Part shown: positions 1 through 64,000 of the stretch, piece after piece | How positions within the stretch are numbered: the stretch's first letter is position 1 | Layout: each line of letters begins with the position of its first letter | Virus record (IMG/VR): IMGVR_UViG_3300045988_112440 | Reading direction: 5' to 3' (one strand) | Length of the DNA: 64,000 nucleotides | Source: a virus | Program-made: the position numbers and the translations under genes | Notes under the pieces: generated by a model | Database searches by the model: none | What the model was told of the DNA's origin: nothing | Seen by the model: only the letters and a program-made list of their open reading frames with translations

Positions 1-541
1 CAAGTTTACCAAGTTTGTCCTCATCCAGAGTTCCTTGCTCCTTGGCAAGATCAAGAATCTCTGCCTGAATGTCTTTTGCTTGGTCAAAGTCCTCGGTGTC
101 CCAACCAGACTTGTCGCCAAGTTCTTCATAAGCACTGACCAAATCCTTTAAAGAGGAAGTGGTGCTCTGCGCAGCATCGGCGGCTTCCTTAGATTTCGTG
201 GCCGCAGTGTCAATACGCTGAGAATATTCAACAAATTTCTTTGTTATCCACGACAATGCAAAACCAATGCCAGCGCTTAATGCGGCATTAAGTAAAATAG
301 CTCGTGCCCGAAGCAACAACATACTGAGTGACAACTTGTTTGTTGCACCCTCGGCTCCCTCTGCTTGAACTTTACTTTGGATTAAAGCTGTGGTAAGATT
401 ACTAAGAGAAGGCCTTGCTCCGTTTGCCGCTTCTTTACACTGATTGTAAACTGCAACTAAACGCAAAAATTTCTTGATTATTGTGTCCCAAATGCTAGAT
501 GTCGTATCTGTTCCATTAGTAGAAAAGAAAGTTAATACCAA
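1..541 (-). CDS. membrane-anchored coiled-coil protein, possibly a second tape-measure segment (N-terminal part; ORF runs off window start)
   Basis: Frame open on - strand from TTG 539-541 to base 1; absent from ORF track because no stop lies in the window. Hydrophobic LLLRARAILLNAALSAGIGFALSWI is followed by an Ala/Lys/Glu/Asp-rich helix. RBS weak, so start uncertain. Confidence 0.45.
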   Translation of the reverse strand, partial: MVLTFFSTNGTDTTSSIWDTIIKKFLRLVAVYNQCKEAANGARPSLSNLTTALIQSKVQAEGAEGATNKLSLSMLLLRARAILLNAALSAGIGFALSWITKKFVEYSQRIDTAATKSKEAADAAQSTTSSLKDLVSAYEELGDKSGWDTEDFDQAKDIQAEILDLAKEQGTLDEDKLGKL

Positions 542-564
542 TCTACTTTTATGAGGAGAAAGTT

Positions 565-966
565 ATGAAAAAGATAGGATACTGTCATTGGTGTAACAAA
601 TATGCCGATTTAAATTATGGCTTTTGCCCGTTTTGCTCAAGTCAACTGATATCAATCAGTGCATGGAATAAAATGACCAACAAAGAAAGAGAAGATTGGT
701 TAAATAGAAATCCTAGACACAACCCTCCTAAAAAAATGTGGGGTGTTAATCTTGACTCCGCAGAAAAGGAAAACAAGCAAGCCCGTGCTCAACTTGAAGA
801 GGAAGCTCGTCTCGCTCAGTACAAGCCCACTTGTCCAGTGTGTCATTGCCCTGACTTAGAGAAAATCTCCGGCTTTGACAAGACTGTGGATATAGCTGTT
901 TGGGGCGTATGGTCGAGAAAGGCACATAAGCAGTTTAAATGCAAAGCGTGTGGATATGAATTCTAA
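565..966 (+). CDS. zinc-ribbon protein (CxxC pairs at both ends)
   Basis: 133-aa ORF with AGGAGA RBS; CHWC..CPFC at N-terminus and CPVC..CKAC at C-terminus; opposite strand to surrounding late genes (moron-like). Confidence 0.7.
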   Translation: MKKIGYCHWCNKYADLNYGFCPFCSSQLISISAWNKMTNKEREDWLNRNPRHNPPKKMWGVNLDSAEKENKQARAQLEEEARLAQYKPTCPVCHCPDLEKISGFDKTVDIAVWGVWSRKAHKQFKCKACGYEF

Positions 967-1058
967 CATTCTCCGTCAAATGTGAACTCCTGTTCATTTA
1001 CTTCTTTGTCTTTTTATGGTAGACTTAAATAAAGACTATAAGAAAGGAGGAGGTCACA

Positions 1059-1265
1059 ATGACTAGAGAAGAGTTTAATAAGATTCTTCAAGACGAGATC
1101 GAGAAGAATCGGAATAATTTTGCCAACGCTCTGTCGGCAAGAGAAGACAAGAAGATGACAGTTGAGCAAATGGTTGCCGCTGCGTACAATATGGCAGTCA
1201 CAGACGCAACCGCATCTCTTGTTGCTACTCTCGAAAAAATTGGTGTACTCAAGTACGAAGATTGA
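1059..1265 (+). CDS. hypothetical small protein
   Basis: 68-aa ORF preceded by GGAGGAGG RBS. Confidence 0.6.
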   Translation: MTREEFNKILQDEIEKNRNNFANALSAREDKKMTVEQMVAAAYNMAVTDATASLVATLEKIGVLKYED

Positions 1266-1401
1266 GTTGTGAAGTGATTTTTTGAGGCAGTCCTTTAACA
1301 ACTTCCTCAGCTAATACTTGAGTGTTACCAATAGGTTCTCGCTGCCCCTTGATATAGTCAAGAAAGGCAGTGAGTTCTTTTGTTTCAATTTCAATTTTCA
1401 T
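1249..1401 (-). CDS. hypothetical small protein (50 aa, internal Met of the 71-aa track ORF)
   Basis: ATG 1399-1401 has a GAGGT RBS about 10 nt upstream; MKIEIETKELTAFLDY... Confidence 0.3.
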   Translation of the reverse strand: MKIEIETKELTAFLDYIKGQREPIGNTQVLAEEVVKGLPQKITSQLNLRT

Positions 1402-1433
1402 ATACGAATTTACCTCGATTAAAAAATGCAAAG

Positions 1434-1517
1434 TTGGTTGATGTAGCAATATGGGGCTGGGCAAGCAGAAAGCCCGGCAAACAGTTCAAGTGTAAGAACT
1501 GTGGATACGAGTGGTAA
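1434..1517 (+). pseudogene. relic of the C-terminus of a second zinc-ribbon gene
   Basis: Translates LVDVAIWGWASRKPGKQFKCKNCGYEW*, matching TVDIAVWGVWSRKAHKQFKCKACGYEF* at the end of 565-966. No start codon and no N-terminal half. Confidence 0.5.
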
Positions 1518-1549
1518 AAGAAAAGCCCTGCCACACAAAGTAGCAGGGT
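1512..1549 (-). terminator. rho-independent terminator after 1568-2188
   Basis: Hairpin GCCCTGC/GCAGGGT (1525-1549), followed on the - strand by TTTTCTTTT. Confidence 0.6.
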
Positions 1550-1567
1550 AGTTGGTCGTATTTAGAT

Positions 1568-2188
1568 TTAGCGAAAAACGTATTTTGCCATTGCGGAATT
1601 TCTATCGCAATACAAAAACTCAAAACTCTTAACGCGACTCATTGGGATACAGAGGACAGAACCGGTATTTGCATTCTTTGCGGCATCATCCATATCCTTA
1701 CCAGACTTTGATTTTGCAGAGCAATGATATGTTAATGTAATATACTCATCATCTGCTGTTTCTAGTTTTCCTAAAATATGAGACCCATCATCCATGTTTA
1801 GCATCATCAAATTACCATGAGAATCGATATGCCTAGTCCAAATATTGTCACTCGGCTCAACTCCAAGAATGTTGACCATTATTTTTCGAGCCCAAACAGA
1901 GTTCTTGACTTTGTAAAATGCGGAAGCGGCAAGCAGCCCTAAAAGAACGTATGCCAGTACGATAGGAAAATCAACTACAACAAAAGGAAGGATTCTATCT
2001 AAGTAATCAACCGTATACTTTAATACAAAACCAACTGCGATACTTAAAATAAGATATCCCTGATATTCAATTTTCTTTAAAGACAGCTTCATATAAAACC
2101 AGACACAGATTGCGCCTGGAACAAATACATTAAACAGCGTATCAATGCTGTTGATTAGTTTTACTATTTCCGTCATCAGCGCCTCCAT
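1568..2188 (-). CDS. integral membrane protein (3 predicted TM helices plus soluble C-terminal domain)
   Basis: 206-aa ORF; hydrophobic N-terminal about 95 aa; own terminator. Candidate superinfection-exclusion or abortive-infection moron (speculative). Confidence 0.65.
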   Translation of the reverse strand: MEALMTEIVKLINSIDTLFNVFVPGAICVWFYMKLSLKKIEYQGYLILSIAVGFVLKYTVDYLDRILPFVVVDFPIVLAYVLLGLLAASAFYKVKNSVWARKIMVNILGVEPSDNIWTRHIDSHGNLMMLNMDDGSHILGKLETADDEYITLTYHCSAKSKSGKDMDDAAKNANTGSVLCIPMSRVKSFEFLYCDRNSAMAKYVFR

Positions 2189-2348
2189 CTTTGCTTTTCA
2201 ATCTATTATCACTATAATCTCTGAAATAAGCATTCAGCTGATTCTCTGTGGTTTCGTCCTTGCCGCCATGATACGTGTAGTCCGTAATAGAACGACCGCC
2301 AAAATTAGAAATTTCCATATTCGGCACATACTTTTTATTATTCTCCAT
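2142..2348 (-). CDS. hypothetical small acidic protein
   Basis: 68-aa ORF with AAGGAG RBS; overlaps the start of 1568-2188. Confidence 0.5.
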   Translation of the reverse strand: MENNKKYVPNMEISNFGGRSITDYTYHGGKDETTENQLNAYFRDYSDNRLKSKDGGADDGNSKTNQQH

Positions 2349-2400
2349 GATTCAACACTCCTTTTGTAAGAGTGTATCACAGACTGTCGCAAAAAGCAAC

Positions 2401-2443
2401 GCAAATTAAAACGCCCGGCCTCCCAGCAGTAGGGAAGTCGGGC
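2401..2443 (-). terminator. rho-independent terminator after 2464-2796
   Basis: 12-bp GC-rich hairpin 2413-2443, then GTTTTAATTT on the - strand. Confidence 0.6.
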
Positions 2444-2463
2444 TTGTTCATTATGATGATACC

Positions 2464-2796
2464 TTATTTTAGAAGTTCAGCGATCTCTTCAGCAGTCATG
2501 CCGCTGGCCAGTGCGTTGGCAACAATGTCTTCTGCCTTTTTGCGATTCAGCTCTGCTGCAATCTTTTCATCGGCATCAGCCTTTTTCTTTTCGAGCTTTA
2601 CAATCTCTTTGTTGATTTTTTTCAGCTCTGCTTCTTTTGCTTTTCTTTCAGCATTCAGCGCGGCAATATTCGTGCCGAGTGCTGCGATTTCTTCAGCGAT
2701 AGATTCTGCGGCAGTATTCTTTTCAGCAATCTGTGCCGCATAATCGATACCGTCAAGAACTTTTACTTTGTTCTTGCTTCCTTTAGGTCTAGCCAT
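2464..2796 (-). CDS. small protein with basic AT-hook-like N-terminus (ARPKGSKNK) and coiled coil
   Basis: Start moved to ATG 2794-2796 behind a GGAGGTG RBS; 110 aa. Confidence 0.6.
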   Translation of the reverse strand: MARPKGSKNKVKVLDGIDYAAQIAEKNTAAESIAEEIAALGTNIAALNAERKAKEAELKKINKEIVKLEKKKADADEKIAAELNRKKAEDIVANALASGMTAEEIAELLK

Positions 2797-3046
2797 AATA
2801 AAACACCTCCGTATATTTTGGATACGCAATTGTACTTTTATTATAGCCAGAATATCGTATGTAGTCAACGAATATTTTGTTTTCTCCTATTTGTATCGCG
2901 CCAGAGAATAGCGCGTCTCCTCGTTTCCACCTACTTCTTTAAGTCGTCTGATTACGTCTGAGGTGGACTTCTGAACTTTCGTCCAGAACTGACTATCTTT
3001 CCAGTGGTTGCTCACTGACCCTTTTTAGTCGATGAACCTTCCACCC

Positions 3047-3061
3047 TCCTACATTATATAA
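3047..3061. repeat. 15-mer TCCTACATTATATAA, copy 1
   Basis: Identical 15-mer recurs 152 nt away inside a 425-nt non-coding stretch downstream of the tape-measure gene. Confidence 0.7.
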
Positions 3062-3198
3062 TAGGGGAATGGATCGGCTGCTGACCGCCCATTATAAACG
3101 CTACTTAGCACTCGATTGTTGCCATATTTTGACAATACGATAAAAACGAGCTTTTATCTCAGCATATAGCATCCATATCCTTATTTCTATCTTTCGAT

Positions 3199-3213
3199 TC
3201 CTACATTATATAA
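3199..3213. repeat. 15-mer TCCTACATTATATAA, copy 2
   Basis: See copy 1. On the - strand it reads TTATATAATGTAGGA, which shares TATAATGTAG with the 20-nt element at 61716. Confidence 0.7.
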
Positions 3214-3293
3214 ATATAGGTGATATGGCTCTTAGGGTTTCCCAGCACTCTAGGGGCTATTTTATTTTTACATGGTGCCGCATCCTATATTTT

Positions 3294-6200
3294 TTATACG
3301 CAACAAACATAAGAGGGCATATTAACTTTACCCGCACCATTTTTGAGCTTTCCGCTCATCTGCATTACGGACAGCACACCGGAGATGGCGGCTGTCAAAG
3401 TGGGTAATGCACCAGCAAATTTTACAGCGTTATCTGCACCGTCAACAAAAACCGTTGCAAGATCTACGAAAAACTTCGGGATATCTGACTTCATCAAGTC
3501 CGTACTAAACTTCTGGAATGCAGAATCAAGCTGATTAAGCTTTGCCTGCAAGGAATCCATGTACGTCTGGTTCTCACGCATTGCGCTGCCGCTAGAATTA
3601 AGCGCTTGCTTCATAGCATCTTCAGCAACGCTAAAATTATTCAGCAGGGCAGATGTACTCTGACCTCCTCTCTTACCAGAGATCAGCTCAGTAATATTTG
3701 CCTGTGTTGTGTCAGACAGATTTTTCCAAACCTCAGAAAGTTCCTTCATAATCTGATATGTTGATTTGAAGGTATTATTATCCTTCATAATATCAACACC
3801 AGCAAGTTGCTTCAACTCAGATCGAAGTTCGGATACAGAATCTGCCATCCCATCTGTTGCGATACCGGCATTTTCAGCATCTGTTTTTGAAGCACGAAGG
3901 TACATACTCAAAGTTTTTAGGTAAGTGCCACTCGTATCGGCGTCCTGAAGTACACCATTCACAGCAGCCGCCAAACTAAGCGTCTCCTGATATGTATTTC
4001 CGGCGGCAGACATCGCAGCTGAACTTTTCTGCATGATAATTCCAAGGTCGTTCATACTGACTGGTTCGGTATTAGCGATTTGGTTCATGCAGTCCAGAAG
4101 ACGCTCTGCATCATCAGCAACCAACCCAAAACCTTGCATTGCAGAAATCAGGTAAGAAGAAGCAGTTGTTGCATTATCTATTTGGTCTCCAACGTTAGCC
4201 ATAAGAGCAGACACACGAGCAAGCTCTTCTGAATCTTTATCAGTGTATCCAAGGCGTTTCCAATCGGCTGTGCTACTCACAAGATCAGAGATATTCGCAC
4301 CAAGTTCACGAGCGTTTGTTGCAGTTCTATCGAGATATTCATTCATCTCGTCGCCAGTCATTTTACTGACTTTTTTAAGCTCTGTTACAGCCGTGTCCAG
4401 TTCCAGAACATTATCATAAACCTCTCGCAGACCTTGTTTGACCATTGCAACGCCAGCCATAGCGATGGCGGTCTGGAAGTGCTCCTTAAACAAACGAGAC
4501 AGTTTTTGACCAAGCGTTTCAGTTTCGAGACCAGCTTGGTGGCAAGCATTTTGGAATTTGCTGACTTTCATTTGAGCTTCTTCAAAAGAATAACTGTTAT
4601 TCTTAATCGCATCGAAAAGCTCGTTATATTCTGCTTCAAACTTTGAGCCTTCAAATCCATGAAGTGTTTCTTTATACTGATATAGAGTACGCATAAGATT
4701 TTCTATCTTATCTGTATCAGTATTTGCTGTCTTTGTCTGACGGCTTTGCCCCAAAGCATCGTCAATATGTTTTCTCACCTGAACAAGTAAATCGTCAACT
4801 TGACTAAGTGTTGCTTTAAACTCTGTTGGACCTTTATTTTCATCCAACTGTTTCATAGCAGCATCTAGCTCTGCCAATACTTGTTGCCCAGTTTTGCCAT
4901 CATCCAACACGCCTGTGTTAAATTGCCCTAAAGCAACACTATTTTTTCTTGTGAATTCCGTACTACTTAATCTATTTTGAATAGTGTTATAGGCAGCTTG
5001 CTTTGAACGGACTTGACCGTGCTTCTGTTCGGCTTCTTTCTGCAAATCCTCTTCTGATTTCAAAGCTTGCTCAATTTGAATTTTTACCTTTAGCCACTCG
5101 TCAACAATATCACTTACTCGTTGTTTGTACGTAGCAGATTGAGTGTTCATTCCCTTTAAAGAATTAAGTTGGCTTTCAAGACTACCATCAAGAGAATTCG
5201 TCTTACTATCGCCAATAAGAACACTGTCAAAACTGTGGTTTCCGGCCTGCTCTAATTCTAATTCTTTTTTACGGATTTCAGTTAATGTTCTTCTCGCAGT
5301 GGATTCAAGGTCTTTGTATCCATCCGTGTAAACAGACATGGACGCTTTTGCACTAATAAAAGCATCATCTAAGTCTTTTACGCCTTTCTTGTATGCATCT
5401 GAACTATGGTCTGAATCCAACTTTTTAGACGCATCAATAATACCGTCAATGGAATCTCTCAATTCTTGCGAAGCAGTGTCGCTGTCCTTAATGGATTCCT
5501 TCCATTTCAGCGCCTGTTCCGTCATGCTCTTGACATGATTTTCAGCTTTCTTCTGAGCTTCATCAAAAGTACTCATCTGGCGAGTGGCGTCAGCCCATGT
5601 ATCAGCGACAACCTTTAATTGATTAACATAATCTTGCGTTCCGGTTTCAAGCGTGTTAAGAATATCAATCTGCTTTTGAACATCCGCAAGAGAAGATTTT
5701 ACATCAGAAGCTCCAGAAAAATTCTTATATTTATTATTGGCGTCAGCAAGATTATTTAAGTACGTATTAGTTTGATCGCTTTGTGATTTTTTTAAAGCCT
5801 TTAACGCTCCATCATTCGCGGCATTCTTTAACCCTTGAAGCCGAGCCTCAAGCCTAGAAATACTATTAGTTGTTGCTCGTTCAATTTCGGAAATTTTGCT
5901 AAACTCTTCCGTCGGAAGAATGTTTACAAGTTCTGTACGCAGCCGACCAGCTTCATTTCTAACAGCTTGAAGTTGACGTAAAACCTCTTCTAACTCTGGC
6001 TGATTCTTACCAGACGATTCAAGTTTGAGAGCATCCTTATAAAGAGAACCTTTTTCTTGAACCCTTCGGTAAAAAGCATCTAGTTTTTGTTTCGCTTCAT
6101 TAGTGTTTAAGTTTACTTTGACTTCGGCTTTCGCATTTTTCGCGCCAGACTGTGCTTTATCAACAGCCTTTTTTACAGCAGCATCAATATTAGATTCATC

Positions 6201-6461
6201 TATTTTCAAAGTGAGTTTTGGAGACTCTACCTTTTTAATGATTCGCTTCAATGCGGCATTAACATTGCCGATGGTTGCGCCTTCGTTTACACCAAAAGCA
6301 ATCTCCACAGGAGCCTTTTTAAAACTGTTTTGAACTCCTTTAAATTGATTTTTTAACTCCTCGGTAGTAGTATCAAGAACGACCTTGACCTTTATGGCCG
6401 TTACAGAGGAAGTATCAGCACTACTTGCGTTGTTTGTATTATCCGCCATACCGTTGGTCAC
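3294..6461 (-). CDS. tail tape measure protein (TP901-type core region near C-terminus)
   Basis: 1055 aa. Long coiled-coil N-terminal part, then ...ELGANISDLVSSTADWKRLGY...SSYLISAMQGFGL...MNQIANTEPVSMNDLGIIMQKSSAAMSAAGNTYQETLSLAAAVNGVLQDADTSGTYLKTL, typical of the TMP core; hydrophobic C-terminus. Confidence 0.85.
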   Translation of the reverse strand: MTNGMADNTNNASSADTSSVTAIKVKVVLDTTTEELKNQFKGVQNSFKKAPVEIAFGVNEGATIGNVNAALKRIIKKVESPKLTLKIDESNIDAAVKKAVDKAQSGAKNAKAEVKVNLNTNEAKQKLDAFYRRVQEKGSLYKDALKLESSGKNQPELEEVLRQLQAVRNEAGRLRTELVNILPTEEFSKISEIERATTNSISRLEARLQGLKNAANDGALKALKKSQSDQTNTYLNNLADANNKYKNFSGASDVKSSLADVQKQIDILNTLETGTQDYVNQLKVVADTWADATRQMSTFDEAQKKAENHVKSMTEQALKWKESIKDSDTASQELRDSIDGIIDASKKLDSDHSSDAYKKGVKDLDDAFISAKASMSVYTDGYKDLESTARRTLTEIRKKELELEQAGNHSFDSVLIGDSKTNSLDGSLESQLNSLKGMNTQSATYKQRVSDIVDEWLKVKIQIEQALKSEEDLQKEAEQKHGQVRSKQAAYNTIQNRLSSTEFTRKNSVALGQFNTGVLDDGKTGQQVLAELDAAMKQLDENKGPTEFKATLSQVDDLLVQVRKHIDDALGQSRQTKTANTDTDKIENLMRTLYQYKETLHGFEGSKFEAEYNELFDAIKNNSYSFEEAQMKVSKFQNACHQAGLETETLGQKLSRLFKEHFQTAIAMAGVAMVKQGLREVYDNVLELDTAVTELKKVSKMTGDEMNEYLDRTATNARELGANISDLVSSTADWKRLGYTDKDSEELARVSALMANVGDQIDNATTASSYLISAMQGFGLVADDAERLLDCMNQIANTEPVSMNDLGIIMQKSSAAMSAAGNTYQETLSLAAAVNGVLQDADTSGTYLKTLSMYLRASKTDAENAGIATDGMADSVSELRSELKQLAGVDIMKDNNTFKSTYQIMKELSEVWKNLSDTTQANITELISGKRGGQSTSALLNNFSVAEDAMKQALNSSGSAMRENQTYMDSLQAKLNQLDSAFQKFSTDLMKSDIPKFFVDLATVFVDGADNAVKFAGALPTLTAAISGVLSVMQMSGKLKNGAGKVNMPSYVCCV

Positions 6462-6489
6462 CTCTCTTTTCCATTTTCAACATTCCTTT

Positions 6490-6538
6490 CAAAACAAAAA
6501 AGAGAAGCGGCCAGCTCCTTAAAGCCGGCCCTCCTCTC
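6490..6538 (-). terminator. rho-independent terminator between 6580-7137 and the tape-measure gene
   Basis: GC-rich imperfect hairpin 6501-6537, followed on the - strand by TTTTTTGTTTT. Confidence 0.5.
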
Positions 6539-6579
6539 ATTGAATTTTATTCCAAATAAATCCTCATAAAAGATGGCTT

Positions 6580-7137
6580 TTACAATCCATGTAAAGCCGT
6601 CTTAACAATCATTGCCGCCTCGACTTGCGCAGGAGCAATAAACGGACGTGCAGGGCGATATTCTTTCTGCCCGCCAGACCGAAGATAATAACTCAGATCC
6701 ATCCAAAGACCATTTTCAATCCAGTTCGCAAACATAGTTCCACCAACAGCCGCGTTCTCACGCTCATCAAATAGAATATTTGCTCCACCATATTCGTTCC
6801 AAACAATCGGTGAGTCACCAAAATGATATTCTCTGTACAGTAAAGTATCTGCTACACGTTGAGAATCGAGCTTTTTCCCACCAAGAAAATAAGACGGTTG
6901 CGGTTTTGCAATATCTTTTACAATCATCGTAACAGTATTCCCATCACGAGTCACACTACTTACAATATTACTTGCATCTTCGATTCCAGCAGAGCGAGCG
7001 GACTGTGATTTAATATTTCTCCTTGCACTTGTCTGTAAAACGGATTCAATTTGCGGAGCTACGTCCTGCATAATCTGCTCCACACCATCTGCTACATCAC
7101 TCAATAGATCATCGAAGTTTGTGTATGACTGTTTCAT
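6580..7137 (-). CDS. structural protein, possibly HK97 gp10-like tail/neck component
   Basis: 185 aa; C-terminal RPARPFIAPAQ resembles the gp10-family motif as I recall it; lies next to the TMP gene. Confidence 0.4.
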   Translation of the reverse strand: MKQSYTNFDDLLSDVADGVEQIMQDVAPQIESVLQTSARRNIKSQSARSAGIEDASNIVSSVTRDGNTVTMIVKDIAKPQPSYFLGGKKLDSQRVADTLLYREYHFGDSPIVWNEYGGANILFDERENAAVGGTMFANWIENGLWMDLSYYLRSGGQKEYRPARPFIAPAQVEAAMIVKTALHGL

Positions 7138-7147
7138 TCACTCCACC

Positions 7148-8137
7148 TCAAATCTCAAACCGATCCTTTGCGGACTGAATCTTGGTCGTATCCTTCTTGA
7201 TGTAATACTTGTTGGTCACATCCGTACCAGCATGGTTAAGCAGGGAAGATACGTCTTCCAGACTCATACCGGCATTCTTCAACAGAGTAGCACCACTGTG
7301 CCGGAAATCATGCGGATGCAGCGTTGGCTCATCAATCATCTCGCCAATCTTCTTACACCAGTCACCGGCAGTGCTTGAGGTAATCGGCATCCATGCACCA
7401 TTGATTTTCGTACCAACGAACACATAGCCACCATCCTCAATATCATGCTCAGTGCGATACTCTTTCAGTTCTTTCAAAAGCTCAGAAACTTCCTTACTAA
7501 ACATCAAATCTACGATTTTACCTTCTTTTTCCAGAACGTCATGCACCATGCGGTTCTCATAGTCGATAGACTTCCAAAGCGTATTCCGCACAGCATTGAC
7601 ACGAGCCATCGTTGATAGCGAGAACAGTGCATACAGACGCAGCGTCATCGCATTATCCTTCATGTGAACGGTGGTCGCAGATTCAACCAGAGCGTTCAGC
7701 TTCTCTCGCATCAACTTAACCTCATCAGGCGTAAGGTATGTCTGCTTCACAACAGCCACATCCTTGGTCGGTCGGTCAATGAACTCCATCGGATTTTCTT
7801 TGATGATTTTCTTCTTGCGAAGATACCGGTACAGCGCAGAAATCGTACTCATACGTCGCTTCATACGAGCAGAGTTATTTCCATGCTTCTTACAATAGAA
7901 CAGAAATTCCTCAATATCCTCTTCCTCAAGTTCCGTCACAGGAGCATTACCCTGATTGTCCAGAACATAAATCATCCACTGCTTGAAATCCGATTCATAA
8001 TTGTAAACAGTAGACGGGCTGAGATCACGGATGCCCATATCAGTCTCATATCTATCCCAGTATTTCAAAGACACTGGGTTTACGTTTTTGAACTTCTCAG
8101 CATCCCATAACTTCAGCGGTTTACTTCTTGTAGCCAT
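7148..8137 (-). CDS. tyrosine recombinase (XerC/D or phage-integrase type, catalytic residues present)
   Basis: 329 aa; SAM-like N-terminal domain; ARVNAV (Arg I), HPHDFRHSGAT (HxxR), LLNHAGTDVTNKYY (His..Tyr). Confidence 0.85.
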   Translation of the reverse strand: MATRSKPLKLWDAEKFKNVNPVSLKYWDRYETDMGIRDLSPSTVYNYESDFKQWMIYVLDNQGNAPVTELEEEDIEEFLFYCKKHGNNSARMKRRMSTISALYRYLRKKKIIKENPMEFIDRPTKDVAVVKQTYLTPDEVKLMREKLNALVESATTVHMKDNAMTLRLYALFSLSTMARVNAVRNTLWKSIDYENRMVHDVLEKEGKIVDLMFSKEVSELLKELKEYRTEHDIEDGGYVFVGTKINGAWMPITSSTAGDWCKKIGEMIDEPTLHPHDFRHSGATLLKNAGMSLEDVSSLLNHAGTDVTNKYYIKKDTTKIQSAKDRFEI

Positions 8138-8171
8138 ATTAAAATTCCCTCCAACCCACCTCTAAAAGTGT

Positions 8172-8681
8172 TTATTCCTTTTTATCTTTTGCCAGCACAG
8201 CAGAGATCTCCTGCTTATTGTCCAGCAGGGCAGAAGTCACTTCAGAAAACTTCTCAACATCAAAGTCATTCAAGTTGCCCTTCACATCATTCAAATAGTT
8301 CTCCATAAAGTCAACGAAATCAGAAATAGGGTCAGGCTTCTCAATAATCTCGTTGAGCTTGCCACAGAGACCAAGAACAAGCCATTCCTTATGAGAACGG
8401 TCAATCTGCTCGTGGACAGCCTTCTCCAGAGAATCGTACTGATCCCAGAATGCAGAAGTATCACAACCAGCCTTGTTAATCTTGAAGTTAAAAGACTCGT
8501 AAGCAATACGCGGCCACTCACTCTGCGGCTCACTACGATAATCATAATCCGCAAAATACTTTAGAACGGTTAGCCGAAACATCACATCAAGCAGTGCGGG
8601 CTGATAATCACCGTCAATAGTACATGCCTTAACTACTTCATCAAGAAACTCATTTCGCTCCTGAAAATTTAAAACCTTCAT
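8172..8681 (-). CDS. acidic hypothetical protein (possible tail assembly chaperone)
   Basis: 169-aa acidic ORF located between the tail tube and TMP genes. Confidence 0.5.
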   Translation of the reverse strand: MKVLNFQERNEFLDEVVKACTIDGDYQPALLDVMFRLTVLKYFADYDYRSEPQSEWPRIAYESFNFKINKAGCDTSAFWDQYDSLEKAVHEQIDRSHKEWLVLGLCGKLNEIIEKPDPISDFVDFMENYLNDVKGNLNDFDVEKFSEVTSALLDNKQEISAVLAKDKKE

Positions 8682-8682
8682 T

Positions 8683-9156
8683 TTATCTCCCTTTCGTCTG
8701 TGCTTGCTTTAATTTCTTTCGCTCTTTTCGAGCTTTTTTTAGGTCGTCGTAATCGACCCAACCTCCATCAATTTTGGAGTATGTGATCCAGCGGTAATCT
8801 ACATCAGGATACTTGAACCAGAACATCTTGCGCTTCATCAGCGCAACACTATCAGCGAATCCTTTCGTATCAATCACTTGTTTGCTGCCATCTCGATATG
8901 TAATTTCATAGTCCGCCACATAATCAATCTTCCGAACCGCTACGTCCTTTCCGTCCTTATCGACCCGGCGGAACGCTTCCTGCAGAAGGAAGGGGACTTG
9001 CTTACGACACTCTACAATTTCGCCGCTTGCCAGCCTTGGCAATACAATATCTCGATAAAACAACATTTCTGCCTTACTATCATAAACTACGCCGTCATAT
9101 GTTCTATCTGCTGGATTCTTACTGACATTAAACTTTGTCCTGTTCTTTTTCTCCAT
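8683..9156 (-). CDS. DUF1064-like PD-(D/E)xK nuclease-fold protein
   Basis: 157 aa; YDSKAEMLFYRD...IDYVADYEITYRDGSKQVIDTKG pattern plus a basic tail; GGTGG RBS. Confidence 0.5.
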   Translation of the reverse strand: MEKKNRTKFNVSKNPADRTYDGVVYDSKAEMLFYRDIVLPRLASGEIVECRKQVPFLLQEAFRRVDKDGKDVAVRKIDYVADYEITYRDGSKQVIDTKGFADSVALMKRKMFWFKYPDVDYRWITYSKIDGGWVDYDDLKKARKERKKLKQAQTKGR

Positions 9157-9184
9157 AAAACCACCACGAAAAACAAAGGGGCGG

Positions 9185-9568
9185 TTATGCCCGCCCCTTA
9201 CGATTTGATGTTCTCTTAACTACCGGCTTCACGGGCGTCTCATCCTTTACATCACTAGATGACTCATTCTCAGCCTTTGCAGGCTTATCCATGATCTCAT
9301 GGAAAACATCACGAACAGCTGGGATAAAAGTCTCTACCTCGGCTTTCGTAACATTCTTGTACTTGCGCATCAAAAGAGTAGTCAGATCTGCTTTTGCCGT
9401 CTCTTTTGAAATAATTCCCTGACGATACTGGTTTACGGCAGTCCACACAAGAAAGTGCGGCTCAGTGTCGCAAATCATTCGCCAAGGATTAAGACGCGCA
9501 TCCTGCTCGCAATGCGGGCAAACCGGATATTCTTTTCCGCAAGTACGGCACCAATTCAGATTTGCCAT
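9185..9568 (-). CDS. zinc-finger protein (CRTC..CPHC)
   Basis: 127 aa; start overlaps the stop of the upstream gene (TAATG). Confidence 0.6.
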   Translation of the reverse strand: MANLNWCRTCGKEYPVCPHCEQDARLNPWRMICDTEPHFLVWTAVNQYRQGIISKETAKADLTTLLMRKYKNVTKAEVETFIPAVRDVFHEIMDKPAKAENESSSDVKDETPVKPVVKRTSNRKGRA

Positions 9569-10368
9569 TAGGCAGCAGCAGTCTCAATACGGAACAGGCG
9601 CTTGTCTTCAGAGCAGTATTCCTGAGTAGCGCTAATCTTGACCGGATGAGCCAGCTCATTAGTGAAAGTCATATCGATAGCATTATCCATCTTGGCATTC
9701 GGGAAGATGATACGCATCAGCTTCTTATTTGCCTTATCGCAGGGATTGTAGCAGAATGCCTCAATCACGAACTCGCCCTCGGTAGAGAACTTATCGGCGC
9801 TATCATTGATAGCAATACCCTCCTCGCTCTCGTACTTATACTTCACAACAAAGCGGTCGCCAGCCTTCAGATCTGCACCAGTGGGCAGAGTGACCTCAGT
9901 ACCAGTAACAGAGAACTGAGACTCTGCGGTCTCACCCAGCTCAAAGGTCTTCAGTGCATTACCCTGACCATCGACCAGATCGATGTACTTAAAGGGGGCA
10001 TTTGCAACAGCAGTCTTGGGGGTATGGGTCAGAGTCAGCTTCTTGCCGTCAGCAGAAGTCAGGTACTCAACAGTGGTAAAGACCTGCTTTGCCTCAGAGG
10101 AAGCAACCTCCTTCTTGGAGCCCATCTGCTCTGCCAGAGCACCCAGATGCATCAGAGCATTAGACCAATCTGCCTCTGCAGTCTTACTCTTATCGAATGC
10201 CATGATGTTAACGCCCTGTGCATCCTGAGCGTAAACAGTCTCGCCGCCCAGAGTCAGCTTGAAATCCTTAACCTGATTCATGGTCCACAGACGCTTGCCG
10301 TTCAGATCATACTCGTGAATGCGATGAACGCGGTCAATAACGACCTCATTAAAATTAAAATCGCTCAT
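9568..10368 (-). CDS. putative major tail (tube) protein
   Basis: 266 aa; GC-richer, strongly biased codons; strong RBS; preceded by a terminator as for the capsid gene; position upstream of the chaperone/TMP region. Confidence 0.55.
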   Translation of the reverse strand: MSDFNFNEVVIDRVHRIHEYDLNGKRLWTMNQVKDFKLTLGGETVYAQDAQGVNIMAFDKSKTAEADWSNALMHLGALAEQMGSKKEVASSEAKQVFTTVEYLTSADGKKLTLTHTPKTAVANAPFKYIDLVDGQGNALKTFELGETAESQFSVTGTEVTLPTGADLKAGDRFVVKYKYESEEGIAINDSADKFSTEGEFVIEAFCYNPCDKANKKLMRIIFPNAKMDNAIDMTFTNELAHPVKISATQEYCSEDKRLFRIETAAA

Positions 10369-10395
10369 AATATTCTTCCTTTCAATTTATTTGGA

Positions 10396-10430
10396 TAAAA
10401 ATAAAAGAGCAAGGTCAATCAACCTTGCTC
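10396..10430 (-). terminator. rho-independent terminator overlapping the stop of 10415-11161
   Basis: 9-bp hairpin GAGCAAGGT/ACCTTGCTC, then TTTTATTTTT on the - strand. Confidence 0.6.
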
Positions 10431-11161
10431 GTCCAATCCAGTTGTGCTTTTGGAATCTTTCCAAATTCCACGGTGCCAGCGTAAACGCCATGCATCGTAT
10501 TGTCGTAACTTTTTATTTGCTGAATCTTTCTTACATGATTCATGAATACACTCATAGGGTAATCCATAGCCTTGAAGTAATCCGCTTTAAAGCCAGACGA
10601 ACACGCCATCGAGAGCACAAGCTCCGCAAGGTGTGGTTCATAACGCTTAATTTTTTGATACTCCAAGTTATCTCTGGCTTCCTCTATCATTGCAATTCTT
10701 GTCGGTTCGTCGGCAGCAAACTCGGAATGCTTTTCAATTCCATTCGCAGCACATAGGTACTGAGAAATCGTTTCATACACCACATGGTCAATACGAGTGT
10801 CCGTAAGCCTGTTGTGTAATACGATTTCACCACTTATGTTATCTTTCGCCATCATAAACCCAGAAGTGTCCATATCGCCAAGCAAAATAGACATATCTTG
10901 ATCTTTATTGCCTATAAAAAGTTGCCGGAACATTTCAAAGTCCGAAATCTTCTGCCAATCAATTCCAACAGAGTCAAGCTGTGCCTTGTAATCGCTCGAT
11001 GTAGAACAGAATAAATAAACTAACTGAAAATACTTTTGCTCACCATAATCGATGATGTCACCGACAGAAGGCATGTGAATCGTAATTTTGTCGTTGATTT
11101 TAAAGTCTCTTCCGCGCATCAAGCTTGGCTCGTACATTTCCCGAAGTTCCATCAGCCACAC
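10415..11161 (-). CDS. hypothetical morphogenesis protein
   Basis: 248-aa ORF in the head-tail joining region; overlaps its neighbours. Confidence 0.6.
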   Translation of the reverse strand: MWLMELREMYEPSLMRGRDFKINDKITIHMPSVGDIIDYGEQKYFQLVYLFCSTSSDYKAQLDSVGIDWQKISDFEMFRQLFIGNKDQDMSILLGDMDTSGFMMAKDNISGEIVLHNRLTDTRIDHVVYETISQYLCAANGIEKHSEFAADEPTRIAMIEEARDNLEYQKIKRYEPHLAELVLSMACSSGFKADYFKAMDYPMSVFMNHVRKIQQIKSYDNTMHGVYAGTVEFGKIPKAQLDWTSKVD

Positions 11162-11631
11162 CCCACAAGGTCATCCAGATCCTGCGTCTTGAACGTCATA
11201 ATTCGCACACGATGGTGTAAATCCATATTGTCCTCGATATTGGATGTGATTTTAAGCTGTTTGATTCCAAAAATTGTACTGCCGTGTAGTTCTTTTTCCA
11301 CAAGACCACTCAGATAGTCAACTCGTGTTGCACCACCATGGCCCTTCATTTTCATCAGCGCCTGGTTCACAATAACCCATACAGTAAGTGTGAAGTTTTC
11401 ATACCAGTCGTTGACGTTGCTTCGGTCAGTCATATTTACCTTAAAACAAATATAGCTGTGCGCTGCCTCAATCGTGTCAGGAATATGGAAGTATGGGAAG
11501 ATGTATGTATAAATCGCCTCGTCAGGCTCTTCAATGTCATCATTGCCCATCGCTTCAACAAGCCCATCAGTATTAACCAGCTTCAAGGCCAATTTGTTTT
11601 TATAATCAGTAATCAATTCACTCGTTGTCAC
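11152..11631 (-). CDS. hypothetical head-tail joining protein
   Basis: 159-aa ORF, translationally coupled on both sides. Confidence 0.6.
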   Translation of the reverse strand: MTTSELITDYKNKLALKLVNTDGLVEAMGNDDIEEPDEAIYTYIFPYFHIPDTIEAAHSYICFKVNMTDRSNVNDWYENFTLTVWVIVNQALMKMKGHGGATRVDYLSGLVEKELHGSTIFGIKQLKITSNIEDNMDLHHRVRIMTFKTQDLDDLVGCG

Positions 11632-12653
11632 AGCAAACTCACCACCTTACATTCAATGGATGCATTTGCTGTACCATCTGCATTCGTCAAAGAAATCCTA
11701 ACAGTTGCGCCGTCCATAATACTATTATTCAAAATACGAATTTTAAAAGTACCATCGTCGGCAGTCTGCGTTTCTACAAATTCCTTGAATTCCTCAAGGC
11801 AAACGAACTTCCACTTAGCAATTTCAGTAATTTCCTCGCCAGCAACACTTGTGAACATAGGAGAGAATTTTTTCCAAGAACCACCAATACGAACCTCTGG
11901 TTTTCCTACATACTTTATAGTAGCTGTCACACGAGAATCTATTTCTGATTCGTCGATTTTGTTTGGCTCAAAATAATCACAAATCATCTTCTCAGCATTA
12001 TCCGTCTTACTGTTATACTGATCCTGCCGGATGTTCAACACAAGGAACCCCTGTGTCCTACCATGCAGTTCGTAACGCTCTGTACTCTGGTCAACAGAAG
12101 TCGTAACATACGTTTTCGGCTCGCCATTGATAATTTCCAACATAAAGCGCTTATCAAGGTCAATCAGTGCGGTCTCGTCATCAAAAGGCATCTGTACTTT
12201 ATATTCACGTTGACTCAATGAAGTCATGATAATCTCCTTATTATTTGCGTAATAAGGCTTACTCAGTGTTGCCCAACGAGAGACTATCTCACCAGTAATC
12301 GGATTTTGCCATTGGATTTGACGGTTACACAGCTCCATTTTTCCACGAAGAAAAATTTCATCGTTTGGTTCAATCTCAGTTACCAGCTATTTACAATTGT
12401 AGCAGTCAACAATGTCGCCAAGATTCAAAGAATCACCAGGATAAGCCCAGATTTTCTTTTCCTTAGCAATACTATTACTGCGACTAACAACCAGCTTCTG
12501 AGGTAAACCATTCACAAGAGCATTATCCTCGTAATCAACGCTATCTTTAAAATGTGCAGCAAAATCTCGCTTTGCAAAAGCAATTTTGACATCCTTTTTG
12601 TTAGACATTTTTGCGGCACCACCAACAGCTCGTGCCCTTGTATAAAAGTCCAT
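11628..12653 (-). CDS. structural protein with one in-frame TAG (12387-12389); C-terminal Ig-like segment
   Basis: The 88-aa ORF (12387-12653) and the 236-aa ORF (11628-12338) share one frame. A single TAG plus 16 open codons separates them: ...DIVDCYNCK-TAG-LVTEIEPNDEIFLRGKMELCNRQ... No convincing RBS before the internal ATG. Confidence 0.6.
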
Positions 12654-12665
12654 CGGTACACCTCC

Positions 12666-13166
12666 TTACTCAGAGTAGGAAGCGTATGTATCATAGTCGA
12701 TGGTCTTACGCTTACGGGTCGAGCGGTCTTTTGCCATATAGTTGTCTAACATCGTCATATTCTCCTCGTGAATGTCTTTCACAAGAGCACGAATACTCGT
12801 GCGCTCATTAGCAGGGGAGAATACTTGTAAACTCGTAGGAAGGTCCTGTGCGCTAAATGCTTTCAACTTCCCAAACTCACGCTTAAAATGTTGCTCCAAC
12901 ATCAAATGCGCTAACATATCAATCTCATCGAATGTGAGATCTGAATTAAACTCTTCTAGTTCTGAATCGTAATCATCGAAACTAAAATCCTCTTCCGGTT
13001 CAATGTTTCTGGTAATCACAGAAAGTGACTCCATCAAATAACTTTTTGCACGGTCATGTACAAGATCTCGCACTTCATTCTCGCTCAGGTCAAAATACTG
13101 AAAGAAATTACTATCAGTTTCGACCAGCTCGTAGAACTTGTCGTATATTTCCGAAAATGCGGTCAC
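12666..13166 (-). CDS. acidic hypothetical head/neck protein
   Basis: 166-aa ORF in the morphogenesis operon. Confidence 0.6.
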   Translation of the reverse strand: MTAFSEIYDKFYELVETDSNFFQYFDLSENEVRDLVHDRAKSYLMESLSVITRNIEPEEDFSFDDYDSELEEFNSDLTFDEIDMLAHLMLEQHFKREFGKLKAFSAQDLPTSLQVFSPANERTSIRALVKDIHEENMTMLDNYMAKDRSTRKRKTIDYDTYASYSE

Positions 13167-13181
13167 ATTATCCCTCCAATC

Positions 13182-13883
13182 TTACTCGGCGGGAACAACC
13201 TCCGCCTTTTCTGCCTCTGCCTTCTTACGGCCACGCTTGACAGTAGTCTTTTCTACAGAATTATCCGGTGCAACAGTCTGTGCGCCTGCCATCATAGCCT
13301 GCATCTGTGCCATCATAGCCTGCATCTGCTTCTGCATTTCAGCCATCTGATTCTTTGCAGTTTCAAGTTCGGCCTGAACATTATCAGCAGACTTGGTCGC
13401 AGGTACGACAGACAGCTCACTGTTACGCTTTCCAGCACGGAGCTCCTTATAACGCTCGTCAATCAGGCGCTTGACCTTGGTAGACAGATCTTCACCGGCA
13501 TTGGTCATACGATAAAAGCGACCACGAATACGCTCAAACTGAGCACCATCCTTAATGTCAATCATACGCTGAAGATTCTCGACAGTGGGATTCAGAATCG
13601 CATTGTCGATATCTTCAATGAATAGAACATCGTCGCCCTTAATGCCAATAGCCTTAAAGATTTCATTCTGCTCTTCAGGGCGAAAACGCAGAACACCATT
13701 CTTGAACGCAGAACAAGTGCTATTCATATACATAATCTCCTCCGGCGGAATAGGAATCACACAAGGATCTTCCACACTACCGGGCTCGAAAGTATAACCC
13801 TTACCGTTCAGTGACGAAATGGTAACCACGTTATCGTCGCAGTTCAGAACGTCAATAAACTTCTTTTCCATCACGGAACTCAT
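13182..13883 (-). CDS. hypothetical protein with Met/Gln/Ala-rich repeat and basic tail
   Basis: 233 aa, immediately downstream of the capsid gene; QMAEMQKQMQAMMAQMQAMMAGAQ. Confidence 0.6.
   Translation of the reverse strand: MSSVMEKKFIDVLNCDDNVVTISSLNGKGYTFEPGSVEDPCVIPIPPEEIMYMNSTCSAFKNGVLRFRPEEQNEIFKAIGIKGDDVLFIEDIDNAILNPTVENLQRMIDIKDGAQFERIRGRFYRMTNAGEDLSTKVKRLIDERYKELRAGKRNSELSVVPATKSADNVQAELETAKNQMAEMQKQMQAMMAQMQAMMAGAQTVAPDNSVEKTTVKRGRKKAEAEKAEVVPAE
13288..13329. repeat. 21-nt tandem duplication (20/21 identical)
   Basis: GCCATCATAGCCTGCATCTGT followed by GCCATCATAGCCTGCATCTGC; encodes the MQAMMAQ/MQAMMAG repeat on the - strand. Confidence 0.8.
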
Positions 13884-13899
13884 AATTTGTCTCCTTTTC

Positions 13900-13930
13900 T
13901 ATAAAAGCGGAGACCGCAAAATCCCCGCTC
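13900..13930 (-). terminator. terminator after the capsid gene
   Basis: 8-bp hairpin AGCGGGGA/TCTCCGCT on the - strand, followed by TTTAT. Confidence 0.45.
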
Positions 13931-13950
13931 AAATTTGCCTTTGGTAAAAA

Positions 13951-14946
13951 TTACTGCAGAACAATCTTAGCAACGCGCTCGATATGATCAATGCTATAGC
14001 CGAAGGTAAAGTCCTTGACCATCAGATGGATCTTTTCGTTGTTATTGTCGTGATCCTCGTAAGTATGAGTCTCACCCTTCATGTCAAGGCGACCAATCTT
14101 GCCTGCGATGCCATAGATACGCTTATCCGGGATCAGCAGGGAACCATCACCCAGCTTCTTAGCAGAGCTAATACCAGTGATAGCAACACCATCATAAGTC
14201 TTAACCAGACCATAACGGTTGAACTCGTCCTTAGCTGCGTCAGACAGATACTCAGCGTAACCGGTCATACGACGCATCTTGGCACAATACTTCATCAGGC
14301 TGACAGTGAAGGGATTACCACCATCGGCGTACTCATTCAGATACAGAGCCAGAGCGTCCATGTCCTGCATAGTGGGCTCCTTGCCCTGTGCATCGATCTT
14401 CTGCTCACCACCAGTGATAGCGTCATCAACCATGCTGAAAATGTCATAGAACATCTGGTTCTTCAGAGCCTCAGTCATAAAGGTGGTCAGAGTTGCCACA
14501 CTCTTCCAAGCATTACGTCTTACTTCCACAAAGCTAAGATCAGCCTCAATCTGCTTATTACGCCAGACGGGTTTAATGGTCTCGTAGTGCAGGTAAGACT
14601 TCGGCACATTGCCACCCTTAGCTGCATCATAAGCCTTCAGAGTATTCTTAACAGTACGACCTGCCTCGTAGTCATCAAACTCACCAACATTACCACGTTC
14701 AAACATGGAGTCCAGAAGCTCGTCAGGTGCACCATACAGCTCATCAGTCACGGTGCGGTTAACAAACTGAGCAATCTCCTTATTGGGATCGCCCTTGTCA
14801 ATCAGCTCCTCAACATGAGCGCCAACAACCTCTGCAATTTCCTTGTCCTCGGCATCCATAGCGCGATTGTACTGAGTCTTCTCAGCAACTTCATAAACAC
14901 GACCAGGCTGCTTCATCAGCTCGGCCACTTCAATATTCAGTGCCAT
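13951..14946 (-). CDS. major capsid protein
   Basis: 331 aa; strongly biased GC-rich codons; strong RBS; flanked by terminators; lies downstream of the portal and scaffold genes. Confidence 0.7.
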   Translation of the reverse strand: MALNIEVAELMKQPGRVYEVAEKTQYNRAMDAEDKEIAEVVGAHVEELIDKGDPNKEIAQFVNRTVTDELYGAPDELLDSMFERGNVGEFDDYEAGRTVKNTLKAYDAAKGGNVPKSYLHYETIKPVWRNKQIEADLSFVEVRRNAWKSVATLTTFMTEALKNQMFYDIFSMVDDAITGGEQKIDAQGKEPTMQDMDALALYLNEYADGGNPFTVSLMKYCAKMRRMTGYAEYLSDAAKDEFNRYGLVKTYDGVAITGISSAKKLGDGSLLIPDKRIYGIAGKIGRLDMKGETHTYEDHDNNNEKIHLMVKDFTFGYSIDHIERVAKIVLQ

Positions 14947-14968
14947 AATTCATTTCCTTTCTCTTCGC

Positions 14969-15004
14969 GCAAAATAAAAGAGCTACCGTCCAAAGACGAT
15001 AGCC
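14969..15004 (-). terminator. terminator/attenuator upstream of the capsid gene
   Basis: Hairpin AGCTACCGTC/GACGATAGC with one mismatch, then TCTTTTATTTTG on the - strand. Confidence 0.5.
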
Positions 15005-15042
15005 TTAAATTTCACGTATCATATTCAAGATTTTTCTCTCAA

Positions 15043-15519
15043 TCAAGCAACAGTCTTTGCCTCGGGCAGCACACTGATCATAATCAGCTTGTGGCCGTTG
15101 TCGTCCATCACACCAGCAAACTCAAAACGAGAAGTACCAGTAGTAGCAACCTGCCACTTACCGTCAATATTGACCTCCAGCAGCTTGCCGATATTGGTAT
15201 CCTGTGCATCGCCATCCTTGTACTGGTCAGTGCCGTACAGCTCGCCAGCATACAGAGGAACACGCTTCACCAGCACACCTGCCTTAATCTCGGTTGCCAT
15301 CTTATCATAGTCATCAAAATTAGTCTGGCTTGCATAGATGCCCTCCGGGATAAACTCATGGGCAACCATCTCGATACCCTCAGCGGTAGCTGCGTCAGGG
15401 AACTTAACCTGACCAGCCTTGTGGTCAACCTGGACACCCATGCCGGTGACCATATCGACCTTTGCGGCATAGTTAGCGGGAATATTCTTCGCGCCGTTTA
15501 CCATCAGTTCACGAATCAT
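15043..15519 (-). CDS. capsid accessory/decoration-like protein
   Basis: 158-aa ORF between the scaffold and capsid genes, with the same codon bias. Confidence 0.5.
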   Translation of the reverse strand: MIRELMVNGAKNIPANYAAKVDMVTGMGVQVDHKAGQVKFPDAATAEGIEMVAHEFIPEGIYASQTNFDDYDKMATEIKAGVLVKRVPLYAGELYGTDQYKDGDAQDTNIGKLLEVNIDGKWQVATTGTSRFEFAGVMDDNGHKLIMISVLPEAKTVA

Positions 15520-15546
15520 AATATTTTTCCTTTCTCTTAAATGTTA

Positions 15547-17121
15547 TTACTTACCCAAATATTCCCGCCATGCATCACGCTTGTTAGCGTTAGTGGTGTT
15601 ATACTTGGTTTCATTCAAATTCAGCTTGATGCTCTCAGACTTATGTACCTCAGAGGTCTCAATCTTCTTTTCAGCAGGCGCCTTCTTGGCAGCTTCAACG
15701 CAACGCTCGGCAATCACATTCTTGATGCCGGTCTCGTCCAGATTCTCAATCAAACTTGCGTAATTGCCACCCTCGGAAACTTCAGCTTCAGTAATCATCT
15801 TGCTGGAGAGTGCGTACTGACGCAGATCCTCCTTCTTCTGTGCAAGCTCTGCAGCCGCTTTTTCTGCCTCTGCCTTCTCTGCCTGATCCTTATATGGAGC
15901 CAGAGAAGCAACCTCTTCCTTTGCACTCTGCAGCTCAGTGTTCAGACTTGCAATAGTGTTATTCAACTCCGCAATCTTGGTGTTAACATCAGAAATAGAA
16001 ACAGTCAGAGTAATACGCTGCGGCTCGCCAAGAGAAACCTCGTTGCCCTCAACGGTGTAAGAGAACATAATGTAATCCAAATCGTTCATACAACGACCGA
16101 ATTTCTTACACCAGATAGTGTGATCTTCGGGGAACACTTCGGCTAGATACATATCTGAATTAAACTTCACAACAGCTTCATTCAGCTTCTCGTACAGGTC
16201 ATGACCGGTCAAACTGGAAGTCTCAGTGGTAGACTCCGGCTCTGGCTCACCAGCAGGTTCAGTGCCGGTTTCAGGCTCAGTCGGGGGAGGGGTTTCACCG
16301 CCTTCCTCGGAAGTCTGAACATCAGGCTCTGCCGGAGTGGTGGGCTCGGTGGTAGACTCAGTAGCGATCTGCTCTGCCTGCTCAGTCTCGGTTGGATTCT
16401 CGACCTGCGCGGTCTGAGTCTCCTTATCCTTATTCAGTTCCAATTTTTTTGCCTCCTTTTCATTAGATTCTGTATTTGAAATCTCTTTTGTATCCTCGAT
16501 ATAGGCATTCGCTAATTCAAGGCCAAAATCGGTTTCAGCGACTTCAAGCAGCTTAGAGCACTTGTATGCCGGTTCAACATTTGCACCAAGCAAACAATGT
16601 GCAGTAAACACACCATCGTCAATAATTTTTGCCATGCGTCCACCCACGATACCCTTATGAGCTTTCAGCACATCAATTTCCCAACTGGTATTTAACGTGC
16701 CACTCTCAATACGGCGCAAAATCGTTGCACAAGCTTTTGGATATCGCTTCCAGATCTTACAAGAGGCAACAATAAAGTCGGTATCGTCAATTTTCTCGAT
16801 ACCGACTGACTGAAAACTACCGAATGCATCAGTGTCAAATTCAGCAGTTTTGTATTCATTGCCATCATCGTCTTTTCTGGTGACGACTTTCATATTGTGA
16901 CCGGAAAAATCCAGTTCACCCTTTGGAGCTACAACCAACTTACCAACAAGCGGGTTGCCAACCAGTGTACTCATCCAACTTTCAATGGTGTCACGGTTTA
17001 AAGCAACCTGATTCCCATTTACTGAGAAATCACAGATGACAAACTTGGCAAGATAGTGGTCTGGATGCTCCGTAATCTCAGAGCAACAGATGTTTCTACT
17101 ATAGAAATACTCCTTACTCAT
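15547..17121 (-). CDS. putative prohead protease/scaffold fusion
   Basis: 524 aa. Globular N-terminal about 200 aa, then an acidic Pro/Thr/Glu-rich linker (ETPPPTEPETGTEPAGEPEPE), then a C-terminal coiled coil typical of scaffolds. Confidence 0.5.
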   Translation of the reverse strand: MSKEYFYSRNICCSEITEHPDHYLAKFVICDFSVNGNQVALNRDTIESWMSTLVGNPLVGKLVVAPKGELDFSGHNMKVVTRKDDDGNEYKTAEFDTDAFGSFQSVGIEKIDDTDFIVASCKIWKRYPKACATILRRIESGTLNTSWEIDVLKAHKGIVGGRMAKIIDDGVFTAHCLLGANVEPAYKCSKLLEVAETDFGLELANAYIEDTKEISNTESNEKEAKKLELNKDKETQTAQVENPTETEQAEQIATESTTEPTTPAEPDVQTSEEGGETPPPTEPETGTEPAGEPEPESTTETSSLTGHDLYEKLNEAVVKFNSDMYLAEVFPEDHTIWCKKFGRCMNDLDYIMFSYTVEGNEVSLGEPQRITLTVSISDVNTKIAELNNTIASLNTELQSAKEEVASLAPYKDQAEKAEAEKAAAELAQKKEDLRQYALSSKMITEAEVSEGGNYASLIENLDETGIKNVIAERCVEAAKKAPAEKKIETSEVHKSESIKLNLNETKYNTTNANKRDAWREYLGK

Positions 17122-17132
17122 CGTTCATCACC

Positions 17133-18785
17133 TCACTTACTATCTTCATTTCTCTGCTGGTCATAAATTTGTTTTTCAGTTTCCTCGCCCTTTGGACGGC
17201 CTGTCTTTTTATCACTGTCACCATCACCGCCGGAACTACCGGTCGATGTATAAGAGGTCTGGCGAGCCACAAACACATCGTCATAACCTTCCTCGGTTTC
17301 AGCCTGCCGCTTACGTAGTTCGTCCTCAGCATGAAGTCCCATATATTCGTAAGCAGTCTTGTAAGAACAGTTCAAAGTGGTGAACAGGAACTGAGCAATC
17401 GCCTTCTTCATCTCCATACCCATCATTTCAGTAGTAGAGACCTTCACATCAGGGCAGTACATCGGGTCTACACCTGCATCTTCAAGGCGAATACGATACC
17501 ATCGTTTTAATACATCTTCAATCTGTTCTGCAATCTTACCGATATTTTTCATCAGCTGGTCAAGAGACACCTTTGCAGTTGAAACAGTCTGCTGACCATC
17601 AGTATTCAAGAAACTAATACCCAAAGCAGCCATTTCTCGATTGCGATACTGTTTGACAGTCTCGATATTTGTCATCTCAACTTTTGGCTCAACATACTTG
17701 ATATCCTTTACATAAGGAGCGGTAGTCACAAGCACGGTATTTTGCTTCCATGCACGCAGCAGGTTATCGTGCGCCGTCACTTGTTCAGAGAAGCCCTTTT
17801 TATCTTTGTTTGGCCCCATCAACTCAGGGTCAAGCTGTTGCCAGATGATTTTCTTTGCCTTAGCCTTAGCATTTACACGGTCTGAAGTATCAAAGGTCTC
17901 AAGCATCAATGCCGGACGTAAGGCGCGAAACAGGGGAGAGACACCATATTTTTGTCCCATATTGCCAATACGAATCACGCCACAATGGTCAACATCCAAT
18001 TTTGCGTATGTATCACCATTCTTAAATGCCTGATACACCTCATCTGGATAGTTGTTCTGAATCTCAGTCTCCTGATTTTCAAAGAACAGTGCTTTATTCT
18101 TCTTATCCTTCAGCATAGATTTGCTCAAAGCAGATTTCAGTTTAGACATGTTAATAAGCACAACAGGCTGTCCATTTGATAAGTAATCACTTATCTCAGC
18201 AATACCAAGAGGGTAATAGTCTACAATGTAGTTCTCATCCTTCTGACGCAGATATGTAATATAAGTGCCCTCTGCGTAAGTCATCGGAATGGCGGCACGT
18301 AGCAGACTTCGCACATTGATTTGTGCGTTGAAGTCATCAATCACTTCACGGGCGTAATTTACCTGTTTTGTCTTATTACGCTGTTCAGGGAACTGAGCGA
18401 AACTGCATTTGAACTCAGTATTAACATTCGCCTCAATCGCATCATAAGTAATGCCAATCAGGTCATCCTTGTTGATGTAATTACGGATGATTCCATTGAC
18501 CGTCTGCACATTCGTCAGACTTGACTGTAGCCCTTGTGCAAGCTCATCAATTCGGTCAACGGTCAGTGTCTCAGAGGAGGCTGAAATTTTCAGATATGTA
18601 CTATACTGCTTATTTTCAGGGTCATAAGACGCAACTGCATTTCGGATGACGTTATTCATCCTCTCTTCTGAAAGTTCATTCAAAGAGGTAATAACTACAG
18701 TACCGTCGTCTGTCTGTGAAGCAGTCACGACATCAAAATCTCCTTTATATTCTTTAGGAATAACTTCCTTTTTCTTTCTTGCCAC
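17133..18785 (-). CDS. portal protein
   Basis: 550 aa, directly downstream of the terminase large subunit; size and acidic/basic C-terminal tail fit a portal. Confidence 0.7.
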   Translation of the reverse strand: MARKKKEVIPKEYKGDFDVVTASQTDDGTVVITSLNELSEERMNNVIRNAVASYDPENKQYSTYLKISASSETLTVDRIDELAQGLQSSLTNVQTVNGIIRNYINKDDLIGITYDAIEANVNTEFKCSFAQFPEQRNKTKQVNYAREVIDDFNAQINVRSLLRAAIPMTYAEGTYITYLRQKDENYIVDYYPLGIAEISDYLSNGQPVVLINMSKLKSALSKSMLKDKKNKALFFENQETEIQNNYPDEVYQAFKNGDTYAKLDVDHCGVIRIGNMGQKYGVSPLFRALRPALMLETFDTSDRVNAKAKAKKIIWQQLDPELMGPNKDKKGFSEQVTAHDNLLRAWKQNTVLVTTAPYVKDIKYVEPKVEMTNIETVKQYRNREMAALGISFLNTDGQQTVSTAKVSLDQLMKNIGKIAEQIEDVLKRWYRIRLEDAGVDPMYCPDVKVSTTEMMGMEMKKAIAQFLFTTLNCSYKTAYEYMGLHAEDELRKRQAETEEGYDDVFVARQTSYTSTGSSGGDGDSDKKTGRPKGEETEKQIYDQQRNEDSK

Positions 18786-18802
18786 ATTTTCACCTCCTCT
18801 GC

Positions 18803-20653
18803 TTAGAAGTCAATGTTAGAAATACAAATCGGCGGAGCAGTCATTGTCTCCACCGCAGACTGGCGCACTTTATCCTTACGACGTAATTCGTATAGACGAT
18901 GAGCAAGTAAAATTGCAACATAGAACCTATCATCGTGAATTTTGTTGGCAACATCGGGTGCCAAAGCATATGTTACGGTCGTATTTTCAGAGTTTGTCGT
19001 TTTCTGAATACTTGTGATCTCGTTCTTCATCAAGTCGATGTTAACCCACGCAGTCTGTTCCTCTAAGGAAAGTTCATGCGTCTTCAAAATTTCTTGACCA
19101 GTTGATTTATCCACACCGTCTACTACCTGAACATAATCTCCGCCGTTGTATTCAAGAGGGAAATGAATGACACCAAGATTCATCAGCTCAATAAATTCCT
19201 CAACCATTGCAGTGCGGAATTTACGAGGACTAATTAGACGTAGCTTATCAACAGCATCTGGGTAACGGGTATCATATCCTTCATATAATTCATGATTTGC
19301 GTCGATAAAACCACGATGTTCTGCACCTGTTTTATCAGTCCAATTGTTAAGTAAACCGTCCGCATATGTGGAAGTACCACCGCCACCAGCGCCTTGGTCA
19401 ATCATCAATCTATCAATGTACTCATAATCAGGATTTTGACCATTGTAATGTAGAATCAACTCATGTAACTGCTCAAGCTGACGATTAGAATCGAGCTTGA
19501 ATTTTTTCTCGTTCGCAAGATCAACCATGTTCACGCAATTTATAATGTCGCCACACATGCCGTTTTCTGGATCGTTATAAATGCGCATAACGCCAACAAT
19601 AGAGTTATCCATTGTGCGGGCAGGATCAAACGCAAGAATATACTGATAGTTCCTATCCCAATAAAGCTGTGGGATATACTTTCGCTCATTGCGACGAACC
19701 GTACCCCATTTGATAATCTGGTTTACGCCACCATCACGGCTTGGTCGATTATAATACTCACGCAATGCCTTCATTTTATTTGACTTTAGAGCTGCATCTA
19801 CCTTGTCTTGTGTCAATAGTGCTTTGTATGGCTTACCCTTCATATAAACTTTGATTGCAACGTCACAAATCATATCACAAACAAAATAATCTCGATCTCC
19901 TGCAATCATGCGCTTTGCAAATTGCTTGTAGTATTTATAAAAAAGCTTGTCCATCGTGTCCTGACTTGAAGCATAAACTAGCTGAGTAGGAACCTGACGA
20001 GGCTGCATTTCAGGATTATAGTCACTGTCAGTGTCAGTGACGAAATCCGTATTCTGTGTTGCAAAAGCTTCACAGACAACAATCAGTTCGTCGGAGCAGA
20101 ATGCCGCCTCATCAAAGAAAATAAGACTAGCTCGCTTGCCACGCACACCATCTGGGTTGGAGTTCAAAGTGTTAATAGAACTACCGTTATAAAACTCAAC
20201 AACATACCCGGCGGGATTATGACTAAAACCACTTTTGTTGGTTGCAGACTTTTTCGTTTCTTTCTCTGCAATATCTTGCAGACTACGGATAGACGCAGCC
20301 GTCTTACCAACACGAGTAACAATTTCCTCGATCTTATTAAATGTCTCTTTTGCCTGATCACCTACATTACTTACAATGTAAATAGACTGGTTCTCATATA
20401 ATATTGCCTTTAGGATAATGAAAACAGAACCTACAAAAGACTTGCCAAAGTTTCGACTACACGCCTAAAGAACATGACTTGCATTCCAGCTTTGTTCCAG
20501 CATATATGCCTGAGCGTCAAATAATTGGATACCCAATAAATCTCTAGCCGCAATAACAGGATTGCGCCGATAGAATGCAATCGTTGCCGCATCACACTCA
20601 TAAATCTTACGTTTTGCGGCTGTAATAATAGGCGCTCTTTGTTTCATCCTCAT
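18803..20653 (-). CDS. terL: terminase large subunit with one in-frame TAG (20465-20467)
   Basis: N-terminal ORF ends ...QSWNASHVL-TAG. The same frame continues ACSRNFGKSF (Walker A) for 100 open codons into the 454-aa ORF (LIFFDEAAF Walker B, nuclease half). No independent start for the downstream part. Confidence 0.8.
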
Positions 20654-21777
20654 ACGGCATCACCATCCGTATCTTTTACACTTGCGTCAACACCGGCATC
20701 TTCCAACAGCTCCTTGAGCCGCTGATTCTCAATCAAAGACAGCCTGTATTTTTCTTTCGCGTCATCACTTTCTTTCTGAAACTTATCAATCAGTTCTCTT
20801 TGTATATCGAAAATTTCCTGCTGGTCATTTTCGTCAAAGAAAGCGTTTTCCTTGATTGCCTTAGAGCTCATATCTGCCGCCCATTGAGTGCCAGGAGACC
20901 GTAACTGATCGTAGAAGTTTGCTTCTGCGCCAGCAATATCCTTTTCACGCATATCCTTCATTAAGAATGTAAGCGTATTACGTCCTGCATCCTTGTTGGA
21001 ACGGTTCTTGACAGAAATCTCATTTTCCTTTGCAATCTTGTCGTTATTAGAAACTAGCTTAACCTTAATGTCATTCAGACTTTTGATTGCCTCAGCCGAG
21101 TTCATCGGGTTTAAGCGGGCAATCTGCAAGTCGATTTGTCGAATCTGATTATTATTGTTCACGACTTGAACAATCTGAGATAGCTTGAATGGGTCGTCCT
21201 CAATACCATCCTCAAAATACTTAATGAGTTCGCTAAATAGATATCGGCGGTCGCTTTCGTTATAACCATCAAATGGATCGTATCCAATAACAGAAATACA
21301 ATCATCCTTGGCTTGAATCTCTGCTTTCGACCACTTTTGTTCCTTCTCTTCCTGTAGATCAAGAGCATTCTTGTTCAGTTCTCCATTTACAAGAGTATTA
21401 GAGAAGGTTTGAAATTGATACTGTCTGCCGTTTAAAACAAGGCGGTTATACGCGCCGGGACGACAAGTTCCAGAATTTGCAACAACCGAATCATAAAGAC
21501 TGTTATAAAACGGAACATCCAAAATGTGGCAAAGCAACATACAAGCCGTTCTATCACTACCAAATCGTCTTGAGAAATCATCAAACATTTCATTTACACA
21601 TTCCTTGCAAACAGGAACGTAATTGTCGTTTGCTTTCCAAAAGCCATATGTATTTTTATAGAAGTGACCAACTGCCACATCATATTCTTTACCACAACGC
21701 AGGCATTTGAATGTCTTCTTGTTCTCGGTTCCTTCAAGAATAACGCCATCCTCAACAACCTTTTTCTTTCTAGGCAA
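20650..21777 (-). CDS. putative terminase small subunit/DNA-packaging protein with N-terminal zinc ribbon
   Basis: Start moved to TTG 21775-21777, 7 nt after a GGAGG RBS; CLRC..CKEC; overlaps the terL start. Confidence 0.45.
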   Translation of the reverse strand: MPRKKKVVEDGVILEGTENKKTFKCLRCGKEYDVAVGHFYKNTYGFWKANDNYVPVCKECVNEMFDDFSRRFGSDRTACMLLCHILDVPFYNSLYDSVVANSGTCRPGAYNRLVLNGRQYQFQTFSNTLVNGELNKNALDLQEEKEQKWSKAEIQAKDDCISVIGYDPFDGYNESDRRYLFSELIKYFEDGIEDDPFKLSQIVQVVNNNNQIRQIDLQIARLNPMNSAEAIKSLNDIKVKLVSNNDKIAKENEISVKNRSNKDAGRNTLTFLMKDMREKDIAGAEANFYDQLRSPGTQWAADMSSKAIKENAFFDENDQQEIFDIQRELIDKFQKESDDAKEKYRLSLIENQRLKELLEDAGVDASVKDTDGDAV

Positions 21778-22166
21778 ACAAACACCTCCATTCAAAATCA
21801 AAATAAAAGCCGTAGAACGTGCGCACATCCTACGGCAAACAAAAGATCCACCCTCATGAGCACCAATAATCTGGGAGGCCGGGTGGATTTAATTCTATAA
21901 AAGACCTGCTATGATACGCATCGTTGAGAGGCTGAACAGGTTCTGTTCAAAATTCGACCTCAGCATTTTGACACCGTAGTGAGCTAAGGTCTTTATCATC
22001 TATTTGGGCTTACGCCCTGCCGACGAATCGGCTGAATTTTGTATTTACGGCCAGCTTTACGCCGACCGTGCCACCTGAAATACACAGGCAGGACTGTTCA
22101 TAAAAGGACCTACCGCCAGAGGGAGTAGAAAACTGGCGATAGGCTTGCGAAAGGGGAGATGTTGGG

Positions 22167-22239
22167 TGCAGGTGCGGGAGTCAGACCCGCCCAAGGCACA
22201 GCTTATGAGGCTGGCTAGTACATCGGCACTATCACCTGC
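22167..22239 (-). other. degenerate tRNA-like element (anticodon-loop CUCAUAA, CAU)
   Basis: 6-7 bp acceptor-like stem GCAGGTG/CACCTGC and a GCGGG/CCCGC arm. T loop is TCTGACT, D loop lacks GG, and spacing is non-canonical. Confidence 0.25.
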
Positions 22240-22345
22240 GACATATGATGCCTAAGTGTCATCTACTACCAAATCGTGTGCACATCACAGGTTTGCCATA
22301 GATCGACTTCGGACTTGCCTCCAACCGCGAATTGGAAGCCATTTT

Positions 22346-22422
22346 TGGCACGCCCAGAGAGACTTCAACTCCCAAGAGGCAGATTTAGAGTCTGCTGTTT
22401 TAAGCAATTAAACTATAGGCGC
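22346..22422 (-). tRNA. suppressor tRNA, anticodon CUA (reads UAG)
   Basis: Hand-folded cloverleaf: acceptor GCGCCUA/UGGGCGU, D stem GUUU/AAAC, anticodon stem GCAGA/UCUGC, loop CU-CUA-AA, 5-nt variable loop, T stem GGGAG/CUCUC, G73, encoded CCA. Confidence 0.85.
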
Positions 22423-22451
22423 ATAAAACCTACCTTTTAGCCGGTGGTAGG
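22423..22451 (-). terminator. hairpin plus U-tract abutting the 5' end of the suppressor tRNA
   Basis: On the - strand: CCTACC-N11-GGTAGG, then TTTTAT, immediately before tRNA position 1. Confidence 0.4.
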
Positions 22452-22486
22452 GAACCGGTATAATATAGGCCCTCCGGGAGAAGGAC

Positions 22487-22578
22487 TGGCGCGGTCTCAG
22501 AGATTCGAACTCTGGCATCGGGTTTACCGACCTAACGGTGTTCAGGACCGTTCTCTTCAACCACTTGAGTAAGACCGC
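22487..22578 (-). tRNA. tRNA-Ser(UGA), type II with long variable arm; unusual C at position 33
   Basis: Acceptor GCGGUCU/AGACCGC, 3-bp D stem, anticodon stem ACGGU/ACCGU, loop CCUGAAC, variable arm with UCGG/CCGA stem, T arm CAGAG-UUCGAAU-CUCUG, G73, CCA encoded. Confidence 0.75.
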
Positions 22579-22773
22579 ACAATAAAACAAGCACTTATCA
22601 AACCATCCGAGCTAGTTGAATTGTTCTCGTGTCGATAAAACGCTTGTTTTAGACTTTTAAAGCTTCGCATTAACGTAGCGAAACACGATTGGCTTGGCAT
22701 TTTGCTTCTCAAAGCTACTCTGCGTCTGACTTTACAGCTTATACACGGTTGCAACCAATGACCGCTTTTGCCA

Positions 22774-22844
22774 TGCCACCTACAGGAATCGAACCCGTAT
22801 GTGAAAAATACAAATTTCCCATTCTACCATTAAATTAAGGCGGC
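22774..22844 (-). tRNA. tRNA-Thr(UGU)
   Basis: Acceptor GCCGCCU/AGGUGGC, D arm AUUU-AAUGGUA-GAAU, anticodon stem GGAAA/UUUUC, loop UU-UGU-AU, T arm ACGGG-UUCGAUU-CCUGU, A73, no encoded CCA. Confidence 0.85.
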
Positions 22845-22966
22845 ACGATAAGCTGGAGCAATCACCCCAGCCCATAGAAAAGGAGACAACAAATGATGTC
22901 CCAAGCAGACCTTGCGGTCGTACTTCTTTTTTAATTACCCACTTAAATTGGTAGGGTTTCACCGTT

Positions 22967-23971
22967 TTAATTCAAACGCACAATATGCGTTTTACTCTCG
23001 ATCAACTTTCCATCCCTGTCCTGATAGACAATAATGAAGCCTTCTCGCTGAGAAGTGGTCAACTTGCCCTCTGCATACTGCATCTTAGAAGACTCACAGC
23101 AACAACCCTGCTCATATACAACAGCTCCGTCACCAATATCGTAATGACCGCACTTGTGAGTGTGAGCGAGAACCACTGCATTGATGTCCTTAAATCCGTT
23201 ATCGCGGAAGTATCTGAATGCCTTCTCAGCAGTCTTCAGTAACCCAGATGAGTAAGTCAGCGGATGCACAAAGACGGTATCACCAATCTGACTAAAATAA
23301 GTATCGTTATAAACAATCTCGATACCAGTACCATTGAACACCTCAATCAAAGGGTCATAATGGACCTTTGTATGAAGTTCCTTGTTATAATGGTTGAAAC
23401 CATCAACAAAAATAAGCTCCAAAGATGTCTTCGGCATCAGTTCAAGTAGGTCGGTGTCCAGATTCTTAGCAAGGTAATTCTGAAAACGCAAGTCATGATT
23501 GCCATAATTGATAACAACCTTCTTGGGCTGAAGCATTTCAATCAGATCAATCATATACTGACGAGCAATCAGGATTTCCTCCATTGGACTTTTACGATAT
23601 ACTTTTAGGAAGCGAGAAATGGAGCTGCAGTCTACCAAATCTCCGTTTACCTGAAGGATATCAATCTTTCCAGCATACTCACTAAAAGTCTCGATGGGCT
23701 TCTGGAATGGAATATGTAGGTCGGAAATAGACAGAATGCCGGTTCCTACATCTCTATTAGATAAGGACTCCTGATACTGCATACCCGCACGGAATGCTTT
23801 AAAACGCTTGCGATATGTGCACTCACCAAAATTCTTACCCAACTCATCATTGAGCACCTTGGATGCGCCATCCCAAGTCAACTCTCTAGCCAGAACAGCA
23901 TTCCCGATTCTTACAAAGAAGTCATCGCTCGTTTCTTCTGGCCGTTTATTATAGCAACCCATTGGCATCAA
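22967..23971 (-). CDS. calcineurin-like metallophosphoesterase
   Basis: 334 aa; ISDLHIPF, VNGDLVD, NYGNHD and VLAHTHKCGH motifs after an N-terminal domain of about 70 aa. Confidence 0.8.
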   Translation of the reverse strand: MMPMGCYNKRPEETSDDFFVRIGNAVLARELTWDGASKVLNDELGKNFGECTYRKRFKAFRAGMQYQESLSNRDVGTGILSISDLHIPFQKPIETFSEYAGKIDILQVNGDLVDCSSISRFLKVYRKSPMEEILIARQYMIDLIEMLQPKKVVINYGNHDLRFQNYLAKNLDTDLLELMPKTSLELIFVDGFNHYNKELHTKVHYDPLIEVFNGTGIEIVYNDTYFSQIGDTVFVHPLTYSSGLLKTAEKAFRYFRDNGFKDINAVVLAHTHKCGHYDIGDGAVVYEQGCCCESSKMQYAEGKLTTSQREGFIIVYQDRDGKLIESKTHIVRLN

Positions 23972-24156
23972 GCTGGGTCGCCCAGCAGCTCATCAGAAGT
24001 GGAAATATTGATGGTGACACCCTCAATACCATCCCACTTTGCCAGAGCTTCCGTCAGATTGAAGACGTTCTCGCCATCCTTGGTGATCTCGGTGATAGTG
24101 CCCTCTGCAGTATCAATAATAGCGTTCTTAAAAACAACACTCTTCTTAGCAACCAT
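23968..24156 (-). CDS. small hypothetical protein (possibly YonK-like)
   Basis: 62 aa, AAGGGAG RBS. The family guess comes from memory of small SPbeta-type proteins only. Confidence 0.55.
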   Translation of the reverse strand: MVAKKSVVFKNAIIDTAEGTITEITKDGENVFNLTEALAKWDGIEGVTINISTSDELLGDPA

Positions 24157-24197
24157 AATTCTATTCTCCCTTATATTTTATTTCAAAATTGAAATAT

Positions 24198-24917
24198 TTA
24201 ACGATTAAACTGAATCATATCAGCCCACGTACTGATCCAGCCACGATGGTTGGTATGCAACTCACAAATTGCAGTTCGGTCATGTCCCCTAAAGTGTTCA
24301 AGATATGGGAGGAAACCACTATTCTGTGGATTCTTATACAAATCGCACTGACCAGTATGTCCGATTACGACAAGCTTGCACGAATCCTTCAGCCTAGTAA
24401 TGACCTTTAAAAGATCACTAAGATAGAAATTCTGCGTTTCATCGAGCAAAATTACCTTTTTATCAAAGGTGATGCCGCGCATATATGTGTGAGTTGCACA
24501 CTGAATATACGCACCATATTTCTGACTTTCAGGATTGTCATCAACAATCATCGCAACATTTGGATTAACGCCAATAGTCTCAAGTGCCTGATAAAGTGGT
24601 TCCATATACGGAGCACTCTTCTGTTCCTGCGTGCCGGGAAGATAGCCTTGCTTCTCTTCCTGTGTAGGAGAAACAATATATGCGATACCATTATATAGTC
24701 CATACTGAACTAACAAATTCGCCACACCGACAGCAATCGTAGTTTTACCAGTACCAGCACGGGCGTTACAGAACACAACATCAATATCGGGATTCCAGAT
24801 TGCGTCCCTAAAGATTTTCTGTTCCGGATCGAGCGTCATTCCATAAAAAGTAGGATATTCATCCAGATTCTGCGGGACATCCTTCTTCTTACGCATTTCA
24901 GTCTTATCAGAAGCCAT
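24198..24917 (-). CDS. phoH: PhoH-like ATPase
   Basis: 239 aa; Walker A ARAGTGKTT; LLDETQN Walker B; typical PhoH length and order. Confidence 0.85.
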   Translation of the reverse strand: MASDKTEMRKKKDVPQNLDEYPTFYGMTLDPEQKIFRDAIWNPDIDVVFCNARAGTGKTTIAVGVANLLVQYGLYNGIAYIVSPTQEEKQGYLPGTQEQKSAPYMEPLYQALETIGVNPNVAMIVDDNPESQKYGAYIQCATHTYMRGITFDKKVILLDETQNFYLSDLLKVITRLKDSCKLVVIGHTGQCDLYKNPQNSGFLPYLEHFRGHDRTAICELHTNHRGWISTWADMIQFNR

Positions 24918-24933
24918 ATATTATAACTCTCCC

Positions 24934-25557
24934 TTAATTGAATTCATCCACATCATCGCAAATCTTATCTACAATGCCAAAGTTGACCTGCTCATTAGCG
25001 TCCAGATACCAATCCTTCGCTTTATTCTTGGTCATAGTCTTCTTATCAATGGTAGAGTGAGCCATAATATACTCACGCATCTTTGCAACCTGCTTCTCGT
25101 AGTAGTCCATAGCCATCTTAGACTGCTCAAAAGTACCCTGCGTACCGCCAGAGCCACTATGAATCAATGCAGTAGAATGAGGCAGAGCAAAGCGCTTCTG
25201 ACCAGACAGCAGCATCACAAGAACAGCGCTCATTGCAATACCTGCGTTGATCGTCCAAACAGGAGTCTTACTCAGCGCAACAACATCAATAAAGCTAAAC
25301 ATCGCATCCAACTCGCCACCATAGCTGTAAATAAACAGCTTAATAGGTTTGCGCTGCTCAATAGGAGTATTCTTGTCGATACGGTTGTATTGAAGAATCT
25401 TTCGCTCAATTTCAATCAGAGACTGGTCAATCTCAAAATCAATAAAAAAGATGCGATCCTTCTCGTCAACGTAGAAGTTCATCATCTCAGGAGAGGGGAG
25501 ACCACCACCATTCATCAGGTTTGTAATCTCCTCGGGCAGCTGAATTTCAAAATCCAA
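24934..25557 (-). CDS. clpP: ClpP-family serine protease
   Basis: 207 aa; GIAMSAV (Ser), ALIHSGSGG (His) and a downstream Asp in ClpP-like spacing. Confidence 0.75.
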   Translation of the reverse strand: MDFEIQLPEEITNLMNGGGLPSPEMMNFYVDEKDRIFFIDFEIDQSLIEIERKILQYNRIDKNTPIEQRKPIKLFIYSYGGELDAMFSFIDVVALSKTPVWTINAGIAMSAVLVMLLSGQKRFALPHSTALIHSGSGGTQGTFEQSKMAMDYYEKQVAKMREYIMAHSTIDKKTMTKNKAKDWYLDANEQVNFGIVDKICDDVDEFN

Positions 25558-25582
25558 AGTCTGTACCTCGTTCTTTCATAAA

Positions 25583-25762
25583 TTAGTCTCGAATGCCGCG
25601 TTTGGCACGCTCAACAATTTCACGAGCTTCAATATTAAACGGAATCAGCTCCAGATAACGAACAGATTCCTCAATAAATCGCTTGTGTCGAGTTTTTGCA
25701 ATGAAAACCTTCGGATAAACCTTACGAATTTCCTTTGCTTCTGCTTTGGTAATCTCAATCAT
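25583..25762 (-). CDS. hypothetical small basic protein (59 aa, below track cutoff)
   Basis: ATG 25760-25762 with an AAGGGTG RBS; MIEITKAEAKEIRKVYPK... Confidence 0.45.
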   Translation of the reverse strand: MIEITKAEAKEIRKVYPKVFIAKTRHKRFIEESVRYLELIPFNIEAREIVERAKRGIRD

Positions 25763-25780
25763 TTAGGTAAAACACCCTTT

Positions 25781-25834
25781 CAAAATAAAATAGGTAGGAA
25801 GAAAACAAGCGTTCTCGCTCGCTCTCTCCCTACC
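25781..25834 (-). terminator. rho-independent terminator after 25915-26670
   Basis: On the - strand: GGTAGGGA...TTCCTACC stem with an inner AGCG-AGAA-CGCT, then TATTTTATTTTG. Confidence 0.55.
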
Positions 25835-25914
25835 ATAACTTTCCGCACTATGTTTTGCTCTATATATGTAAAATTATAACGTATCTACGTTAAAATACTA
25901 CACTTTTTCGCATT

Positions 25915-26670
25915 TCATAAATCAAACATTTTTCTATTTTGTGCGGTTTTCTCAATATTTACGTTTTTAGCGCACTTACGACAGTATTTTTGTCTGCGTC
26001 CGGTGCGAGCAACCATCTTTCCGCAACAATCACACTTGATGTACTCTTTCCCACAATACTGACTCCACAGAATACCAGCATTCTCAAAATCGTCCACAAA
26101 AATCTCATGAGGAGAATCCGGCTCTGCAATCAAAATATGGATGTTCAAGTTGTCAATCTTTTTCAAGCTGGCAAACCCAATAAAGCCAAGATTATGTAAC
26201 TCACAGATCATCTCGTTCTGTTTTTTCTCATTTGCAGATACGTTTGCCATCCTGAAAATATCAGCCGTATCTTCCGTAATCCAGTAGTTGCATTTTTCAT
26301 TAACGGCAATATGGTATTTTGCCAGACACAGCATTGTGAACATCAGGCGTTGCATCTGCTTGCTTTCAAGTGCTTGAATCTTCTCTACCTCAGCCTTTGT
26401 AATGCACACACCATCAAGTTCCACCATAGGACGACCCTTTGCAGAAGCAATTGCTTTATCAATCAGCTCTCTATCTAGAACCTTGTTATACCCTTCAAAA
26501 TGACGCAGCATATACTCGTTAAGCTTTTCTCTTACGTCATCCTTTGAGTATCCCTTATAGAAATAATACTTCGCAATATAATGCAAAACATGCCCCGCTT
26601 TCTTCCAAGGCACATCCTTCTCTAGCCATTCTTCAGCGTAAAGAACTTCATTCAATACAATCATCCGCAT
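25915..26670 (-). CDS. hypothetical protein with C-terminal zinc ribbon (possible RNAP accessory/regulator)
   Basis: 251 aa; CDCCGK..CRKC; overlaps the RNAP-like gene end by 23 nt. Confidence 0.6.
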   Translation of the reverse strand: MRMIVLNEVLYAEEWLEKDVPWKKAGHVLHYIAKYYFYKGYSKDDVREKLNEYMLRHFEGYNKVLDRELIDKAIASAKGRPMVELDGVCITKAEVEKIQALESKQMQRLMFTMLCLAKYHIAVNEKCNYWITEDTADIFRMANVSANEKKQNEMICELHNLGFIGFASLKKIDNLNIHILIAEPDSPHEIFVDDFENAGILWSQYCGKEYIKCDCCGKMVARTGRRQKYCRKCAKNVNIEKTAQNRKMFDL

Positions 26671-29431
26671 CCTCCTTGCTATTCATGTCAACCAACACAT
26701 CCTTGAAACGCTTGCCGTCATATTCAATATCGCCATTCTCATCCTGCACAAGAGAATGCACCATACCATTATGGCGTTCCAATAAACGTTTAATCAAAGT
26801 ATCATGGAACAACTCCCAGACGATTGCAATACTGGACGCATTCTTTTTACAAAGATCAAGCAGAATGTCGCAAAGCACATCGTCATTAGAACACTTATCG
26901 TGAAGATTGCGGAACATACTTTCCTGATACAGCGCAATTCGCTCCTTGCGGTCTGCGCCGGTTTCCTTATTATTATTTCCGTTACCAGAATGGATTGCGT
27001 TGCCACGAGCAAATCTCAAATAGTCCTTAAAGATAGAGCGGATGCCATAGTATTGAGAATTAGTGTATTCAACGCCATACTTGAGCGAATCATAATCAAA
27101 CTTGCGCTTTATCTTGAGTTCTTCCTCAAAATCCTCCAATTCATCCTCAACGGTCCAGCATAGGCGGTTCATAGTACAAGAGTTGATTCCGACCGGCATC
27201 CGATAAATGTAATACTGGATAACCATTTCATCCACGTCGTCCTTGACGGTCTTTTGCATAATCTCATCCAGACCGGCAAACCCATCCCACTTGATGCGCT
27301 TGCGAGCTGCGGCCACATACTGCTTATAATCACGCATCTGAGCAGGGTAGATGTAGCTCATAAAGTACGGCTTACGCCATGCGCAAATACTACTCCAAAA
27401 CTTCTTATCCTCGATAGTATCAGGATTATCATCGTCTTTAGCAGCACAAGCTTTGTTGTCATACCAATACTGCGGCATAGGTACGCAAGAAATTCCCTTT
27501 ATGCGATCAATTGTATCTTGTTGATATTTCTGGCCAGAAATAATACGATATGTAAGCTCTTTATATTCTCTACTTTCTGGCTCAAATTTACTCTGTACAT
27601 CAAACATTGTGGTGATACGATTGGTTACCTTGCCGATATCGTCACCAAATCCATTGATGTTAGATTCAATGAAATCCTGCTCGGTTGGAACTTTCTTTTC
27701 ACCTTTTTTCTGAGCGCAAAGAATTACAGTCTCGTTTCTCCATTTATCAAGGAGAATTCTATTGTCTGTACTGAAAATAAGATCGCCATCCCAATCCATT
27801 CCATCTAGTGCAGCACACGTATTATCAAACGCACTTACGATAGCCACCGTTTTAATGTAGCGATACCAATTCTTGCATTCATCACTCGAATTTAAATCTA
27901 AACACCGAATGTTTGCCATTTGACTCATCGGTGCTCTAAAGCAGGCTACCCGCTTAACATCGCGGTCGTTCCAGAATCGGCTGTAAACCTCTCCAGCTTT
28001 TAACAGTCCAGTAACTTCCATTCCAAAGATAGATTGACAAAGCGCATAAGGGTCTCCACTTGCCACTTGGAAATTCCCTCGTACTTTCACAACACCCGTT
28101 TTTGCTTGCGAAATTCGCTTTTTAATAAAGTACCGAATCCGATTCTGCACATAAGGGTCGTTAATCATTTCCGGCTCAATCATAAGAGCCTTAATATAGT
28201 CGTTTTCCAGACTGTTTATGTAATTCGGGTCATCACGCATTCCACTACCACGCAAATACAGCAACGCATCACGCCAGTCACCGCCCATGACGCCCTTGAT
28301 CTCATCCAAAGTTGGCTTCACGAGCTCATGTATCTCTTCGTTCGTAAGCTGATAGCTTTGAATAAACTGATAATTCAAGTTACGCTCTTCATCAAGCTCC
28401 AACTCACAAGTCTTTGTTACAGAGAAATGGTAGTGATTTTCCTGGCAATTCTCAAAGTAGTCCTCGCAACTATGATAACTATCCCACAACTTGAGCATCG
28501 ACCCTGTGAGAATCACCTGTACGCGATTAACATCCTTGTAGTTCCCCCAAATATCGCGTACCATGTTCTGTTTCGCTACCTTCTTAGCAAACTCGCGAAA
28601 AGGGAAAGGGAATAACATGCCTTTACAAAATGCGTTGCGTACACAAAAGCCAGATGCGGTGGATGGTAGCTTCAAATCCTCACTCCATTGCTGTGCGAGA
28701 TCGTAACTGATGAGTCCAAAACCGTCGCTTGCACAAAGCTCACAGTCCTGCTCAGGATTCTCCACCATTGTAGGTTCACCAGACACTCCGTCATCCAGAA
28801 CGATTACATGGTCTTTAAAATGCGTGAAACAATCATCTACAACAAGCACACCGTCAGGGTCAGTAACAGGAATAGATGCGGAGCAGGCGAGAGCCCTGTA
28901 GGCTTCTAGCTTTGCCGGAATGAACTCCATTCCTTTGTTACGGCCATTATCGATTCGCTTGCGGATCTCATCAATAAGACAGTCACTTACAAACACAATC
29001 GTGCTGTTCTTAACACCACCGGTAGTCCCAACCAAGCGGCGATATGTGATTCCATTGATTTTAAACCCCTTTGGAGAGCAAGCCCGGCGGTAATCATTCT
29101 TCTTATCTACTACCAGGCACATATAATCCGGCTTGAATTGAACTGCGTCCAGCTCAGTATACAGCCTCCGAATCTCCCGTCGGTTCTCTAAACAAGATGG
29201 CTCATTCCGCAACATTTTAATTCTACGCTTGATGCTCCGTGCCTTAGCCTCTGCGTCCGTAACACCATTCAACTCATCAATCCATCGTAGAACAGTGCTA
29301 TCAGCAAGCGAGATGATTTCGTGATTTCGTCTGGCTTCATCCAATGGTAGAGTTAAATCCCATTTTGTTTCAACTAGACGCTTCGTATGGATCTTAAAAA
29401 CAAACTTTTGGCAAGTTTGCTGCTTTGCCAT
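26648..29431 (-). CDS. single-subunit double-psi-beta-barrel RNA polymerase-like protein (YonO / cellular-RdRP-like)
   Basis: 927 aa; ...VACFRAPMSQMANIRCL..., then about 45-50 residues on, AALDGMDWDGDLIFS (DxDGD metal-binding loop). Confidence 0.6.
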   Translation of the reverse strand: MAKQQTCQKFVFKIHTKRLVETKWDLTLPLDEARRNHEIISLADSTVLRWIDELNGVTDAEAKARSIKRRIKMLRNEPSCLENRREIRRLYTELDAVQFKPDYMCLVVDKKNDYRRACSPKGFKINGITYRRLVGTTGGVKNSTIVFVSDCLIDEIRKRIDNGRNKGMEFIPAKLEAYRALACSASIPVTDPDGVLVVDDCFTHFKDHVIVLDDGVSGEPTMVENPEQDCELCASDGFGLISYDLAQQWSEDLKLPSTASGFCVRNAFCKGMLFPFPFREFAKKVAKQNMVRDIWGNYKDVNRVQVILTGSMLKLWDSYHSCEDYFENCQENHYHFSVTKTCELELDEERNLNYQFIQSYQLTNEEIHELVKPTLDEIKGVMGGDWRDALLYLRGSGMRDDPNYINSLENDYIKALMIEPEMINDPYVQNRIRYFIKKRISQAKTGVVKVRGNFQVASGDPYALCQSIFGMEVTGLLKAGEVYSRFWNDRDVKRVACFRAPMSQMANIRCLDLNSSDECKNWYRYIKTVAIVSAFDNTCAALDGMDWDGDLIFSTDNRILLDKWRNETVILCAQKKGEKKVPTEQDFIESNINGFGDDIGKVTNRITTMFDVQSKFEPESREYKELTYRIISGQKYQQDTIDRIKGISCVPMPQYWYDNKACAAKDDDNPDTIEDKKFWSSICAWRKPYFMSYIYPAQMRDYKQYVAAARKRIKWDGFAGLDEIMQKTVKDDVDEMVIQYYIYRMPVGINSCTMNRLCWTVEDELEDFEEELKIKRKFDYDSLKYGVEYTNSQYYGIRSIFKDYLRFARGNAIHSGNGNNNKETGADRKERIALYQESMFRNLHDKCSNDDVLCDILLDLCKKNASSIAIVWELFHDTLIKRLLERHNGMVHSLVQDENGDIEYDGKRFKDVLVDMNSKEDADDCIE

Positions 29432-29462
29432 TCGGCAGTCACCTCCATGTTCTTTTTGAACG

Positions 29463-29482
29463 TATCCTGTATTTTATAGCTA
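29463..29482 (+). promoter_or_regulatory. 20-nt conserved element copy 1 (TATCCTGTATTTTATAGCTA)
   Basis: One of 7 copies; sits about 15 nt upstream (gene sense) of the RBS of the RNAP-like gene. Confidence 0.6.
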
Positions 29483-29507
29483 CAAAGAAAAATATAAAAT
29501 TAGGCTT

Positions 29508-29684
29508 TTACAGATAGCAACTCTCGCCATCTTCCATAGCCTTTAGCCAAAGTCGTTCACGCTCCTGATAGAGCTCATCCAGCATATCATCAGCAGCTTC
29601 GTACTCGTTGCGTGTCAGGCTATTGCTATTCATGTCACGCACAAGCTGCATGATTTCCGCATCAACATCCTCGTAAGTACGCAT
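29508..29684 (-). CDS. hypothetical small acidic protein (58 aa, below track cutoff)
   Basis: ATG 29682-29684, 1 codon after the upstream TGA; MRTYEDVDAEIMQLVRDM... Confidence 0.45.
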   Translation of the reverse strand: MRTYEDVDAEIMQLVRDMNSNSLTRNEYEAADDMLDELYQERERLWLKAMEDGESCYL

Positions 29685-29687
29685 TAC

Positions 29688-30083
29688 TCACCCCTCAACT
29701 TCCATTGTAACCATACTGATTTTACGATATGGGCACAAGACTTGCATACACCGGTCAATATCATCAAATACGACATTTTTTCTTCGACCACGTTCTGTCT
29801 TTTCGTGTTCGAAATATTGACAAATATCGTATAGACGAATTTCAATCGCTTCTACCACACCATTGAACTTGTGGTGGTTTATGATTATGGAATAAACATA
29901 ATCAGAACAAGTAATCCTGTCTATTTCTAACGAATCAAAATCTTTACAGATATCTTTGATAATATATTCCAAAGCTATCACACCGGCTCTATCTGGTGCT
30001 ACAATATCGCAGTCGTGTTCAATTGCGTGTTTACAAGCATCATATGAACGTCCATACCCACGAGGTAAAAGAACTTTCTCCAT
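29688..30083 (-). CDS. hypothetical protein
   Basis: 131-aa ORF coupled to its neighbours. Confidence 0.6.
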   Translation of the reverse strand: MEKVLLPRGYGRSYDACKHAIEHDCDIVAPDRAGVIALEYIIKDICKDFDSLEIDRITCSDYVYSIIINHHKFNGVVEAIEIRLYDICQYFEHEKTERGRRKNVVFDDIDRCMQVLCPYRKISMVTMEVEG

Positions 30084-30412
30084 TACTTGGCCTCCTCATC
30101 CATAATAGCTCCGCAGTAAGGGCAAAACATTACTTTTCTATCATTTCTCCAATAGTTCTCATCAACTTCAATGCATTCACATCCACATTCAGAACAAGCA
30201 CTATTACCATAATCGTCAATCCAATGAGCGTGAACTACAGGACGAAACTCACGATGCTGAACCTCATCTTGAATCATATTTTTGACTACGCCGAGCGTAA
30301 CAAAATTCGTAAGAAATCTCTCTGATTTACCATTCGCACGAGGCGGAACTGCTTTCAACGCAGCGTCAATACTGTCTAAAATTTTTGTTGCATTTACAAA
30401 CTTATCCATCAC
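30083..30412 (-). CDS. zinc-ribbon protein, paralogue of 30687-31004
   Basis: Shares EFRxVVHAHWI...C..C...FCPxCGAxMDEExK with its paralogue. Confidence 0.65.
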   Translation of the reverse strand: MMDKFVNATKILDSIDAALKAVPPRANGKSERFLTNFVTLGVVKNMIQDEVQHREFRPVVHAHWIDDYGNSACSECGCECIEVDENYWRNDRKVMFCPYCGAIMDEEAK

Positions 30413-30690
30413 TTAACCTCCTCAACAACCCGGCGGATTGTCTCATCAATCTGTTCAAGCTGCGTCAGCAAAACATCCACGGTATCAGCATCACTTTCGG
30501 AAATATTTAAATCCTTAATCTTATGTAAAGCCCATTCAAGGTTCGGGTAATAGCCGACCGTAACCTCCTTTACGCCGGTGCCCATCTCACCAGTCTTTGG
30601 ATTCTTGCCAGCAGGTCGCTGCTCAACGATTACGAGATTCCTCTCATCACAGTTCTTTATAATGTACTTTCCAATCTGAATACGCATCAC
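30409..30690 (-). CDS. hypothetical protein
   Basis: 93-aa ORF, 4-nt overlaps on both sides. Confidence 0.6.
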   Translation of the reverse strand: MMRIQIGKYIIKNCDERNLVIVEQRPAGKNPKTGEMGTGVKEVTVGYYPNLEWALHKIKDLNISESDADTVDVLLTQLEQIDETIRRVVEEVK

Positions 30691-31004
30691 TTAACCTCCT
30701 CGTCCATGACAGCTCCACAGTCAGGACAAAACTTTGATTCATCAATGTTTTTGCTAGAATGACAAGCCGAGCATTCGACAAAGAAACTTTCTCCAAAATC
30801 TTCAAAATGCTCAATCCAATGAGCATGGACTACTTGACGGAACTCGCCGCCTGCGGCCATCTCTTCTTGCATGTATTGAATTGCCCCTTCTAAAGTCATC
30901 TTACACACGGTTTTCTGAAAAGCAGAAACAGAACTATTATCGATCAATGGCTTTGTATCTTCCAATGTCTGAATCAAGTGTGTCGCGTTAATAAACTTCT
31001 CCAT
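30687..31004 (-). CDS. zinc-ribbon protein, paralogue of 30083-30412
   Basis: 105 aa; same C-terminal motif set. Confidence 0.65.
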   Translation of the reverse strand: MEKFINATHLIQTLEDTKPLIDNSSVSAFQKTVCKMTLEGAIQYMQEEMAAGGEFRQVVHAHWIEHFEDFGESFFVECSACHSSKNIDESKFCPDCGAVMDEEVK

Positions 31005-31060
31005 CGAATTTCTCTCCCTTTTATGTAAATGTATCTAAGAATACCTAAAGCTCTTATTTT

Positions 31061-31333
31061 TTATTCTTTTTTGCGGCCAGCCTTAAATGCGGCCACATCA
31101 TTCATGAAATCATTGATATCTAGGTACTTGTCAGCCTTCTGCACAGTCTTTGGCTTGAACTCTCGACACTTGCATCGCACCTCATCACAAGTGGTGAAAC
31201 ACGGGATCTCATACTGGCATTTTGTGCAGACATATTTCTTGTGAAACTCCGGAAAGCGTCCAGATGTTTGGTAGAACTCATAAGTTACCTTTAAATCAAT
31301 CCAATAGGGGTTATCAAAATTCATTGTACTCAA
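31061..31333 (-). CDS. Cys-rich hypothetical protein
   Basis: 90-aa ORF; CTKC..C..C..C pattern. Confidence 0.55.
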   Translation of the reverse strand: MSTMNFDNPYWIDLKVTYEFYQTSGRFPEFHKKYVCTKCQYEIPCFTTCDEVRCKCREFKPKTVQKADKYLDINDFMNDVAAFKAGRKKE

Positions 31334-31342
31334 CCTTCTTCC

Positions 31343-32512
31343 TTATCTTTTATAAGAACCATACCATTTAAATCCAGCACGAGGGATTCCAGAATTTGCA
31401 GGAATACGAATCATTCCATCTATAAAGAGCTGAAGAACCTCATCACTCAACTGCCTGTGCACAAAACGAAATGGTGGTTGAGAAATATCATTGTAATATT
31501 CTGGATTTTCCTCCAATACCGCTCTACCTCTTCTGACTGCAGAAAGTGTTGGGATATTCTCACACATCGCATCATTCATCTCGTGAAAGCATTGCTGTTG
31601 CAATTTATATTCTGTCCGTGCAGCAGATCGCTTCAACGAGTTTGGCTCAATCGTAATATGGTACATCGGTCGTGCTAGGTCATATGTAAAAATTTCCTTG
31701 AACCTATTATCTAATTCTTCATAGAACTCATGAAGCCGTCCAGTCAGAAATACGTCTTGTTCACTCTGGCACACTCGACCAGATGACGTATAGAACTCAT
31801 GAAGTACATTCGTATACATCTTCATATAAATGGCCTTTTGGTCTTCAGAAGGAATATGGTACTCTTCTGGATTATGGTTTATAAACACAGCTGGACAGTC
31901 TTCAAAAAATAGTTCCTTGTTTTTCGCCATAGATCTAAGCGCAGACTCAATGTACCCAACCATTGTAGATTTAGTACATTGTTGAAATGTCTCAGCATCC
32001 GCTGCTAAATTCTCTCTAAACTCATCCATTTGATCACGAGCAATACTTTCTAATGGTGTACCAACTATTTCAGCCCAGAAGGTATCATCGCCATGTAAAT
32101 CTTCTGGATATTGATAAAAATTTTTGTTAGTCATTCCACATGCTCGTAATATTGCAGCTGGTGTCCAAAAGAACTCCATCCAACTACTGCCGTCACATTC
32201 TTTAAGTAAGTGGTAAGCAATCTGGTTCTGCAAACGCAAAGAGAATTTCCCTTTATTTCTTGTCGGCAGAGGAGGAAGCACCTCATTGTCTGGACGAATC
32301 TTTACAATAATAAAGCGCTTTCCTTCCTTTTTAAATTCAACAAAACGATTCAAATCTTCAAGGAAATGTTTTTTACTATTCCCACCCAACGGTTTTCCGT
32401 TTTTATTAAGGATGTTGAGATAAGTAGATAGCTCCAAGAAGTTTGAGAACTTTTGTCCATCACTTAATTTGTTTACCATATCCTGCGTAACATTATAATT
32501 ATTTTGCTCCAT
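31343..32512 (-). CDS. hypothetical protein, first gene of the leftward operon
   Basis: 389 aa, GGAGG RBS, preceded by a structured leader of about 260 nt. Confidence 0.65.
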   Translation of the reverse strand: MEQNNYNVTQDMVNKLSDGQKFSNFLELSTYLNILNKNGKPLGGNSKKHFLEDLNRFVEFKKEGKRFIIVKIRPDNEVLPPLPTRNKGKFSLRLQNQIAYHLLKECDGSSWMEFFWTPAAILRACGMTNKNFYQYPEDLHGDDTFWAEIVGTPLESIARDQMDEFRENLAADAETFQQCTKSTMVGYIESALRSMAKNKELFFEDCPAVFINHNPEEYHIPSEDQKAIYMKMYTNVLHEFYTSSGRVCQSEQDVFLTGRLHEFYEELDNRFKEIFTYDLARPMYHITIEPNSLKRSAARTEYKLQQQCFHEMNDAMCENIPTLSAVRRGRAVLEENPEYYNDISQPPFRFVHRQLSDEVLQLFIDGMIRIPANSGIPRAGFKWYGSYKR

Positions 32513-32534
32513 ATTGCCTCCAGTTCTAATTTAG

Positions 32535-32740
32535 TTGTACTGACGAGTCTGTATTATATATATGTATGAAGATACATAGTCGTCAGTACAAGTACAACTA
32601 TCACAAAATATCTAATAATGGTTTACTCGACTTGAAGCTATGACGCGTAAGCGGCATAGATTCAATTTGAGTAAACCTACGAGCGTCCGCAGACGCGAGA
32701 TCCCTCTCCACCGTCGTAACGGTCCCTGTCCGGGAGGACT
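32535..32740. other. highly structured untranslated region (several stable hairpins with tetraloops)
   Basis: 12-bp stem TTGTACTGACGA/TCGTCAGTACAA (32535-32591). Nested hairpin GGTTTACTC..CTATG..CGC-GTAA-GCG..CATAG..GAGTAAACC (32620-32677). GCGTC-CGCA-GACGC (32683-32696). ACCGT-CGTA-ACGGT (32710-32723). Confidence 0.4.
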
Positions 32741-32773
32741 ACTATAAACATCCTCTTGCTATCTTCTTTACAG

Positions 32774-32793
32774 TATCCTGTATTGTATAGCTA
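32774..32793 (+). promoter_or_regulatory. 20-nt conserved element copy 2 (TATCCTGTATTGTATAGCTA)
   Basis: In the divergent control region; inverted relative to copy 3, which lies 38 nt away. Confidence 0.6.
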
Positions 32794-32831
32794 TCTACAC
32801 TCATTATACCATGAGATTGCCAAAAGTTCAA

Positions 32832-32851
32832 TAGCTACATAATACAGGATG
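32832..32851 (-). promoter_or_regulatory. 20-nt conserved element copy 3 (reverse complement CATCCTGTATTATGTAGCTA)
   Basis: Inverted partner of copy 2. Confidence 0.6.
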
Positions 32852-33782
32852 CGAGTATTTCTAGTGCCTATTATAATAAGGTATATTTTGGAGAGTATTG
32901 TTCTCTATAAATGACATTTAGATACTTTGTGTGTTCTGTGTAAGCTGCCAGAGGCTACAATTATGCTTATTAAATGTGTCTGGAGTCTCTAAGGGTGCTG
33001 CTCAGATGCCAGATCAGTCTATTTATGGCGATAGGGGAGTATGGATGAGCATAAATAGGTACTTTATACTCCGAAGAATGGTCATTTTCGGTACATTTTG
33101 GGTACACATCGGGAAAACCTGCATGAATCCTAGCTTTTTCGGATTTTATTGAGCTAAAAAGGAACAAAATAAGTGGTAAAAAGATACAAATAAAAAGAAA
33201 AACTAGCCAAAATATAACGAAAATACGTTAAATTCTAGCTAGTTACCGAATGAGCTACCGATTGAAAAATAGCGATTTTAAGCCATTTTTATGTATTTTG
33301 AGTGGAAAAATGAGTGATTTGTGAGTATGTGCAGGAGAGGGTATAGGGGTGTATTTTAGGATGATTTTGTCAGGGAAATGTACCCGGGTAGGAACAGGTT
33401 AAATAGTTAGATTGAGTTGATAGGATAGATAGAGGTTGTTGTGATTGAAAGAGAATGGTATTTTTGTGGAAATTGTTGTGCAGAATGTATAGAGAGCAAG
33501 AGAAGATGAAATTCATAATTGGTAATTATGAACAAGAAAGATGTACTGGGATCTCAGCCTGCTGCCTGGAATGTCTCAAAAATGAAAAGTATCCCCCATG
33601 GGGAAAAGCCGCTTTTGTGCAAAAAGCGGTATTTGCTTTAATTGAATAAAGTGCCTGTTTTGGCACTTTCCAGGCCGGGAATTATTCCTACTTTTCCGGT
33701 ATGTTTATAGCATTGATTTTTGCCAGGAATTGAATTTGCAAATTAGTTGCATTTTCGTCGTGTTCGATATCAAAATGATATC

Positions 33783-33826
33783 AAATGTTGCGTGTGCAAC
33801 ATTTTGTAAAGTATTTTTACTTTACA
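33783..33826. repeat. two adjacent perfect 9-bp hairpins
   Basis: AAATGTTGC-gtgt-GCAACATTT and TGTAAAGTA-tttt-TACTTTACA, back to back in AT-rich DNA. Confidence 0.7.
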
Positions 33827-33870
33827 TCAATTATGCTATTCTCTATATCTTGTATTCAATTCACAAAAAA

Positions 33871-33963
33871 CCACAATATCTAGTATCTATCTATATTGTT
33901 CAATATCGCACTATCCACAATATCTAGTATTCAACCATTCGTTCAAACCACAATATATAGTAT
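33871..33963 (+). repeat. three direct 16-nt iterons CCACAATAT(C/A)TAGTAT
   Basis: Copies at 33871, 33915 and 33948, so spacing is 44 and 33 bp (multiples of 11). Palindrome ATATTGTTCAATAT lies between copies 1 and 2. Confidence 0.7.
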
Positions 33964-34975
33964 TGCCGGGTACTGTTGTACCTATTAGAGTTTTGCCTGC
34001 CTAGGCGCACGCACGCGCGTGAACACGTTTCCGCGTGTTTCTTAAAATTCTTTAACTATTCGATCACAGCCTTGCCAAAATATAATTTTTAACGATATAT
34101 CGCTATTTTATAAAATCCTGGAATTCTTGCGTGTTTTGTCCATGCGTTTGCAACAAAAGTATATGTTCAACCATGGTAGAACGTGGTAAAGTATAGCCAC
34201 CGGAAGGCCGGAAGGCTTGAAGGGACGCACGGTCGGAAGGTGCGGAAAAGTTCCCCGATAAATCGTTTAAAAGCAAGCGGTCGTTCCCCGAACGGAAGGA
34301 GATGCAAAAGCAAATAGTACGGAACGGCGCTCATGCAAAATACCACGCCTAACAGGCGGGAGAGAGGATAGAACGGTTTTAGACGTGCACACAAAATAGC
34401 CCTTCAATCAATCGAACGGCTAAACAAATGGCACGGCGGGCAAGGCGGTCGGAATCCGTACTTGTTCAAATGGTTCACCTTGCAAAACAGGCCGGAACCG
34501 ATTCCAGATTGACAAAATGCGCTGGAAGGATAAAAACAATATAACCGTTTTGAAAGAATCCAAAACGCAAGTTTTGGCAACGTTTCAAACGCAAGCTATC
34601 AGTTTGTTACTTTTAGGCGGTACAATGCAATCTTGTATGATTGAGAAAACAGAATATTTTTGCAAAGATATGCAATTAGACGGCGCTGGACCTCAAAAGT
34701 TTGGCGCTTTTTGTTTGGACTTCAAAAGTTTGGACTTGTCGCAGATAATAGCAAAAATAGACAGTTTTCCGTGACAATTGAATAATAGCAAGCATGGTTG
34801 AAGGGCTGTTTTTGGCAGACAGAGGGTAAACCATGCTTTACAGTATACATATTTGCCCATCGTGGGCGAACCATAGGCTACAGGCAGAACCTGGAATTTT
34901 GTCTGTAGCACTTGGCTTGCTCATAATAGCAAGAAGTCCATACACACATTATAACACATAAAGGAGAAAAATACT

Positions 34976-35785
34976 ATGTCTACTACTACCATTCTGTCCG
35001 CTATCAACTTCAACGCTACCGCAGCCGCAGAGAAGAACCGCACCACCGGTGCAGCCGTTGCCCTTTTCAAGAAGGGCGGCAAGGAAGTCAACACCTCTGA
35101 GAAGGCCCTGGGCAGAGACTGCCTGAAGGGTATCACAGCAGAGCAGTACGAGACCTATTGCAAGGCCGTCCGTGCTGTCTATCTGGATGCTGATTTGCTG
35201 GCACGCTATGCCGCAGACGCGGACTCTGTTCAGAAGATTAAGACCTTCTACTTCAACGATCTGGCAAACCTTACCACCGCTATCATGGGCGATACCTTCA
35301 AAGTCAATGATGTCTTTGCAACCTTCACTGTTGAGCAGTTCATTGAGCAGAGCGTGGGCAAGGTGCGTGCATTCACCGCTACCACAGCAGGCCACGGCTA
35401 CGACACGGAAGCAGAATCTCAGACTAAGTTTGTCAAGTGGGTCGAAGCATGGTTTAGCGCCAACGCAAGCGGTGTTGCTATGCTCTCTATGGCAGAGCGT
35501 GACCGCCGTGCAAGTGTCCGCAAGCTGTCCTCTAAGGTTGTGCGCCTTACTAAGAGTGTCGAGAATGCAGAAGAAGTACTGTCCAGTGCTAAGAAGGAGC
35601 TGGACTCTCTCAAGAACAAGAAGGACACCAACGCAAAAACTCTGGAAAAGAAGATGAAGGCTGTTCAGGGCATGGAAAAGGATCTGGCAGACGTTAAGAA
35701 GAGCCTGGAATCTGCTCAGACTAAACTGGCAGACCTTCAGAGCAAGGACTTCACCAACGACTTCAGCGCAGAAGAAACCCTGTAA
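34976..35785 (+). CDS. hypothetical protein, first rightward gene; C-terminal Lys/Glu coiled coil
   Basis: 269 aa, AAGGAGA RBS; GC-richer, strongly biased codons like the capsid gene, suggesting high expression. Confidence 0.7.
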   Translation: MSTTTILSAINFNATAAAEKNRTTGAAVALFKKGGKEVNTSEKALGRDCLKGITAEQYETYCKAVRAVYLDADLLARYAADADSVQKIKTFYFNDLANLTTAIMGDTFKVNDVFATFTVEQFIEQSVGKVRAFTATTAGHGYDTEAESQTKFVKWVEAWFSANASGVAMLSMAERDRRASVRKLSSKVVRLTKSVENAEEVLSSAKKELDSLKNKKDTNAKTLEKKMKAVQGMEKDLADVKKSLESAQTKLADLQSKDFTNDFSAEETL

Positions 35786-35828
35786 TTAAACCACGCAACC
35801 ATCGTGAACACGCAAGAGCTCTACATAA

Positions 35829-35872
35829 ATGCTAGGCGATTAGTGGTACTAGGGAAGACGTAACCACTACCA
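35829..35872 (+). promoter_or_regulatory. 44-nt conserved intergenic hairpin element, copy 1
   Basis: ATGCTAGGCGATTAGTGGTACTAGGGAAGACGTAACCACTACCA; stem TAGTGGT/ACCACTA; 37/44 identical to copy 2, with compensatory changes. Confidence 0.6.
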
Positions 35873-35916
35873 ACACGGCAGTAATGCCGTCACTATCAAT
35901 CGAAAGAAGGGATACT

Positions 35917-36495
35917 ATGCAAAAGTTTCTGTGTAAGAACCATGCAGACCGTCAGATTAAGTTTGACGGTCATTCTGTGCCGTCTGGTGCATACTATGGT
36001 CAAACCGCAGAGGGATTGCGTTTTATCGCAATCGTCAGAGTGAATCAGATCGGTATGGTTTGGCGTTCTGGTAAAGGTTTGGTTCCGTGGGAGAAGTCTT
36101 ATAATCAGACTGTCGTTGACTTCATTAGAAGTGAACCTATCGGCGTAAATCCTGAGACTGTGCATTTTGATATGGCAGTGAAATCAGAACGCAAGAAGGC
36201 TGGACGTTATGCAGCACGTTTTGCTGGCACTGGGTCTGCTAGTGCAAATCGCAAGAGCAAGAAGGCAGCGAAACACACTAAGGCTTTCCGTACTCGCAAT
36301 GACTCCTTTACAGAAGAGTACAATAATGCCTCTAGCCTGATTTATGGGAAGACTGTCGAGATGAACGGACGACCTCAAAAGGTCTATGGTAAGATTGCAG
36401 AGTACATGGACGGCAGCGGGGTTGGAAAAATCCGTGGTGATATGCGTCCTCTTGAGCCTGTTTTTCCTGTACCTTCTGGCAGAAAGGCAAGGTGA
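35917..36495 (+). CDS. hypothetical protein with basic C-terminal half
   Basis: Start moved to ATG 35917 (AAGGGA RBS); 192 aa. Confidence 0.6.
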   Translation: MQKFLCKNHADRQIKFDGHSVPSGAYYGQTAEGLRFIAIVRVNQIGMVWRSGKGLVPWEKSYNQTVVDFIRSEPIGVNPETVHFDMAVKSERKKAGRYAARFAGTGSASANRKSKKAAKHTKAFRTRNDSFTEEYNNASSLIYGKTVEMNGRPQKVYGKIAEYMDGSGVGKIRGDMRPLEPVFPVPSGRKAR

Positions 36496-36498
36496 ATC

Positions 36499-36801
36499 AT
36501 GTCAGCAACTGTTTTGAGTGGTCAGAACTTGCGCAAGAGTGAAAAATTTGCTATAATTGCATCAAAAGGTGGTGCGACTATGGCAAGTAAGTACGACAAC
36601 ATGAGCAAAGAAGAGCTTGTTGCCGCTATGAAAGCGCGAAATAAATCTTATAAGTGGCAAAAGGCTTGTGTTCTTACTCCGGCAGAGGGTGAAAAGTTGG
36701 AAACTGAAATTCTTCCTCTTTATGGATGTATAAACGTGTCTCAGCTTGTTAAAAAAATTGTCAATGGTGAATTGATTGTTTCCTCGTCAGAATCCAACTA
36801 A
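36499..36801 (+). CDS. hypothetical protein
   Basis: 100-aa ORF; alternative start at 36580 behind an AAGGTGG RBS. Confidence 0.55.
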   Translation: MSATVLSGQNLRKSEKFAIIASKGGATMASKYDNMSKEELVAAMKARNKSYKWQKACVLTPAEGEKLETEILPLYGCINVSQLVKKIVNGELIVSSSESN

Positions 36802-36823
36802 TAAACCCCATAACCCTGGCAAC

Positions 36824-36858
36824 AACGTCTTGTGAATTTATCGCAAGGCGTTTTCTTT
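36824..36858 (+). terminator. rho-independent terminator
   Basis: 9-bp stem AACGTCTTG/CAAGGCGTT, then TTTTCTTT. Confidence 0.6.
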
Positions 36859-36929
36859 ATGCCTTGTTTTGTATAATTATGCAAATAATTTGCAGAATAT
36901 GTAAAATGAAAACAAAAAAGGAGAACACA

Positions 36930-37106
36930 ATGAAAGAATACGCAATCTTTGTTGCCTGTGAAGAGGATAAGGACCCCAATTTTGGTGGCCGTTACGTCCT
37001 CTACACGGAAGAGGAAGTGAATACCCTGGGTGGTCTGGACGCTGTTCTTGCCAAATTGAAGGCAGAAGGCGAGATCATCACCGGTATTCAGACTGGTGAA
37101 CAGTGA
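36930..37106 (+). CDS. hypothetical small protein
   Basis: Start moved to ATG 36930 behind an AAGGAGAA RBS; 58 aa. Confidence 0.55.
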   Translation: MKEYAIFVACEEDKDPNFGGRYVLYTEEEVNTLGGLDAVLAKLKAEGEIITGIQTGEQ

Positions 37107-37149
37107 AATCAAACACGTCAGAAAATCACATAAAAGAGGACTTTTAACA

Positions 37150-37407
37150 ATGAAAAACGATATCAATTTCGTTTCTATGATTCATCTGGCAGATACAGAT
37201 GGAAATCGGTTTGTAGCAATCTATAAGCCGATGTCAGAAGAAGAGCGTCAAGCGTTGCTTGAACGTTATTGGCAAGAGAATCGTTGGGGCACACGATTTG
37301 GAGCCCCTGATATTCTCGATGTGTTTCCGCTTGATGACTCATGTTTTCCGAATCAGTGGTTTGAAAACATGAGTGAATGCGAAAGAAACTCAAAATGCAG
37401 CTACTGA
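37150..37407 (+). CDS. hypothetical protein
   Basis: Start moved to ATG 37150 (AGAGGA RBS); 85 aa. Confidence 0.55.
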   Translation: MKNDINFVSMIHLADTDGNRFVAIYKPMSEEERQALLERYWQENRWGTRFGAPDILDVFPLDDSCFPNQWFENMSECERNSKCSY

Positions 37408-37538
37408 ATGAAAAATGCCGTGAAGTTAGTGGGCACGGGGAAGAAAGATCCCACTACCAGCCCAATAGGGTACGCAATAGCGTTGTAAAAAATGAATTTG
37501 CAAAGCCTGGTTTATCCTGGCAGAAAGGAAGTCTTGTT

Positions 37539-37661
37539 ATGAAATCGCTTCTCATGTTCTTTGGCTATTCTGCTTATCATGCAGAGTGCGTTGCACCTAT
37601 GATGTGGGCCTTTGTGATTTGTGCCATCGCTATTGGCGTGGCAGAGTGGAAAGGGTGGTGA
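37539..37661 (+). CDS. small hydrophobic peptide (40 aa)
   Basis: Internal Met of the track ORF 37377-37661, behind an AAGGAAG RBS; one TM helix. Confidence 0.35.
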   Translation: MKSLLMFFGYSAYHAECVAPMMWAFVICAIAIGVAEWKGW

Positions 37662-37665
37662 ACTA

Positions 37666-37875
37666 ATGTTTCGTAATGTAAAGAGCTTACGATTCATTGG
37701 AACGGATGACTTTCACCGTGAAGTATTTATCGATAAGTTCGGCACAGTATGGAAATACACAGAACCCGGTGAAATGCCGCAAGAACGGCATGACAAACTT
37801 TACACTTCATCCAGCAACAGCATGGATGGAGAACCAGAAGAACCGATGGCAGATGACCTCGATTACAAGATCTAA
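37666..37875 (+). CDS. hypothetical small protein
   Basis: Start moved to ATG 37666 (AGGGTGGTG RBS); 69 aa. Confidence 0.55.
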   Translation: MFRNVKSLRFIGTDDFHREVFIDKFGTVWKYTEPGEMPQERHDKLYTSSSNSMDGEPEEPMADDLDYKI

Positions 37876-37888
37876 AAGGAGAACTGTA

Positions 37889-38185
37889 ATGAACAGAGAA
37901 GATATTGATATCCTGGAAGTGGGCAATGCTTACACGGCACTGTTTTACAAGAAGAATCACTATCAGCCATACATTGTGGCGTGGCATTTTGACCCGGATT
38001 CCTACACATGGGATCAGGGTCATTATTTTTGTGACCTGAAATCCGCAAAGAAATTCTTTGCAGAGCAGGAGCGCAATAATGCAAATTGCAAGTATTGCGA
38101 AAAGCTTGATTGCCCTCACAGGGATTGCGTCAGACGATTACCCTATGAAAATGGTGGAATCCTTGCTTGTGAGAATCTTTGGTAA
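37889..38185 (+). CDS. hypothetical Cys-containing protein
   Basis: Start moved to ATG 37889 (AAGGAGAA RBS); 98 aa. Confidence 0.6.
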   Translation: MNREDIDILEVGNAYTALFYKKNHYQPYIVAWHFDPDSYTWDQGHYFCDLKSAKKFFAEQERNNANCKYCEKLDCPHRDCVRRLPYENGGILACENLW

Positions 38186-38191
38186 AGGAGA

Positions 38192-38383
38192 ATGAAAAGC
38201 ATGAAAAAGTATGTCATGTACGAATCGCTTGGAATGTGGTATATCACCACGGCAGAAAATCACAATCGTTATATTACGGATGCAAACAAAATCATCAAGT
38301 TGAGCCGTGACTTTGAGGAAGCGAAGGCCATTGTTGATTACAATTGGCACGGCTTTGATGATGTTGAGATCATTCAGAAATAA
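38192..38383 (+). CDS. hypothetical small protein
   Basis: 63 aa, AAGGAGA RBS. Confidence 0.55.
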   Translation: MKSMKKYVMYESLGMWYITTAENHNRYITDANKIIKLSRDFEEAKAIVDYNWHGFDDVEIIQK

Positions 38384-38409
38384 AAGATATGTTTTAAGGA
38401 GGGTTTGAT

Positions 38410-38667
38410 ATGACCGCAAGAGAATATTGCAAGAGCCATCCTGTAACTGCTTATGATAGCAGCTATGGCCGTTGTGGTGGTTTTCAGATTCATGGCGACG
38501 TTCAGTATGGCATTGATGATTATATCTATGCTCAGTCTGGCGTACTCATTGAAGATGAAAAGTATCACAGTTACCATCACTTGAAGATTATCTATGCACC
38601 GTCTGGCAGAGCATACGTCAAGTGTTTCGGTAAACGAATCTATCTTGATGAGTGCATGAGAGTGTAA
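38410..38667 (+). CDS. hypothetical small protein
   Basis: 85 aa, AAGGAGGG RBS. Confidence 0.6.
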   Translation: MTAREYCKSHPVTAYDSSYGRCGGFQIHGDVQYGIDDYIYAQSGVLIEDEKYHSYHHLKIIYAPSGRAYVKCFGKRIYLDECMRV

Positions 38668-38680
38668 AGGAGAACGCAAG

Positions 38681-38821
38681 ATGAAAAAGGGTCAGTGGTT
38701 TATGAACGATGAAACAGGTGTTATCACTAATATTCATCGTGAAGCTGTCGAGTGGTATCGGCAGGGTGCAAACATTTCCATCTGGATCAACGGCGTTATT
38801 GTTTGCCGTTGGGGTCATTGA
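38681..38821 (+). CDS. hypothetical small protein (46 aa, below track cutoff)
   Basis: ATG 38681 behind AAAGGAGAACGCAAG; the same RBS cassette precedes the next gene. Confidence 0.45.
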   Translation: MKKGQWFMNDETGVITNIHREAVEWYRQGANISIWINGVIVCRWGH

Positions 38822-38841
38822 TAAGAAAGGAGAACGCAAGA

Positions 38842-39171
38842 ATGCGTGCTACTGTTGAGGTTTACGAGAATAATGCAGGCGGTATCTTTGTTGCCGTCTT
38901 TGGTAAAAATGGCTTGAAAAAGCTGTTTGTTGTTACTCCTGATAATAATGAAACAAGAATGACGAGGGCATTCTATCAGGAAGCATTGTACGGATTCTCT
39001 GGTGTGGATGACTATAACGCAGCAGATTTTTCTGGTCTGTCTATGGATGATGCTTATATGGATATCTGCAGTGGCAACCTGATTGCAGAATTTTACGACA
39101 ATTGTGTTGTGAATCTGTATCCGGCAGACATGGGATCTGCTGGTATGAAATTATTTGGTTTGAAAGACTGA
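38842..39171 (+). CDS. hypothetical protein
   Basis: Start moved to ATG 38842 behind AAAGGAGAACGCAAGA; 109 aa. Confidence 0.6.
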   Translation: MRATVEVYENNAGGIFVAVFGKNGLKKLFVVTPDNNETRMTRAFYQEALYGFSGVDDYNAADFSGLSMDDAYMDICSGNLIAEFYDNCVVNLYPADMGSAGMKLFGLKD

Positions 39172-39187
39172 AAAGGAGATACATAAA

Positions 39188-39547
39188 ATGAAACTTACTC
39201 AGAATAAGCTGTCCGTCATCCTGGCTACTGTTGTGGCTGGTGTTTCCATTCTGGCAAACTGTATGACTGCAAACGCAGCAGAGCCTATGAAAACTCGCCT
39301 GAATAATCGTTATGTCCTGGCCGGTAGCGTGGATGAAATCGAAGTATTCCGCAACGGAATTAAGACCATCCATGTTATTGATGAGAACGGCGAGGAATGG
39401 CTGTATTCTTATGCAAGCATGGAAGAAACCCCGGCAGATGGTCAGAATGTGACCATGATTATGAACAGCAATGGAACAGAAACCATCTACGATGATACCA
39501 TCGAGGATGTTCTGTGGACACGGCCTGATGAAGTGGATGTTGATTGA
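39188..39547 (+). CDS. secreted protein (N-terminal signal peptide)
   Basis: 119 aa; MKLTQNKLSVILATVVAGVSILANCMTANA-AEP. Confidence 0.6.
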   Translation: MKLTQNKLSVILATVVAGVSILANCMTANAAEPMKTRLNNRYVLAGSVDEIEVFRNGIKTIHVIDENGEEWLYSYASMEETPADGQNVTMIMNSNGTETIYDDTIEDVLWTRPDEVDVD

Positions 39548-39624
39548 TATTCACAGAATGGTCACGAAAATAAAACGTATTAACGCATTAAAATGTGACG
39601 TTAATAAAATCTACATTTTAGTGC

Positions 39625-39653
39625 TTGACAAAATCGGCAGTATCCTGTATTCT
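39625..39653 (+). promoter_or_regulatory. sigma-70/sigma-A-type promoter TTGACA-17-TATTCT
   Basis: -35 at 39625-39630 and -10 at 39648-39653; the -10 and spacer overlap copy 4 of the 20-nt element. Confidence 0.55.
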
Positions 39654-39660
39654 ATAGCTA
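39641..39660 (+). promoter_or_regulatory. 20-nt conserved element copy 4 (TATCCTGTATTCTATAGCTA)
   Basis: Inverted relative to copy 5, which lies 39 nt downstream. Confidence 0.6.
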
Positions 39661-39699
39661 GAAAGGGCAGTCCGTCATAGGGCTTTTATTTTTACCATA

Positions 39700-39719
39700 T
39701 AGATATATAACACAGGATA
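39700..39719 (-). promoter_or_regulatory. 20-nt conserved element copy 5 (reverse complement TATCCTGTGTTATATATCTA)
   Basis: Ends about 10 nt before the RBS of 39742-40290. Confidence 0.6.
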
Positions 39720-39741
39720 CGCAAGAAAAGGAGATTTGACT

Positions 39742-40290
39742 ATGGCTATGTACAAAACTAAGAAGGATGCAGCTTACGCATGGGTTCATGAGTTTAATGC
39801 GATTCCTCAGAGCGTTATTGAAAAGCTCGCCAAGGTCGATTTGGAAGAGGATGGCGAAGGTATTACTGAAATCACGCCGCCGTCTTGTTGTGATCGTGTC
39901 TATATCTTTAGCGGTGACCACTATGGCGAAGATGGTGAGATTCAGAGCTACAACGAAGATGACAACACTTACAAAATTTGTCTCGATGGCACTGGCGAGG
40001 AAGTTGATGTTAGAGAAGATGATTTTGAAGTCGAGCGTGACGGCTTCCTTCCGATGTGGGGAACGATGTGGCAGTTTAATGACCCGTGTGATAACTGGTG
40101 GCTCGAAAATCATCTTCAGGAAATGGCAGATTGCGGATTCCGCATCTACGAGCAAGAAGATTACGGTTACATTTTTGGCATTGATGGTTGTGGCTACGAT
40201 TTTTACGAGGCTCATTGGATTCCGCTTTATGAAAAGCGTGGGTTCCATTGGGACGATGAGACTGTAAAGGAGATGGAAGAAAATGCGTAA
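39742..40290 (+). CDS. acidic hypothetical protein (LPMWGTMWQF motif)
   Basis: Start moved to ATG 39742 (AAGGAGA RBS); 182 aa. Confidence 0.6.
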   Translation: MAMYKTKKDAAYAWVHEFNAIPQSVIEKLAKVDLEEDGEGITEITPPSCCDRVYIFSGDHYGEDGEIQSYNEDDNTYKICLDGTGEEVDVREDDFEVERDGFLPMWGTMWQFNDPCDNWWLENHLQEMADCGFRIYEQEDYGYIFGIDGCGYDFYEAHWIPLYEKRGFHWDDETVKEMEENA

Positions 40291-40519
40291 GTACACTCAG
40301 AAAGAATTGAAGAATATGGTTACTCTTGGAATGGCAGAGGATGTTACACGTGCAAACGACGAAGATTATGAAAGAATCATCAAAAAAGAAGGGTTTCTTT
40401 CTCAAGTTGGATATTCTTCCGGTGTTTATGGTTGTAACGGAATGTTGTTAAGAGGTCATGAAACCGGTGTTTATTATGCTGTGACTTCAAGAACGTCTGC
40501 AATTTATCTTTTTGGTTAA
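40283..40519 (+). CDS. hypothetical protein
   Basis: 78 aa, AAGGAGA RBS, overlaps the upstream gene. Confidence 0.6.
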   Translation: MRKYTQKELKNMVTLGMAEDVTRANDEDYERIIKKEGFLSQVGYSSGVYGCNGMLLRGHETGVYYAVTSRTSAIYLFG

Positions 40520-40522
40520 GAG

Positions 40523-40771
40523 GTGAATATTTTGATTATTGATAGCATTCTTGATCGCCGGGATGGCAGACACTACAGCGCACATGACTTTTATCTTGAA
40601 GTTAGAAAGTATGAACGCCTGGGTGTTGGAACTCACGGTGAAGATATTTCGTTAGCGATGGATTACGGTGATAACCGTGATGTGCAGCGTGTCCTGTGTC
40701 AATACATTGACCGTAATGAATACAATCCATCTATTAAGGATTATATAAGAAGTCAGGAGTGGGTGTCATAA
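40523..40771 (+). CDS. hypothetical protein
   Basis: 82-aa ORF from a GTG start; TTG at 40532 behind GAGGTG is an alternative start. Confidence 0.5.
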   Translation: MNILIIDSILDRRDGRHYSAHDFYLEVRKYERLGVGTHGEDISLAMDYGDNRDVQRVLCQYIDRNEYNPSIKDYIRSQEWVS

Positions 40772-41085
40772 TGCCTTATAAATCTGAAAAAATAAAACTT
40801 TCAGAACAACAAGATAGAAGAGTAAAGATTACATCTGTAATGAAAGAAGAAATCCGAAAAAAATATTCTACTGGATTATTTAGCTTAATGGATTTGGCGA
40901 AAGAATATAACGTGAGTAAGAAATCTATTTTGCTTATAGTTAATCCAGAATCCAAAAAGAAAAACGATGATCACATCAAGAGTCACTGGAAAGATTATAA
41001 ACCGTCATTAGAAGAACGAAACAAAATCATGAAAGAACATAGGCATTATAAGCAGGAGCTATATTTGAAAGGAAAATTAAAATAA
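40771..41085 (+). CDS. small basic protein with helix-turn-helix-like segment
   Basis: Start ATG 40771; LMDLAKEYNVSKKSILLIV; markedly AT-richer than its neighbours. Confidence 0.5.
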   Translation: MPYKSEKIKLSEQQDRRVKITSVMKEEIRKKYSTGLFSLMDLAKEYNVSKKSILLIVNPESKKKNDDHIKSHWKDYKPSLEERNKIMKEHRHYKQELYLKGKLK

Positions 41086-41094
41086 TACGTTATT

Positions 41095-41138
41095 ATGCTA
41101 GATGATTGGCGGTACTAGGGCAGACATAACCGCTACCA
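41095..41138 (+). promoter_or_regulatory. 44-nt conserved intergenic hairpin element, copy 2
   Basis: ATGCTAGATGATTGGCGGTACTAGGGCAGACATAACCGCTACCA; stem TGGCGGT/ACCGCTA. Confidence 0.6.
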
Positions 41139-41177
41139 GAATGCGAAAACACAAAAATATTAAAAGGAGTGTTAAGT

Positions 41178-41558
41178 ATGGCTTATATCGGTAAAAAGGA
41201 CTTTCAGATGCTTGGAAAGATGTGGACGCAGATGCGAGATCACAATGGATATGTACCTGAAAGTATGTTTCTTGAGTTTTCTGATGTGATGCACAGAGTT
41301 TCGATAAATAACGATAAGGTTACTGAAAGAACTGTTAAAAAGATATATGAAGCTAGAGAGAAGGATAAGAATTATGGTCGCCGTCAGCAGAGATTTGTAA
41401 AGGCTTATCGGTGGGCATACGATTGTAAAGCAAAAGAGGCAGTGGAGATGTATAAGAAATATAGAGAAGAATCTCCTGAGAAGATTAACGAAGTTATTGA
41501 TTATTACGACAAGTGCCAGGAACAGTGTCGTCTTAAAAACGAAGAGAGTGACATCTAA
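41178..41558 (+). CDS. hypothetical protein
   Basis: Start ATG 41178 (AAGGAG RBS); 126 aa. Confidence 0.6.
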   Translation: MAYIGKKDFQMLGKMWTQMRDHNGYVPESMFLEFSDVMHRVSINNDKVTERTVKKIYEAREKDKNYGRRQQRFVKAYRWAYDCKAKEAVEMYKKYREESPEKINEVIDYYDKCQEQCRLKNEESDI

Positions 41559-41572
41559 AAGGAGCGATTGAT

Positions 41573-41788
41573 ATGGAAACAATGTACGACCGCATTAAGC
41601 GAATGGATAAACATGAACTTGCTGAGTTTATCTATATTGTTTATCAAGTTGGTGTTAAAGATGGTGAACAGAATCTTTGTGATTCTCCTATGGGATTTTT
41701 TGGTTGCTGTTACTTCCTTAATGATAATGCAAAAGTATGGATGCCGAATGATAAGTCCAAAGATCTTTGTGATGCTTGGAATATCTAA
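41573..41788 (+). CDS. hypothetical small protein
   Basis: 71 aa, AAGGAG RBS. Confidence 0.55.
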   Translation: METMYDRIKRMDKHELAEFIYIVYQVGVKDGEQNLCDSPMGFFGCCYFLNDNAKVWMPNDKSKDLCDAWNI

Positions 41789-41809
41789 TATTAAAAGGAG
41801 TGTTTGTTT

Positions 41810-42004
41810 ATGAAATATCGCGTAACCGTTACTCGCACTGGATTTGTTTATGTTGATGCTAAAAACAAAGAAGCGGCAGAAAAATATGCAGAGGAAACCG
41901 CATGGGATAATGACGTATGGTGGGATGACGGTTGGGATGCAACGGATTGTCAGGAAGATGAAAACAATGATTGCGTTGATGACGAAGATTATATCATTGT
42001 CTAA
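41810..42004 (+). CDS. small acidic protein, DpnD/PcfM-like (paralogue family A)
   Basis: MKYRVTVTRTGFVYVDAKNKEAAEKYAEE... pattern; paralogues at 44170 and 47351. Confidence 0.5.
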   Translation: MKYRVTVTRTGFVYVDAKNKEAAEKYAEETAWDNDVWWDDGWDATDCQEDENNDCVDDEDYIIV

Positions 42005-42031
42005 AATCATGCTTTTATAGGAGATGAAAAT

Positions 42032-42334
42032 ATGAAAACTGTATATGTTATTGCCGTAAAGCATTTATTCTACTACAAAGGAAACACTCTTAATCGTTGG
42101 GAGTATGTTCAATTTGATGAGTATGGGTACACATTTTTTACTGAATCCGTTGATGGTGCGCGGCACTTTTATTCTGTTGATGAGGCTCAAAAATGGTTTG
42201 ATAAAATCGGCCATGAACTTATCTTTTACGGAAAACGTAAAGGTCAGTATGATTTAGAGTCTCTTTGTATTAAGAGCGTTGTTTTCCGAGACCCTATTGT
42301 AAATTTTGTAAGAGATTTGGATTTCAAAAACTGA
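42032..42334 (+). CDS. hypothetical protein
   Basis: 100 aa, AGGAGA RBS. Confidence 0.6.
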   Translation: MKTVYVIAVKHLFYYKGNTLNRWEYVQFDEYGYTFFTESVDGARHFYSVDEAQKWFDKIGHELIFYGKRKGQYDLESLCIKSVVFRDPIVNFVRDLDFKN

Positions 42335-42371
42335 TAAAACAGATATTTTACAATGATTGACGAGGGGAAAT

Positions 42372-42554
42372 ATGAAAGTACAAAGAGATAATCCTATCGA
42401 AGAAGGAATAGATGATTTCTTTGAAGAAAAACAAAGACTCGAAAATGAAATTCGAGATTATGAACAGAAATATTTAGATCAATATTATGATCAATTATAT
42501 GAACAAGAACTTTCCGAACGCTTGGAGTTTTATCGTGAGTTTTATGAAGATTGA
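42372..42554 (+). CDS. hypothetical small acidic protein
   Basis: Start ATG 42372 (GAGGGG RBS); 60 aa. Confidence 0.5.
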   Translation: MKVQRDNPIEEGIDDFFEEKQRLENEIRDYEQKYLDQYYDQLYEQELSERLEFYREFYED

Positions 42555-42565
42555 TGGAGGAGATT

Positions 42566-42799
42566 ATGGTTTCTTATTACGAACTTGATTTTGATGATAA
42601 TTATGGAATGGTTATTAAAGGAACCGAATGCCCGACTATTTATGAAGCAGAGGAGTTTGTGAGAAAAGATTTAATGGGTAGACATATTACTGGTGTGTTT
42701 CCAATTGACGAGAATGAGGCAAGATGTTTTTATGATTTTTCCAATGAGGAAAAATGGCCTGTTTTTGAAAAACCACATAAAACCGATTCGCGATTATAA
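42566..42799 (+). CDS. hypothetical small protein
   Basis: Start ATG 42566 behind a GGAGGAG RBS; the track start 42551 is an alternative. Confidence 0.5.
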   Translation: MVSYYELDFDDNYGMVIKGTECPTIYEAEEFVRKDLMGRHITGVFPIDENEARCFYDFSNEEKWPVFEKPHKTDSRL

Positions 42800-42842
42800 G
42801 AACCAAAACAATAAAGCATTTTACGAAGATTGAGGTGAGAAA

Positions 42843-43076
42843 ATGACTGAAAAAGATAAGCGTATTTTGAAATACGCAATTGATAACTTGGTTGCAAGAG
42901 AGAATAGTTTGTGTGAAGGATTTTGTAAAAATAATCCTACGCATAGAGCAGAACGTGAGCGTGACCGGGATTTGATTATCTTTGGTATTCGTGATGTTTT
43001 GTGTGAAGTTGAGCGTCTTGAAGAACAAGAGAAAGAGATGCTGGAGAAAGTCAAACATGAAGTGGTTCAGTTTTGA
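42843..43076 (+). CDS. hypothetical small protein
   Basis: 77 aa, GAGGTGAG RBS. Confidence 0.55.
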   Translation: MTEKDKRILKYAIDNLVARENSLCEGFCKNNPTHRAERERDRDLIIFGIRDVLCEVERLEEQEKEMLEKVKHEVVQF

Positions 43077-43090
43077 TTGGGGTGATAAAA

Positions 43091-43432
43091 ATGAGTAGTT
43101 ACAAACCGGAAGAAGTCTGGACTGCATTTGATGTTTTATCAAGCAGAATTGCCGATTCTGATGAAATCGGGCAGAAGCGTTTAAGACAAATCAAGATCAC
43201 TCTTACAGAATACTTTGAAATGATTAGGCATCTAAAGAAAACTCCTTTATGGGATATTTTTGAGTATGAAAAGAAGCTAGAACAGCCGCTTGACCTTTTG
43301 GTTTATGAAAATAATCATCTCAAAGAAGAAATCAATAAACTTCATAAAAAGCTTGGTATTAAAGAAAAATATAAAACAAATCCATACGATTATATGTTCC
43401 AAGATGAAGCTGGATTTAGAGACAAGGAGTGA
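43091..43432 (+). CDS. hypothetical protein
   Basis: Start ATG 43091 (GGGGTGA RBS); 113 aa. Confidence 0.55.
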   Translation: MSSYKPEEVWTAFDVLSSRIADSDEIGQKRLRQIKITLTEYFEMIRHLKKTPLWDIFEYEKKLEQPLDLLVYENNHLKEEINKLHKKLGIKEKYKTNPYDYMFQDEAGFRDKE

Positions 43433-43436
43433 TTCT

Positions 43437-43622
43437 ATGACCAACACTGAAAAGAATATTGTTCTCGCAGCTCTTTCTTCTTACCGGCGTAAGCTGATGG
43501 ATCAGAGTGTTTCGTTCCTTAGAGCAGGGAATCATGAGGATGCAAAACAATCAACGATGGAAGCAGCCAACGTGAATGCGCTGGTGATTAAGTTCACAAG
43601 AGAAAAGGAGCTTGCAATATGA
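43437..43622 (+). CDS. hypothetical small protein
   Basis: Internal Met of track ORF 43290-43622, behind an AAGGAG RBS; 61 aa. Confidence 0.5.
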   Translation: MTNTEKNIVLAALSSYRRKLMDQSVSFLRAGNHEDAKQSTMEAANVNALVIKFTREKELAI

Positions 43623-43939
43623 ATAGCGAAAATAAGATTGTTGTGACCAGCTGGAATGGGAAGTCTTGGGAGATGACACCTGAACAGATTGAGGCGGCAT
43701 ACCGCTACAAAGAGCATCAGTATCGTATTGAAGATGCAGAGAATCAGCTTGATGGCAATGCTGATTGGATTGAGGAAGAATACGGTTATTCTCACGATGA
43801 GATTATGGACTTTGCTGACGAGTTAGCAGAACGATTCGAGGACAAATTTGATTGTAATGTATCAGAAAATGATGATTGGGTAGCACGTATCATAGAGATG
43901 TTTGACGTCGCAGGTAGAAAGGAGAGCAACGATGACTGA
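43619..43939 (+). CDS. acidic hypothetical protein
   Basis: 106 aa, AAGGAG RBS, ATGA overlap. Confidence 0.6.
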   Translation: MNSENKIVVTSWNGKSWEMTPEQIEAAYRYKEHQYRIEDAENQLDGNADWIEEEYGYSHDEIMDFADELAERFEDKFDCNVSENDDWVARIIEMFDVAGRKESNDD

Positions 43940-44168
43940 TCCTTGCCGTTATTGTGTAGCACCGGATCGTTATCCTGGTTGCCACGACCATTGCGAAAAG
44001 TTAAAAGCCCATCGTGAAAGTGATGAGTATAAAAAGCTGTGCGAATATAAGAATACATACCTAAAAAGCCATTCGACAGCAAGTTCTTCCCAGATTAACA
44101 AAGCGATGCGGTACTTCAAATGTAAAGGTTATAGCCTTTATGGATTCAAGAATGTTGGGAGTGTGTAA
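43932..44168 (+). CDS. Cys/His-rich small protein
   Basis: Start ATG 43932 (AAGGAGAG RBS); CRYC..CHDHC. Confidence 0.55.
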   Translation: MTDPCRYCVAPDRYPGCHDHCEKLKAHRESDEYKKLCEYKNTYLKSHSTASSSQINKAMRYFKCKGYSLYGFKNVGSV

Positions 44169-44169
44169 A

Positions 44170-44349
44170 ATGAACGGCTATTACGTTACTATTGAAACAA
44201 GCGTTACTTACACAACGTTTGTTGAAGCAGACAACAAAGATGACGCTTGTGAGATTGCAAAAGATAGATTTATTGCCGGAGAAATTGAACCTGACAATCC
44301 GAATTCGACAGATATCGATTGTGTTACGGTAAAGAATGCGGAGGAGTGA
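44170..44349 (+). CDS. small acidic protein, DpnD/PcfM-like (paralogue family A)
   Basis: MNGYYVTIETSVTYTTFVEADNKDDACEIAKDRF...; 59 aa. Confidence 0.5.
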   Translation: MNGYYVTIETSVTYTTFVEADNKDDACEIAKDRFIAGEIEPDNPNSTDIDCVTVKNAEE

Positions 44350-44353
44350 TAAA

Positions 44354-44866
44354 ATGAGAGAATTTGAAGGTTTTATTTTTCCTAACGGAAGAATTGTAGC
44401 GATTCCTGAAGAGGAATATATGGCAGCTATCGAAGCAGGAAAAGAAATTCTTGTTTTTTGTGGTGGATGGGCTGGTGGATACGCTAGAGCGTTTGGTGCA
44501 GATAAGGAACAGGATATTTATGAGCCTGATAAAACTTGTTACATGGTCTATTCGTATGATGTCATGGATAAGACCTTTACGCCAGAAGATATGAAGCGGT
44601 TCGCTAAAGTGATTGTCACAGATGGTATCCGTGTGTACATGAAAACAGGTGAATCGGCCAGTGATTATTATTCTGGAACCTTCTGTGACTGTGGTACGAA
44701 AGACAGGCTCGAAGAACATTACCCTGACACTTGTAGCAACGATATTGAACAATACGATTTCAGTGATTGTCAGACGGTTGATTTTGATATGACGGTTCGT
44801 ATGCTTGGTGCAGATGATAAAGATTACGAAGGTATGGTAAAGATGCTCAAGGAGATTTTGAGGTGA
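44354..44866 (+). CDS. hypothetical protein
   Basis: Start ATG 44354 (GGAGGAG RBS); 170 aa. Confidence 0.6.
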   Translation: MREFEGFIFPNGRIVAIPEEEYMAAIEAGKEILVFCGGWAGGYARAFGADKEQDIYEPDKTCYMVYSYDVMDKTFTPEDMKRFAKVIVTDGIRVYMKTGESASDYYSGTFCDCGTKDRLEEHYPDTCSNDIEQYDFSDCQTVDFDMTVRMLGADDKDYEGMVKMLKEILR

Positions 44867-44870
44867 CAAA

Positions 44871-45077
44871 ATGATAAAACGTGACTTTGAAAAGTATGGA
44901 GTCAAGTTTCACTTAAATGATTTCGGTCGTAATGAATTTGATGCTCGTTACACACTACTTTATTTTAATGAGGCTATGGGATGCTGGGACGAGTGTTGTC
45001 ACGTGTCCACTAAAAAAGAAGCAATTGACGCAGTTGACTATATGAAAAGATGGAAGATAAACGCATTCAGAGAATAA
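44871..45077 (+). CDS. hypothetical small protein
   Basis: 68 aa, GAGGTGA RBS. Confidence 0.55.
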   Translation: MIKRDFEKYGVKFHLNDFGRNEFDARYTLLYFNEAMGCWDECCHVSTKKEAIDAVDYMKRWKINAFRE

Positions 45078-45093
45078 CAAGAGGAGTGATAAA

Positions 45094-45315
45094 ATGTGGG
45101 ATTTAATTGAAAATGAATATTCTAAAAAATATGGAATTGGGTGCGCAACCTTTTTTCGTGACAAACAATTAAAAACAGCAATGGTTATGTATAAATATAA
45201 TGGCCGTAGCGTTATGTTTTGCTATTCCGAGTACGATAATAAGATTCTATCTGATGGTGATAAAGACGAAATTGAGATGACAATCAAAAAGAAACTCAAC
45301 TTTTGGAAGGATTAA
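45094..45315 (+). CDS. MWDL-family small protein, tandem copy 1
   Basis: MWDLIENEYSKKYGIGCA...VMYKY...; GAGGAG RBS. Confidence 0.6.
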   Translation: MWDLIENEYSKKYGIGCATFFRDKQLKTAMVMYKYNGRSVMFCYSEYDNKILSDGDKDEIEMTIKKKLNFWKD

Positions 45316-45317
45316 CT

Positions 45318-45554
45318 ATGTGGGATTTAATGGGTAACAATTATTCAGAAGTATACGGTATTGGATATGCTTTACTGAATGGAATTTCAGCTGGGTTTTA
45401 TGTGAGTGTCATGTACAAGGACCTTGGAGATGAAATTCACTTCTATTATCTTGATAATGCTCCTTACGGAGAACTTGATGATAATACCAAAAATAAAATT
45501 GAGGATATTATCCGTGATGACCTCAATAAGCGTCATATTTTTGGGGAGGACTGA
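45318..45554 (+). CDS. MWDL-family small protein, tandem copy 2
   Basis: MWDLMGNNYSEVYGIGYA...VMYKD... Confidence 0.6.
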   Translation: MWDLMGNNYSEVYGIGYALLNGISAGFYVSVMYKDLGDEIHFYYLDNAPYGELDDNTKNKIEDIIRDDLNKRHIFGED

Positions 45555-45556
45555 TT

Positions 45557-45820
45557 ATGTGGGATTTAATAATAAATAATTACCACGAAGAAGATGGAAC
45601 AGGTTGCGCCTTGATGTTCAACACAAGTGATAGGTGTTATCTTGATGTTATGTACAAGTGTAGGCCGTTACACAATTCAATTCGTGTTTTTTATTCTCTT
45701 AATATTTCAGAGAATGAAAAAGAGAATATCGAAGAAGCACTTGTAAAAGAACTGAGAAACAATGGAGTTTTAAGGAGCGATGATTATGTGGGACCTGAGG
45801 GAAGTTCACGCTTGTTTTGA
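45557..45820 (+). CDS. MWDL-family small protein, tandem copy 3
   Basis: MWDLIINNYHEEDGTGCA...VMYKC...; its 3' end overlaps copy 4 by about 35 nt. Confidence 0.6.
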   Translation: MWDLIINNYHEEDGTGCALMFNTSDRCYLDVMYKCRPLHNSIRVFYSLNISENEKENIEEALVKELRNNGVLRSDDYVGPEGSSRLF

Positions 45821-46034
45821 TGGTGAAGGTTGGATTTGGAATGAATCTTTCCATCACAAGAATGTGTTCGTAGGTGAGAATGAAGATCCGAAAGAAATCT
45901 TCTGGCAGGAATGTCAGATGTTCTTCCTTCAGGATTATCTAAGCAAGTGTGAAATCGTGGATAATGGTGATATTCTTGAACTTCAGTTGAAGGATTCCGG
46001 TGAGCCGGTTCTTGCTATGATGATTGCAGAGTAA
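45786..46034 (+). CDS. MWDL-start small protein, divergent copy 4
   Basis: MWDLREVHACFDGEGW...; AAGGAG RBS. Only the N-terminal MWDL is clearly shared. Confidence 0.5.
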   Translation: MWDLREVHACFDGEGWIWNESFHHKNVFVGENEDPKEIFWQECQMFFLQDYLSKCEIVDNGDILELQLKDSGEPVLAMMIAE

Positions 46035-46046
46035 AGGAGAATGAGT

Positions 46047-46223
46047 TATGCAGCAATACGAAATTGTATTTTACCGCAATGATATTCTCGATGAATTGAT
46101 TCCGTTTAAGAAAATGCATAAGGAATTTAATTCATATCAGGAAGCAAGAGTGTGGGCGCAAAATGAATTGTGTGACTTGCCTACGGCAGTCGCAATGAAT
46201 GTGTTTATGGACATTTGAGGTGA
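46047..46223 (+). CDS. hypothetical small protein (58 aa, below track cutoff)
   Basis: ATG 46047 behind an AAGGAGAA RBS; MQQYEIVFYRNDILDE... Confidence 0.45.
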
Positions 46224-46227
46224 CAAT

Positions 46228-46473
46228 ATGGACGCCTTACATACGATTATAAAAGAGCTGAGGGCAGGTAAGGTTTATGGTAAAACCTATGAGGGGCGAA
46301 TCGAACCGTATTTCTGGTTTGTTATGTATAAAGATGGCAACTTTATCCGTTGGAGACATTTTGGTGAAAGTTCAAACCGTTGCAATTTGAAAGACCTCAA
46401 ATGGATAATAAAGGTCATCTTCAAGACAACGCCAGAGAAGTTTATTGAAGAGTACGAATGTAAATACTGGTGA
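46228..46473 (+). CDS. hypothetical small protein
   Basis: 81 aa, GAGGTGA RBS. Confidence 0.55.
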   Translation: MDALHTIIKELRAGKVYGKTYEGRIEPYFWFVMYKDGNFIRWRHFGESSNRCNLKDLKWIIKVIFKTTPEKFIEEYECKYW

Positions 46474-46492
46474 TAAAAGGGAGATTTTAGAT

Positions 46493-47347
46493 ATGAAATA
46501 TCTGTATTGCTACGATAATGAAATCATAAAATGGACTTACGGCGATAACCTGTATTGCTTGCATATTCAGCACGACGACGTTGCAGACAATAACCCTCGT
46601 TGGTGGGATGACCACGATTCCGTGATGGCTTGTTTCCATCCTCGTTACCGTCTTGGTGATAAGGTCGATGCAAGCACACCGGAAGAGTTTTGGAACAATC
46701 TTGTTTACGAGATGTGCGAGCCAGAAGAAATTCTGGATGCACTTTTTAACATGAAACTGGAAGAATCCTGTGTGGTTATTGACAACGATAACAGTAGTAT
46801 TGAAGAAACTCGTTATGCGATTTGTTGTCGTGAAGATCAAGCCAATCCTTGGTATACCAATTTGAAATACAATGAAATTGCGACGTATGCTCGTGGTGAT
46901 TTTTCTATTCGTGATTGTCAGATTCTTCTTGATAAACACATTGTATGGCTTCCACTCTGGTTACATGACCACTCTGGCCTGTCTATGGATTATGATACAC
47001 GATTCAGAGGTTCGTGGGACGATAGTAATGTTGGTTGGATTGTTACAAAAGTTCCTAGCGGTTCTGATGTTTACAAAACAGAAGCAGAACGAATCATGCG
47101 TGATGAGGTAAAGACTTATAGCGATTATCTTTCCGGTGAGAATTACGGCTATACGCTTTATCAAGAAGATCACGGAGAATGGAAGGAGATTGACAGAGCA
47201 TTTGGATTTATCGGTTCTGATGTGCTTGAAAACGGTATCACATACAGTGCTGGTTGTGGTCTTGAAAAGGCATTAAAGGAAGATCGGTGTCATATCGGTG
47301 AAGCAGAGAAAGTTGTTACTGTTACTTACAATTTTGATAAGGTATAA
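46493..47347 (+). CDS. conserved-looking hypothetical protein (LWLHDHSGLSM, SNVGWIV, GENYGYTLY motifs)
   Basis: Start ATG 46493 (AAGGGAG RBS); 284 aa. The motif set resembles a widespread phage family whose name I cannot recall. Confidence 0.6.
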   Translation: MKYLYCYDNEIIKWTYGDNLYCLHIQHDDVADNNPRWWDDHDSVMACFHPRYRLGDKVDASTPEEFWNNLVYEMCEPEEILDALFNMKLEESCVVIDNDNSSIEETRYAICCREDQANPWYTNLKYNEIATYARGDFSIRDCQILLDKHIVWLPLWLHDHSGLSMDYDTRFRGSWDDSNVGWIVTKVPSGSDVYKTEAERIMRDEVKTYSDYLSGENYGYTLYQEDHGEWKEIDRAFGFIGSDVLENGITYSAGCGLEKALKEDRCHIGEAEKVVTVTYNFDKV

Positions 47348-47350
47348 ATT

Positions 47351-47512
47351 ATGAAGTACTTTGTTACAGTATCTTGTCCTGGTTATGTGATTGTTGATGC
47401 AGAGGATGAAAGAGAAGCAATGGAAATGGCCGAAGTTGTTGATCTAAAAGAGATAAATTGAGACACAGATGATATTCGTGCTGGAGATTGCTTGGTTCAA
47501 AAACAATTTTGA
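47351..47512 (+). CDS. DpnD/PcfM-like paralogue interrupted by in-frame TGA (47459-47461)
   Basis: MKYFVTVSCPGYVIVDAEDEREAMEMAEVVDLKEIN-TGA-DTDDIRAGDCLVQKQF. Either readthrough or a pseudogene. Confidence 0.35.
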
Positions 47513-47525
47513 TGAGGTGTGAATT

Positions 47526-47744
47526 ATGACATACATTAGAGAGATTGATGGAAAATGGTATGCTTTTGCAGCAAATCCTGATAACGGTCAGGTCTATTCT
47601 ATTGGAAGAGATAATCCGAAAGATGGACAGTGGTTTGCAGGTTTAACTGATAGTGGAATCAAGTACGTTGCTTCTCCTTGTCCTTCTCGTAAGGCAGCAT
47701 ATATGAGAGCGATGAGAAACGGATCTTATGGCGGAGTTCTGTAA
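47526..47744 (+). CDS. hypothetical small protein
   Basis: 72 aa, GAGGTG RBS. Confidence 0.55.
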   Translation: MTYIREIDGKWYAFAANPDNGQVYSIGRDNPKDGQWFAGLTDSGIKYVASPCPSRKAAYMRAMRNGSYGGVL

Positions 47745-47771
47745 AAGTTGAATTTTATTGGAGACAACAAA

Positions 47772-47936
47772 ATGAAATATATTATTGAAGATTGGTTGAC
47801 GGAAGAAATAATTAAAGTTTTTTCAAGTGAAGAAGAAAGAAATGAATGGATTGAGGACAATTGTACATGGTTTAGTGATGGATGCTTTATCACGGACACA
47901 GAAACAAAAATTTCAATTTATGAATCAAAACAATAG
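47772..47936 (+). CDS. hypothetical small acidic protein; the only gene here ending in TAG
   Basis: Start ATG 47772 (TGGAGA RBS); 54 aa; stop TAG 47934-47936. Confidence 0.45.
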   Translation: MKYIIEDWLTEEIIKVFSSEEERNEWIEDNCTWFSDGCFITDTETKISIYESKQ

Positions 47937-47972
47937 ATCGGATATTTTAAGCGATTAAAAGGAGAAAATTTC

Positions 47973-48251
47973 ATGAGTAAATTTAAAAATTTTCAGATTG
48001 GAGTAAAAGAAATTAGCAAAACATGGAATAGCGAAAATGTATTTTTTACGCAAATGCGTGACGGATATAGTGCTTCGTATAGACCAAAATATCCAGAATA
48101 TTGTAATGACGACATGATAATTCAGACATTAGAAGGGACAGGAGCAGTAAACCGTGGAGATTATGAATTGATAATTTTTGATGATGGAAAATTTACAAGC
48201 AAATATTTTAATGATACAGAAGAAATAAAAACGTATTTTGAAAACAGATAA
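47973..48251 (+). CDS. hypothetical protein
   Basis: 92 aa, AAGGAGAA RBS. Confidence 0.6.
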   Translation: MSKFKNFQIGVKEISKTWNSENVFFTQMRDGYSASYRPKYPEYCNDDMIIQTLEGTGAVNRGDYELIIFDDGKFTSKYFNDTEEIKTYFENR

Positions 48252-48277
48252 AAGAACGGTTTTAGGAGGAAAATAAA

Positions 48278-48481
48278 ATGGATAATAATATGATGGAAAG
48301 AATCAAGTATCTGAAGCGTGAGCTTTTTATGGATGGATTTGATACAATTGAAAACTTTGTTGGTTATAAACTGAACGAAGATGAGGATGATGATGTTATT
48401 GAACGACGAGTGGATATTGCAATCGATTCGATGTCGGAAGATGAGTTGAATATTTGGTTTGAAAAATATGATATTATTTGA
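48278..48481 (+). CDS. hypothetical small acidic protein
   Basis: 67 aa, AGGAGGA RBS. Confidence 0.55.
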   Translation: MDNNMMERIKYLKRELFMDGFDTIENFVGYKLNEDEDDDVIERRVDIAIDSMSEDELNIWFEKYDII

Positions 48482-48519
48482 ATCTTCGGACGAAAATATC
48501 TTTTATGAGGTGCGAATGT

Positions 48520-48690
48520 ATGAAAATGAATATTGACATTGATATTGAACGTGTTGGAAAGGGTTTATTTAACGTCTATATCAGTGATAATGGAAATTCT
48601 GGTGCGGAATACAAAAATGTAAATTGTGATCAGATTGGTGAGTATGTAGCAGATTTGATTGATTGTTTGGAAGAAAGCTATGAGGCGTAA
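48520..48690 (+). CDS. hypothetical small protein
   Basis: Start ATG 48520 (GAGGTG RBS); 56 aa. Confidence 0.5.
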   Translation: MKMNIDIDIERVGKGLFNVYISDNGNSGAEYKNVNCDQIGEYVADLIDCLEESYEA

Positions 48691-48693
48691 AGT

Positions 48694-49029
48694 ATGAGCT
48701 ATAACGGTGGGCCTTGTTGGTCATGTATTGAGAAGTCTTGTAAAAACTGTCCATGTGCTGTCGCAGAGTCTTTTGATAGTACATATCTTACTGCACAATG
48801 GATGTTAAAACTAAGAGAAAATAAAGATGATTGCGACAAATTTGTTGAACGTCTTTGGAAGGAGAACACGGATTTTGCATGGGTTGAAAACGAACGTGGA
48901 GAATTAGTTCTTGATCAGAAGTGGAGAGGCTTTCCCGTTGGCAATTTTACACAGGATGAATGGTTTCATTGGGTAGATGAGTTCCATAGTAAAGGCGTTG
49001 GCTGGGTTTACGAGAATGTGAGTGTGTAA
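48694..49029 (+). CDS. hypothetical Cys-containing protein
   Basis: 111-aa ORF; CWSC..CKNCPC. Confidence 0.55.
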   Translation: MSYNGGPCWSCIEKSCKNCPCAVAESFDSTYLTAQWMLKLRENKDDCDKFVERLWKENTDFAWVENERGELVLDQKWRGFPVGNFTQDEWFHWVDEFHSKGVGWVYENVSV

Positions 49030-49049
49030 AATTTAAGAGGAAAAATATC

Positions 49050-49607
49050 ATGAAAACTTACACAAAAGACGAACTTTATAATCTCCTGAAGAACGGCGCT
49101 ATTCTTGATGAATTGCTTGATATGAGTGATGGGCAAGAGTGTACGATATTTAAAGCGGATTGCTTTCCTGAAGAGGACTGTTATAACAGCGTTATTTATA
49201 TTCCTGATCTCGATATGAATGGTGTTGCCTATGACCATAAAATGACTTTGCAAGAACTTGCAGACGCATATACGAACTTTTACACTGCACAGGATATTAT
49301 TGATATCTGTGAAGGTGATGAAAAGAAGGCAAAACGAGTGTTTTACAATTGTGATTGGCAGCATCCATCCACTGAATTTACAGAGATGGAAGCATTTGAC
49401 GAAGAAGATGATTGCGATGCTCAATATTATTATGCTGAAACTCGTTGGTGTATCGATGACGTTATTGATGCAGCGAAAAGAAAAGGCATTGTATTAAATC
49501 CGCAACAAGCTGAACAGTGGTGGCAGAAGAACGAAAAGTGGTTTAAGGATACTCTTACTGAATATGGTAACGAGATCCTTTTCAATGTGGATTTTAGTGA
49601 GGTATAA
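49050..49607 (+). CDS. acidic hypothetical protein
   Basis: 185 aa, AGAGGAAA RBS. Confidence 0.6.
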   Translation: MKTYTKDELYNLLKNGAILDELLDMSDGQECTIFKADCFPEEDCYNSVIYIPDLDMNGVAYDHKMTLQELADAYTNFYTAQDIIDICEGDEKKAKRVFYNCDWQHPSTEFTEMEAFDEEDDCDAQYYYAETRWCIDDVIDAAKRKGIVLNPQQAEQWWQKNEKWFKDTLTEYGNEILFNVDFSEV

Positions 49608-49622
49608 AAGGAGAGTTTTATT

Positions 49623-49808
49623 ATGAAATATGACACTCAAGCGATGGCCGAGGTCCTTTGTAAAACAGCAGGCGTTGAATATAGCTCTGATTTGGAAAAT
49701 TTGCTGTACCATTTAGATGTTCAAGCACAAAATCCTTACAATGCAGATTTTCGGCGTACAGGTTTGGCTATCATTGCAAAAGTGTGTGAGGAGTTGAAAA
49801 AACGATAA
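49623..49808 (+). CDS. hypothetical small protein
   Basis: 61 aa, AAGGAGAG RBS. Confidence 0.55.
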   Translation: MKYDTQAMAEVLCKTAGVEYSSDLENLLYHLDVQAQNPYNADFRRTGLAIIAKVCEELKKR

Positions 49809-50002
49809 TGTATTACCATCTTGAATACTCTGTCAGACACTTTATGTACGGCGATACATATAGAGGGCATGAAGTCTATCCCACAAAAGAGCTGCGTGAT
49901 GCAGAACTTGACTGGATGAAAACGTGTTACAGCAAGCCGACAGAGCTTGTCTATGCAACGTATGAAACCGAAACACTTAATGAAGATAAGATAATAATAT
50001 AA
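49808..50002 (+). CDS. hypothetical small protein
   Basis: 64 aa, TAATG coupling. Confidence 0.5.
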   Translation: MYYHLEYSVRHFMYGDTYRGHEVYPTKELRDAELDWMKTCYSKPTELVYATYETETLNEDKIII

Positions 50003-50026
50003 TGAGGAATTAAGGGAGTGAGAGTT

Positions 50027-50212
50027 ATGATTATCCAAAATTGCGGATGGGATCATTCAGTGGATGAAGTTAAGGAAGCTCTTGATACACTTTCATATTG
50101 GTTAAGAGAAGGTGTGAGAGTTGGGATTTTTAATAAAGAAACCAACAAATATGAGTTACTAAAACCTTTTGATTCAGAAAAAACTTTTATTTTGGAGGAC
50201 ATTAACTTATGA
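50027..50212 (+). CDS. hypothetical small protein
   Basis: Start ATG 50027 behind an AAGGGAG RBS (the track GTG at 50018 is less likely). Confidence 0.5.
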   Translation: MIIQNCGWDHSVDEVKEALDTLSYWLREGVRVGIFNKETNKYELLKPFDSEKTFILEDINL

Positions 50213-50520
50213 CGGCACGTGAGATTGCAGAAAATTTCGTCAGTACAATGAACCCGTCAGGTTGGGACGGTGTTGGGAAGAAACCTGATGATTTTAATGA
50301 TAAGCAGCAGGTTACATATTATGTGGGTAAATATCCCGATATCGATGTTGATATCCATTACGAATATGACGACAACAAATGGTGGCACGTTTGCGAAGCA
50401 TACGACAAAGAACTTAATGAAAGACTTTGTGGTGGTGCATGGGGCGATACCGTGAACAATATTGATGATATGATTAGAACTATTAAATGTCTTTTCGATA
50501 TGTTAGGCATTAAACTTTAA
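50209..50520 (+). CDS. hypothetical protein
   Basis: 103 aa, GGAGGA RBS, ATGA overlap. Confidence 0.6.
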   Translation: MTAREIAENFVSTMNPSGWDGVGKKPDDFNDKQQVTYYVGKYPDIDVDIHYEYDDNKWWHVCEAYDKELNERLCGGAWGDTVNNIDDMIRTIKCLFDMLGIKL

Positions 50521-50539
50521 TAAAATCGAGGTTTTAAAA

Positions 50540-50785
50540 ATGTGGACTTTTAATAGGATTTATCTTCGGGAAAGTTGTATTTTGCTTATTGAGGAGGACG
50601 GAGAAAAGAGTGCAATCACAACAAGTGCATATGACTTAATAAGAGTGTACAATAACGGCGAGAGTGAATGTCCTTGTGATAACGCAAAGGTTATTTATTG
50701 CTCGATTTTTAATGTAAAAATGAAATGTAAAACGTTCAAAGAACTTATGGATATGCTTGAGAAAATTGTAGCTGATTGTTGTTGA
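50540..50785 (+). CDS. hypothetical small protein
   Basis: 81 aa, GAGGT RBS. Confidence 0.55.
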   Translation: MWTFNRIYLRESCILLIEEDGEKSAITTSAYDLIRVYNNGESECPCDNAKVIYCSIFNVKMKCKTFKELMDMLEKIVADCC

Positions 50786-50795
50786 GGTTTTAGAT

Positions 50796-51029
50796 ATGAA
50801 AAATAAAGCAGTGGTTGTTGTTTATGACGATACGATGTGTAATGGTCCTTACCGTGTAGAGTACAAAACAATTGAAGATGCGGTAGAGGCTGTTAATAAT
50901 GATTTTGAAAGTCTGATGAAAGAACTGCGAGATGAAGGCTATGAACCTGAATGGATTCGTGATGGCTACCATATGCTTGAGGTTTATGTTCCGAATACGT
51001 CTATTAACGCATGGTGGGATTTTAAGTAA
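50796..51029 (+). CDS. hypothetical small protein
   Basis: 77 aa, GAGGT RBS. Confidence 0.55.
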   Translation: MKNKAVVVVYDDTMCNGPYRVEYKTIEDAVEAVNNDFESLMKELRDEGYEPEWIRDGYHMLEVYVPNTSINAWWDFK

Positions 51030-51041
51030 GGAGAATTAAAA

Positions 51042-51248
51042 GTGGATATCAATGATATTAAGATGTTTGAGCAGATGATGGTTGATAGCGCATTTATTGA
51101 TGCCGTTGATTTTGATTCAAAGGTTGCTGCCCCGGCAGTGGAAGTACGCAAGATGAAAATGAAGGGTGTGTGCTCCTTCAATGAATACATTAACTACTTA
51201 CAGACAATTACAGGCAATGCAAAGTTGTTCTGGAAGTATCAGTTTTGA
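51042..51248 (+). CDS. hypothetical small protein
   Basis: 68 aa, GTG start 7 nt after an AAGGAGA RBS. Confidence 0.5.
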   Translation: MDINDIKMFEQMMVDSAFIDAVDFDSKVAAPAVEVRKMKMKGVCSFNEYINYLQTITGNAKLFWKYQF

Positions 51249-51258
51249 GGTGACGATT

Positions 51259-51522
51259 ATGAGTGAATTTGAAAATCATGTTTTCGATGTTTGGAATCGT
51301 TTTGTAAGAAATATGCCTTGTTGTCCAGAAGATGGTTGTGATCGTTGGTGTGATGGTGAGAATATTCTATGCAAAACATATGAAGATGCACAGAAGGTCG
51401 CTGATTATATTGATGAAAAGGCTGGACGAGCAATATCTGCTACCGGTTTTTATGATCCAGAAGAAGATAAGAGAATGGGATATGTAGATAAGTATACTGG
51501 ATGGTATTATGTCACAATCTGA
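51259..51522 (+). CDS. hypothetical Cys-rich protein
   Basis: Start ATG 51259 (GAGGTGA RBS); 87 aa. Confidence 0.55.
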   Translation: MSEFENHVFDVWNRFVRNMPCCPEDGCDRWCDGENILCKTYEDAQKVADYIDEKAGRAISATGFYDPEEDKRMGYVDKYTGWYYVTI

Positions 51523-51568
51523 TAAAACAGTTCTTCTAAAAAAATGAAATACAAAGGAGTAAAACAAA

Positions 51569-52888
51569 ATGATTACCAATAATCCTATGACCGTAATAAC
51601 CTCAAAGTCCTTTGGTGCACTGAATGTGGATGTGTACCAGAATGACAAGCACCAGTATTACATGACCCGTGAACAGATTGGTGCTGCGCTAGAGTACAAT
51701 AATCCTAATAAGGCAATTCAAAACATCCATGTTAAGAATACGGATCGTCTTGACCCTCTTTCAACATTCCTCAAACTGAGGAAAGTTGAAGGCGGAATCA
51801 CGAAAGAGCGTGAAATTATTTGTTACAGTTTGCGTGGCGTTATGGAGATCTGTCGTCTGTCCCGTCAGCCGAAGGCTGATGCGTTTATGGATTTCTGCTG
51901 GGACATTATGGAATCTTTGATGCGTGGCGATACCGTTTTAGCTACTCCTAAGATGGATGCTGCACTGAGCAAAGAATTCATTGACGTAAGACTTCATGCT
52001 CTGTTTGATAGTATGAAGAATCTTCAGAGTGAACTTGATTCCACTCGCAAAGATCTCAGTGAACAGATTGAGGAAGCTCGCGCCACCAGCAATGAAGCAC
52101 TGAATGTGATTAGCAGCGTATCTCAGTGTGTCCATCAGATTAAGGACAAGCAGATGGATGATGCGATTCGTTCTACCAGAAACTTTACTCCTCGTAAGGA
52201 TGTAACGAGTGACTGGCGTAAGAAGATGTATGAACGCATCAATGTGATTGCGGCAATCAATGAGATGAAGGTTCAGGATGTGTTCCGTGATGTTTACGAA
52301 TACATGAATCGTGTTTATACCTTTGTCATCGAGGAAGAGCGTAAAAAGTATTGTGTAAAAACTGGTCGTACTGGTCACATTCCTACGATTGATGTGGTTG
52401 AAGCAAGTACGATGTACAAGTCTATCTTTGGTGCTCTGGTTGAGGATCTGTATACCGAAGCGGTCAGCAAGAAGAAGGAAGAAGTTACTGAACGGAAAGC
52501 TTTGCCTGAAGCAAAAACTATTGAAGCAGCTCCTGAAGTGGCTGTCTGTGATGCTCCTGTGATTGAGGTGGAAGTTAATGAAGTTGAGTCTGAGCCGGTT
52601 GCGAAAGAAAAGCCCAAGAAGCAGAGCGAAACGGCGAAGATTCTTATTCCGATTCTGTTACCTTTGGCAGAAAAGCTTAATGATAAGCCGCAATACAAGC
52701 ACACTTACACTCTGATTTACGAGCGGATTGGCTATAAGAAAATGAATAATTTATTTATTGCTTATGAAAAAGCTCACGGTAAAGCACCAAATCCGAAGAC
52801 TAAGGTGTTTATTGAAAATGAAAAGAACCTGGCACTGTTTAAGAAAACTGTAAAGCAGTTGATGAAGGAGCAATTTGAAAAGAATTGA
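51569..52888 (+). CDS. antirepressor-like protein (Bro-N/ORF6N-type N-terminal domain)
   Basis: 439 aa. N-terminus FGALNVDVYQNDKHQYYMTREQIGAALEYNNPNKAIQNIHVKN resembles the Bro-N/KilA-N-type DNA-binding module. Confidence 0.55.
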   Translation: MITNNPMTVITSKSFGALNVDVYQNDKHQYYMTREQIGAALEYNNPNKAIQNIHVKNTDRLDPLSTFLKLRKVEGGITKEREIICYSLRGVMEICRLSRQPKADAFMDFCWDIMESLMRGDTVLATPKMDAALSKEFIDVRLHALFDSMKNLQSELDSTRKDLSEQIEEARATSNEALNVISSVSQCVHQIKDKQMDDAIRSTRNFTPRKDVTSDWRKKMYERINVIAAINEMKVQDVFRDVYEYMNRVYTFVIEEERKKYCVKTGRTGHIPTIDVVEASTMYKSIFGALVEDLYTEAVSKKKEEVTERKALPEAKTIEAAPEVAVCDAPVIEVEVNEVESEPVAKEKPKKQSETAKILIPILLPLAEKLNDKPQYKHTYTLIYERIGYKKMNNLFIAYEKAHGKAPNPKTKVFIENEKNLALFKKTVKQLMKEQFEKN

Positions 52889-52898
52889 GGTACATATT

Positions 52899-53150
52899 AT
52901 GAAGGTTTATGTTCTGCACGAGTGTGTTGATTATAGCGATTTCTACGCAGAAGATTCTGTAATCACGGTTACAACGGATAAGCTCAAGGCGCTTGATAAA
53001 ATGGTTCATTTCTTTAATGACTGTAAAGATAGCAATCAGCCGGTAAGCGATGACGAGACGTGGTGCGTTGCTACTGAAGCATCCGTTGTTAGTGGGGATT
53101 CTGGAAATTATTATCGCCATCACTGGAAAATTGATGAGTTTGAGGTATAA
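52899..53150 (+). CDS. hypothetical small protein
   Basis: Start ATG 52899 (GAGGT RBS); 83 aa. Confidence 0.55.
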   Translation: MKVYVLHECVDYSDFYAEDSVITVTTDKLKALDKMVHFFNDCKDSNQPVSDDETWCVATEASVVSGDSGNYYRHHWKIDEFEV

Positions 53151-53154
53151 GAAA

Positions 53155-53379
53155 ATGATGAAATATGGAAACATAACGTGTAAACGATGTGGGGCTACGT
53201 GGTATGGGCCAAAGTGTGGAAAGCTTTATTGTGATAATTGCAGAAGGATTGTGGATAGAGAAAAAGATATTAGATGTAAAAATAAAAAGAAACACAAACC
53301 GACATTTGTTGAAATTACAAGAATGGCAGATGCAGAGGGACTGTCCTATGGCAAGTATTGTTTAAAATATGGAATCTAA
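53155..53379 (+). CDS. zinc-ribbon small basic protein
   Basis: Start ATG 53155; CKRC..CDNC; 74 aa. Confidence 0.55.
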   Translation: MMKYGNITCKRCGATWYGPKCGKLYCDNCRRIVDREKDIRCKNKKKHKPTFVEITRMADAEGLSYGKYCLKYGI

Positions 53380-53392
53380 AGGAGACGCAAAT

Positions 53393-54238
53393 ATGAACGC
53401 AGTATCTGAAAAGAACGAAAATAACGCAGTTGAGTTTAATCCGCCAAAGGTTGATCCTGCTCCCAAAGTGAAACATAACCAGGCGAAGAACTATAGTATC
53501 AAACGCAAGGAAGCTTGTAATGGAACGGTGCAGCCTATTAAAGATGTAGAGGATATTAAACGAATTTCGGAATATTTTTGGAATCGTGGGATGTACCGTG
53601 ATTGGTGTTTGTTTAATGTTGGTGTATGTACTGGTTTTCGTGCAAGCGATTTGCTTCGTTTTAAGGTTTCAGATGTTACAACGCAGAGGGTAAATGGAAA
53701 GTTGCAAGTAAATGCAAATGCAAAAATACGAATGAAGGAAAAGAAGACTGGAAAATACCGTATTGTTTTTCTTCCAGAATCTGCTTTGGAAGTGATTTCT
53801 ACTTATATCAATAAAGTTAAGCTCCATTATGACGATTGGCTTTTCCCGTCATGTAAAGGCAGCTCTCGCAATTCACTGAGGAGCACAGGTGGGACATCAA
53901 TTAGTAAAAAGACTGGAATTATGTATACACACGAGGCAAATCCAAAGGTATCCGGGGAGCCGCTTGATGTGGATAGTTTTGGACGAATTATGAAAAAGGT
54001 TCAAAAGGATATGGCTCTTCCATATAATCTTGGAACACATAGTTGCCGTAAGACATTCGGCTATCAGTTTATGGTACAGCACCGTGATGATGTTATGGCT
54101 CTGGCCTGGCTTCAGCACGCTTTGAATCATAGTAGTCAGGCAATCACTCTTCATTATATTGGTCTTGATTCAGAAGTGGATGAGAGATATTACTCTGGAA
54201 TCAATTATGGTGTGAATACTCATAGTGAAAACTCTTGA
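53393..54238 (+). CDS. tyrosine recombinase (catalytic residues present)
   Basis: Start ATG 53393 (AAGGAGA RBS). TGFRASDL (Arg), HSCRKTF (HxxR), LNHSSQAITLHY (His..Tyr). Confidence 0.8.
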   Translation: MNAVSEKNENNAVEFNPPKVDPAPKVKHNQAKNYSIKRKEACNGTVQPIKDVEDIKRISEYFWNRGMYRDWCLFNVGVCTGFRASDLLRFKVSDVTTQRVNGKLQVNANAKIRMKEKKTGKYRIVFLPESALEVISTYINKVKLHYDDWLFPSCKGSSRNSLRSTGGTSISKKTGIMYTHEANPKVSGEPLDVDSFGRIMKKVQKDMALPYNLGTHSCRKTFGYQFMVQHRDDVMALAWLQHALNHSSQAITLHYIGLDSEVDERYYSGINYGVNTHSENS

Positions 54239-54246
54239 GGTGTGTT

Positions 54247-54927
54247 ATGGCTGATACTTATATTAAAATCTGGGATACTTATGAGAGCTACTTTGAACCA
54301 CTTAGTGCTGCTGAGGTGGGGCGTCTGGTATTGGCGATGATGAAATATAAATCGTCTGGAACGGAGCCTGAACTCAACGGAAATGAGCGGTATGTGTGGC
54401 CTGCTATTAAGAGAGATTTAATTAAAGATGCCGAATACATCGAAGGTAAGCGCATTTCTGGAAAAGCTGGAGGTGAAAGCAAGCGTAAGCAAAACAAAGC
54501 AAATGCAAGCAAAACAAAGCTAGAAAAAGAAAAAGAGAAAGAAAAAGATAAGATATCGTCTTCGTCTAGTGATAAGACGACAACGACGAAATCTATCGAG
54601 GATGTCTTTCGAGATGATATTGGGAAGCTTGGTGCTACTGGTCAAAAGGCTTTAGCAAAATATGTTGAGCGCATGGGTGACGAACTTGTGCTTGCTGTGA
54701 TTGGTAAGTGTTCTGATCTCGGCGGTAGCACATGGGCTTATGTGCGAAAAGCTCTGGACGAAGCAGAATCTCTTGGTTGTAAAACTGCTGATGATTATCG
54801 CCGGGCTTGTCCGATAGGGAATGGTCGTAATCTTAGAGTGAGTAGGGATACTCAATGCGGAACCGATTGGCTAAAAAACGCAACCTTGGATAAAAATCTT
54901 CGCAGAATGAAAATGATAAAAGAGTGA
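54247..54927 (+). CDS. DnaD-like replication/replisome-organiser protein
   Basis: Start ATG 54247. The N-terminal domain (WDTYESYFEPLSAAEVGRLVLAMMKY) and the C-terminal WAYVRKALDEAESLGCKTADDY resemble DnaD-domain phage replication proteins; a low-complexity linker lies between them. Confidence 0.55.
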   Translation: MADTYIKIWDTYESYFEPLSAAEVGRLVLAMMKYKSSGTEPELNGNERYVWPAIKRDLIKDAEYIEGKRISGKAGGESKRKQNKANASKTKLEKEKEKEKDKISSSSSDKTTTTKSIEDVFRDDIGKLGATGQKALAKYVERMGDELVLAVIGKCSDLGGSTWAYVRKALDEAESLGCKTADDYRRACPIGNGRNLRVSRDTQCGTDWLKNATLDKNLRRMKMIKE

Positions 54928-54943
54928 TTTTAGGAGCGTGATT

Positions 54944-55132
54944 ATGATGAATGAAGATATCGTTTTGCGAGGTGATGAAGCAAAGCAATTTGTGTATAAT
55001 CTGCATCATCCTAATGTTGCTAAAATAGTGAAAGAGAATAGACGACGTGATAAGGCACTTGACGAAGTGAACTATCAAAAAACAGAGGATGGTTTTACGT
55101 TTGACGTTGATAAAAGTAAATTGGAGGTTTGA
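54944..55132 (+). CDS. small protein, paralogue of 56144-56344
   Basis: ...AKQFVYNLHHPNVA...KSKLEV versus ...LKQLLYDIRHPSME...DIRLEV. Confidence 0.55.
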   Translation: MMNEDIVLRGDEAKQFVYNLHHPNVAKIVKENRRRDKALDEVNYQKTEDGFTFDVDKSKLEV

Positions 55133-55135
55133 ATT

Positions 55136-55537
55136 ATGGGACTGTTACTTGGTTTGGGTCTGCTTGGCGCAGCGTTTGGTATTGACACAGTAAAGCAAGC
55201 GCCGTTTGATAGAGCGCATCGCCGTCTCGAAAACGAATGGGGCACTTGTACATCAGAGGAGAATAAGCGGTGTAACGCTCTTGAATACGCAGTCAAGAAT
55301 GGTTTGTGTTTCGAGGATGAGAGGGAACCGGTTATTACATGGCAGAAGCTGAGAGATCTTCAGTGGAAGTATCAGTTAGCTGGTATTTCATGGCCGAGAG
55401 AATCTGCAATTCGAGATGTGTGTCGTTTGGCAGCTCGTGACCGTGGATTTGAGTACAAGGGATATCTTCGTAATACATTGACATTTGGCTACATCACTGA
55501 TCCGAAAAACATTTGCAAGCTTGGCATCGTAGATTAA
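55136..55537 (+). CDS. membrane-anchored hypothetical protein
   Basis: 133 aa; N-terminal MGLLLGLGLLGAAFG hydrophobic segment. Confidence 0.6.
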   Translation: MGLLLGLGLLGAAFGIDTVKQAPFDRAHRRLENEWGTCTSEENKRCNALEYAVKNGLCFEDEREPVITWQKLRDLQWKYQLAGISWPRESAIRDVCRLAARDRGFEYKGYLRNTLTFGYITDPKNICKLGIVD

Positions 55538-55551
55538 AAGGAGATTTGAAA

Positions 55552-55857
55552 ATGAATAACACTCGTAGAAAAGCTATCAAGCAGACCATTAACCGTTTTG
55601 ATTTTATCCGTGAGAAACTGGATGAGCTTGTGTCAGAGGTCGAATGTGTAAAATCAGATGTCGAGAGCATTCAGTGGGAAGAAGAAGAGTATCGTGATAA
55701 CATGCCGGAGAATCTGCAGGGGAGTGAGCGGTATGATAAAGCAGATAATGCTTGCACGAATCTGTCTGATGCTGTGGATGCTCTGGATGATATGATTGAT
55801 GCTCTGGATTTTAATTTTGGTGATGTGACTACCTATCTGGAGGAAGCGATGGAATGA
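55552..55857 (+). CDS. acidic hypothetical protein
   Basis: Start ATG 55552 (AAGGAGA RBS); 101 aa. Confidence 0.6.
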   Translation: MNNTRRKAIKQTINRFDFIREKLDELVSEVECVKSDVESIQWEEEEYRDNMPENLQGSERYDKADNACTNLSDAVDALDDMIDALDFNFGDVTTYLEEAME

Positions 55858-56042
55858 TTAACGCAACAAACCCATTGAGGAGAAATGCATGGGCTGTGTT
55901 CTTGTACAGAGGCAGACAAGTCTATTCGTATCTTTTGCGTAATAGCAATCTTGGGGACAAGGAACGCATGGTAGAACTGCTGGCACGAAGGTACATGACA
56001 GCGCCTGAAAACATTGTTGTAGACATTGAATTTAGAGATTGA
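55854..56042 (+). CDS. hypothetical small protein
   Basis: 62 aa, ATGA overlap. Confidence 0.5.
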   Translation: MINATNPLRRNAWAVFLYRGRQVYSYLLRNSNLGDKERMVELLARRYMTAPENIVVDIEFRD

Positions 56043-56143
56043 GGTGATAAAGAATGACCGCGTTTATAATGTTTGTTTTGAATGTGGCACTGATAATAAC
56101 GGTGAATAGTAATCCGTTTGTGTTTTGATTGAGAGGTGTGGAT

Positions 56144-56344
56144 ATGAGTATGTTGCAAGAAGAGTATAATTTGACGGATGAAGGACTTAAACAGTTGCTT
56201 TATGATATTCGACATCCGAGCATGGAAGCTGCTATACGTCGTGAAAAGATGTACAAAACATATTTATCGAATGTAGATGTTGAGTATGATGGTGAATCAG
56301 AAGTGGTTGATTTTAAAGACTTAGATATTCGACTGGAGGTGTAA
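56144..56344 (+). CDS. small protein, paralogue of 54944-55132
   Basis: Start ATG 56144 (GAGAGGTG RBS); 66 aa. Confidence 0.55.
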   Translation: MSMLQEEYNLTDEGLKQLLYDIRHPSMEAAIRREKMYKTYLSNVDVEYDGESEVVDFKDLDIRLEV

Positions 56345-56346
56345 CT

Positions 56347-56604
56347 ATGAATATTCTGAGTTTTAATGGAAATGAAAATCCAAAAGGGAGAGATGGTGAT
56401 GTCGTTGTCAAGTTAAGTTATCAGGAACTGTTTAAGTTAAATAATATTTTGTATCACGCTCAAAAAGGCGGTGAGATAAAGGACGTAGTGGACTTTAATA
56501 TTCGAAGGAATTTTTACATGGCGCTTAATTTGGTTCAACATGGTAGTCTGGATTCTATTTCGCTAGAAATCATGTTAAAACTTTATGAAAACAATAAAAC
56601 CTAA
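56347..56604 (+). CDS. hypothetical small protein
   Basis: 85 aa, GGAGGTG RBS. Confidence 0.55.
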   Translation: MNILSFNGNENPKGRDGDVVVKLSYQELFKLNNILYHAQKGGEIKDVVDFNIRRNFYMALNLVQHGSLDSISLEIMLKLYENNKT

Positions 56605-56621
56605 ATTCTGTGGAGTAAAAC

Positions 56622-56885
56622 ATGAAATATACAAAGCGTGAAATCATTAGCGCATATCGAATTCTCACGAAGAATATTCAGCAGAATGATCTCGGCTGGC
56701 GTGGGAAGATGATTTTGAGTGATGTACTTGATGACTATTTCAGTCGTATTGAGGGTGAAAAAGTTGTCGTTGATCCGAAGTATGGAAGTTTTCGTTGTCC
56801 AAAATGCAATACCGTAATTACAAGTGAGTATGACCATTATTGTAGAGATTGTGGTCAGAAGTTTGATTGGAGAGAAATAAGATGA
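56622..56885 (+). CDS. zinc-ribbon protein
   Basis: 87 aa; CPKC..CRDC. Confidence 0.55.
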   Translation: MKYTKREIISAYRILTKNIQQNDLGWRGKMILSDVLDDYFSRIEGEKVVVDPKYGSFRCPKCNTVITSEYDHYCRDCGQKFDWREIR

Positions 56886-57103
56886 AGATTGATTTGACTC
56901 TTAATGAAGCACGAGTGATTCAAGACGCACTTGATGTGACAAGCTTGTGCCGGTCTGGATGCTATATGGGTTATAAGAGCGGAGACAAGGATCTGTGTTT
57001 TAGGCTTGACAAAGATGGTGATTGGCGTTGCAAGCTAATGCGTGAAATTGATTCTATCAATGGCAAGCTTGAAGATGCAATGGATGGAGAGGGCAATGAT
57101 TGA
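56882..57103 (+). CDS. hypothetical Cys-containing small protein
   Basis: Start ATG 56882; 73 aa. Confidence 0.5.
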   Translation: MKIDLTLNEARVIQDALDVTSLCRSGCYMGYKSGDKDLCFRLDKDGDWRCKLMREIDSINGKLEDAMDGEGND

Positions 57104-57326
57104 AAGAAATAACGAGAAAATCAATACATTGCGCAAAGGTATTAAGCGGTTAACAAACGAGCTTGATGAACAATGGAAAGAGTTAGAACACTTTTCTGGA
57201 GATTTGTATGAAATAAAACTTGCTGAATACATGACAAAATTAGAGACCATCAAAACTCTTGGCGGATTTTATTTTCGTTATGATAACGGAAAGCATACAG
57301 TTTCCATTATGGGGTTTGATGGCTAA
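57096..57326 (+). CDS. hypothetical small protein
   Basis: Start ATG 57096; 76 aa. Confidence 0.5.
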   Translation: MIERNNEKINTLRKGIKRLTNELDEQWKELEHFSGDLYEIKLAEYMTKLETIKTLGGFYFRYDNGKHTVSIMGFDG

Positions 57327-57458
57327 TGATGTAAAGTATGCAAGAATTGATAAAATCCGGGTTCTTGTGGATATTTAACAAAAGGATGTGTAGACCGATG
57401 ATATAACTATTGATGACGTAGGATTATTAGTAAAATTTTGGAAAATAAAATTGTTGGA

Positions 57459-57487
57459 TTGAAAATTACATTCATGTGGTGTATGAT
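57459..57487 (+). promoter_or_regulatory. sigma-70/sigma-A-type promoter TTGAAA-17-TATGAT
   Basis: -35 at 57459-57464, 17-nt spacer ending GTG, -10 at 57482-57487. Sits in the 215-nt gap before the small membrane peptide and Lar-like genes. Confidence 0.5.
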
Positions 57488-57541
57488 TTAAGCAACCTCA
57501 GCACAAGATGTTTAAGCTAAAAGAAATGTGAGGTTAATATA

Positions 57542-57697
57542 ATGTGGATTATGATAATATCGTTTATTGCATTTTACTTTGTACTGCTTGTTCCTTTTGG
57601 GATTTTTGTAATGGGACTACTGAAAGTGGCGTCTATTGCTGATGATCAGAGTGAGCGGCTGGAAATGGAACAGGGAAGGGATGGTCAAAATGTATGA
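57542..57697 (+). CDS. small membrane peptide (51 aa, below track cutoff)
   Basis: MWIMIISFIAFYFVLLVPFGIFVMGLL...; its GAGGT RBS can pair with AACCTCA at 57494-57500. Confidence 0.45.
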   Translation: MWIMIISFIAFYFVLLVPFGIFVMGLLKVASIADDQSERLEMEQGRDGQNV

Positions 57698-57884
57698 TTT
57701 GAAATCGTGCCCATGTTGTGGTGGTCCAGCAACGCTTTTTAAATTGAGAGCGCAAGTCATATGTGATTATTGTGGACTGAGAACAAAAGCGTATTATGAT
57801 AATCTTGTTAATTGTGGAATGCCAGATAATAATATGCTTTTGGATGCAGTAAATGCTTGGAATAAACGAGTTGATAAAAGTTAA
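57690..57884 (+). CDS. Lar-family restriction-alleviation-like zinc-ribbon protein
   Basis: Start ATG 57690. LKSCPCCGG...CDYCG...AVNAWNKR matches my recollection of the Lar family pattern. Confidence 0.55.
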   Translation: MYDLKSCPCCGGPATLFKLRAQVICDYCGLRTKAYYDNLVNCGMPDNNMLLDAVNAWNKRVDKS

Positions 57885-57902
57885 GATTTAGGAGGAATGA
57901 AT

Positions 57903-58067
57903 ATGAACAGATATGATCTTTCCGCTTATGCGATTGCAGTGTCAAACTTTTTGAAAGATAATGCTTCTGCTGGCAATGAACGATTTCCAATTACGGTCAA
58001 TGAATGGGAACTCGCAGCGCAACTGGATAAGCTGGCAAAAGAACTGCGTGTCCCAGATAAAAACTGA
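57903..58067 (+). CDS. hypothetical small protein (54 aa, below track cutoff)
   Basis: ATG 57903, 7 nt after a GGAGG RBS. Confidence 0.45.
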   Translation: MNRYDLSAYAIAVSNFLKDNASAGNERFPITVNEWELAAQLDKLAKELRVPDKN

Positions 58068-58086
58068 GTTTTAATGGAGATACATT

Positions 58087-58284
58087 ATGAAAAAGTTCGT
58101 TGTTCTTTTTGAAGGTTGGAATGATAAGCACGACCGTGAATGTATGTGCTATGTTGTTGATGCAGATGATGGCTTTGAAAGTATTTTGAGCGTTGAAGAA
58201 CGGGCGGAAAAGATGGCTCGAAGCAAACATCCTAATCTGAAAAATTTTAAGACGCTTTACATCAAAGAACTGCTTAACAGATAA
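58087..58284 (+). CDS. hypothetical small protein
   Basis: 65 aa, TGGAGA RBS. Confidence 0.55.
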   Translation: MKKFVVLFEGWNDKHDRECMCYVVDADDGFESILSVEERAEKMARSKHPNLKNFKTLYIKELLNR

Positions 58285-58310
58285 GAACTAAGATTTAGGA
58301 GGAAATAGTT

Positions 58311-59087
58311 ATGCCGAGAAGGAAAACAGTAGAAGCACTGCAATTAACGCCGAAAGAAATAGCTCGTAAGTCGCCTACTTTTATGGAGCTTCCTGAGATG
58401 GTAAGCCGTGCTGGTGAGCCTACATACTATTATGATGTGGGAGATGCTGTAGAGATTGGTCATCTTAGCGGATGCAAGATTGATGAAGTCTGCGACGGTG
58501 GTTTATATTACGGTGTTTCTTACGATGATGGATATAGGTACGAAACGTGGTTTAACATTCGTAAAGCAGGTATTGAGAAGAAATCTCAACTGACAGAGAA
58601 TGATGACATTAAGATTTCCTACTCAAATGTGACCATCGAATCCTTGCTCCACAGGTATTACTTCTTTGGCATCAACTGCAATCCGAGTTATCAACGTGGA
58701 TCTGTGTGGACAGATGATGACCGTAAACTGCTTCTTGAAACAATTTTTATGGGTGGTGAAATTGGTCGATTCGTTTTAAAAAATATTGATATGGACGAAT
58801 GGAATGAAAATCAGAATTACCTTTATGAAATCATTGATGGAAAGCAGAGGCTTCTGACGCTGACTGCATTCTACGAAGATCGTTTCCGTTACAAAGGATA
58901 TCTGTATAGTGAACTCTCTAAAAAGGACAAGAGAACATTTGATGAGGCCGTTGTTGCTATTGCAGATTTGCGGAATCTTTCTAAGAAAGATATGTTGCGT
59001 GTATTCTTGTTACTGAATCGTGGCGGCAAGGTTGTTACCAACGACGTACTTAATCATGCAAAAGAGTTACTAGATGAAATGGAGTGA
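58311..59087 (+). CDS. DUF262/ParB-like nuclease-domain protein
   Basis: 258 aa; NPSYQRGSVWTDDDRKLLLETIFMGGEIGRFVL and IIDGKQRLLTL motifs (the N-terminal domain type seen in GmrSD). Confidence 0.65.
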   Translation: MPRRKTVEALQLTPKEIARKSPTFMELPEMVSRAGEPTYYYDVGDAVEIGHLSGCKIDEVCDGGLYYGVSYDDGYRYETWFNIRKAGIEKKSQLTENDDIKISYSNVTIESLLHRYYFFGINCNPSYQRGSVWTDDDRKLLLETIFMGGEIGRFVLKNIDMDEWNENQNYLYEIIDGKQRLLTLTAFYEDRFRYKGYLYSELSKKDKRTFDEAVVAIADLRNLSKKDMLRVFLLLNRGGKVVTNDVLNHAKELLDEME

Positions 59088-59091
59088 GTAA

Positions 59092-59427
59092 ATGATTTAT
59101 ACCGTAACAATGATTGACTCGTTTAAGAACGAGCAGAATGCGAAATTCAGTTCGCCAGTGTCAAATACCAAAGGAATCTATTGGATGCCGGATGATAGTT
59201 GGATCGCTGGATTCTTTACAGATTTGGCAGAGGCTATTCGAGTTGTTAAAGAAAACGTGACTGACATCTTTGAACATTGTTACAACTACGCAGTCGTTGA
59301 AGGATACGAGGAAGGTCTGTATCCAAGACCAGAATTGACGAGGTGGTTTAAATATGATGCTGAGAGTGACACAGCATTCGAGATTGAACCGCCGTTGCAT
59401 AATAAGGTGGCCGGATATGCGTTTTGA
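59092..59427 (+). CDS. hypothetical protein
   Basis: 111 aa, GGAGTGAG RBS. Confidence 0.6.
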   Translation: MIYTVTMIDSFKNEQNAKFSSPVSNTKGIYWMPDDSWIAGFFTDLAEAIRVVKENVTDIFEHCYNYAVVEGYEEGLYPRPELTRWFKYDAESDTAFEIEPPLHNKVAGYAF

Positions 59428-59444
59428 AGAAGGAGAATAAGACT

Positions 59445-59600
59445 ATGAGTAGTGTACTTATTGATCGGAACGCAGCTAAGAAGGTAGAATCCATCTTCGA
59501 GCATCCTGATAAGGTCTATTCGGTGTATTTGAAAGCTGGCGGAGATGTCGTTTGGCTGCAAGGTGAAATTGAGTTGTATGAATTTTTGCGTAGCTTGTAA
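59445..59600 (+). CDS. hypothetical small protein (51 aa, below track cutoff)
   Basis: ATG 59445 behind an AAGGAGAA RBS. Confidence 0.45.
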   Translation: MSSVLIDRNAAKKVESIFEHPDKVYSVYLKAGGDVVWLQGEIELYEFLRSL

Positions 59601-59626
59601 AACTAAGTTTTAATATAGGTGATTTT

Positions 59627-60379
59627 ATGACAAGAAATGAATTGCTTGGAGCATTATGCTTTCCAGAATATAATTTTCTTCGGGAGAATGAGCATCTTGG
59701 CAAGCATATGATGTTCGTAACGGTCGGTGGCAGTCATGCTTATGGAACAAATGTTGAGGGTTCAGATCTCGACATCCGAGGGGTGGCATTAAATTCAAGA
59801 GAAGACCTTCTTGGTCTTGGTGAGTTTGAACATTATGTGGATACTCAAACTGATACTACAATCTACAGCTTTAATAAGGCTGTGAAGCTAATGTGCAGTG
59901 GAAATCCTAATATGCTGGAGCAGCTAGGGAACGCCGATGAACTCGTTATTAGCTATAATCCAATGACAAAGTTACTTATGGATAATAAAAAGCTGTTCCT
60001 GTCGAGGCGTGTAATCTATTCGTTTGGCGGTTTTGCAGGTAAGCTGATTCAGAAGGCTGATACGCTGGACAAAGATCCAATTTATCATGGCTCAAAGAAA
60101 ATGCACAAGACGGTAATGAATGTAGTTCGTGTATACCTGATGCTCTTTGACATCTTAGAAAAAGGTGAAATTAAAACCTATCGAGACAACGATCATAACT
60201 TCCTGACGCAGCTTCGCAACGGTGAATATGATTACAAAGAGATTCGTCAGCAACTGATTCCGGCCTATGAAAGCAGATTGTCAGTGGACAAGAGTGAGAC
60301 TTACCTGCCGGACAATGTTGATTGGAAGCGGGTCAACGAGCTTGTGATGACTGTAAATGAGGAGTCTTTAAAGATTTGA
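59627..60379 (+). CDS. Pol-beta-superfamily nucleotidyltransferase (RlaP/PF10127-like)
   Basis: 250 aa; VTVGGSHAYGTNVEGSDLDIRGV N-terminal nucleotidyltransferase motif. Confidence 0.6.
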   Translation: MTRNELLGALCFPEYNFLRENEHLGKHMMFVTVGGSHAYGTNVEGSDLDIRGVALNSREDLLGLGEFEHYVDTQTDTTIYSFNKAVKLMCSGNPNMLEQLGNADELVISYNPMTKLLMDNKKLFLSRRVIYSFGGFAGKLIQKADTLDKDPIYHGSKKMHKTVMNVVRVYLMLFDILEKGEIKTYRDNDHNFLTQLRNGEYDYKEIRQQLIPAYESRLSVDKSETYLPDNVDWKRVNELVMTVNEESLKI

Positions 60380-60406
60380 TAAAACCAATATTTTAGGAGT
60401 GATATT

Positions 60407-60586
60407 ATGAAAACTTTTGATGTTTTAAAAGTTGGACAGACTATTGTAGCCGAAGACGGGGACACAATGAAAGTTATTGATTATGATTTTTATGGGACAG
60501 GGCAGAATATCATGTGCTTTATGTCGGATCGTTGTGTATATCCATCAACTGAGTTTAATGCAGGCGATTGGGAGATTGAAAGTTGA
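60407..60586 (+). CDS. hypothetical small protein (59 aa, below track cutoff)
   Basis: ATG 60407 behind a TAGGAGTG RBS. Confidence 0.45.
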   Translation: MKTFDVLKVGQTIVAEDGDTMKVIDYDFYGTGQNIMCFMSDRCVYPSTEFNAGDWEIES

Positions 60587-60613
60587 AAGGAGGTTTTATT
60601 TATCACTAATAAG

Positions 60614-61228
60614 TTGTTAACAAATCGTGAGCAAAGCGTTGCTATTGTGTGTATAATGTGCCTGCTGGCAGGGAATTTAGTAATAAAAGCGTTACCGAAT
60701 ACTGAAGTTGGAGGCACATATACATATTATAATGATCAATCGGTTCATAATGTTACACAGGCAACAAAAGAAGATGAGAACGATGAACCTACAATTTTTG
60801 TAAAGAAAATCGTTGAAACGAAGGTGGTGAACTTTAGCCAGGGTAAACATGAACTCACTGATGATGAGCGTGCTCTTGCAGAGCAGATTGTTGCTTGTGA
60901 AGCAGGTGCTGACAGTTTGGAAGGCCAGATGGCCGTTGCTCAATGTCTTTATGATTCCGCTGTACTTGATGATTTAACCATCCAGCAGGTCTTTAAGAAG
61001 TATGGTTATAGTTCCTTATATAATAGGAAGGTTACAGCAGAGAATGAGCTGGCTGTCTCTATGGTGTTTGATTATGGTGCTAAAATTTCAGACAAACCTA
61101 TCCAATGGTTTGTAACCCCGACTGCAGCTCCCGGCAGTTGGCACGAGCGTGGAGCAACCTTTGCTGGACAATTTGGCGCACATAGGTTCTATTATGATTC
61201 GAAGTTGGTTGTGGATGATGCTGAGTGA
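60614..61228 (+). CDS. SleB/cell-wall-hydrolase-like protein with N-terminal membrane anchor
   Basis: 204 aa. LAEQIVACEAGADSLEGQMAVAQCLYD resembles the Hydrolase_2 (SleB) signature. The TTG start lies 20 nt after the GGAGG RBS, so the start is uncertain. Confidence 0.55.
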   Translation: MLTNREQSVAIVCIMCLLAGNLVIKALPNTEVGGTYTYYNDQSVHNVTQATKEDENDEPTIFVKKIVETKVVNFSQGKHELTDDERALAEQIVACEAGADSLEGQMAVAQCLYDSAVLDDLTIQQVFKKYGYSSLYNRKVTAENELAVSMVFDYGAKISDKPIQWFVTPTAAPGSWHERGATFAGQFGAHRFYYDSKLVVDDAE

Positions 61229-61281
61229 ATGGCGTCATCTAAAATTTTGATAAATAATACAACAAAAAGATGTGTAATATA

Positions 61282-61309
61282 TTGACTAAAACAAAAGGCT
61301 GTGTATAAT
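61282..61309 (+). promoter_or_regulatory. sigma-70/sigma-A-type promoter TTGACT-16-TATAAT (TG directly upstream of -10)
   Basis: -35 at 61282-61287 and -10 at 61304-61309. Confidence 0.55.
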
Positions 61310-61353
61310 ATATCTTGAAAGTTGTTTGTGTGAGCGGAAGGCGGTTATTCTTG

Positions 61354-61680
61354 ATGAGCGATAGAAAGGTTTTGAAAGTTATACGGGTTGATGATTTTTT
61401 AAAGTACATAAGAAAAAAGCGAGTGTGGGTCTGCTTTGTTTGTAATGGTGTGGATATTCACATGATCTGCAAAAAGATTGACGACATTGGCGTAGAGACG
61501 GGTGGGATTGTTAATGGCGTGGGGTTCTTCGGAAATGAGAGTCACATCGAGTTGCGACAAAAATGCCATGAAGTAAGGAGAATTGAACTTAGGTCTGGCT
61601 GTGCAGAGAAAGCGTATGAGATGATCTTCGATAATACTAGTGTGTTCGTATCAGAGAATCCTGAGTTGTACGGGCACTAA
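61354..61680 (+). CDS. hypothetical protein
   Basis: Start ATG 61354 preferred over the track TTG at 61315; 108 aa. Confidence 0.5.
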   Translation: MSDRKVLKVIRVDDFLKYIRKKRVWVCFVCNGVDIHMICKKIDDIGVETGGIVNGVGFFGNESHIELRQKCHEVRRIELRSGCAEKAYEMIFDNTSVFVSENPELYGH

Positions 61681-61699
61681 AAATATTTTCAAAAACCTC

Positions 61700-61728
61700 T
61701 TGACTTCTGTGATTGTATCCTGTATAAT
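61700..61728 (+). promoter_or_regulatory. sigma-70/sigma-A-type promoter TTGACT-17-TATAAT
   Basis: -35 at 61700-61705 and -10 at 61723-61728; overlaps copy 6 of the 20-nt element. Confidence 0.6.
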
Positions 61729-61735
61729 GTAGCTA
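61716..61735 (+). promoter_or_regulatory. 20-nt conserved element copy 6 (TATCCTGTATAATGTAGCTA)
   Basis: Overlaps the -10 of the promoter for the MazF-like/recombinase-like gene pair. Confidence 0.6.
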
Positions 61736-61771
61736 TGGAACGGAGCTACATCATTGTAGAGGAGAATGACT

Positions 61772-62191
61772 ATGGATAACAATATTGACCCAAAGGTCGG
61801 AGAGGTTTGGTTGGTTGATCTATCCAATGCGACAGGTCATCAGCAGCGCGGCATTCGACCGTTCGTTGTGACAAGTAACAACAAGCGTAACTTCTTCAGC
61901 CCAACAATCAAAGGGAATCCGTTATCTTCAAGAATATATAAGCGTTCTCCGGTTCATGTTCTACTCTCAAAGGAAGACTGCGAGTTCCTAGAGGTTGATA
62001 GTATCGTTCTCTGCGAAGAGACTGATACACTTAACAAAGGACAGTTCATCAAGAAACTTGGTGTCTTGTCGGAGCGTCAGATGAATATGATTGCAATGGC
62101 AAGATGCAAAGATGAACCATTTTTGCTCGCAGCATTTCTGAGCGGTGTACAACATACTATGGAATTTCAGAATTTTGCCGCATTTGCTTGA
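61772..62191 (+). CDS. MazF/PemK-family toxin-like endoribonuclease
   Basis: Start ATG 61772. KVGEVWLVDLSNATGHQQRGIRPFVVTSNN...PLSS...VDSIVLCEETDTLNKGQFIKKLGVLSERQM fits the PemK fold pattern. No obvious MazE-like partner lies directly upstream. Confidence 0.65.
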   Translation: MDNNIDPKVGEVWLVDLSNATGHQQRGIRPFVVTSNNKRNFFSPTIKGNPLSSRIYKRSPVHVLLSKEDCEFLEVDSIVLCEETDTLNKGQFIKKLGVLSERQMNMIAMARCKDEPFLLAAFLSGVQHTMEFQNFAAFA

Positions 62192-62242
62192 TTTGTTCTC
62201 AGGTTTAATGGTACACTACATAATAAGAAGGAGTGTGCCACT

Positions 62243-63169
62243 ATGCTTACTGAAGAAAAAATCAAATCTTTTGCCGAAAAGTATTCTGATAGAAGCGGTG
62301 AGTTTGTTATATCGACGCTTAACCATGTTATGGATTACGAGGCCGAGCGTGGATATGAGTTGTTTGACTTCACAAAAGATGATTTTGTAAGGATGTTTGC
62401 TAAATACAATTGGGTGAACTCAAGTCGGTCGTTCAGAAATGTAAAGTCGATAATTACAGGGTACATCAAAAGTGATGATCGAGCGAGTATGTATGACTTA
62501 GCTGAATTCTCGGAGAGCGATGTGAGTTCAGACAATATGTACGAGGACAAGTATTTTGCATCAGTTGATGAGTTTGTTGATTTCTTGGACAAGTATGAAG
62601 AACCATATCAGATTCGTATGAACGTGATTGCCGTACTGTACTGGATTGGACTTACTTCTGAAGAGGTTTCTAATCTGACAATCAACAATGTTGATTTTGA
62701 ATCATGTACTGTTCTGAATAGGACCGGTGTTGACGCAAGACTGATGAATATCATTAAGCAGTGTTATGAAATGAAACAATACGATGCTCCAAATATGGGA
62801 GGATACAGAACGTTTTATGTCATAAATGGTGATTACATCCTTCGCAAAACAGAGGATAGAACTGGTGCAGACAGTGATTCAAGAATGTCTACAAACACAA
62901 TTCATAGTTATTTCACGCGCTTGAATGATATTCTCGAAAGAAGATATCATTCAAAGGCTTTAGACCGAAGACATCTGACTAGAAACGGCGAGTATGTCAA
63001 GGTTTATAACTACTGTAAAACTCATCCAGAATTTAATCTTGCAGAACTTAGTTTCGGAAATGGTAAAGATCCTCTTGCGGACATTATCGGAAGAAAGTGC
63101 AGCAAGGTTGCCTACATTAGTTTCCGGCAAGGATACAAGGGCTGGATCGAATACTTCCACAAAAATTAA
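62243..63169 (+). CDS. degenerate tyrosine-recombinase-like protein (Arg I lost); candidate DNA-binding regulator
   Basis: 308 aa; recombinase-like layout, but box I reads WIGLTSEEVSNL (Thr in place of Arg); HLTRN retained; AAGGAG RBS. Confidence 0.5.
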   Translation: MLTEEKIKSFAEKYSDRSGEFVISTLNHVMDYEAERGYELFDFTKDDFVRMFAKYNWVNSSRSFRNVKSIITGYIKSDDRASMYDLAEFSESDVSSDNMYEDKYFASVDEFVDFLDKYEEPYQIRMNVIAVLYWIGLTSEEVSNLTINNVDFESCTVLNRTGVDARLMNIIKQCYEMKQYDAPNMGGYRTFYVINGDYILRKTEDRTGADSDSRMSTNTIHSYFTRLNDILERRYHSKALDRRHLTRNGEYVKVYNYCKTHPEFNLAELSFGNGKDPLADIIGRKCSKVAYISFRQGYKGWIEYFHKN

Positions 63170-63173
63170 AAAC

Positions 63174-63197
63174 AGGGGGCTTCGGCCCCTTGATTTT
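63174..63197 (+). terminator. rho-independent terminator
   Basis: AGGGGGC-TTCG-GCCCCTT hairpin followed by GATTTT. Confidence 0.7.
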
Positions 63198-63204
63198 AAC
63201 ATTG

Positions 63205-63224
63205 TAACTATATAACACAGGATA
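63205..63224 (-). promoter_or_regulatory. 20-nt conserved element copy 7 (reverse complement TATCCTGTGTTATATAGTTA)
   Basis: Ends about 10 nt before the RBS of the Pnkp-like gene. Confidence 0.6.
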
Positions 63225-63246
63225 CTTATTAGAAAGGGAAATGTAG

Positions 63247-64000
63247 ATGAGAACGCTTTTGCTGTTCCGTGGAGCACCAGGTTGTGGGAAGTCCACCTAT
63301 ATTAAAGAGCATAATCTTGAACAGTACGTATTGAGTGCTGATACACTTCGCCTTATGTGCCAGAGCGCACAGGAAACACCTGCCGGGCAGATGGAGATTT
63401 CTCCGCAGAATGATGATGTTGTATGGGAGATGCTTTTCAAACTGCTTGAGGTGCGTATGAGTCATGGCGAGTTTACCGTGATTGATGCAACGAATTCCAA
63501 GACGGTCGAAATGAATCGTTATAAGAATCTGGCAAAACAGTATCGTTATCGGATGTATGTTATTGACATGACTGACCTTCCGATTGAGGAATGCAAACGA
63601 AGAAACGCTCAGAGAGAATGGCTGAAGCGAGTTCCTGAAGCGGCCATTGATAAGATGTACGCTCGGTTTGCTACTCAAAAAGTTCCTTCTGGCGTGACAG
63701 TTCTTCCTTCTACTACAGATGTGATGTCCGATTTGAATTACTGTCCGAATGACTTCAACCAGTGGAAGAAGATCCATGTCATCGGTGATGTTCATGGCTG
63801 TTATACTTGTTTAAGTGAATACCTTGGCGAGATGAAGGACGACGAACTTTATATTTTCGTTGGTGATTATCTCAATCGTGGCATCGAAAACGTTGAGGTA
63901 TTCAAGTTCTTGTGTGATGTTGTAAATAACAACCGCAAGAATGTGATCCTTTTGGAAGGGAATCACGAGCGTTGGCTGAACAAGTGGGGGCATGATGAAC
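63247..64000 (+). CDS. pnkp: polynucleotide kinase-phosphatase (Pnkp-like), 5' part; runs off window end
   Basis: Not in the ORF track (no stop in window). MRTLLLFRGAPGCGKST P-loop kinase domain, then HVIGDVHG, VGDYLNRG and EGNHE calcineurin-type phosphatase motifs. Confidence 0.7.
   Translation, partial: MRTLLLFRGAPGCGKSTYIKEHNLEQYVLSADTLRLMCQSAQETPAGQMEISPQNDDVVWEMLFKLLEVRMSHGEFTVIDATNSKTVEMNRYKNLAKQYRYRMYVIDMTDLPIEECKRRNAQREWLKRVPEAAIDKMYARFATQKVPSGVTVLPSTTDVMSDLNYCPNDFNQWKKIHVIGDVHGCYTCLSEYLGEMKDDELYIFVGDYLNRGIENVEVFKFLCDVVNNNRKNVILLEGNHERWLNKWGHDE

Follow-up and report, generated by a model that had tools for sequence, protein, structure and literature searches.

Likely reading of TAG as tryptophan by a tRNA-Trp-type amber suppressor in an SPbeta-like gut phage

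INTRODUCTION

Gut phages that recode a stop codon have been described by Borges et al. (bioRxiv 10.1101/2021.08.26.457843) and Peters et al. (PMC9523058). These phages carry a suppressor tRNA of their own and have their recoded stops in structural and packaging genes. Among terminators the recoded codon is depleted, also in relatives that use the standard code, and the coding state differs between very close relatives. Borges et al. observed only TAG-to-Gln and TGA-to-Trp changes in phages. Among the phages with a TAG-to-Gln change (code 15), phAss-1 (PMC10607447) has 41 TAG-carrying ORFs, with TAG on Gln columns, and three Gln-type suppressor tRNAs. In the laboratory, E. coli tRNA-Trp becomes an amber suppressor through the single change of its anticodon from CCA to CUA. 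The anticodon serves TrpRS as a major identity element, and the altered tRNA is no longer recognized by TrpRS but is charged by GlnRS (PMC2965240).

Here we describe a phage represented by a 64,000-nt window, by which we mean the whole stretch of DNA analysed. It shares all of the properties listed above with the phages of Borges et al. and Peters et al. and, like the code-15 phages (crAss-like, phAss-1), has TAG codons in terL (large terminase) and virion genes together with a tRNA(CUA). Unlike the former, it apparently reads TAG as Trp and is sparsely recoded, with two sites in 64 kb, so that coding density is barely altered and detection based on density would miss it. Nor is the loss of TAG explained by low GC: the GC content of the window is 41% and TGA makes up 47% of its stops. 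Compared with phAss-1, the TAGs occupy Trp columns and the tRNA belongs to the Trp type. Searching the literature for TAG or UAG decoded as tryptophan returned nothing relevant.

RESULTS

Relatedness to Bacillus phage SPbeta

The window is the central portion of a ~135-kb gut phage that resembles Bacillus phage SPbeta. Precomputed Pfam families on orthologues in relatives revealed a YonO-type RNA polymerase and a Yon/Yom virion module in conserved order, and the window is collinear with its relatives. The YonO-like RNA polymerase, YonK/J/G/D/B, YomW/U, and the gene order and families are common to SPbeta; the relatives of the window phage, at 125–138 kb, are also of SPbeta-like size. The polymerase was recognized by Pfam PF05183 on orthologues in relatives and by PHROG matches, and it identifies the phage as SPbeta-like and as having a late transcription system of its own.

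26648..29431, minus strand: YonO-like single-subunit RNA polymerase

The terL protein has only distant similarity to those of SPbeta-group phages, with an identity of only ~26%, and the phage differs from SPbeta in its gut-metagenome source, its two tRNA clusters and its amber suppressor. A megablast search with the terL region against cultured phages (INPHARED) gave no match, and in a protein-level search with terL the matches were confined to distant SPbeta-group and Clostridia phages; neither search pointed to a cultured relative or to a host. A scan of reference genomes yielded distant prophages only (in a Eubacteriales MAG, Anaerovorax and a bin labelled Bacteroidota). phAss-1 is similar in size, yet it was rejected as a relative, being an unrelated TAG-to-Gln phage.

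TAG as a terminator in the window

Genes of the window were called with a purpose-made codon-usage scorer. Of 105 ORFs called, 53 end in TAA, 49 in TGA and three in TAG. This independent calling returned the same three TAGs that the earlier note on this DNA had listed, at 12387-12389, 20465-20467 and 47934-47936. The first two are in frame within longer genes, and when the two split genes are merged TAG remains as 1 of 103 terminators. Looser thresholds add two marginal TAG-ended ORFs, giving at most 3 of ~120. Two baselines were available for comparison: TAG accounts for 11% of the off-frame stop triplets inside window genes and for 19 of the 116 first in-frame stops upstream of gene starts (16%, the neutral expectation). 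Terminators differ from the upstream-stop baseline with p = 3e-5 in a Fisher test, and the binomial probability of no more than one TAG in 103 is 8e-5 at 11% TAG and 3e-7 at 16%. Since stop triplets free of selection run at 11–16% TAG, composition is ruled out as the cause; TAG avoidance in the window is not compositional. The claim of the earlier note that TAG is almost never a terminator here thus stood, both against the neutral baseline and against the 12.5% found in sister lineages (below).

47772..47936, plus strand: early ORF of 54 aa, the sole clear TAG-terminated gene (TAG at 47934-47936)
2887..3015, minus strand: possible ORF of 42 aa, of uncertain status (TAG at 2887-2889; low coding score)
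51332..51487, plus strand: marginal TAG-ended ORF of 51 aa, called at looser thresholds

As described previously, 47772-47936 and 47973-48251 lie in one frame with no intervening stop, so that readthrough would fuse both, and 47973-48251 has its own AAGGAGAA site and ATG. No homologue of the 54-aa ORF was found among related loci; in the related locus L103 the downstream gene stands alone. The TAG of 2887..3015 is conserved in relatives both with and without the suppressor, and in some of these more stops follow.

In-frame TAG codons in two late genes

Both in-frame TAG sites of the window are in late genes, at near-invariant Trp positions.

18803..20653, minus strand: terL (large terminase), 616 codons with one in-frame TAG
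20465..20467, minus strand: TAG at codon 63 of terL
11628..12653, minus strand: late (virion-module) gene of 341 codons with one in-frame TAG
12387..12389, minus strand: TAG at codon 89 of this gene

The two genes were delimited by translation. PHROG terminase matches span the TAG of terL, which has 616-aa homologues at 85–96% identity, and the virion-module gene has full-length homologues of 341 aa; in both cases the alignments run on past the TAG on both sides. Codon 63 of terL immediately precedes the Walker A motif (W-ACSRNFGKS), in the context SWNASHVL-X-ACSR, where X is the TAG position, and 110 of 120 homologues have Trp there. The four homologues with 'Q' at this position have TAG in their DNA, the Q being the output of a code-15 gene caller. 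Codon 89, in the context DCYNCK-X-LVTEIEPNDEIFLR, where X again denotes TAG, corresponds to Trp in 19 of the 21 aligned homologues and to Phe in the other two. Reading TAG as sense merges only these two window genes, and neither coding density nor gene length rises markedly. The recoding is incipient.

A CUA tRNA of the tRNA-Trp type

The following features were found upstream of terL, the tRNAs by both ARAGORN and the Rfam tRNA model and the hairpin by a consensus scan only.

22346..22422, minus strand: amber suppressor tRNA, anticodon CUA, tRNA-Trp type
22487..22578, minus strand: tRNA-Ser(UGA), in the late-region cluster (22487..22845)
22773..22845, minus strand: tRNA-Thr(UGU), in the same cluster
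21809..21836, minus strand: terminator-like hairpin with a T run after it, immediately behind the tRNA cluster and ahead of the YonG-like and terL genes

The CUA tRNA scores 53.1 bits with the Rfam model (E = 2.8e-10). ARAGORN labels it 'tRNA-Pyl', a label that derives from the anticodon alone, and 16 CUA tRNAs of relatives that ARAGORN missed or mislabelled were recovered by a pattern search. The gene occurs in eight sequence variants, at least seven of them diverged. They fold into a cloverleaf in which 13 of 21 pairs show compensatory changes; the acceptor stem and the anticodon loop do not vary.

Of 21 phage tRNA species, the CUA tRNA and the phage tRNA-Trp(CCA) alone have the acceptor stem GCGCCyr/yGGrCGT with G73; phage tRNA-Gln(UUG) differs in both acceptor stem and discriminator. 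The slot between tRNA-Ser(UGA) and tRNA-Met holds either tRNA-Trp(CCA) or the CUA tRNA, relative by relative, in genomes whose terL proteins are 96–100% identical to one another. The assignment to the Trp type is made because acceptor stem, discriminator and genomic slot match tRNA-Trp. Whole-sequence identity of the window CUA tRNA (66% to Trp, 69% to Asn) gives no such assignment. Since the anticodon is CUA and not CCA, the molecule is a tRNA-Trp derivative and not a standard tRNA-Trp; it descends from a phage tRNA-Trp(CCA) by a C35-to-U change. The laboratory suppressor of E. coli has the same single change, a tRNA-Trp body and G73. That suppressor, however, is a laboratory mutant and switches to Gln identity (PMC2965240), whereas the window tRNA belongs to a natural, conserved and diversified gene family for which the codon positions argue that Trp identity has been kept.

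TAG codons and the CUA tRNA in relatives

We compared ~87 related loci or genomes, 52 with and 35 without a CUA tRNA. The earlier note had proposed looking for further in-frame TAGs and for aminoacyl-tRNA synthetase and release-factor genes. More TAG sites were indeed found, in the relatives; neither a synthetase nor a release factor was found when the ~35 largest proteins of the window and its flanks, within the ~135-kb genome, were scanned with PHROG and Pfam.

Clean in-frame stops that recur among relatives are TAG only, and nearly all are on Trp or aromatic columns of late genes. In terL, W63 is TAG in 30 loci, persisting in relatives with terL 85–100% identical to that of the window, and W56 is TAG in three. 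In the 341-aa protein, TAG is at W89 in 23–25 loci and at W69 in 19. Further recurrent TAGs on such columns occur in three more late genes and at six sites in tail genes. Late genes contain 94 TGG and 236 CAG codons, and the probability that all eight recurrent sites fall on TGG and none on CAG is 4e-5. In total, in-frame TAGs number ~120 in late loci and ~8 in a comparable length of the early region, although TGG is commoner in early genes (145 versus 94 late).

TAG at Trp was found in 46 of the 52 loci with a Trp-type CUA tRNA and in 3 of the 35 without it (p = 2e-14), counts that come from closely related genomes and are not independent events. One of the three exceptions is a short contig and the other two have truncated tRNAs. 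All eight genomes with tRNA-Trp(CCA) have zero TAG at Trp, and six loci with the CUA tRNA have no nearby TAG. Off the Trp columns, TAG was seen on Gln in ~9 single-locus cases, on Glu at one site (two loci) and on Ser at one site within a variable stretch (13 loci); TAA and TGA nonsense codons confined to single loci form a background. In an all-against-all search, many apparent in-frame TAA and TGA matches turned out to lie upstream of a start codon or in a conserved non-coding repeat, and these were set aside.

TAG terminators across the clade

In the clade as a whole, TAG makes up about 1% of terminators (~60 of 8097). Close relatives without the suppressor avoid it just as strongly (~0.9% of stops); in individual genomes, avoidance is therefore not tied to the presence of the tRNA and is not each genome's own adaptation. 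Sister lineages that share the gene order but lack a CUA tRNA end 14 of 112 genes with TAG (12.5%; p = 8e-13), and relatives at 65–71% terL identity do not avoid TAG. More than 10 genes have orthologous stops that swap TAA for TGA or the reverse, whereas a swap to TAG occurred three times only, each time in one single locus without a CUA tRNA. TAG avoidance is a clade-wide trait.

DISCUSSION

The earlier note had read the scarcity of TAG terminators as a sign of TAG reassignment. Reassignment is supported by the CUA tRNA, the in-frame TAGs in essential, conserved late genes, the near-perfect link between tRNA and TAG across relatives, and the terminator depletion. The reading requires qualification in that the residue is most likely Trp and not the usual Gln, the recoding is sparse and the avoidance is clade-wide. 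A change from TAG to Trp, and not to Gln (code 15), is likely because the tRNA is of the Trp type, the in-frame TAGs are on Trp columns and they co-occur with the CUA tRNA.

We consider it probable that a Trp-derived phage amber suppressor reads TAG as Trp in late genes, with terminators purged clade-wide and a possible translational lock. TrpRS, probably that of the host, would charge the CUA tRNA with Trp; this step is proposed from the codon positions. Once the tRNA is made, ribosomes would decode TAG as Trp, with release factor 1 as the competitor, giving full-length terminase (codon 63) and virion-module protein (codon 89). TAGs at gene ends would also be read through, and selection may have exchanged these for TAA or TGA wherever the tRNA circulates, that is, in the whole clade. 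Essential late proteins would then likely be incomplete unless the phage's own tRNA is expressed, a dependence by which packaging and virion genes would be locked at the level of translation, for instance in a lysogen. The TAG sites may instead be near-neutral passengers tolerated by the suppressor. The idea of a timing gate is weakened by the location of the tRNA inside the late region itself.

That there is no reassignment, the scarcity of TAG being due to host or composition and the in-frame TAGs being nonsense in decaying prophages or assembly errors, is very improbable. Suppressor-free close relatives do avoid TAG and single-locus TAA and TGA nonsense exists, but dozens of independent assemblies share the same TAG sites, essentially only alongside the CUA tRNA and in an essential gene, and neither the unselected stop triplets nor the sister lineages are poor in TAG. 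If TAG is sense, pyrrolysine, the residue implied by the ARAGORN label, deserves practically no weight: the anticodon is all that speaks for it, while the tRNA fits the general tRNA model with a normal cloverleaf, and is homologous to tRNA-Trp, the TAG sites are Trp columns, and the window proteins scanned contain no Pyl-related or synthetase domains. Standard code 15, with the CUA tRNA charged with Gln or a Gln/Lys mixture, U35 redirecting its identity and the Trp positions tolerating the substitution, is unlikely, though it has the E. coli precedent (PMC2965240) and the range of changes reported by Borges et al. on its side, and public gene callers rendered these TAGs as Q and a few single-locus TAGs are on Gln columns. 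TAG aligns with Trp, however, and the suppressor is not of the Gln type: eight recurrent sites near terL and six in tail genes are on conserved Trp or aromatic columns even though CAG is 2.5 times as frequent as TGG, the invariant W63 of terL adjoins Walker A, and acceptor stem and discriminator are those of tRNA-Trp, unlike phage tRNA-Gln. GlnRS is, moreover, absent from many Firmicutes.

It is possible, although we would not call it probable, that TAG is Trp with no regulatory role, TGG having drifted to TAG near-neutrally in late genes once a suppressor was present and terminator loss being the sole selected feature. The sites are few and polymorphic and differ between near-identical genomes, six CUA-bearing loci lack a nearby TAG, and the tRNA lies within the late region that it would serve; all this is as expected from drift. 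The strong bias towards late genes, despite the greater number of TGG codons in early ones, and the retention of TAG at W63 across close terL relatives are not. As to a natural TAG-to-tryptophan code variant, incipient and polymorphic, in which CCA and CUA forms share a slot, terminator TAG has been purged and TAG is returning with the meaning Trp at a few conserved sites of packaging and virion genes, which thereby come to depend on the phage tRNA, we lean only slightly towards it.

The data point to a TAG-to-Trp recoding that is at an early stage and previously unreported. Public gene callers split the affected genes or render TAG as Gln, and database proteins of this abundant gut phage group are therefore probably wrong at conserved tryptophans. 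If true, TAG-to-Trp would add a new natural code variant to the known TAG-to-Gln and TGA-to-Trp, and there would be bacteria in which a tRNA-Trp with CUA can retain its Trp identity, unlike in the E. coli precedent. The three states found among close relatives in the clade, with no suppressor, with tRNA-Trp(CCA), or with the CUA tRNA and from zero to several TAGs, form a natural series for the loss and recapture of a stop codon.

Use of TAG as a terminator

Our own codon-usage gene caller found 105 ORFs in the window, ending in TAA (53), TGA (49) or TAG (3). The three TAGs are exactly those read by eye in the earlier note, and two of them lie in frame within longer genes:

18803..20653, minus strand: terL, the large terminase gene
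11628..12653, minus strand: a late virion-module gene encoding a 341-aa protein

After these two split genes are merged, one true TAG terminator remains among 103 genes, at 47934-47936, which confirms the claim of that note that TAG is nearly absent as a terminator; looser calling thresholds add two marginal small TAG-ended ORFs. The gene ending there (47772..47936) is, as had been stated, in the same frame as the next one (47973..48251), which has its own ribosome-binding site. Of the off-frame stop triplets within window genes, 11% are TAG, as are 16% of the first in-frame stops 5′ of gene starts (terminators versus this upstream baseline, Fisher p = 3e-5). Composition is therefore no explanation for the scarcity of TAG.

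Terminators were also compared across the clade of close relatives, grouped by whether they carry a tRNA with anticodon CUA or tRNA-Trp(CCA), and in its sister lineages.

TAG terminators in relatives of the window
Late orthologues, CUA genomes: 0/1064
Late orthologues, no Trp-type tRNA: 2/433
Late orthologues, CCA genomes: 1/164
Early-region loci, all groups: 0.8-1.5%
Region right of the window: 19/2409
Sister lineages (terL 65-71% identical, same gene order, no CUA tRNA): 14/112 (12.5%)

Since TAG is low in groups with and without the suppressor, its avoidance characterizes the clade rather than single carriers of the suppressor. Its absence from the sister lineages (p = 8e-13 versus the clade) marks it as derived. 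Within the clade, TAA and TGA have replaced each other at orthologous stops of more than 10 genes; changes to TAG number only three, each confined to one locus without the CUA tRNA. This pattern points to selection against TAG.

Residues replaced by TAG

Codon 63 of terL, immediately 5′ of the Walker A motif, is TAG in the window and corresponds to Trp in 110 of 120 homologues. Codon 89 of 11628..12653 corresponds to Trp in 19 of 21. Four terL homologues have ‘Q’ at residue 63 and TAG in their DNA, so the Q is the product of a gene caller using code 15. In these public entries (P0007, P0013, P0015 and P0016, from loci L001-L003) the residue is probably Trp, and the database sequences are likely to be wrong at a conserved site.

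In a search of every called protein against the full set of related loci, TAG was the only clean in-frame stop to recur, and it did so on Trp or aromatic columns.

Recurrent in-frame TAG codons
terL W63: 30 loci
terL W56: 3 loci
341-aa protein W89: 25 loci
341-aa protein W69: 19 loci
Homologues of 10415..11161: 10 loci
Homologues of 11152..11631: 4 loci
YonG-like protein: 4 loci

Six further TAG sites on Trp columns were found in tail genes past the left end of the window. The exceptions were about nine TAGs on Gln columns, each in a single locus, one on Glu (2 loci), one on Tyr, and one aligned with Ser in 13 loci within a variable stretch of a ~2094-aa tape-measure-like protein. Single-locus TAA and TGA nonsense codons occurred at a similarly low rate, so the exceptions are in part noise.

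Some relatives carry insertions (terL region of L004-L007; L091, L092, L098): terL is interrupted by one encoding a LAGLIDADG endonuclease, and HNH, GIY-YIG and TnpB (Cas12f-like) genes have entered the surroundings of the tRNA cluster. This accounts for terL entries that are truncated in the protein database. Another terL homologue, P0051 (745 aa), carries an N-terminal PP-loop ATPase domain (PF01171, of the TilS-like tRNA-modifying family) and may be a gene-calling fusion with an upstream gene.

The suppressor tRNA

The window contains, between YonJ-like and YonG-like genes and with tRNA-Ser(UGA) and tRNA-Thr(UGU) as neighbours, the following gene:

22346-22422, minus strand: tRNA with anticodon CUA (ARAGORN; Rfam 53 bits)

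The label ‘Pyl’ for this tRNA was rejected, as it derives from the anticodon alone. In 87 related loci centred on terL, the slot 3′ of tRNA-Ser(UGA) holds tRNA-Trp(CCA) in 8 genomes and the CUA tRNA in many others. Two CUA variants were missed or mislabelled by ARAGORN and were recovered in 16 loci by a pattern search; surveys based on ARAGORN would therefore undercount suppressors. These variants (L019, L025, L067, L069 and others) sit between tRNA-Ser(UGA) and tRNA-Met, and have unusual T loops; in one case the label given was Leu(tag).

Among 21 phage tRNA species, the acceptor stem GCGCCyr/yGGrCGT, the G1:U72 pair and discriminator G73 are common only to the CUA variants and tRNA-Trp(CCA); the phage tRNA-Gln(UUG) of a second tRNA cluster differs in these features. 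Eight tRNA variants fold into a single cloverleaf, with compensatory changes in 13 of 21 pairs and a fixed acceptor stem and anticodon loop, a pattern that, judged from sequence, is that of functional tRNAs keeping one synthetase identity. The shared stem and G73, the common slot and the conserved fold identify the suppressor as a derivative of tRNA-Trp in which U has replaced C35.

Within 10 kb of terL, one or more Trp columns carried a TAG in 46 of 52 loci with the Trp-type CUA tRNA and in 3 of 35 without it (p = 2e-14), counts that exceed the number of independent events because the genomes are close relatives. None of the eight tRNA-Trp(CCA) genomes had such a TAG. The three exceptions are a 4.8-kb contig lacking the tRNA region and two loci with a 5′ half tRNA. 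In these two (L022 and L024, 8622-8657) the tRNA stops just past the anticodon, the 3′ half is missing from the locus, and the TAG at W89 of the 341-aa protein is retained; they may be decaying prophages, or the suppressor may be encoded elsewhere.

In relatives, both tRNA clusters contain putative, possibly mis-registered tRNAs with A34 or rare anticodons: Ser(ACT), His(ATG), Tyr(ATA) and Ile(TAT).

Genome organization and other genes

Late genes occupy the minus strand from ~1.5 to 32.5 kb and many small early genes the plus strand from ~35 to 63 kb, with a GC skew switch at 32-34 kb. Between these divergent modules, 32513-34975 contains two long gene-free gaps (~1.0 and 1.3 kb) at the change of skew sign and probably serves as a regulatory region or an origin. 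Pfam families of Bacillus phage SPbeta were found on orthologues of window genes in related contigs: YonK, YonJ, YonG, YonD, YonB, YomW, YomU and that of

26648..29431, minus strand: YonO-like RNA polymerase

As related IMG/VR contigs measure 125-138 kb, the window covers roughly half the genome of an SPbeta-like phage. Megablast of the terL region against cultured phages and a protein-level search found no close cultured relative.

An early-gene run at 58311-62191 (plus strand) resembles defence or counter-defence genes:

58311..59087, plus strand: GmrSD N-terminal domain protein
59627..60379, plus strand: RlaP-type nucleotidyltransferase
61766..62191, plus strand: MazF/PemK-like toxin

There are up to three tyrosine-recombinase-like proteins (7148-8137, minus; 53369-54238, plus; 62243-63169, plus). 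Two, of which one is encoded within the late virion operon, match Pfam Phage_integrase; the product of 62243..63169 has only a weak match, under the curated cut-off, to the MrpR core-binding domain. The ORF at the right end (63247-64000, plus) extends in L186 (11005-13206) and is the N-terminal part of a 733-aa fusion of polynucleotide kinase (AAA_33), metallophosphatase and T4-type RNA ligase 1, a tRNA-repair-type enzyme. In relatives this gene is followed by the second tRNA cluster of 7-8 tRNAs (Leu x3, Pro, Gln, Gly, Met, sometimes His). A conserved sequence of ~75 nt with several stops in one frame, found in ~30 early-region loci (e.g. L110 3889, L141 4271), resembles a regulatory element or a repeat without coding function, 5′ of small early genes.

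Reading of TAG and its proposed role

The earlier note took the scarcity of TAG as consistent with reassignment. This interpretation is supported by the CUA tRNA, the TAGs at Trp positions, the co-occurrence of the two and the loss of TAG terminators throughout the clade. This combination agrees with the model of Borges et al. (bioRxiv 10.1101/2021.08.26.457843), in which stop-codon depletion is followed by a suppressor tRNA and then by recoded stops in structural genes. Those authors saw only TAG to Gln and TGA to Trp, whereas the sequence of the present phage suggests TAG to Trp; its recoding is also sparse, and at its 41% GC only TAG is depleted, with TGA abundant. A literature search found no description of TAG read as Trp in phages. 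phAss-1, a TAG-to-Gln phage, is unrelated.

The main reason for caution is that TAG might be read as Gln through a change of tRNA identity, as E. coli tRNA-Trp(CUA) becomes a Gln acceptor (PMC2965240). If Gln were inserted, the sites would be expected to favour CAG; late genes contain 94 TGG and 236 CAG codons, and for all 8 recurrent sites to have hit TGG by chance, the probability is 4e-5. GlnRS is absent from many Firmicutes, which would remove the Gln-charging route. As to how the TAG sites arose, neutral drift is plausible.

With TAG read as Trp, the CUA tRNA would be charged with Trp, probably by host TrpRS, and would compete with release factor 1 at TAG; no aminoacyl-tRNA synthetase or release-factor gene was found by PHROG and Pfam among the ~35 largest window and flanking proteins. 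Removal of TAG terminators would avoid C-terminal extensions, and full-length TerL would depend on the CUA tRNA. A consensus scan placed a promoter-like site 5′ of the YonK homologue and a terminator-like hairpin after the tRNAs; together with its position on the late strand, these suggest that the tRNA is probably co-expressed with the late genes. Such co-expression would be easier to reconcile with a lock on late proteins than with a separate timing role.

Follow-up and report, generated by a model that had tools for sequence, protein, structure and literature searches.

An in-frame amber codon at a conserved tryptophan position in a phage neck gene, with a phage-encoded tRNA-Trp-type suppressor predicted to read it

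Two neighboring open reading frames (ORFs) in this phage DNA are a single gene that is interrupted by one in-frame TAG, and the TAG stands where nearly all homologues have tryptophan. Within the window, by which we mean the whole 64,000-nucleotide stretch that was analyzed, we propose, with a probability of about 0.78, that a neck-protein gene changed from TGG to TAG at codon 89, that the codon is read by a tRNA-Trp-type suppressor of the phage's own, most likely with insertion of Trp, and that the terminase large subunit (TerL) depends in the same way on this tRNA at its codon 63. The features concerned are collected in Table 1.

Table 1. Coordinates of the neck and terminase genes, their in-frame TAG codons, and the suppressor tRNA in the window
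Feature	Position	Strand	Basis and remarks
Neck-protein gene, 341 codons, stop codon included	11628..12653	-	Translation; homologues named "head closure knob"
In-frame amber, codon 89, at a conserved Trp codon	12387..12389	-	Homologue alignment; decoding as Trp predicted
Sixteen codons from TAG to internal ATG	12339..12386	-	Translated part of the gene, no intergenic spacer; synonymous-only variation
Shine-Dalgarno AAGGAGGTG of the true start	12659..12667	-	Direct reading of the sequence
Terminase large subunit (TerL), 616 codons	18803..20653	-	Translation; 864 homologues; Pfam Terminase_6N/TerL_ATPase on relatives
In-frame amber, TerL codon 63	20465..20467	-	Conserved Trp column; just upstream of Walker-A-like motif SRNFGKS
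tRNA(CUA), Trp-type amber suppressor, with encoded CCA end	22346..22422	-	ARAGORN; Rfam tRNA model, 53 bits

The upstream ORF comprises 88 codons on the minus strand, from an ATG at 12653-12651 to the TAG at 12389-12387, and the downstream ORF comprises 236 codons on the same strand and in the same frame, from an ATG at 12338-12336 to a TGA at 11630-11628. Sixteen sense codons, reading LVTEIEPNDEIFLRGK, lie between the TAG and the second ATG, so that the whole gene adds up to 88 + 1 + 16 + 236 = 341 codons. A preliminary description of this DNA had placed both ORFs in one frame with a single TAG between them, and its coordinates and counts proved exact. It had also seen no convincing ribosome-binding site (RBS) at the internal ATG, which is borne out: only GTGGAAAA precedes ATG 12338, and the true start at 12653-12651 has the strong Shine-Dalgarno sequence AAGGAGGTG. 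Its further claim, that read-through gives a 341-aa protein from one gene, is supported by a sense codon in relatives and by a domain that spans the TAG, as set out below.

The query of our homologue search was the fused sequence, in which X stood for the TAG codon. Homologues of 341 aa at 91, 82, 74, and 72% identity all cover the junction, and homologues of 330 to 344 aa with identities down to ~30% cover the whole query, junction included (P0001 to P0005, P0011, and others). Because full-length homologues at such distances span the junction, chance juxtaposition of two ORFs is rejected. Nearly all homologues have W in the column of the TAG, one has F, and W89 remains nearly invariant down to ~30% identity; in the related phages, the sense codon at the site is TGG (Trp), which supplies the alignment that the preliminary description had asked for. 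Two PHROG profiles match residues 32 to 237, across the junction. Two independent genes with a start at the MELCNRQ position, an arrangement that would speak against fusion, were absent: among the full-length homologues aligned, none is naturally split, broken, or started there. Entries of 236 aa do exist, but they are gene calls on TAG-bearing DNA only (P0007/L001), and the downstream ORF as called by gene finders forms cluster P0007 of 213 public sequences.

Structure prediction and patterns of substitution give the same picture. An AlphaFold2 (AF2) model was built on P0001, which is 91% identical to the window protein, and has a mean pLDDT of 82. It consists of an N-terminal helical pair, a beta-domain at residues ~54 to 211, and a C-terminal Ig-like domain at ~240 to 341. 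W89 falls in a strand at 87 to 94 (pLDDT of ~91 over the 10-residue block) and the internal Met106 inside a strand at 103 to 108 of the same beta-domain, so that a single, confidently modelled domain spans the TAG. For alleles with TAG, pN/pS values are 0.08 before the codon and 0.13 after it; for alleles with TGG, they are 0.03 and 0.08, respectively. The sixteen codons after the TAG show 20 variant codon types in 83 alleles, all 20 of them synonymous, and the TAG-bearing alleles alone account for 7 variant codon types, again synonymous without exception (7/7). The region 11628-12653 is thus one gene under purifying selection on both sides of the TAG, and the homologues, profiles, model, pN/pS values, and synonymous sixteen codons together argue strongly against both the reading as two genes and the reading as a pseudogene.

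The first of these would make the TAG a genuine stop, with an 88-aa protein followed by a 236-aa protein reinitiated at ATG 12338. Standard-code gene callers do give exactly these ORFs, and the ATG lies just 16 codons past the TAG. We nevertheless regard this as very improbable, given that the internal ATG has no RBS, that the intervening codons vary only synonymously even in TAG alleles, that M106 sits inside a beta-strand of a domain begun before the TAG, that no homologue is naturally split, and that TAG alleles track a suppressor tRNA. A related idea, that partial suppression yields both a short and a long product, is structurally unattractive in light of the model, since the 88-aa fragment would end in the middle of the beta-domain.

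The allelic state of the site was followed through the relatives of this phage. In 82 related loci, the W89 codon is TGG in 56 and TAG in 26; TAG is present in 25 of the 80 IMG/VR loci. A second Trp codon of the neck gene, W69, is TAG in 8 loci. Considering both sites in 83 aligned gene copies, 48 are TGG/TGG, 27 have TAG at W89, 8 have TAG at W69, and none has TAG at both. The identical TAG stands in L001, an independent Logan assembly, and TGG in a second one, L002. Since the same TAG recurs in L001 and in 25/80 IMG/VR loci, it is a real allele and no assembly error. The polymorphism occurs even among genomes that are >90% identical, the TAG alleles come from several datasets, and each of the two sites has undergone at least three state changes on the gene tree.

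It is also conceivable that the TAG is a sequencing artefact, or that the phage is defective or decaying and the TAG a nonsense mutation that inactivates the gene. A change from TGG to TAG takes one transition, and relatives have a few singleton TAGs at Glu or Gln codons that may have such an origin. At codon 89, however, the TAG is shared by 27 of the 83 gene copies, across several datasets, and by the 213 catalogue sequences, purifying selection acts on both sides of it, a second essential gene, that for TerL, has a like change, and the TAGs are linked to a suppressor; we consider this the least probable of all the explanations weighed here.

The TAG codons have a plausible decoder on the same strand, 9.7 kb upstream of the neck gene, where tRNA(CUA) adjoins tRNA-Ser(UGA) and tRNA-Thr(UGU). 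In TAG-free relatives, the slot between tRNA-Ser and tRNA-Met is occupied by a tRNA-Trp(CCA) that shares its acceptor stem and G73 with this tRNA(CUA), and loci with the CCA form have TGG at both main sites. Across relatives, the slot contains tRNA(CUA), tRNA-Trp(CCA), tRNA-Lys(UUU) followed by tRNA(CUA), tRNA-Tyr, or nothing. (Where tRNA(CUA) stands behind tRNA-Lys(UUU), ARAGORN overlooks it; the unusual tRNA-like element that L016 and L020 have in this slot is no CUA suppressor.) A near-invariant acceptor stem, GCGCCYR / YGGRCGU (with G1.U72), is common to all suppressor types and to tRNA-Trp(CCA), as are the discriminator G73 and the anticodon loop CUCYAAA. Five tRNAs that we compared fold as cloverleaves, and their D, anticodon, and T stems, which differ among them, contain 12 compensatory pairs. 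The window-type (type 1) tRNA resembles the annotated E. coli trpT in its D arm, variable loop, and T arm, and the type 2 suppressor matches annotated tRNA-Trp genes of Pseudomonas phages; a BLAST search of the window-type tRNA against phage records gave just a marginal match to a tRNA-Lys (E = 0.05). Synteny, acceptor stem, likeness to trpT, and the codon sites thus support a Trp identity of the window tRNA. Pattern scans of IMG/VR recovered 112 contigs (81 + 31) with such suppressors, of at least six sequence types, and 16 contigs with the CCA form.

To measure linkage, the late genes of the window were translated against the 80 IMG/VR loci. A Trp-type tRNA(CUA) was found on the contig in 33 of 38 loci with an in-frame TAG versus 4 of 42 without (Fisher p = 9e-13), a P value that is too strong because the loci are related and come mostly from one dataset (IMG dataset 3300045988), so that this and our binomial P values overstate independence. 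The five TAG loci without a suppressor are a 7.5-kb fragment, three partial contigs, and one locus with a singleton CAG-to-TAG change; L008, L011, L016, and L020, which have TAG without suppressor, are fragments or partial contigs or have the tRNA region outside the stretch compared. Each TAG site, W69 and W89, is found with different suppressor types. The presence of the window's own tRNA(CUA), the prediction of Trp rather than Gln, and the linkage of the TAG/TGG polymorphism to the suppressor go beyond the first reading of this DNA.

The neck gene is not the only one affected. The column of TerL at the TAG holds W in 109 of 120 homologues, and the codon is TGG in 45 and TAG in 19 of the related loci; one TerL homologue, P0034, has a "Q" at the site, which is a TAG in the DNA that was translated with code 15. 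Altogether, five TAG sites are recurrent, and all are TGG in relatives: W69 and W89 of the neck gene, W56 and W63 of TerL, and one site in a tape-measure-like gene. Singleton TAGs were found at four Trp codons and at four GAG or CAG (Glu/Gln) codons. Among the codons one step from TAG in these genes, TGG makes up 5%, and CAG is about three times as common as TGG (161 versus 58). Nine Trp sites out of 11 to 15 give P values of ~1e-10 to 8e-9, or of 2e-4 to 6e-3 if only transitions are counted, values that again treat related loci as independent. Several other TAGs in the window were considered as in-frame ambers and rejected: those at 2887, 1311, 8162, 9220, and 13899 lie upstream of real starts or in poor ORFs, and that at 47934 seems to be a genuine terminator, with an RBS and another start after it.

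We expect the suppressor to have arisen from the phage tRNA-Trp family by a change of the anticodon from CCA to CUA. Once codon 89 had changed from TGG to TAG, the ribosome would read on by means of the phage tRNA at 22346-22422, which is presumably charged with Trp by the host TrpRS, so that the ancestral protein would be restored; the predicted tryptic peptide spanning the site, with Trp, is WLVTEIEPNDEIFLR. TerL would depend on the same tRNA through its TGG-to-TAG change at codon 63. Tryptophan at all recurrent sites and the ancestry of the tRNA point to Trp as the residue inserted at UAG. It is also possible that the phage tRNA reads through but is charged by the host GlnRS with Gln, or with a mixture of Gln and Trp, giving a protein with Q89 and a spanning peptide QLVTEIEPNDEIFLR. 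Precedent lends this some weight: E. coli tRNA-Trp(CUA) is aminoacylated by GlnRS, as su+7, according to PMC2965240, and TAG-to-Gln, the only phage amber reassignment in Borges et al., has proteomic validation (PMC9523058). The phage tRNA has U35, G73, and a weak 1:72 pair, and G1.U72 with G73 would not obviously exclude GlnRS; the four singleton TAGs on Glu or Gln codons also count against the Trp reading. Against this, the recurrent sites are all conserved Trp and include no Gln despite the roughly threefold excess of CAG over TGG, W89 is near-invariant to 30% identity and lies in a beta-strand, and the acceptor stem has been kept with that of phage tRNA-Trp(CCA) over at least six diverged suppressor types. 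We therefore regard charging with Gln as improbable and prefer insertion of Trp.

A crude gene call for the window gave TAA for 59, TGA for 53, and TAG for 5 stops. The five TAG-ending ORFs are the two split genes, one ORF overlapping a tRNA, one in a divergent intergenic region, and one at 47748-47936. At most the last, a small early gene, is a plausible TAG-terminated gene among ~115 in the window; its end looks genuine because it is followed by an RBS and a fresh start codon. Late regions of relatives hardly use TAG as a stop, whether or not a suppressor is present. Under the standard code, only 2 of ~117 ORFs in 64 kb are split, with no marked fragmentation. Neither a TrpRS nor a release factor was found among the larger ORFs of the window, which covers about half of the genome.

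Synthesis of full-length TerL and neck protein would be confined to times when the phage tRNA is available and limited by its supply, and one may speculate that the TAG codons gate the translation of these low-copy assembly proteins or limit their dosage, comparable to the proposal of Borges et al. The alternative is that read-through is real but without regulatory meaning, the TGG-to-TAG changes being near-neutral drift at the "detoxified stop codon" stage of the Borges model. Several observations sit well with drift, namely, the four singleton TAGs at other Trp codons, the four suppressor-bearing loci without TAG in the 21 kb compared, and the scant use of TAG as a stop throughout the lineage, including relatives without suppressor. 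The distribution of the TAGs is harder to square with it. Four of 58 TGG codons (neck W69/W89 and TerL W56/W63) hold most of the occurrences; 29 of the 37 suppressor-bearing loci have a TAG in the neck gene, at one of two N-terminal Trp codons and never at both; each site has changed state repeatedly, with different suppressor types; and none of the related loci compared has an in-frame TAG in the major capsid or tube genes. The confinement to a few N-terminal Trp codons in two genes, the mutual exclusivity within a gene, the recurrence with different suppressors, and the absence from capsid and tube argue for selection rather than pure drift, though drift is a serious rival, less probable than not but clearly more probable than charging with Gln. 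We lean toward the view that this is a lineage of ~130-kb SPbeta-like gut phages with a natural UAG-to-Trp system, in which at least six suppressor types, derived from the phage's own tRNA-Trp, swap in and out of one slot, a few "switch" Trp codons toggle between TGG and TAG among close relatives, and assembly and packaging proteins would depend on the tRNA, an incipient code change that would still be polymorphic.

The product of the gene is probably a neck ("head closure") protein, a name taken solely from BFVD annotations. The best BFVD match, 96% identical and 341 aa long, is the "Head closure knob" of Siphoviridae sp. ctGa111, and several more distant matches are likewise so annotated. 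The position of the gene, between a YonB-like capsid gene and YomW/YomU tube genes, fits. A Pfam search found no match for the fused protein or for most of its neighbors. A PDB fold search gave weak matches, mostly to Ig-like domains but also to the lambda tube protein gpV; since these are weak, we draw from them no assignment beyond a virion protein with an Ig-like domain.

The genes from 1 to ~32.5 kb lie on the minus strand and form a late block, which includes a YonO-like, single-subunit RNA polymerase of RdRP fold at 26648-29473 (Pfam RdRP match). Pfam also finds ClpP, PhoH, a tape-measure-like protein (3294-6476), and a tyrosine recombinase in the window, and orthologous neighbors in L001 and L002 match PF27364 YonB (capsid), PF27256 YomW, and PF27173 YomU (tube). 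Related IMG/VR contigs are mostly of 125 to 139 kb, and SPbeta-like genomes are of ~130 kb. A megablast search of GenBank phages with 12 kb from the late region found nothing. The SPbeta families, the RNA polymerase, the related contigs, and the lack of a close GenBank phage mark the source, by its gene content, as an uncultured SPbeta-like gut siphophage. TerL is 22 to 29% identical to those of SPbeta-like Bacillus and Clostridium phages; at 26 to 29% for the Bacillus SPbeta phages, kinship to these is distant. A search for the host in species-representative genomes gave one weak match, to a Ruminococcus metagenome-assembled genome (MAG), and the matches of TerL include an Oscillospiraceae MAG; the host probably belongs to the Clostridia.

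If our reading is right, phages would have a new amber assignment, and a bacterial TrpRS, or else a phage factor, could serve a CUA anticodon in vivo. Genomes >90% identical differ here in TGG or TAG at the same codons and in whether one slot holds a suppressor, a tRNA-Trp, or another tRNA. The proposed route to recoding, in which stops are first depleted, a suppressor then appears, and late genes finally receive their earliest in-frame stops, might thus be studied in natural "before" and "after" genomes. There are practical consequences as well: TerL and the neck gene are each cut in two by standard callers, and callers set to code 15 put Gln for Trp, entries of which kind are already in public catalogues. 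Recoding detectors based on coding density would miss a phage of this kind, because only 2 of ~117 ORFs are split. The natural tRNA-Trp(CUA) variants may, furthermore, be candidate parts for genetic-code expansion.

Recoding of stop codons with suppressor tRNAs is already established in phages, while the assignment of TAG to Trp would be new; a literature search of limited reach returned no paper that describes TAG at Trp sites in phages. The best-known amber system is that of gut phages that read TAG as Gln (code 15), which include crAss-like, Lak, and Garnet/Topaz phages and phAss-1 (Borges et al., bioRxiv 10.1101/2021.08.26.457843; Peters et al., PMC9523058; Babkin et al., PMC10607447). As in the window, their in-frame TAGs occur in late, structural, and packaging genes, including TerL, a tRNA(CUA) is encoded by the phage, the standard code is presumed for the host, true stops are depleted in TAG, and control of late-gene translation has been proposed. 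Unlike in the window, however, their TAGs stand in Gln columns rather than in Trp columns with a Trp-type tRNA. Recoding is also far sparser here, affecting 2 genes in 64 kb, or 1 to 4 codons in 21 kb in relatives, versus 41 ORFs in phAss-1, and even genomes >90% identical differ in it; under code 15, callers render the site wrongly as Q. Only TAG-to-Gln and TGA-to-Trp were observed by Borges et al. (bioRxiv 10.1101/2021.08.26.457843). The latter (code 4) is found in Jade, Sapphire, and Agate phages (Borges et al.) and in the zeta crAss-like phage Lera (PMC12386605), which resemble the present phage in having a stop codon at conserved Trp positions and a Trp-related suppressor tRNA. Decoding of UGA as Trp, however, takes no more than wobble-like reading by a tRNA-Trp derivative (UCA), whereas UAG requires a change at position 35, which in E. 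coli tRNA-Trp damages recognition by TrpRS (PMC2965240).

A prior hint of such tRNAs comes from Kienbeck et al. (2024; PMC10879173), in an excerpt of which 19.4% of 180 theta-ribozyme-associated gut-phage tRNA-Sup(CUA) are predicted to be of Trp isotype, with mention of a "rarely reported code 32." These belong to the same tRNA class, and the evidence in the excerpted text is a tRNAscan isotype prediction only and includes no codon sites. The tRNA of the window differs from them in its encoded CCA end and in that no HDV-like (theta) ribozyme was detected adjoining it (Rfam gave no match at E <= 10, and a hairpin there misfits the topology by eye). The same excerpt (PMC10879173) sets a gain in coding density of 5 to 10% or more under an alternative code as the mark of a recoded phage; by its in-frame stops at sense columns and its cognate suppressor, the phage described here fits among stop-codon-recoded phages, and its gain in density falls short of that mark. 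A close counterpart of the tRNA itself is E. coli su+7 (supU), a laboratory amber suppressor that GlnRS charges and that derives from tRNA-Trp through replacement of the CCA anticodon by CUA (Yaniv et al. 1974, cited in PMC2965240). The anticodon change in a tRNA-Trp body is the same. Su+7 differs in being a GlnRS-charged laboratory mutant, whereas the phage tRNAs are natural, comprise at least six types, and serve codon sites that indicate Trp.

In the programmed read-through that produces the A1 protein of phage Q-beta, a host tRNA reads the stop codon, and the coat protein that ends there is complete and functional. Like the short and long products envisaged in the preliminary description, A1 involves a stop inside a structural gene that is read at less than full efficiency. 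The neck gene differs in that its TAG lies inside a folded domain (strand 87 to 94) and in that a dedicated phage suppressor is present. NCBI translation table 32, in which TAG stands for Trp, is that of Balanophoraceae plastids. With TAG at conserved Trp codons and a tRNA-Trp body bearing a CUA anticodon, this phage has features resembling that table, and insertion of Trp is predicted from them.

The slot that holds the suppressor tRNA, tRNA(CUA), lies ~9.7 kb upstream of the neck-protein gene, and across the related phage loci L003 to L082 its contents were highly variable among phages that are >90% identical. It was found to hold tRNA-Trp(CCA), tRNA(CUA), tRNA-Lys(UUU) followed by tRNA(CUA), or tRNA-Tyr(GUA), or to be empty. 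At least four types of tRNA(CUA) occur in the slot, out of six or more overall. CUA forms of the slot tRNA family were present in 112 IMG/VR contigs, versus 16 contigs for the CCA form.

On the 3' side of the slot tRNAs lies a conserved element in which AAAATG leads into an 8-bp hairpin (GCTTCCAA-TTCGCGG-TTGGAGGC) and then AAGTCCGAAGTC. The same element was recovered near positions 250 to 450 in loci L024, L060, L081, and L016/L020. In L060 the hairpin carries a compensatory change (GTTTCCAA...TTGGAGAC), while in L016 and L020 the flanks are unchanged and the stem is different. An Rfam search of the element returned zero families at an E value of ≤10. Judged by eye, the element does not have the topology of an HDV-like theta ribozyme. 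The hairpin element could be a signal for tRNA processing or termination.

Loci L016 and L020 also carry a tRNA-like element in the slot, scoring 29.9 bits with the Rfam tRNA model and read by ARAGORN, with introns allowed, as a tRNA-Ser(GCU) with a 28-nt insert. Both loci have the TAG at W89 of the neck-protein gene, and tRNA(CUA) was not detected in these contigs, both of which are partial.

Some public-catalogue sequences of TerL, the terminase large subunit (P0034, P0040, P0042, and P0043), have Gln at the position of the in-frame TAG at 20465-20467 of the window, where the TerL gene occupies 18803-20653 on the minus strand. The DNA of P0034 has TAG at this position, so the Gln was put in by a gene caller using code 15, which reads TAG as Gln; relatives have Trp.

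A small early ORF that ends in TAG comprises 53 codons from the ATG at 47773, the crude call being 62 aa from an upstream TTG. The next gene (47974 onward, plus strand) is in frame with it and has its own RBS, AAAGGAGAA, and ATG. The suppressor tRNA would join the small ORF to the next gene, unless the tRNA is absent during translation of early genes.

Other features of the phage (and the tRNA-like element of L016 and L020)
Feature	Coordinates	Strand	Description
Tyrosine recombinase gene	7148-8137	minus	Phage_integrase and SAM-like domains
Conserved hairpin element	22300-22345	minus	directly 3' of suppressor tRNA
941-aa protein gene	26648-29473	minus	Pfam RdRP (PF05183), E = 8e-15
Small early ORF (MKYIIEDW...)	47748-47936	plus	ends in TAG
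Recombinase-like gene	53366-54235	plus	plus-strand half of window
Two adjacent genes	58299-59084, 59594-60376	plus	GmrSD N-terminal (DUF262-type) domain, RlaP nucleotidyltransferase
Recombinase-like gene	62192-63166	plus	plus-strand half of window
108-nt tRNA-like element	L016 329-436, also L020		between tRNA-Ser and tRNA-Met (Rfam, ARAGORN)

The tyrosine recombinase gene is embedded among tail genes within the late structural operon, a position that is kept in relatives. The adjacent pair with matches to GmrSD and to RlaP, the latter a family of the RNA-repair pathway, may represent defence or counter-defence cargo. The 941-aa protein is encoded on the same strand as the tRNA cluster and the late genes, upstream of both, and the Pfam family that it matches also includes YonO, the single-subunit RNA polymerase of SPbeta.

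Follow-up and report, generated by a model that had tools for sequence, protein, structure and literature searches.

Stop-codon recoding by dedicated suppressor tRNAs has been described in crAss-like phages, Lak phages, phAss-1 and other gut phages, in which TAG is read as glutamine (code 15) or TGA as tryptophan (code 4). TGA read as glycine has also been described, in phages whose hosts use that code too. These three were the assignments described in the phage literature that we searched, and reading of TAG as tryptophan was not found there. Here we describe a tRNA gene, which we call SupA, in a stretch of 64,000 nucleotides from the IMG/VR virus record IMGVR_UViG_3300045988_112440 (the window, here always the whole stretch analysed). 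As in the recoded gut phages, the SupA phage carries a suppressor tRNA with a CUA anticodon in what is presumably a standard-code host, has in-frame TAG codons in the large terminase (TerL) and structural genes, and avoids TAG as a terminator. Unlike those phages, it belongs to a lineage of SPbeta-like temperate siphophages of Bacillota, its TAG codons align with tryptophan and its tRNA is of the Trp rather than the Gln type. Whereas recoding affects 28% of the ORFs of phAss-1, here it is very sparse (0-3 sites per ~30 kb) and polymorphic within near-identical genomes. The many interrupted genes and low code-11 coding density of code-15 phages are likewise absent from the window, in which the coding fraction under the standard code is a crude 0.86.

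The laboratory point mutant su7 of E. coli (Yaniv et al. 1974, as cited in PMC2965240) is an amber suppressor allele of trpT in which the CCA anticodon of tRNA-Trp is changed to CUA, recognition by TrpRS is lost and the tRNA is charged by GlnRS. SupA carries the same change at position 35 on a G73 tRNA-Trp body, which likewise gives a reader of UAG. It differs from su7 in that the comparative evidence points to tryptophan, in that it comes from an old family whose variants have diverged (47-78% identical to one another) and in that its acceptor stem is not host-like (G1.U72, C2-G71). That Trp identity can survive the CCA-to-CUA change is known from yeast tRNA-Trp(CUA) (PMC2965240), which, unlike SupA, comes from a eukaryote, carries A73 as its discriminator and plays no part in natural recoding. 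The tRNAs associated with theta (HDV-like) ribozymes resemble our locus in that suppressors lie in gut-phage arrays with a conserved structured RNA adjoining (Kienbeck et al. 2024). However, a search of the region around SupA (21800-23000, E<=5) matched no HDV-like or other Rfam ribozyme family, no further Rfam family turned up around the tRNA either, and CCA is encoded in SupA but in only 4.5% of the theta-associated tRNAs (Kienbeck et al. 2024). SPbeta itself shares the gene order YonO ... YonK-YonJ-...-YonG-YonF(TerL)-portal, with homologous Pfam families, but no tRNA array is annotated in its yonH-yonE stretch, the part compared, and the TerL encoded here is only 28-29% identical to YonF.

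The suppressor tRNA and its family

The initial annotation of this DNA had folded by hand a cloverleaf with anticodon CUA, G73 and an encoded CCA, and had proposed that a tRNA scanner be run on the region. ARAGORN placed a minus-strand tRNA with its ends at exactly 22346 and 22422 and its anticodon, cta, at position 35. The Rfam tRNA model RF00005 aligned to it over its full length (model positions 1-71 of 71) with a score of 53.1 bits against a gathering threshold of 29 (E=1.4e-8 over the whole window). The 77-nt SupA has a 7-bp acceptor stem (GCGCCUA/UGGGCGU, with wobble pairs G1.U72 and U6.G67), a 4-bp D stem, a 5-bp anticodon stem, a 5-nt variable loop, the T stem GGGAG/CUCUC and a CCA encoded after G73. 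Its 7-nt anticodon loop, CUCUAAA (C32-U33-C34-U35-A36-A37-A38), contains U33 and a purine at position 37. The D loop, AAUUGCUUA, is devoid of GG and the T loop is UUGAAGU, both as first read, and the canonical G18G19 and T54-Psi55-C56 are absent. Identical copies of SupA occur in 25-29 related contigs. The single-sequence minimum free energy (MFE) fold of SupA is not a cloverleaf (z=-1.57), and its structure rests instead on the covariance model and on covariation across the family. SupA is a bona fide tRNA with the anticodon CUA.

ARAGORN labels SupA as tRNA-Pyl, a label that reflects the anticodon alone and that we rejected. Pyl-type tRNAs have a short variable loop and an elongated anticodon stem, whereas the corresponding elements of SupA are the 5-nt loop and the standard 5-bp stem given above. 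The codon evidence presented below and the presence in the family of members with a canonical GG/UUCGAAU elbow also count against the label, and a scan of 26 window proteins revealed no pyl genes.

At least 10 variants with a CUA anticodon, SupA among them, make up the family. The tRNA array is modular, and as cassette alternatives these variants fill the slot that in sister genomes (L024, L033, L036, L052, L058, L063, L068 and L077) holds a phage tRNA-Trp(CCA). The tRNA-Trp(CCA) has the acceptor stem, G73 and CCA of the CUA family, and its loop, CUCCAAA, fits the family pattern CUC[U/C]AAA; it is 64-66% identical to SupA and 75-78% identical to the variant SupD. Shared acceptor stem, G73, CCA, loop and slot together indicate that SupA derives from the tRNA-Trp lineage. 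A Trp origin had been proposed at the outset from a loop one base away from the Trp-type CUCCAAA, and the sister tRNA in the same slot carries that very loop. The likeness of the T stem to that of E. coli tRNA-Trp, which had been offered as further evidence, is coincidental, because T stems differ completely among family members.

In the family alignment, 97.6% of cells were paired compared with 75.5% in shuffles, slid controls were 34-53% paired, and none of 500 shuffles reached the observed covariation score. Thirteen of the 21 pairs changed on both sides, and all 10 pairs of the anticodon and T stems covaried. By contrast, four of the seven acceptor pairs never varied (G1.U72, C2-G71, G3-C70 and C5-G68), and G73 was invariant in all 12 aligned members, with CCA and the anticodon loop likewise fixed across the family. 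The swapped 19-56 tertiary pair that had been guessed for SupA was also recovered: positions 19 and 56 form a Watson-Crick pair in 12 of 12 aligned members, as G:C, A:U or, in SupA, C:G, while the variant L407 has A:A. ARAGORN misses the SupB and SupC variants, so a family-specific pattern was used for detection. A second phage group carries a SupG subfamily, in loci that are short and contain no reference proteins.

The tRNA array in the late region of an SPbeta-like prophage

The array lies on the minus strand and starts with a tRNA-Thr(UGU) (22773-22845; ARAGORN, Rfam 57.1 bits), with a tRNA-Ser(UGA) (22487-22578; ARAGORN, Rfam 50.4 bits) upstream of SupA. A cryptic tRNA-like element (22163-22240, minus strand) with a CAU anticodon and an initiator-like C1xA72 mismatch occupies the slot in which relatives have a tRNA-Met(CAT). 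This element drew no ARAGORN or Rfam call and was recognised by comparison with relatives and by its cloverleaf-like MFE fold. A terminator-like hairpin (12 bp, six of them G-C, at 21836-21809) with a T-run, called by the consensus scan alone (21800-21836, minus strand), closes the non-coding stretch of the array and separates it from the yonG-like and TerL genes. The 3' end of SupA is ~520 nt upstream of the longest yonG-like ORF and ~1.7 kb upstream of the TerL start, which corrects an earlier placement about 570 nt upstream of the terminase genes.

Immediately upstream of the array, also on the minus strand, are a yonK-like gene (23968-24156; YonK found on identical neighbours) and a yonJ-like metallophosphoesterase gene (22967-23971; Pfam Metallophos, with YonJ_N on identical neighbours), so that the tRNAs sit between homologs of yonK/yonJ and yonG/yonF. 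A YonO-like single-subunit RNA polymerase is encoded at 26648-29473 on the same strand (Pfam RdRP PF05183, E=7.8e-15; synteny). YonO is the late-gene RNA polymerase of SPbeta (PMC5467207), and by synteny the array probably stands at the head of a late operon transcribed by a YonO-type polymerase.

We classify the phage as an SPbeta-like prophage whose hosts are probably gut Clostridia. Relatives were found in an Anaerovorax genome, in a Eubacteriales MAG and in one 8-kb contig binned as Bacteroidota, and the phage is often found integrated in contigs of 350-745 kb, such as ERZ1761047 contig_2591. It is very common in human-gut metagenomes, its exact PhoH protein being indexed in 2341 blocks of the sequence collection. 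Against cultured phages, a DNA-level search gave trivial matches only, and the TerL proteins recovered by a protein search were SPbeta-like and phiCD211-like, at 25-28% identity. No phage aminoacyl-tRNA synthetase was found in the window, and the host synthetase is therefore presumably used.

In-frame TAG codons and their exchange with TGG

The gene for the large terminase, a yonF/TerL homolog (18803-20653, minus strand; Pfam Terminase_6N and TerL_ATPase, PHROG TerL families), requires read-through of one TAG. This codon, at 20465-20467 on the minus strand, is residue position 65 and lies one codon before Walker A (HVL-TAG-ACSRNFGKS; surrounding peptide DLLGIQLFDAQAYMLEQSWNASHVL[X]ACSR). No plausible restart occurs until a TTG at 20167, which is downstream of Walker A. 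In relatives this column holds TGG in 138 loci and TAG in 75; it holds Trp in homologs at 64-69% identity, whereas the TerL proteins of SPbeta and of C. difficile phages have Tyr or Leu there, Tyr being the residue of SPbeta YonF. The second gene, a 345-aa stop-to-stop frame delimited by translation, belongs to the virion module, between the head genes and the tape measure (11628-12653, minus strand). Its single in-frame TAG is at 12387-12389 on the minus strand (CYNCK-TAG-LVTEIE; context peptide [X]LVTEIEPNDEIFLR), where relatives have TGG in 54 loci and TAG in 27, and where Trp is found even in homologs of 27% identity. These two are the only internal TAG codons in the window's 32 kb of late genes. 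The 'TAG-containing terminase operon' of the initial annotation thus stands as far as TerL is concerned and was overstated for the operon as a whole. At most two of about 112 genes may end in TAG. In the plus-strand early region, a TAG at 47934-47936 looks like a true stop and is followed by an in-frame gene start; this region was left out of conclusions on TAG, as it holds many tiny genes and the query set there included out-of-frame ORFs. The yonG-like gene (20650-21828, minus strand; Pfam YonG_N on identical neighbours, PHROG 3314), the true start of which is probably downstream of 21828, has TAG in place of its Trp84 codon in 5-7 loci of relatives.

We surveyed TAG codons in more than 100 related genomes by tblastn with curated coding-strand proteins; an all-six-frame survey was dropped, being swamped by out-of-frame ORFs. 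Loci of one contig were linked by exact overlaps. Locus counts are not independent events because many contigs are close relatives, and site counts are the safer measure. Among relatives there were 10 independent Trp-to-TAG sites, at least six of them in more than one contig, compared with no late-gene Trp-to-TGA site (Fisher p=0.0016). Ten of the 15 internal TAG sites fell on Trp, although TGG accounts for only 5.7% of those sense codons that a single step separates from TAG (p about 9e-10). Gln-to-TAG was limited to four singletons, two in genomes without the suppressor and two in suppressor-bearing genomes (L045 and L163), even though Gln codons are 3.5 times as numerous as TGG. Nonsense singletons of several kinds (Y to TAA, Q to TAA, Q to TAG and W to TGA) form a background in these assemblies. 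The TAG sites lie in TerL, yonG-like, portal-like, integrase and minor virion-module genes, and in the relatives surveyed neither the tape measure nor the candidate capsid-region gene yielded one. Distant homologs have Trp at both window sites and Trp, Phe or Tyr at the other sites, never Gln.

Recoding density ranged from 0 to 3 sites per genome over the surveyed region of ~30 kb, and TGG and TAG alternated at the same sites among near-identical genomes. Among genomes in which the array was covered, 39 had both a TAG at a Trp position and an intact CUA tRNA, 21 had the CUA tRNA only, 36 had neither and two had a TAG without an intact CUA tRNA (Fisher p=1e-9). In those two genomes the suppressor is truncated inside the anticodon. 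In this comparison TAG thus replaces TGG at conserved late-gene Trp codons only where such a suppressor is present or visibly once was.

Identity of the inserted residue

The codon substitutions favour Trp over Gln as the residue inserted at TAG. Trp had been the first guess from the tRNA, with Gln as the alternative, and the exchange of TAG with TGG at 10 sites, together with Trp in distant homologs, argues for that guess. The tRNA-Gln type has G2-C71, which differs from the C2-G71 of SupA.

In bacteria (E. coli and B. subtilis) G73 is the major Trp determinant, and in rice mt-tRNA-Trp G1-U72 is one (PMC9976931). Of the B. subtilis tRNA-Trp acceptor pairs (A1-U72, G2-C71, G3-C70, G4-C69 and G5-C68; PMC9976931), SupA, with G1.U72, C2-G71, G3-C70, C4-G69 and C5-G68, matches 3-70 alone. 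Nor does it have the Trp anticodon C34-C35-A36, carrying C34-U35-A36, while its same-slot siblings have CCA in a loop that is otherwise identical. The host could instead charge SupA with glutamine, as happens with su7, in which case this would be ordinary code 15 with Gln tolerated at former Trp positions. E. coli tRNA-Trp does become a GlnRS substrate and a poor TrpRS substrate on the change of C35 to U (PMC2965240; PMC9976931), every described TAG-recoded phage has been assigned Gln, and SupA has U35 and G73 together with G10, G3-C70 and a weak 1-72 pair, all of which E. coli GlnRS favours. The two singletons in which TAG replaces Gln in genomes with a suppressor could be taken in the same sense. 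However, exchange with CAG or CAA stays at the singleton level, the recoded sites are Trp in homologs of down to 27% identity or aromatic or hydrophobic in remote ones, and neither window TAG aligns with Gln. One of the two adjoins the TerL Walker A motif, the acceptor stem differs at 2-71 from that of tRNA-Gln, and GlnRS is absent from many bacteria. We consider charging with glutamine unlikely, although it is the strongest of the alternatives.

Decoding might also be ambiguous or deliberately inefficient, with UAG acting mostly as a stop and being decoded only in part, as Trp and perhaps some Gln or Lys, so that TAG codons mainly throttle low-copy late proteins. The gene distribution of the TAG sites, with none in the candidate capsid-region gene or tape measure, would suit such a role, as would the sparse and polymorphic recoding and the fact that a scan of window proteins revealed neither an RF1 antagonist nor RF2. 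Yet near-neutral exchange of TGG and TAG under a good suppressor predicts the same pattern, and the near-absence of TAG terminators in the window suggests long-term pressure from efficient read-through. A throttling role is accordingly given a low probability, below that of glutamine.

The spacer hairpin

A conserved spacer with two hairpins follows tRNA-Ser (22423-22486, minus strand; comparison with relatives, fold -18.9 kcal/mol). The hairpin next to SupA (22423-22451) consists of CCUACC, 11 nt and GGUAGG followed by UUUUAU, and had been suggested to act as an attenuator or terminator that gates the suppressor and so times late-protein synthesis. It is present as described and conserved, which, like the folding energy of the spacer, would allow such a role. 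However, relatives almost always carry it behind tRNA-Ser(UGA) irrespective of what comes next, be it the suppressor, tRNA-Trp(CCA), tRNA-Lys or some other element. Its U-run has only four U and is often broken in relatives (AUCUAU, AUUUAU). The terminator scan, which is limited to loops of 3-8 nt, passed over this one of 11 nt, and among the relatives compared it has no covariation support because the stem never varies. The hairpin is thus a generic module of the array rather than a suppressor-specific one, and gating by it is very improbable. Least credible of all is that the TAG codons are inactivating nonsense mutations in decaying prophages with an unrelated or non-functional CUA tRNA: the frequent integration in large contigs, the background of nonsense singletons, the two genomes that keep TAG beside a truncated suppressor and the non-cloverleaf MFE fold of SupA would allow it, but the TAG sites are Trp-specific, recurrent and common to dozens of contigs, late-gene TGG-to-TGA is absent, TAG at these sites goes closely with the CUA tRNA, compensatory change is strong in the tRNA family around a fixed acceptor stem, and TAG is avoided as a terminator.

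Discussion

Taken from the comparative sequence data, SupA is quite probably a functional phage-encoded amber suppressor of tRNA-Trp lineage in the modular array of an SPbeta-like prophage. We lean, with less assurance, towards the further reading that this is the first natural reassignment of UAG to tryptophan, caught in mid-evolution. CCA and CUA alleles of a tRNA-Trp cassette would occupy one slot in a widespread family of SPbeta-like prophages of gut Firmicutes, TGG and TAG would be interchangeable at conserved Trp codons in all genomes with the CUA allele, and the fixed acceptor stem together with G73 would let a bacterial TrpRS ignore position 35. On this model the host TrpRS would recognise SupA chiefly by its acceptor stem and G73, despite the change of C35 to U, and charge it with Trp, and UAG would then be read as Trp in competition with RF1. 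Since the array appears to head the YonO-type late operon (synteny yonK-yonJ-[tRNAs]-yonG-yonF), the suppressor would appear together with late mRNAs. The phage's own tRNA would be needed to make TerL in full length, and likewise one or more proteins of the virion module, and the suppressor would therefore become essential once the TAG was fixed.

If true, TAG read as Trp adds a new codon assignment to phage stop recoding. There would be consequences for annotation, as the standard code truncates TerL and tools that switch to code 15 on finding any suppressor tRNA with a CUA anticodon would mistranslate these genomes. Because the anticodon change flips E. coli tRNA-Trp to Gln, a natural bacterial CUA tRNA that inserts Trp would inform the identity rules; nature would have evolved the kind of Trp amber suppressor that engineers had to design, and the tRNA could serve genetic-code expansion. 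For the phages themselves, the sparse and polymorphic recoding looks like a genetic-code change in progress rather than a completed reassignment. The family would offer a population-level view of how such a change starts, with the suppressor present in some genomes and absent from others, TGG and TAG alternating, the tRNA indispensable once the TerL TAG is fixed, and two genomes keeping TAG without an intact tRNA.

The terminase gene contains an in-frame TAG

The frame of the large terminase subunit (TerL; 18803-20653, minus strand) reads MRMKQ...NASHVL-TAG-ACSRNFGKSF, and the matches to Pfam Terminase_6N and TerL_ATPase and to the PHROG TerL families begin at the Walker A motif directly after the TAG. 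The first possible start downstream of this codon is a TTG at 20167, well beyond Walker A. Judged from the frame, the terminase truly requires read-through. The other internal TAG, at 12387-12389 (CYNCK-TAG-LVTEIE), interrupts a 345-aa frame that sits between the head and tape-measure genes. The TAG at 8164 was rejected as an internal stop as it is upstream of the integrase ATG. This tyrosine integrase gene (7148-8140, minus) is surrounded by tail and structural genes of the late strand and has a Trp-to-TAG change in the related locus L111; a second integrase-family gene (53366-54238) is on the opposite, plus strand.

A crude gene call of the window gave 58 TAA, 51 TGA and 5 TAG stops. Two of the five TAGs are the internal codons in TerL and the 345-aa frame, one ends a spurious ORF over tRNA-Thr, and two are possibly real terminators, namely that of a 65-aa ORF at 33730-33927 and TAG 47934-47936, after which a gene starts in the same frame. 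With at most two possible real cases, TAG hardly ever serves as a terminator; the probability of 2 or fewer in 112 is 7e-4 if 10% are expected and only 0.08 if 5% are expected.

Searches with TerL found >190 relatives in IMG/VR. Most are contigs from the gut, 110-138 kb long, whose TerL shares 84-100% identity. Among cultured phages, the closest are the SPbeta-like phages of Bacillus and the phiCD211-like phages of C. difficile, at 25-28% TerL identity. The related loci L061-L070 carry a ~395-nt insertion in TerL (~6118-6512 of each locus), ~40 codons past the Walker A region, which resembles a group I intron (RF00028, 34.7 bits, E=4e-7, below the gathering score of 50).

A family of CUA tRNAs occupies one slot of the array

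ARAGORN called three minus-strand tRNAs in the window: tRNA-Thr(UGU) at 22773-22845, tRNA-Ser(UGA) at 22487-22578, and, at 22346-22422, a 77-nt tRNA, here SupA, whose anticodon is CTA. The initial annotation had folded this last tRNA by hand, and it is real: the scanner returned the same coordinates and the gene aligned end to end to the Rfam tRNA model at 53.1 bits against a gathering score of 29. The 'tRNA-Pyl' label printed by ARAGORN reflects the anticodon only and was discarded. As read from the sequence, SupA has the acceptor stem GCGCCUA/UGGGCGU (including G1.U72), an A/U-rich D stem GUUU/AAAC with the D loop AAUUGCUUA, which is without GG, the anticodon stem GCAGA/UCUGC with loop CUCUAAA, a 5-nt variable loop, the T stem GGGAG/CUCUC with T loop UUGAAGU, and G73 followed by an encoded CCA. 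The minimum free energy fold of the single sequence is not a cloverleaf (z=-1.57), a weak point.

The array is modular and variable among relatives, and since ARAGORN misses some family members, a family-specific pattern was used for detection. The slot between the conserved spacer after tRNA-Ser and a conserved downstream spacer holds a CUA tRNA (variants SupA-F, with SupG and others found later), a tRNA-Trp(CCA) (8 loci) or some other cassette. Common to every CUA variant and to the CCA genes are GCGCC[C/U][A/G]...UGG[G/A]CGU-G73-CCA and an anticodon loop CUC[U/C]AAA. In a 12-sequence alignment, cloverleaf pairing was 97.6%, versus 75.5% in shuffles and 34-53% with slid partners. Both sides change in all five anticodon-stem and all five T-stem pairs, and four of the seven acceptor pairs are invariant. 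Fixed acceptor and covarying stems are what selection on a working tRNA with its aminoacylation identity in the acceptor end looks like. Identity to the CCA genes is 64-66% for SupA and 75-78% for SupD, so the suppressor lineage is old and has diversified, and its members are not recent point mutants.

The swapped 19-56 tertiary pair suspected earlier was borne out across the family: 19:56 is C:G in SupA and SupE, G:C in the CCA genes and SupB, SupC and SupD, and A:U in SupF. The sole exception to Watson-Crick pairing is a SupA variant in locus L407, in which position 19 changes from C to A and 56 from G to A, giving A:A. A collection-wide pattern scan recovered CUA family members from 112 viral contigs, each 31-148 kb in length, some of which form a second phage group. 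This group (L332-L443, e.g. L333, L344 and L368; contigs of 140-148 kb) carries its own subfamily, SupG, of the same Trp-type CUA tRNA with a canonical T loop, UUCGAAU; no late-protein similarity to the window was found in the loci fetched from this group. Locus L021 (~2.4 kb region of the array) has a Trp-type body with the anticodon loop UUUAGAA, close to the reverse complement of CUCUAAA; its anticodon UAG would read CUA Leu codons.

TAG replaces tryptophan codons in late genes

We aligned the curated late-strand proteins of the window to 240 relative loci, with 80 more added later, and recorded all in-alignment stops. The TerL TAG at 20467 is TGG in 138 loci and TAG in 75, and the TAG at 12389 is TGG in 54 and TAG in 27. 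Across relatives there are ten independent Trp-to-TAG sites, at least six of them in more than one contig: TerL positions 58 and 65, yonG-like position 84, portal-like position 354, position 148 of a 524-aa head-region protein, positions 73 and 93 of gene 11628-12653, and three others. The equivalent G-to-A change from TGG to TGA occurred at no late-gene site in the survey (Fisher p=0.0016), and the one Trp-to-TGA event is a singleton in an early gene. The remaining internal nonsense events are all singletons (Gln-to-TAG four, Glu-to-TAG one, Gln-to-TAA two, Tyr-to-TAA two), and suppressor-free genomes account for two of the four Gln-to-TAG cases. The surveyed genes hold 103 TGG, 239 CAG and ~1800 sense codons one step from TAG; Trp at 10 of 15 TAG sites gives p ~9e-10, and Trp versus CAG gives p=0.0014, or 0.00016 with suppressor-bearing genomes only.

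At TerL sites 58 and 65, Trp is found in homologs of 64-69% identity, and at site 12389 even in 27%-identical homologs. Distant homologs at other sites have W, F or Y, and the TerL column in SPbeta YonF and C. difficile phage TerL is Tyr or Leu. The main caveat is charging with Gln: in E. coli the same anticodon change makes tRNA-Trp a GlnRS substrate (PMC2965240; PMC9976931), and several features of SupA are of the kind that GlnRS favours. Among the surveyed loci, CAG or CAA never stood opposite TAG 20467 or 12389, and no distant homolog compared has Gln at a Trp-to-TAG site. The codon comparisons make it probable that SupA inserts mainly Trp.

The ClpP-like gene (24934-25575, minus) has three independent Gln-to-TAG singletons among relatives L055, L163, L207 and L324, two without a suppressor, and a split gene call in one metagenomic copy. 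This gene may be dispensable and decaying.

TAG codons accompany the suppressor

Loci of the same contig were joined by exact overlap, and association was counted only in genomes with the array covered. TAG at a Trp site occurred in 39 genomes with an intact CUA tRNA and 2 without; genomes lacking such a TAG numbered 21 with the tRNA and 36 without (Fisher p=1e-9). In the two exceptions, L037/L086 and L038/L092, a deletion cut SupD inside the anticodon (~4400-4450 in L037 and L038), and a TAG persists at a Trp codon of the virion-module gene. These are probably crippled prophages, or they show that the tRNA can be lost. As both hold a truncated SupD, every array-covered genome with TAG at a Trp site has or had a suppressor. 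Suppressor-bearing genomes have 0-3 such TAGs in the surveyed region. Collectively, the CUA tRNA is conserved, covarying and of Trp ancestry, and TAGs at late-gene Trp codons occur only where it is or was present. These results support the earlier interpretation of a Trp-derived amber suppressor serving the TAG-containing terminase. SupA is almost certainly a functional amber suppressor, and its descent from the Trp lineage is very likely.

Hairpin and non-coding sequence around the suppressor

A hairpin, CCUACC..GGUAGG followed by UUUUAU (22423-22451), had been proposed to gate suppressor expression. The hairpin is present; the gating role found no support. It follows tRNA-Ser in nearly all relatives whatever gene comes next (suppressor in ~21 loci, tRNA-Trp(CCA) in 6, tRNA-Lys in ~20, other elements in ~17), its tail varies (UUUUAU, AUUUAU, AUCUAU), its stem shows no covariation among relatives, and it went uncalled in a terminator scan. 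This hairpin is a generic spacer module, possibly a processing or recombination element, and not a suppressor-specific gate. Directly after this spacer, L028, L037, L055, L064 and others have a ~110-nt conserved element, GUGAGCUUGUAAUGCG...GGUUCGAAUCCUGUCAAGCUCG, whose acceptor and T arm resemble those of a tRNA but which contains a long insert; it is uncalled by ARAGORN and Rfam.

Between the suppressor and the yonG-like gene lies ~500 nt of conserved non-coding sequence (21837-22345, minus) with several hairpins, closing in a much stronger terminator-like hairpin (21836-21809, minus; 12 bp and a T-run). An unannotated non-coding RNA near yonK has been reported in SPbeta. The stretch includes a cryptic tRNA-like element (22163-22240, minus) that neither ARAGORN nor Rfam called; its anticodon loop carries CAU, its T loop, UCUGACU, is non-canonical, and it has a C1xA72 mismatch. 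Relatives have a canonical 77-nt tRNA-Met(CAT), also with C1xA72, in the same slot. The mismatch is reminiscent of bacterial initiator tRNA.

Discussion

Phage suppressor tRNAs and late-gene recoding are established. In the literature searched, phage TAG is always assigned Gln and TGA always Trp, and Borges et al. give these as the only reassignments in phages with a code unlike their host's. Targeted literature searches found no natural UAG-to-Trp system. SupA would work like the known phage suppressor systems, yet it does not fit code 15 (TAG read as Gln), which is defined by TAG aligning with Gln; its TAGs do not. Most theta-associated phage tRNAs lack an encoded CCA, whereas SupA has one, and no ribozyme accompanying it was found.

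We propose that the host TrpRS would charge SupA by recognising its acceptor stem and G73. In bacteria G73 is the main determinant of Trp identity, G1-U72 is a Trp determinant in rice mt-tRNA-Trp (PMC9976931), and yeast tRNA-Trp(CUA) retains Trp identity (PMC2965240). UAG would be read as Trp in competition with RF1, and full-length TerL would depend on the phage's own tRNA. This dependence could be a neutral ratchet, in which TGG and TAG drift once a good suppressor exists, or an adaptive lock, e.g. one that prevents packaging proteins from being made in the lysogen.

The 941-aa protein at 26648-29473 (minus) is a YonO-type RNA polymerase (Pfam RdRP, single-subunit) with yonK, yonJ, yonG and yonF homologs downstream, in the order YonO ... 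ClpP-PhoH-YonK-YonJ-[tRNA array]-YonG-YonF(TerL)-portal. By synteny the array would lie near the head of the YonO-transcribed late operon, and the suppressor would therefore be made together with the late mRNAs. The window's PhoH has exact copies in metagenomic contigs of 350-745 kb, with Pfam YonK, YonJ_N and YonG_N neighbours, marking the element as an integrated SPbeta-like prophage. More remote TerL relatives (66-71%) come from an Anaerovorax genome and a Eubacteriales MAG. The host is probably a gut Clostridia member. The SPbeta-type late-transcription module, a YonO-like polymerase with yon homologs, is widespread in human-gut prophages.
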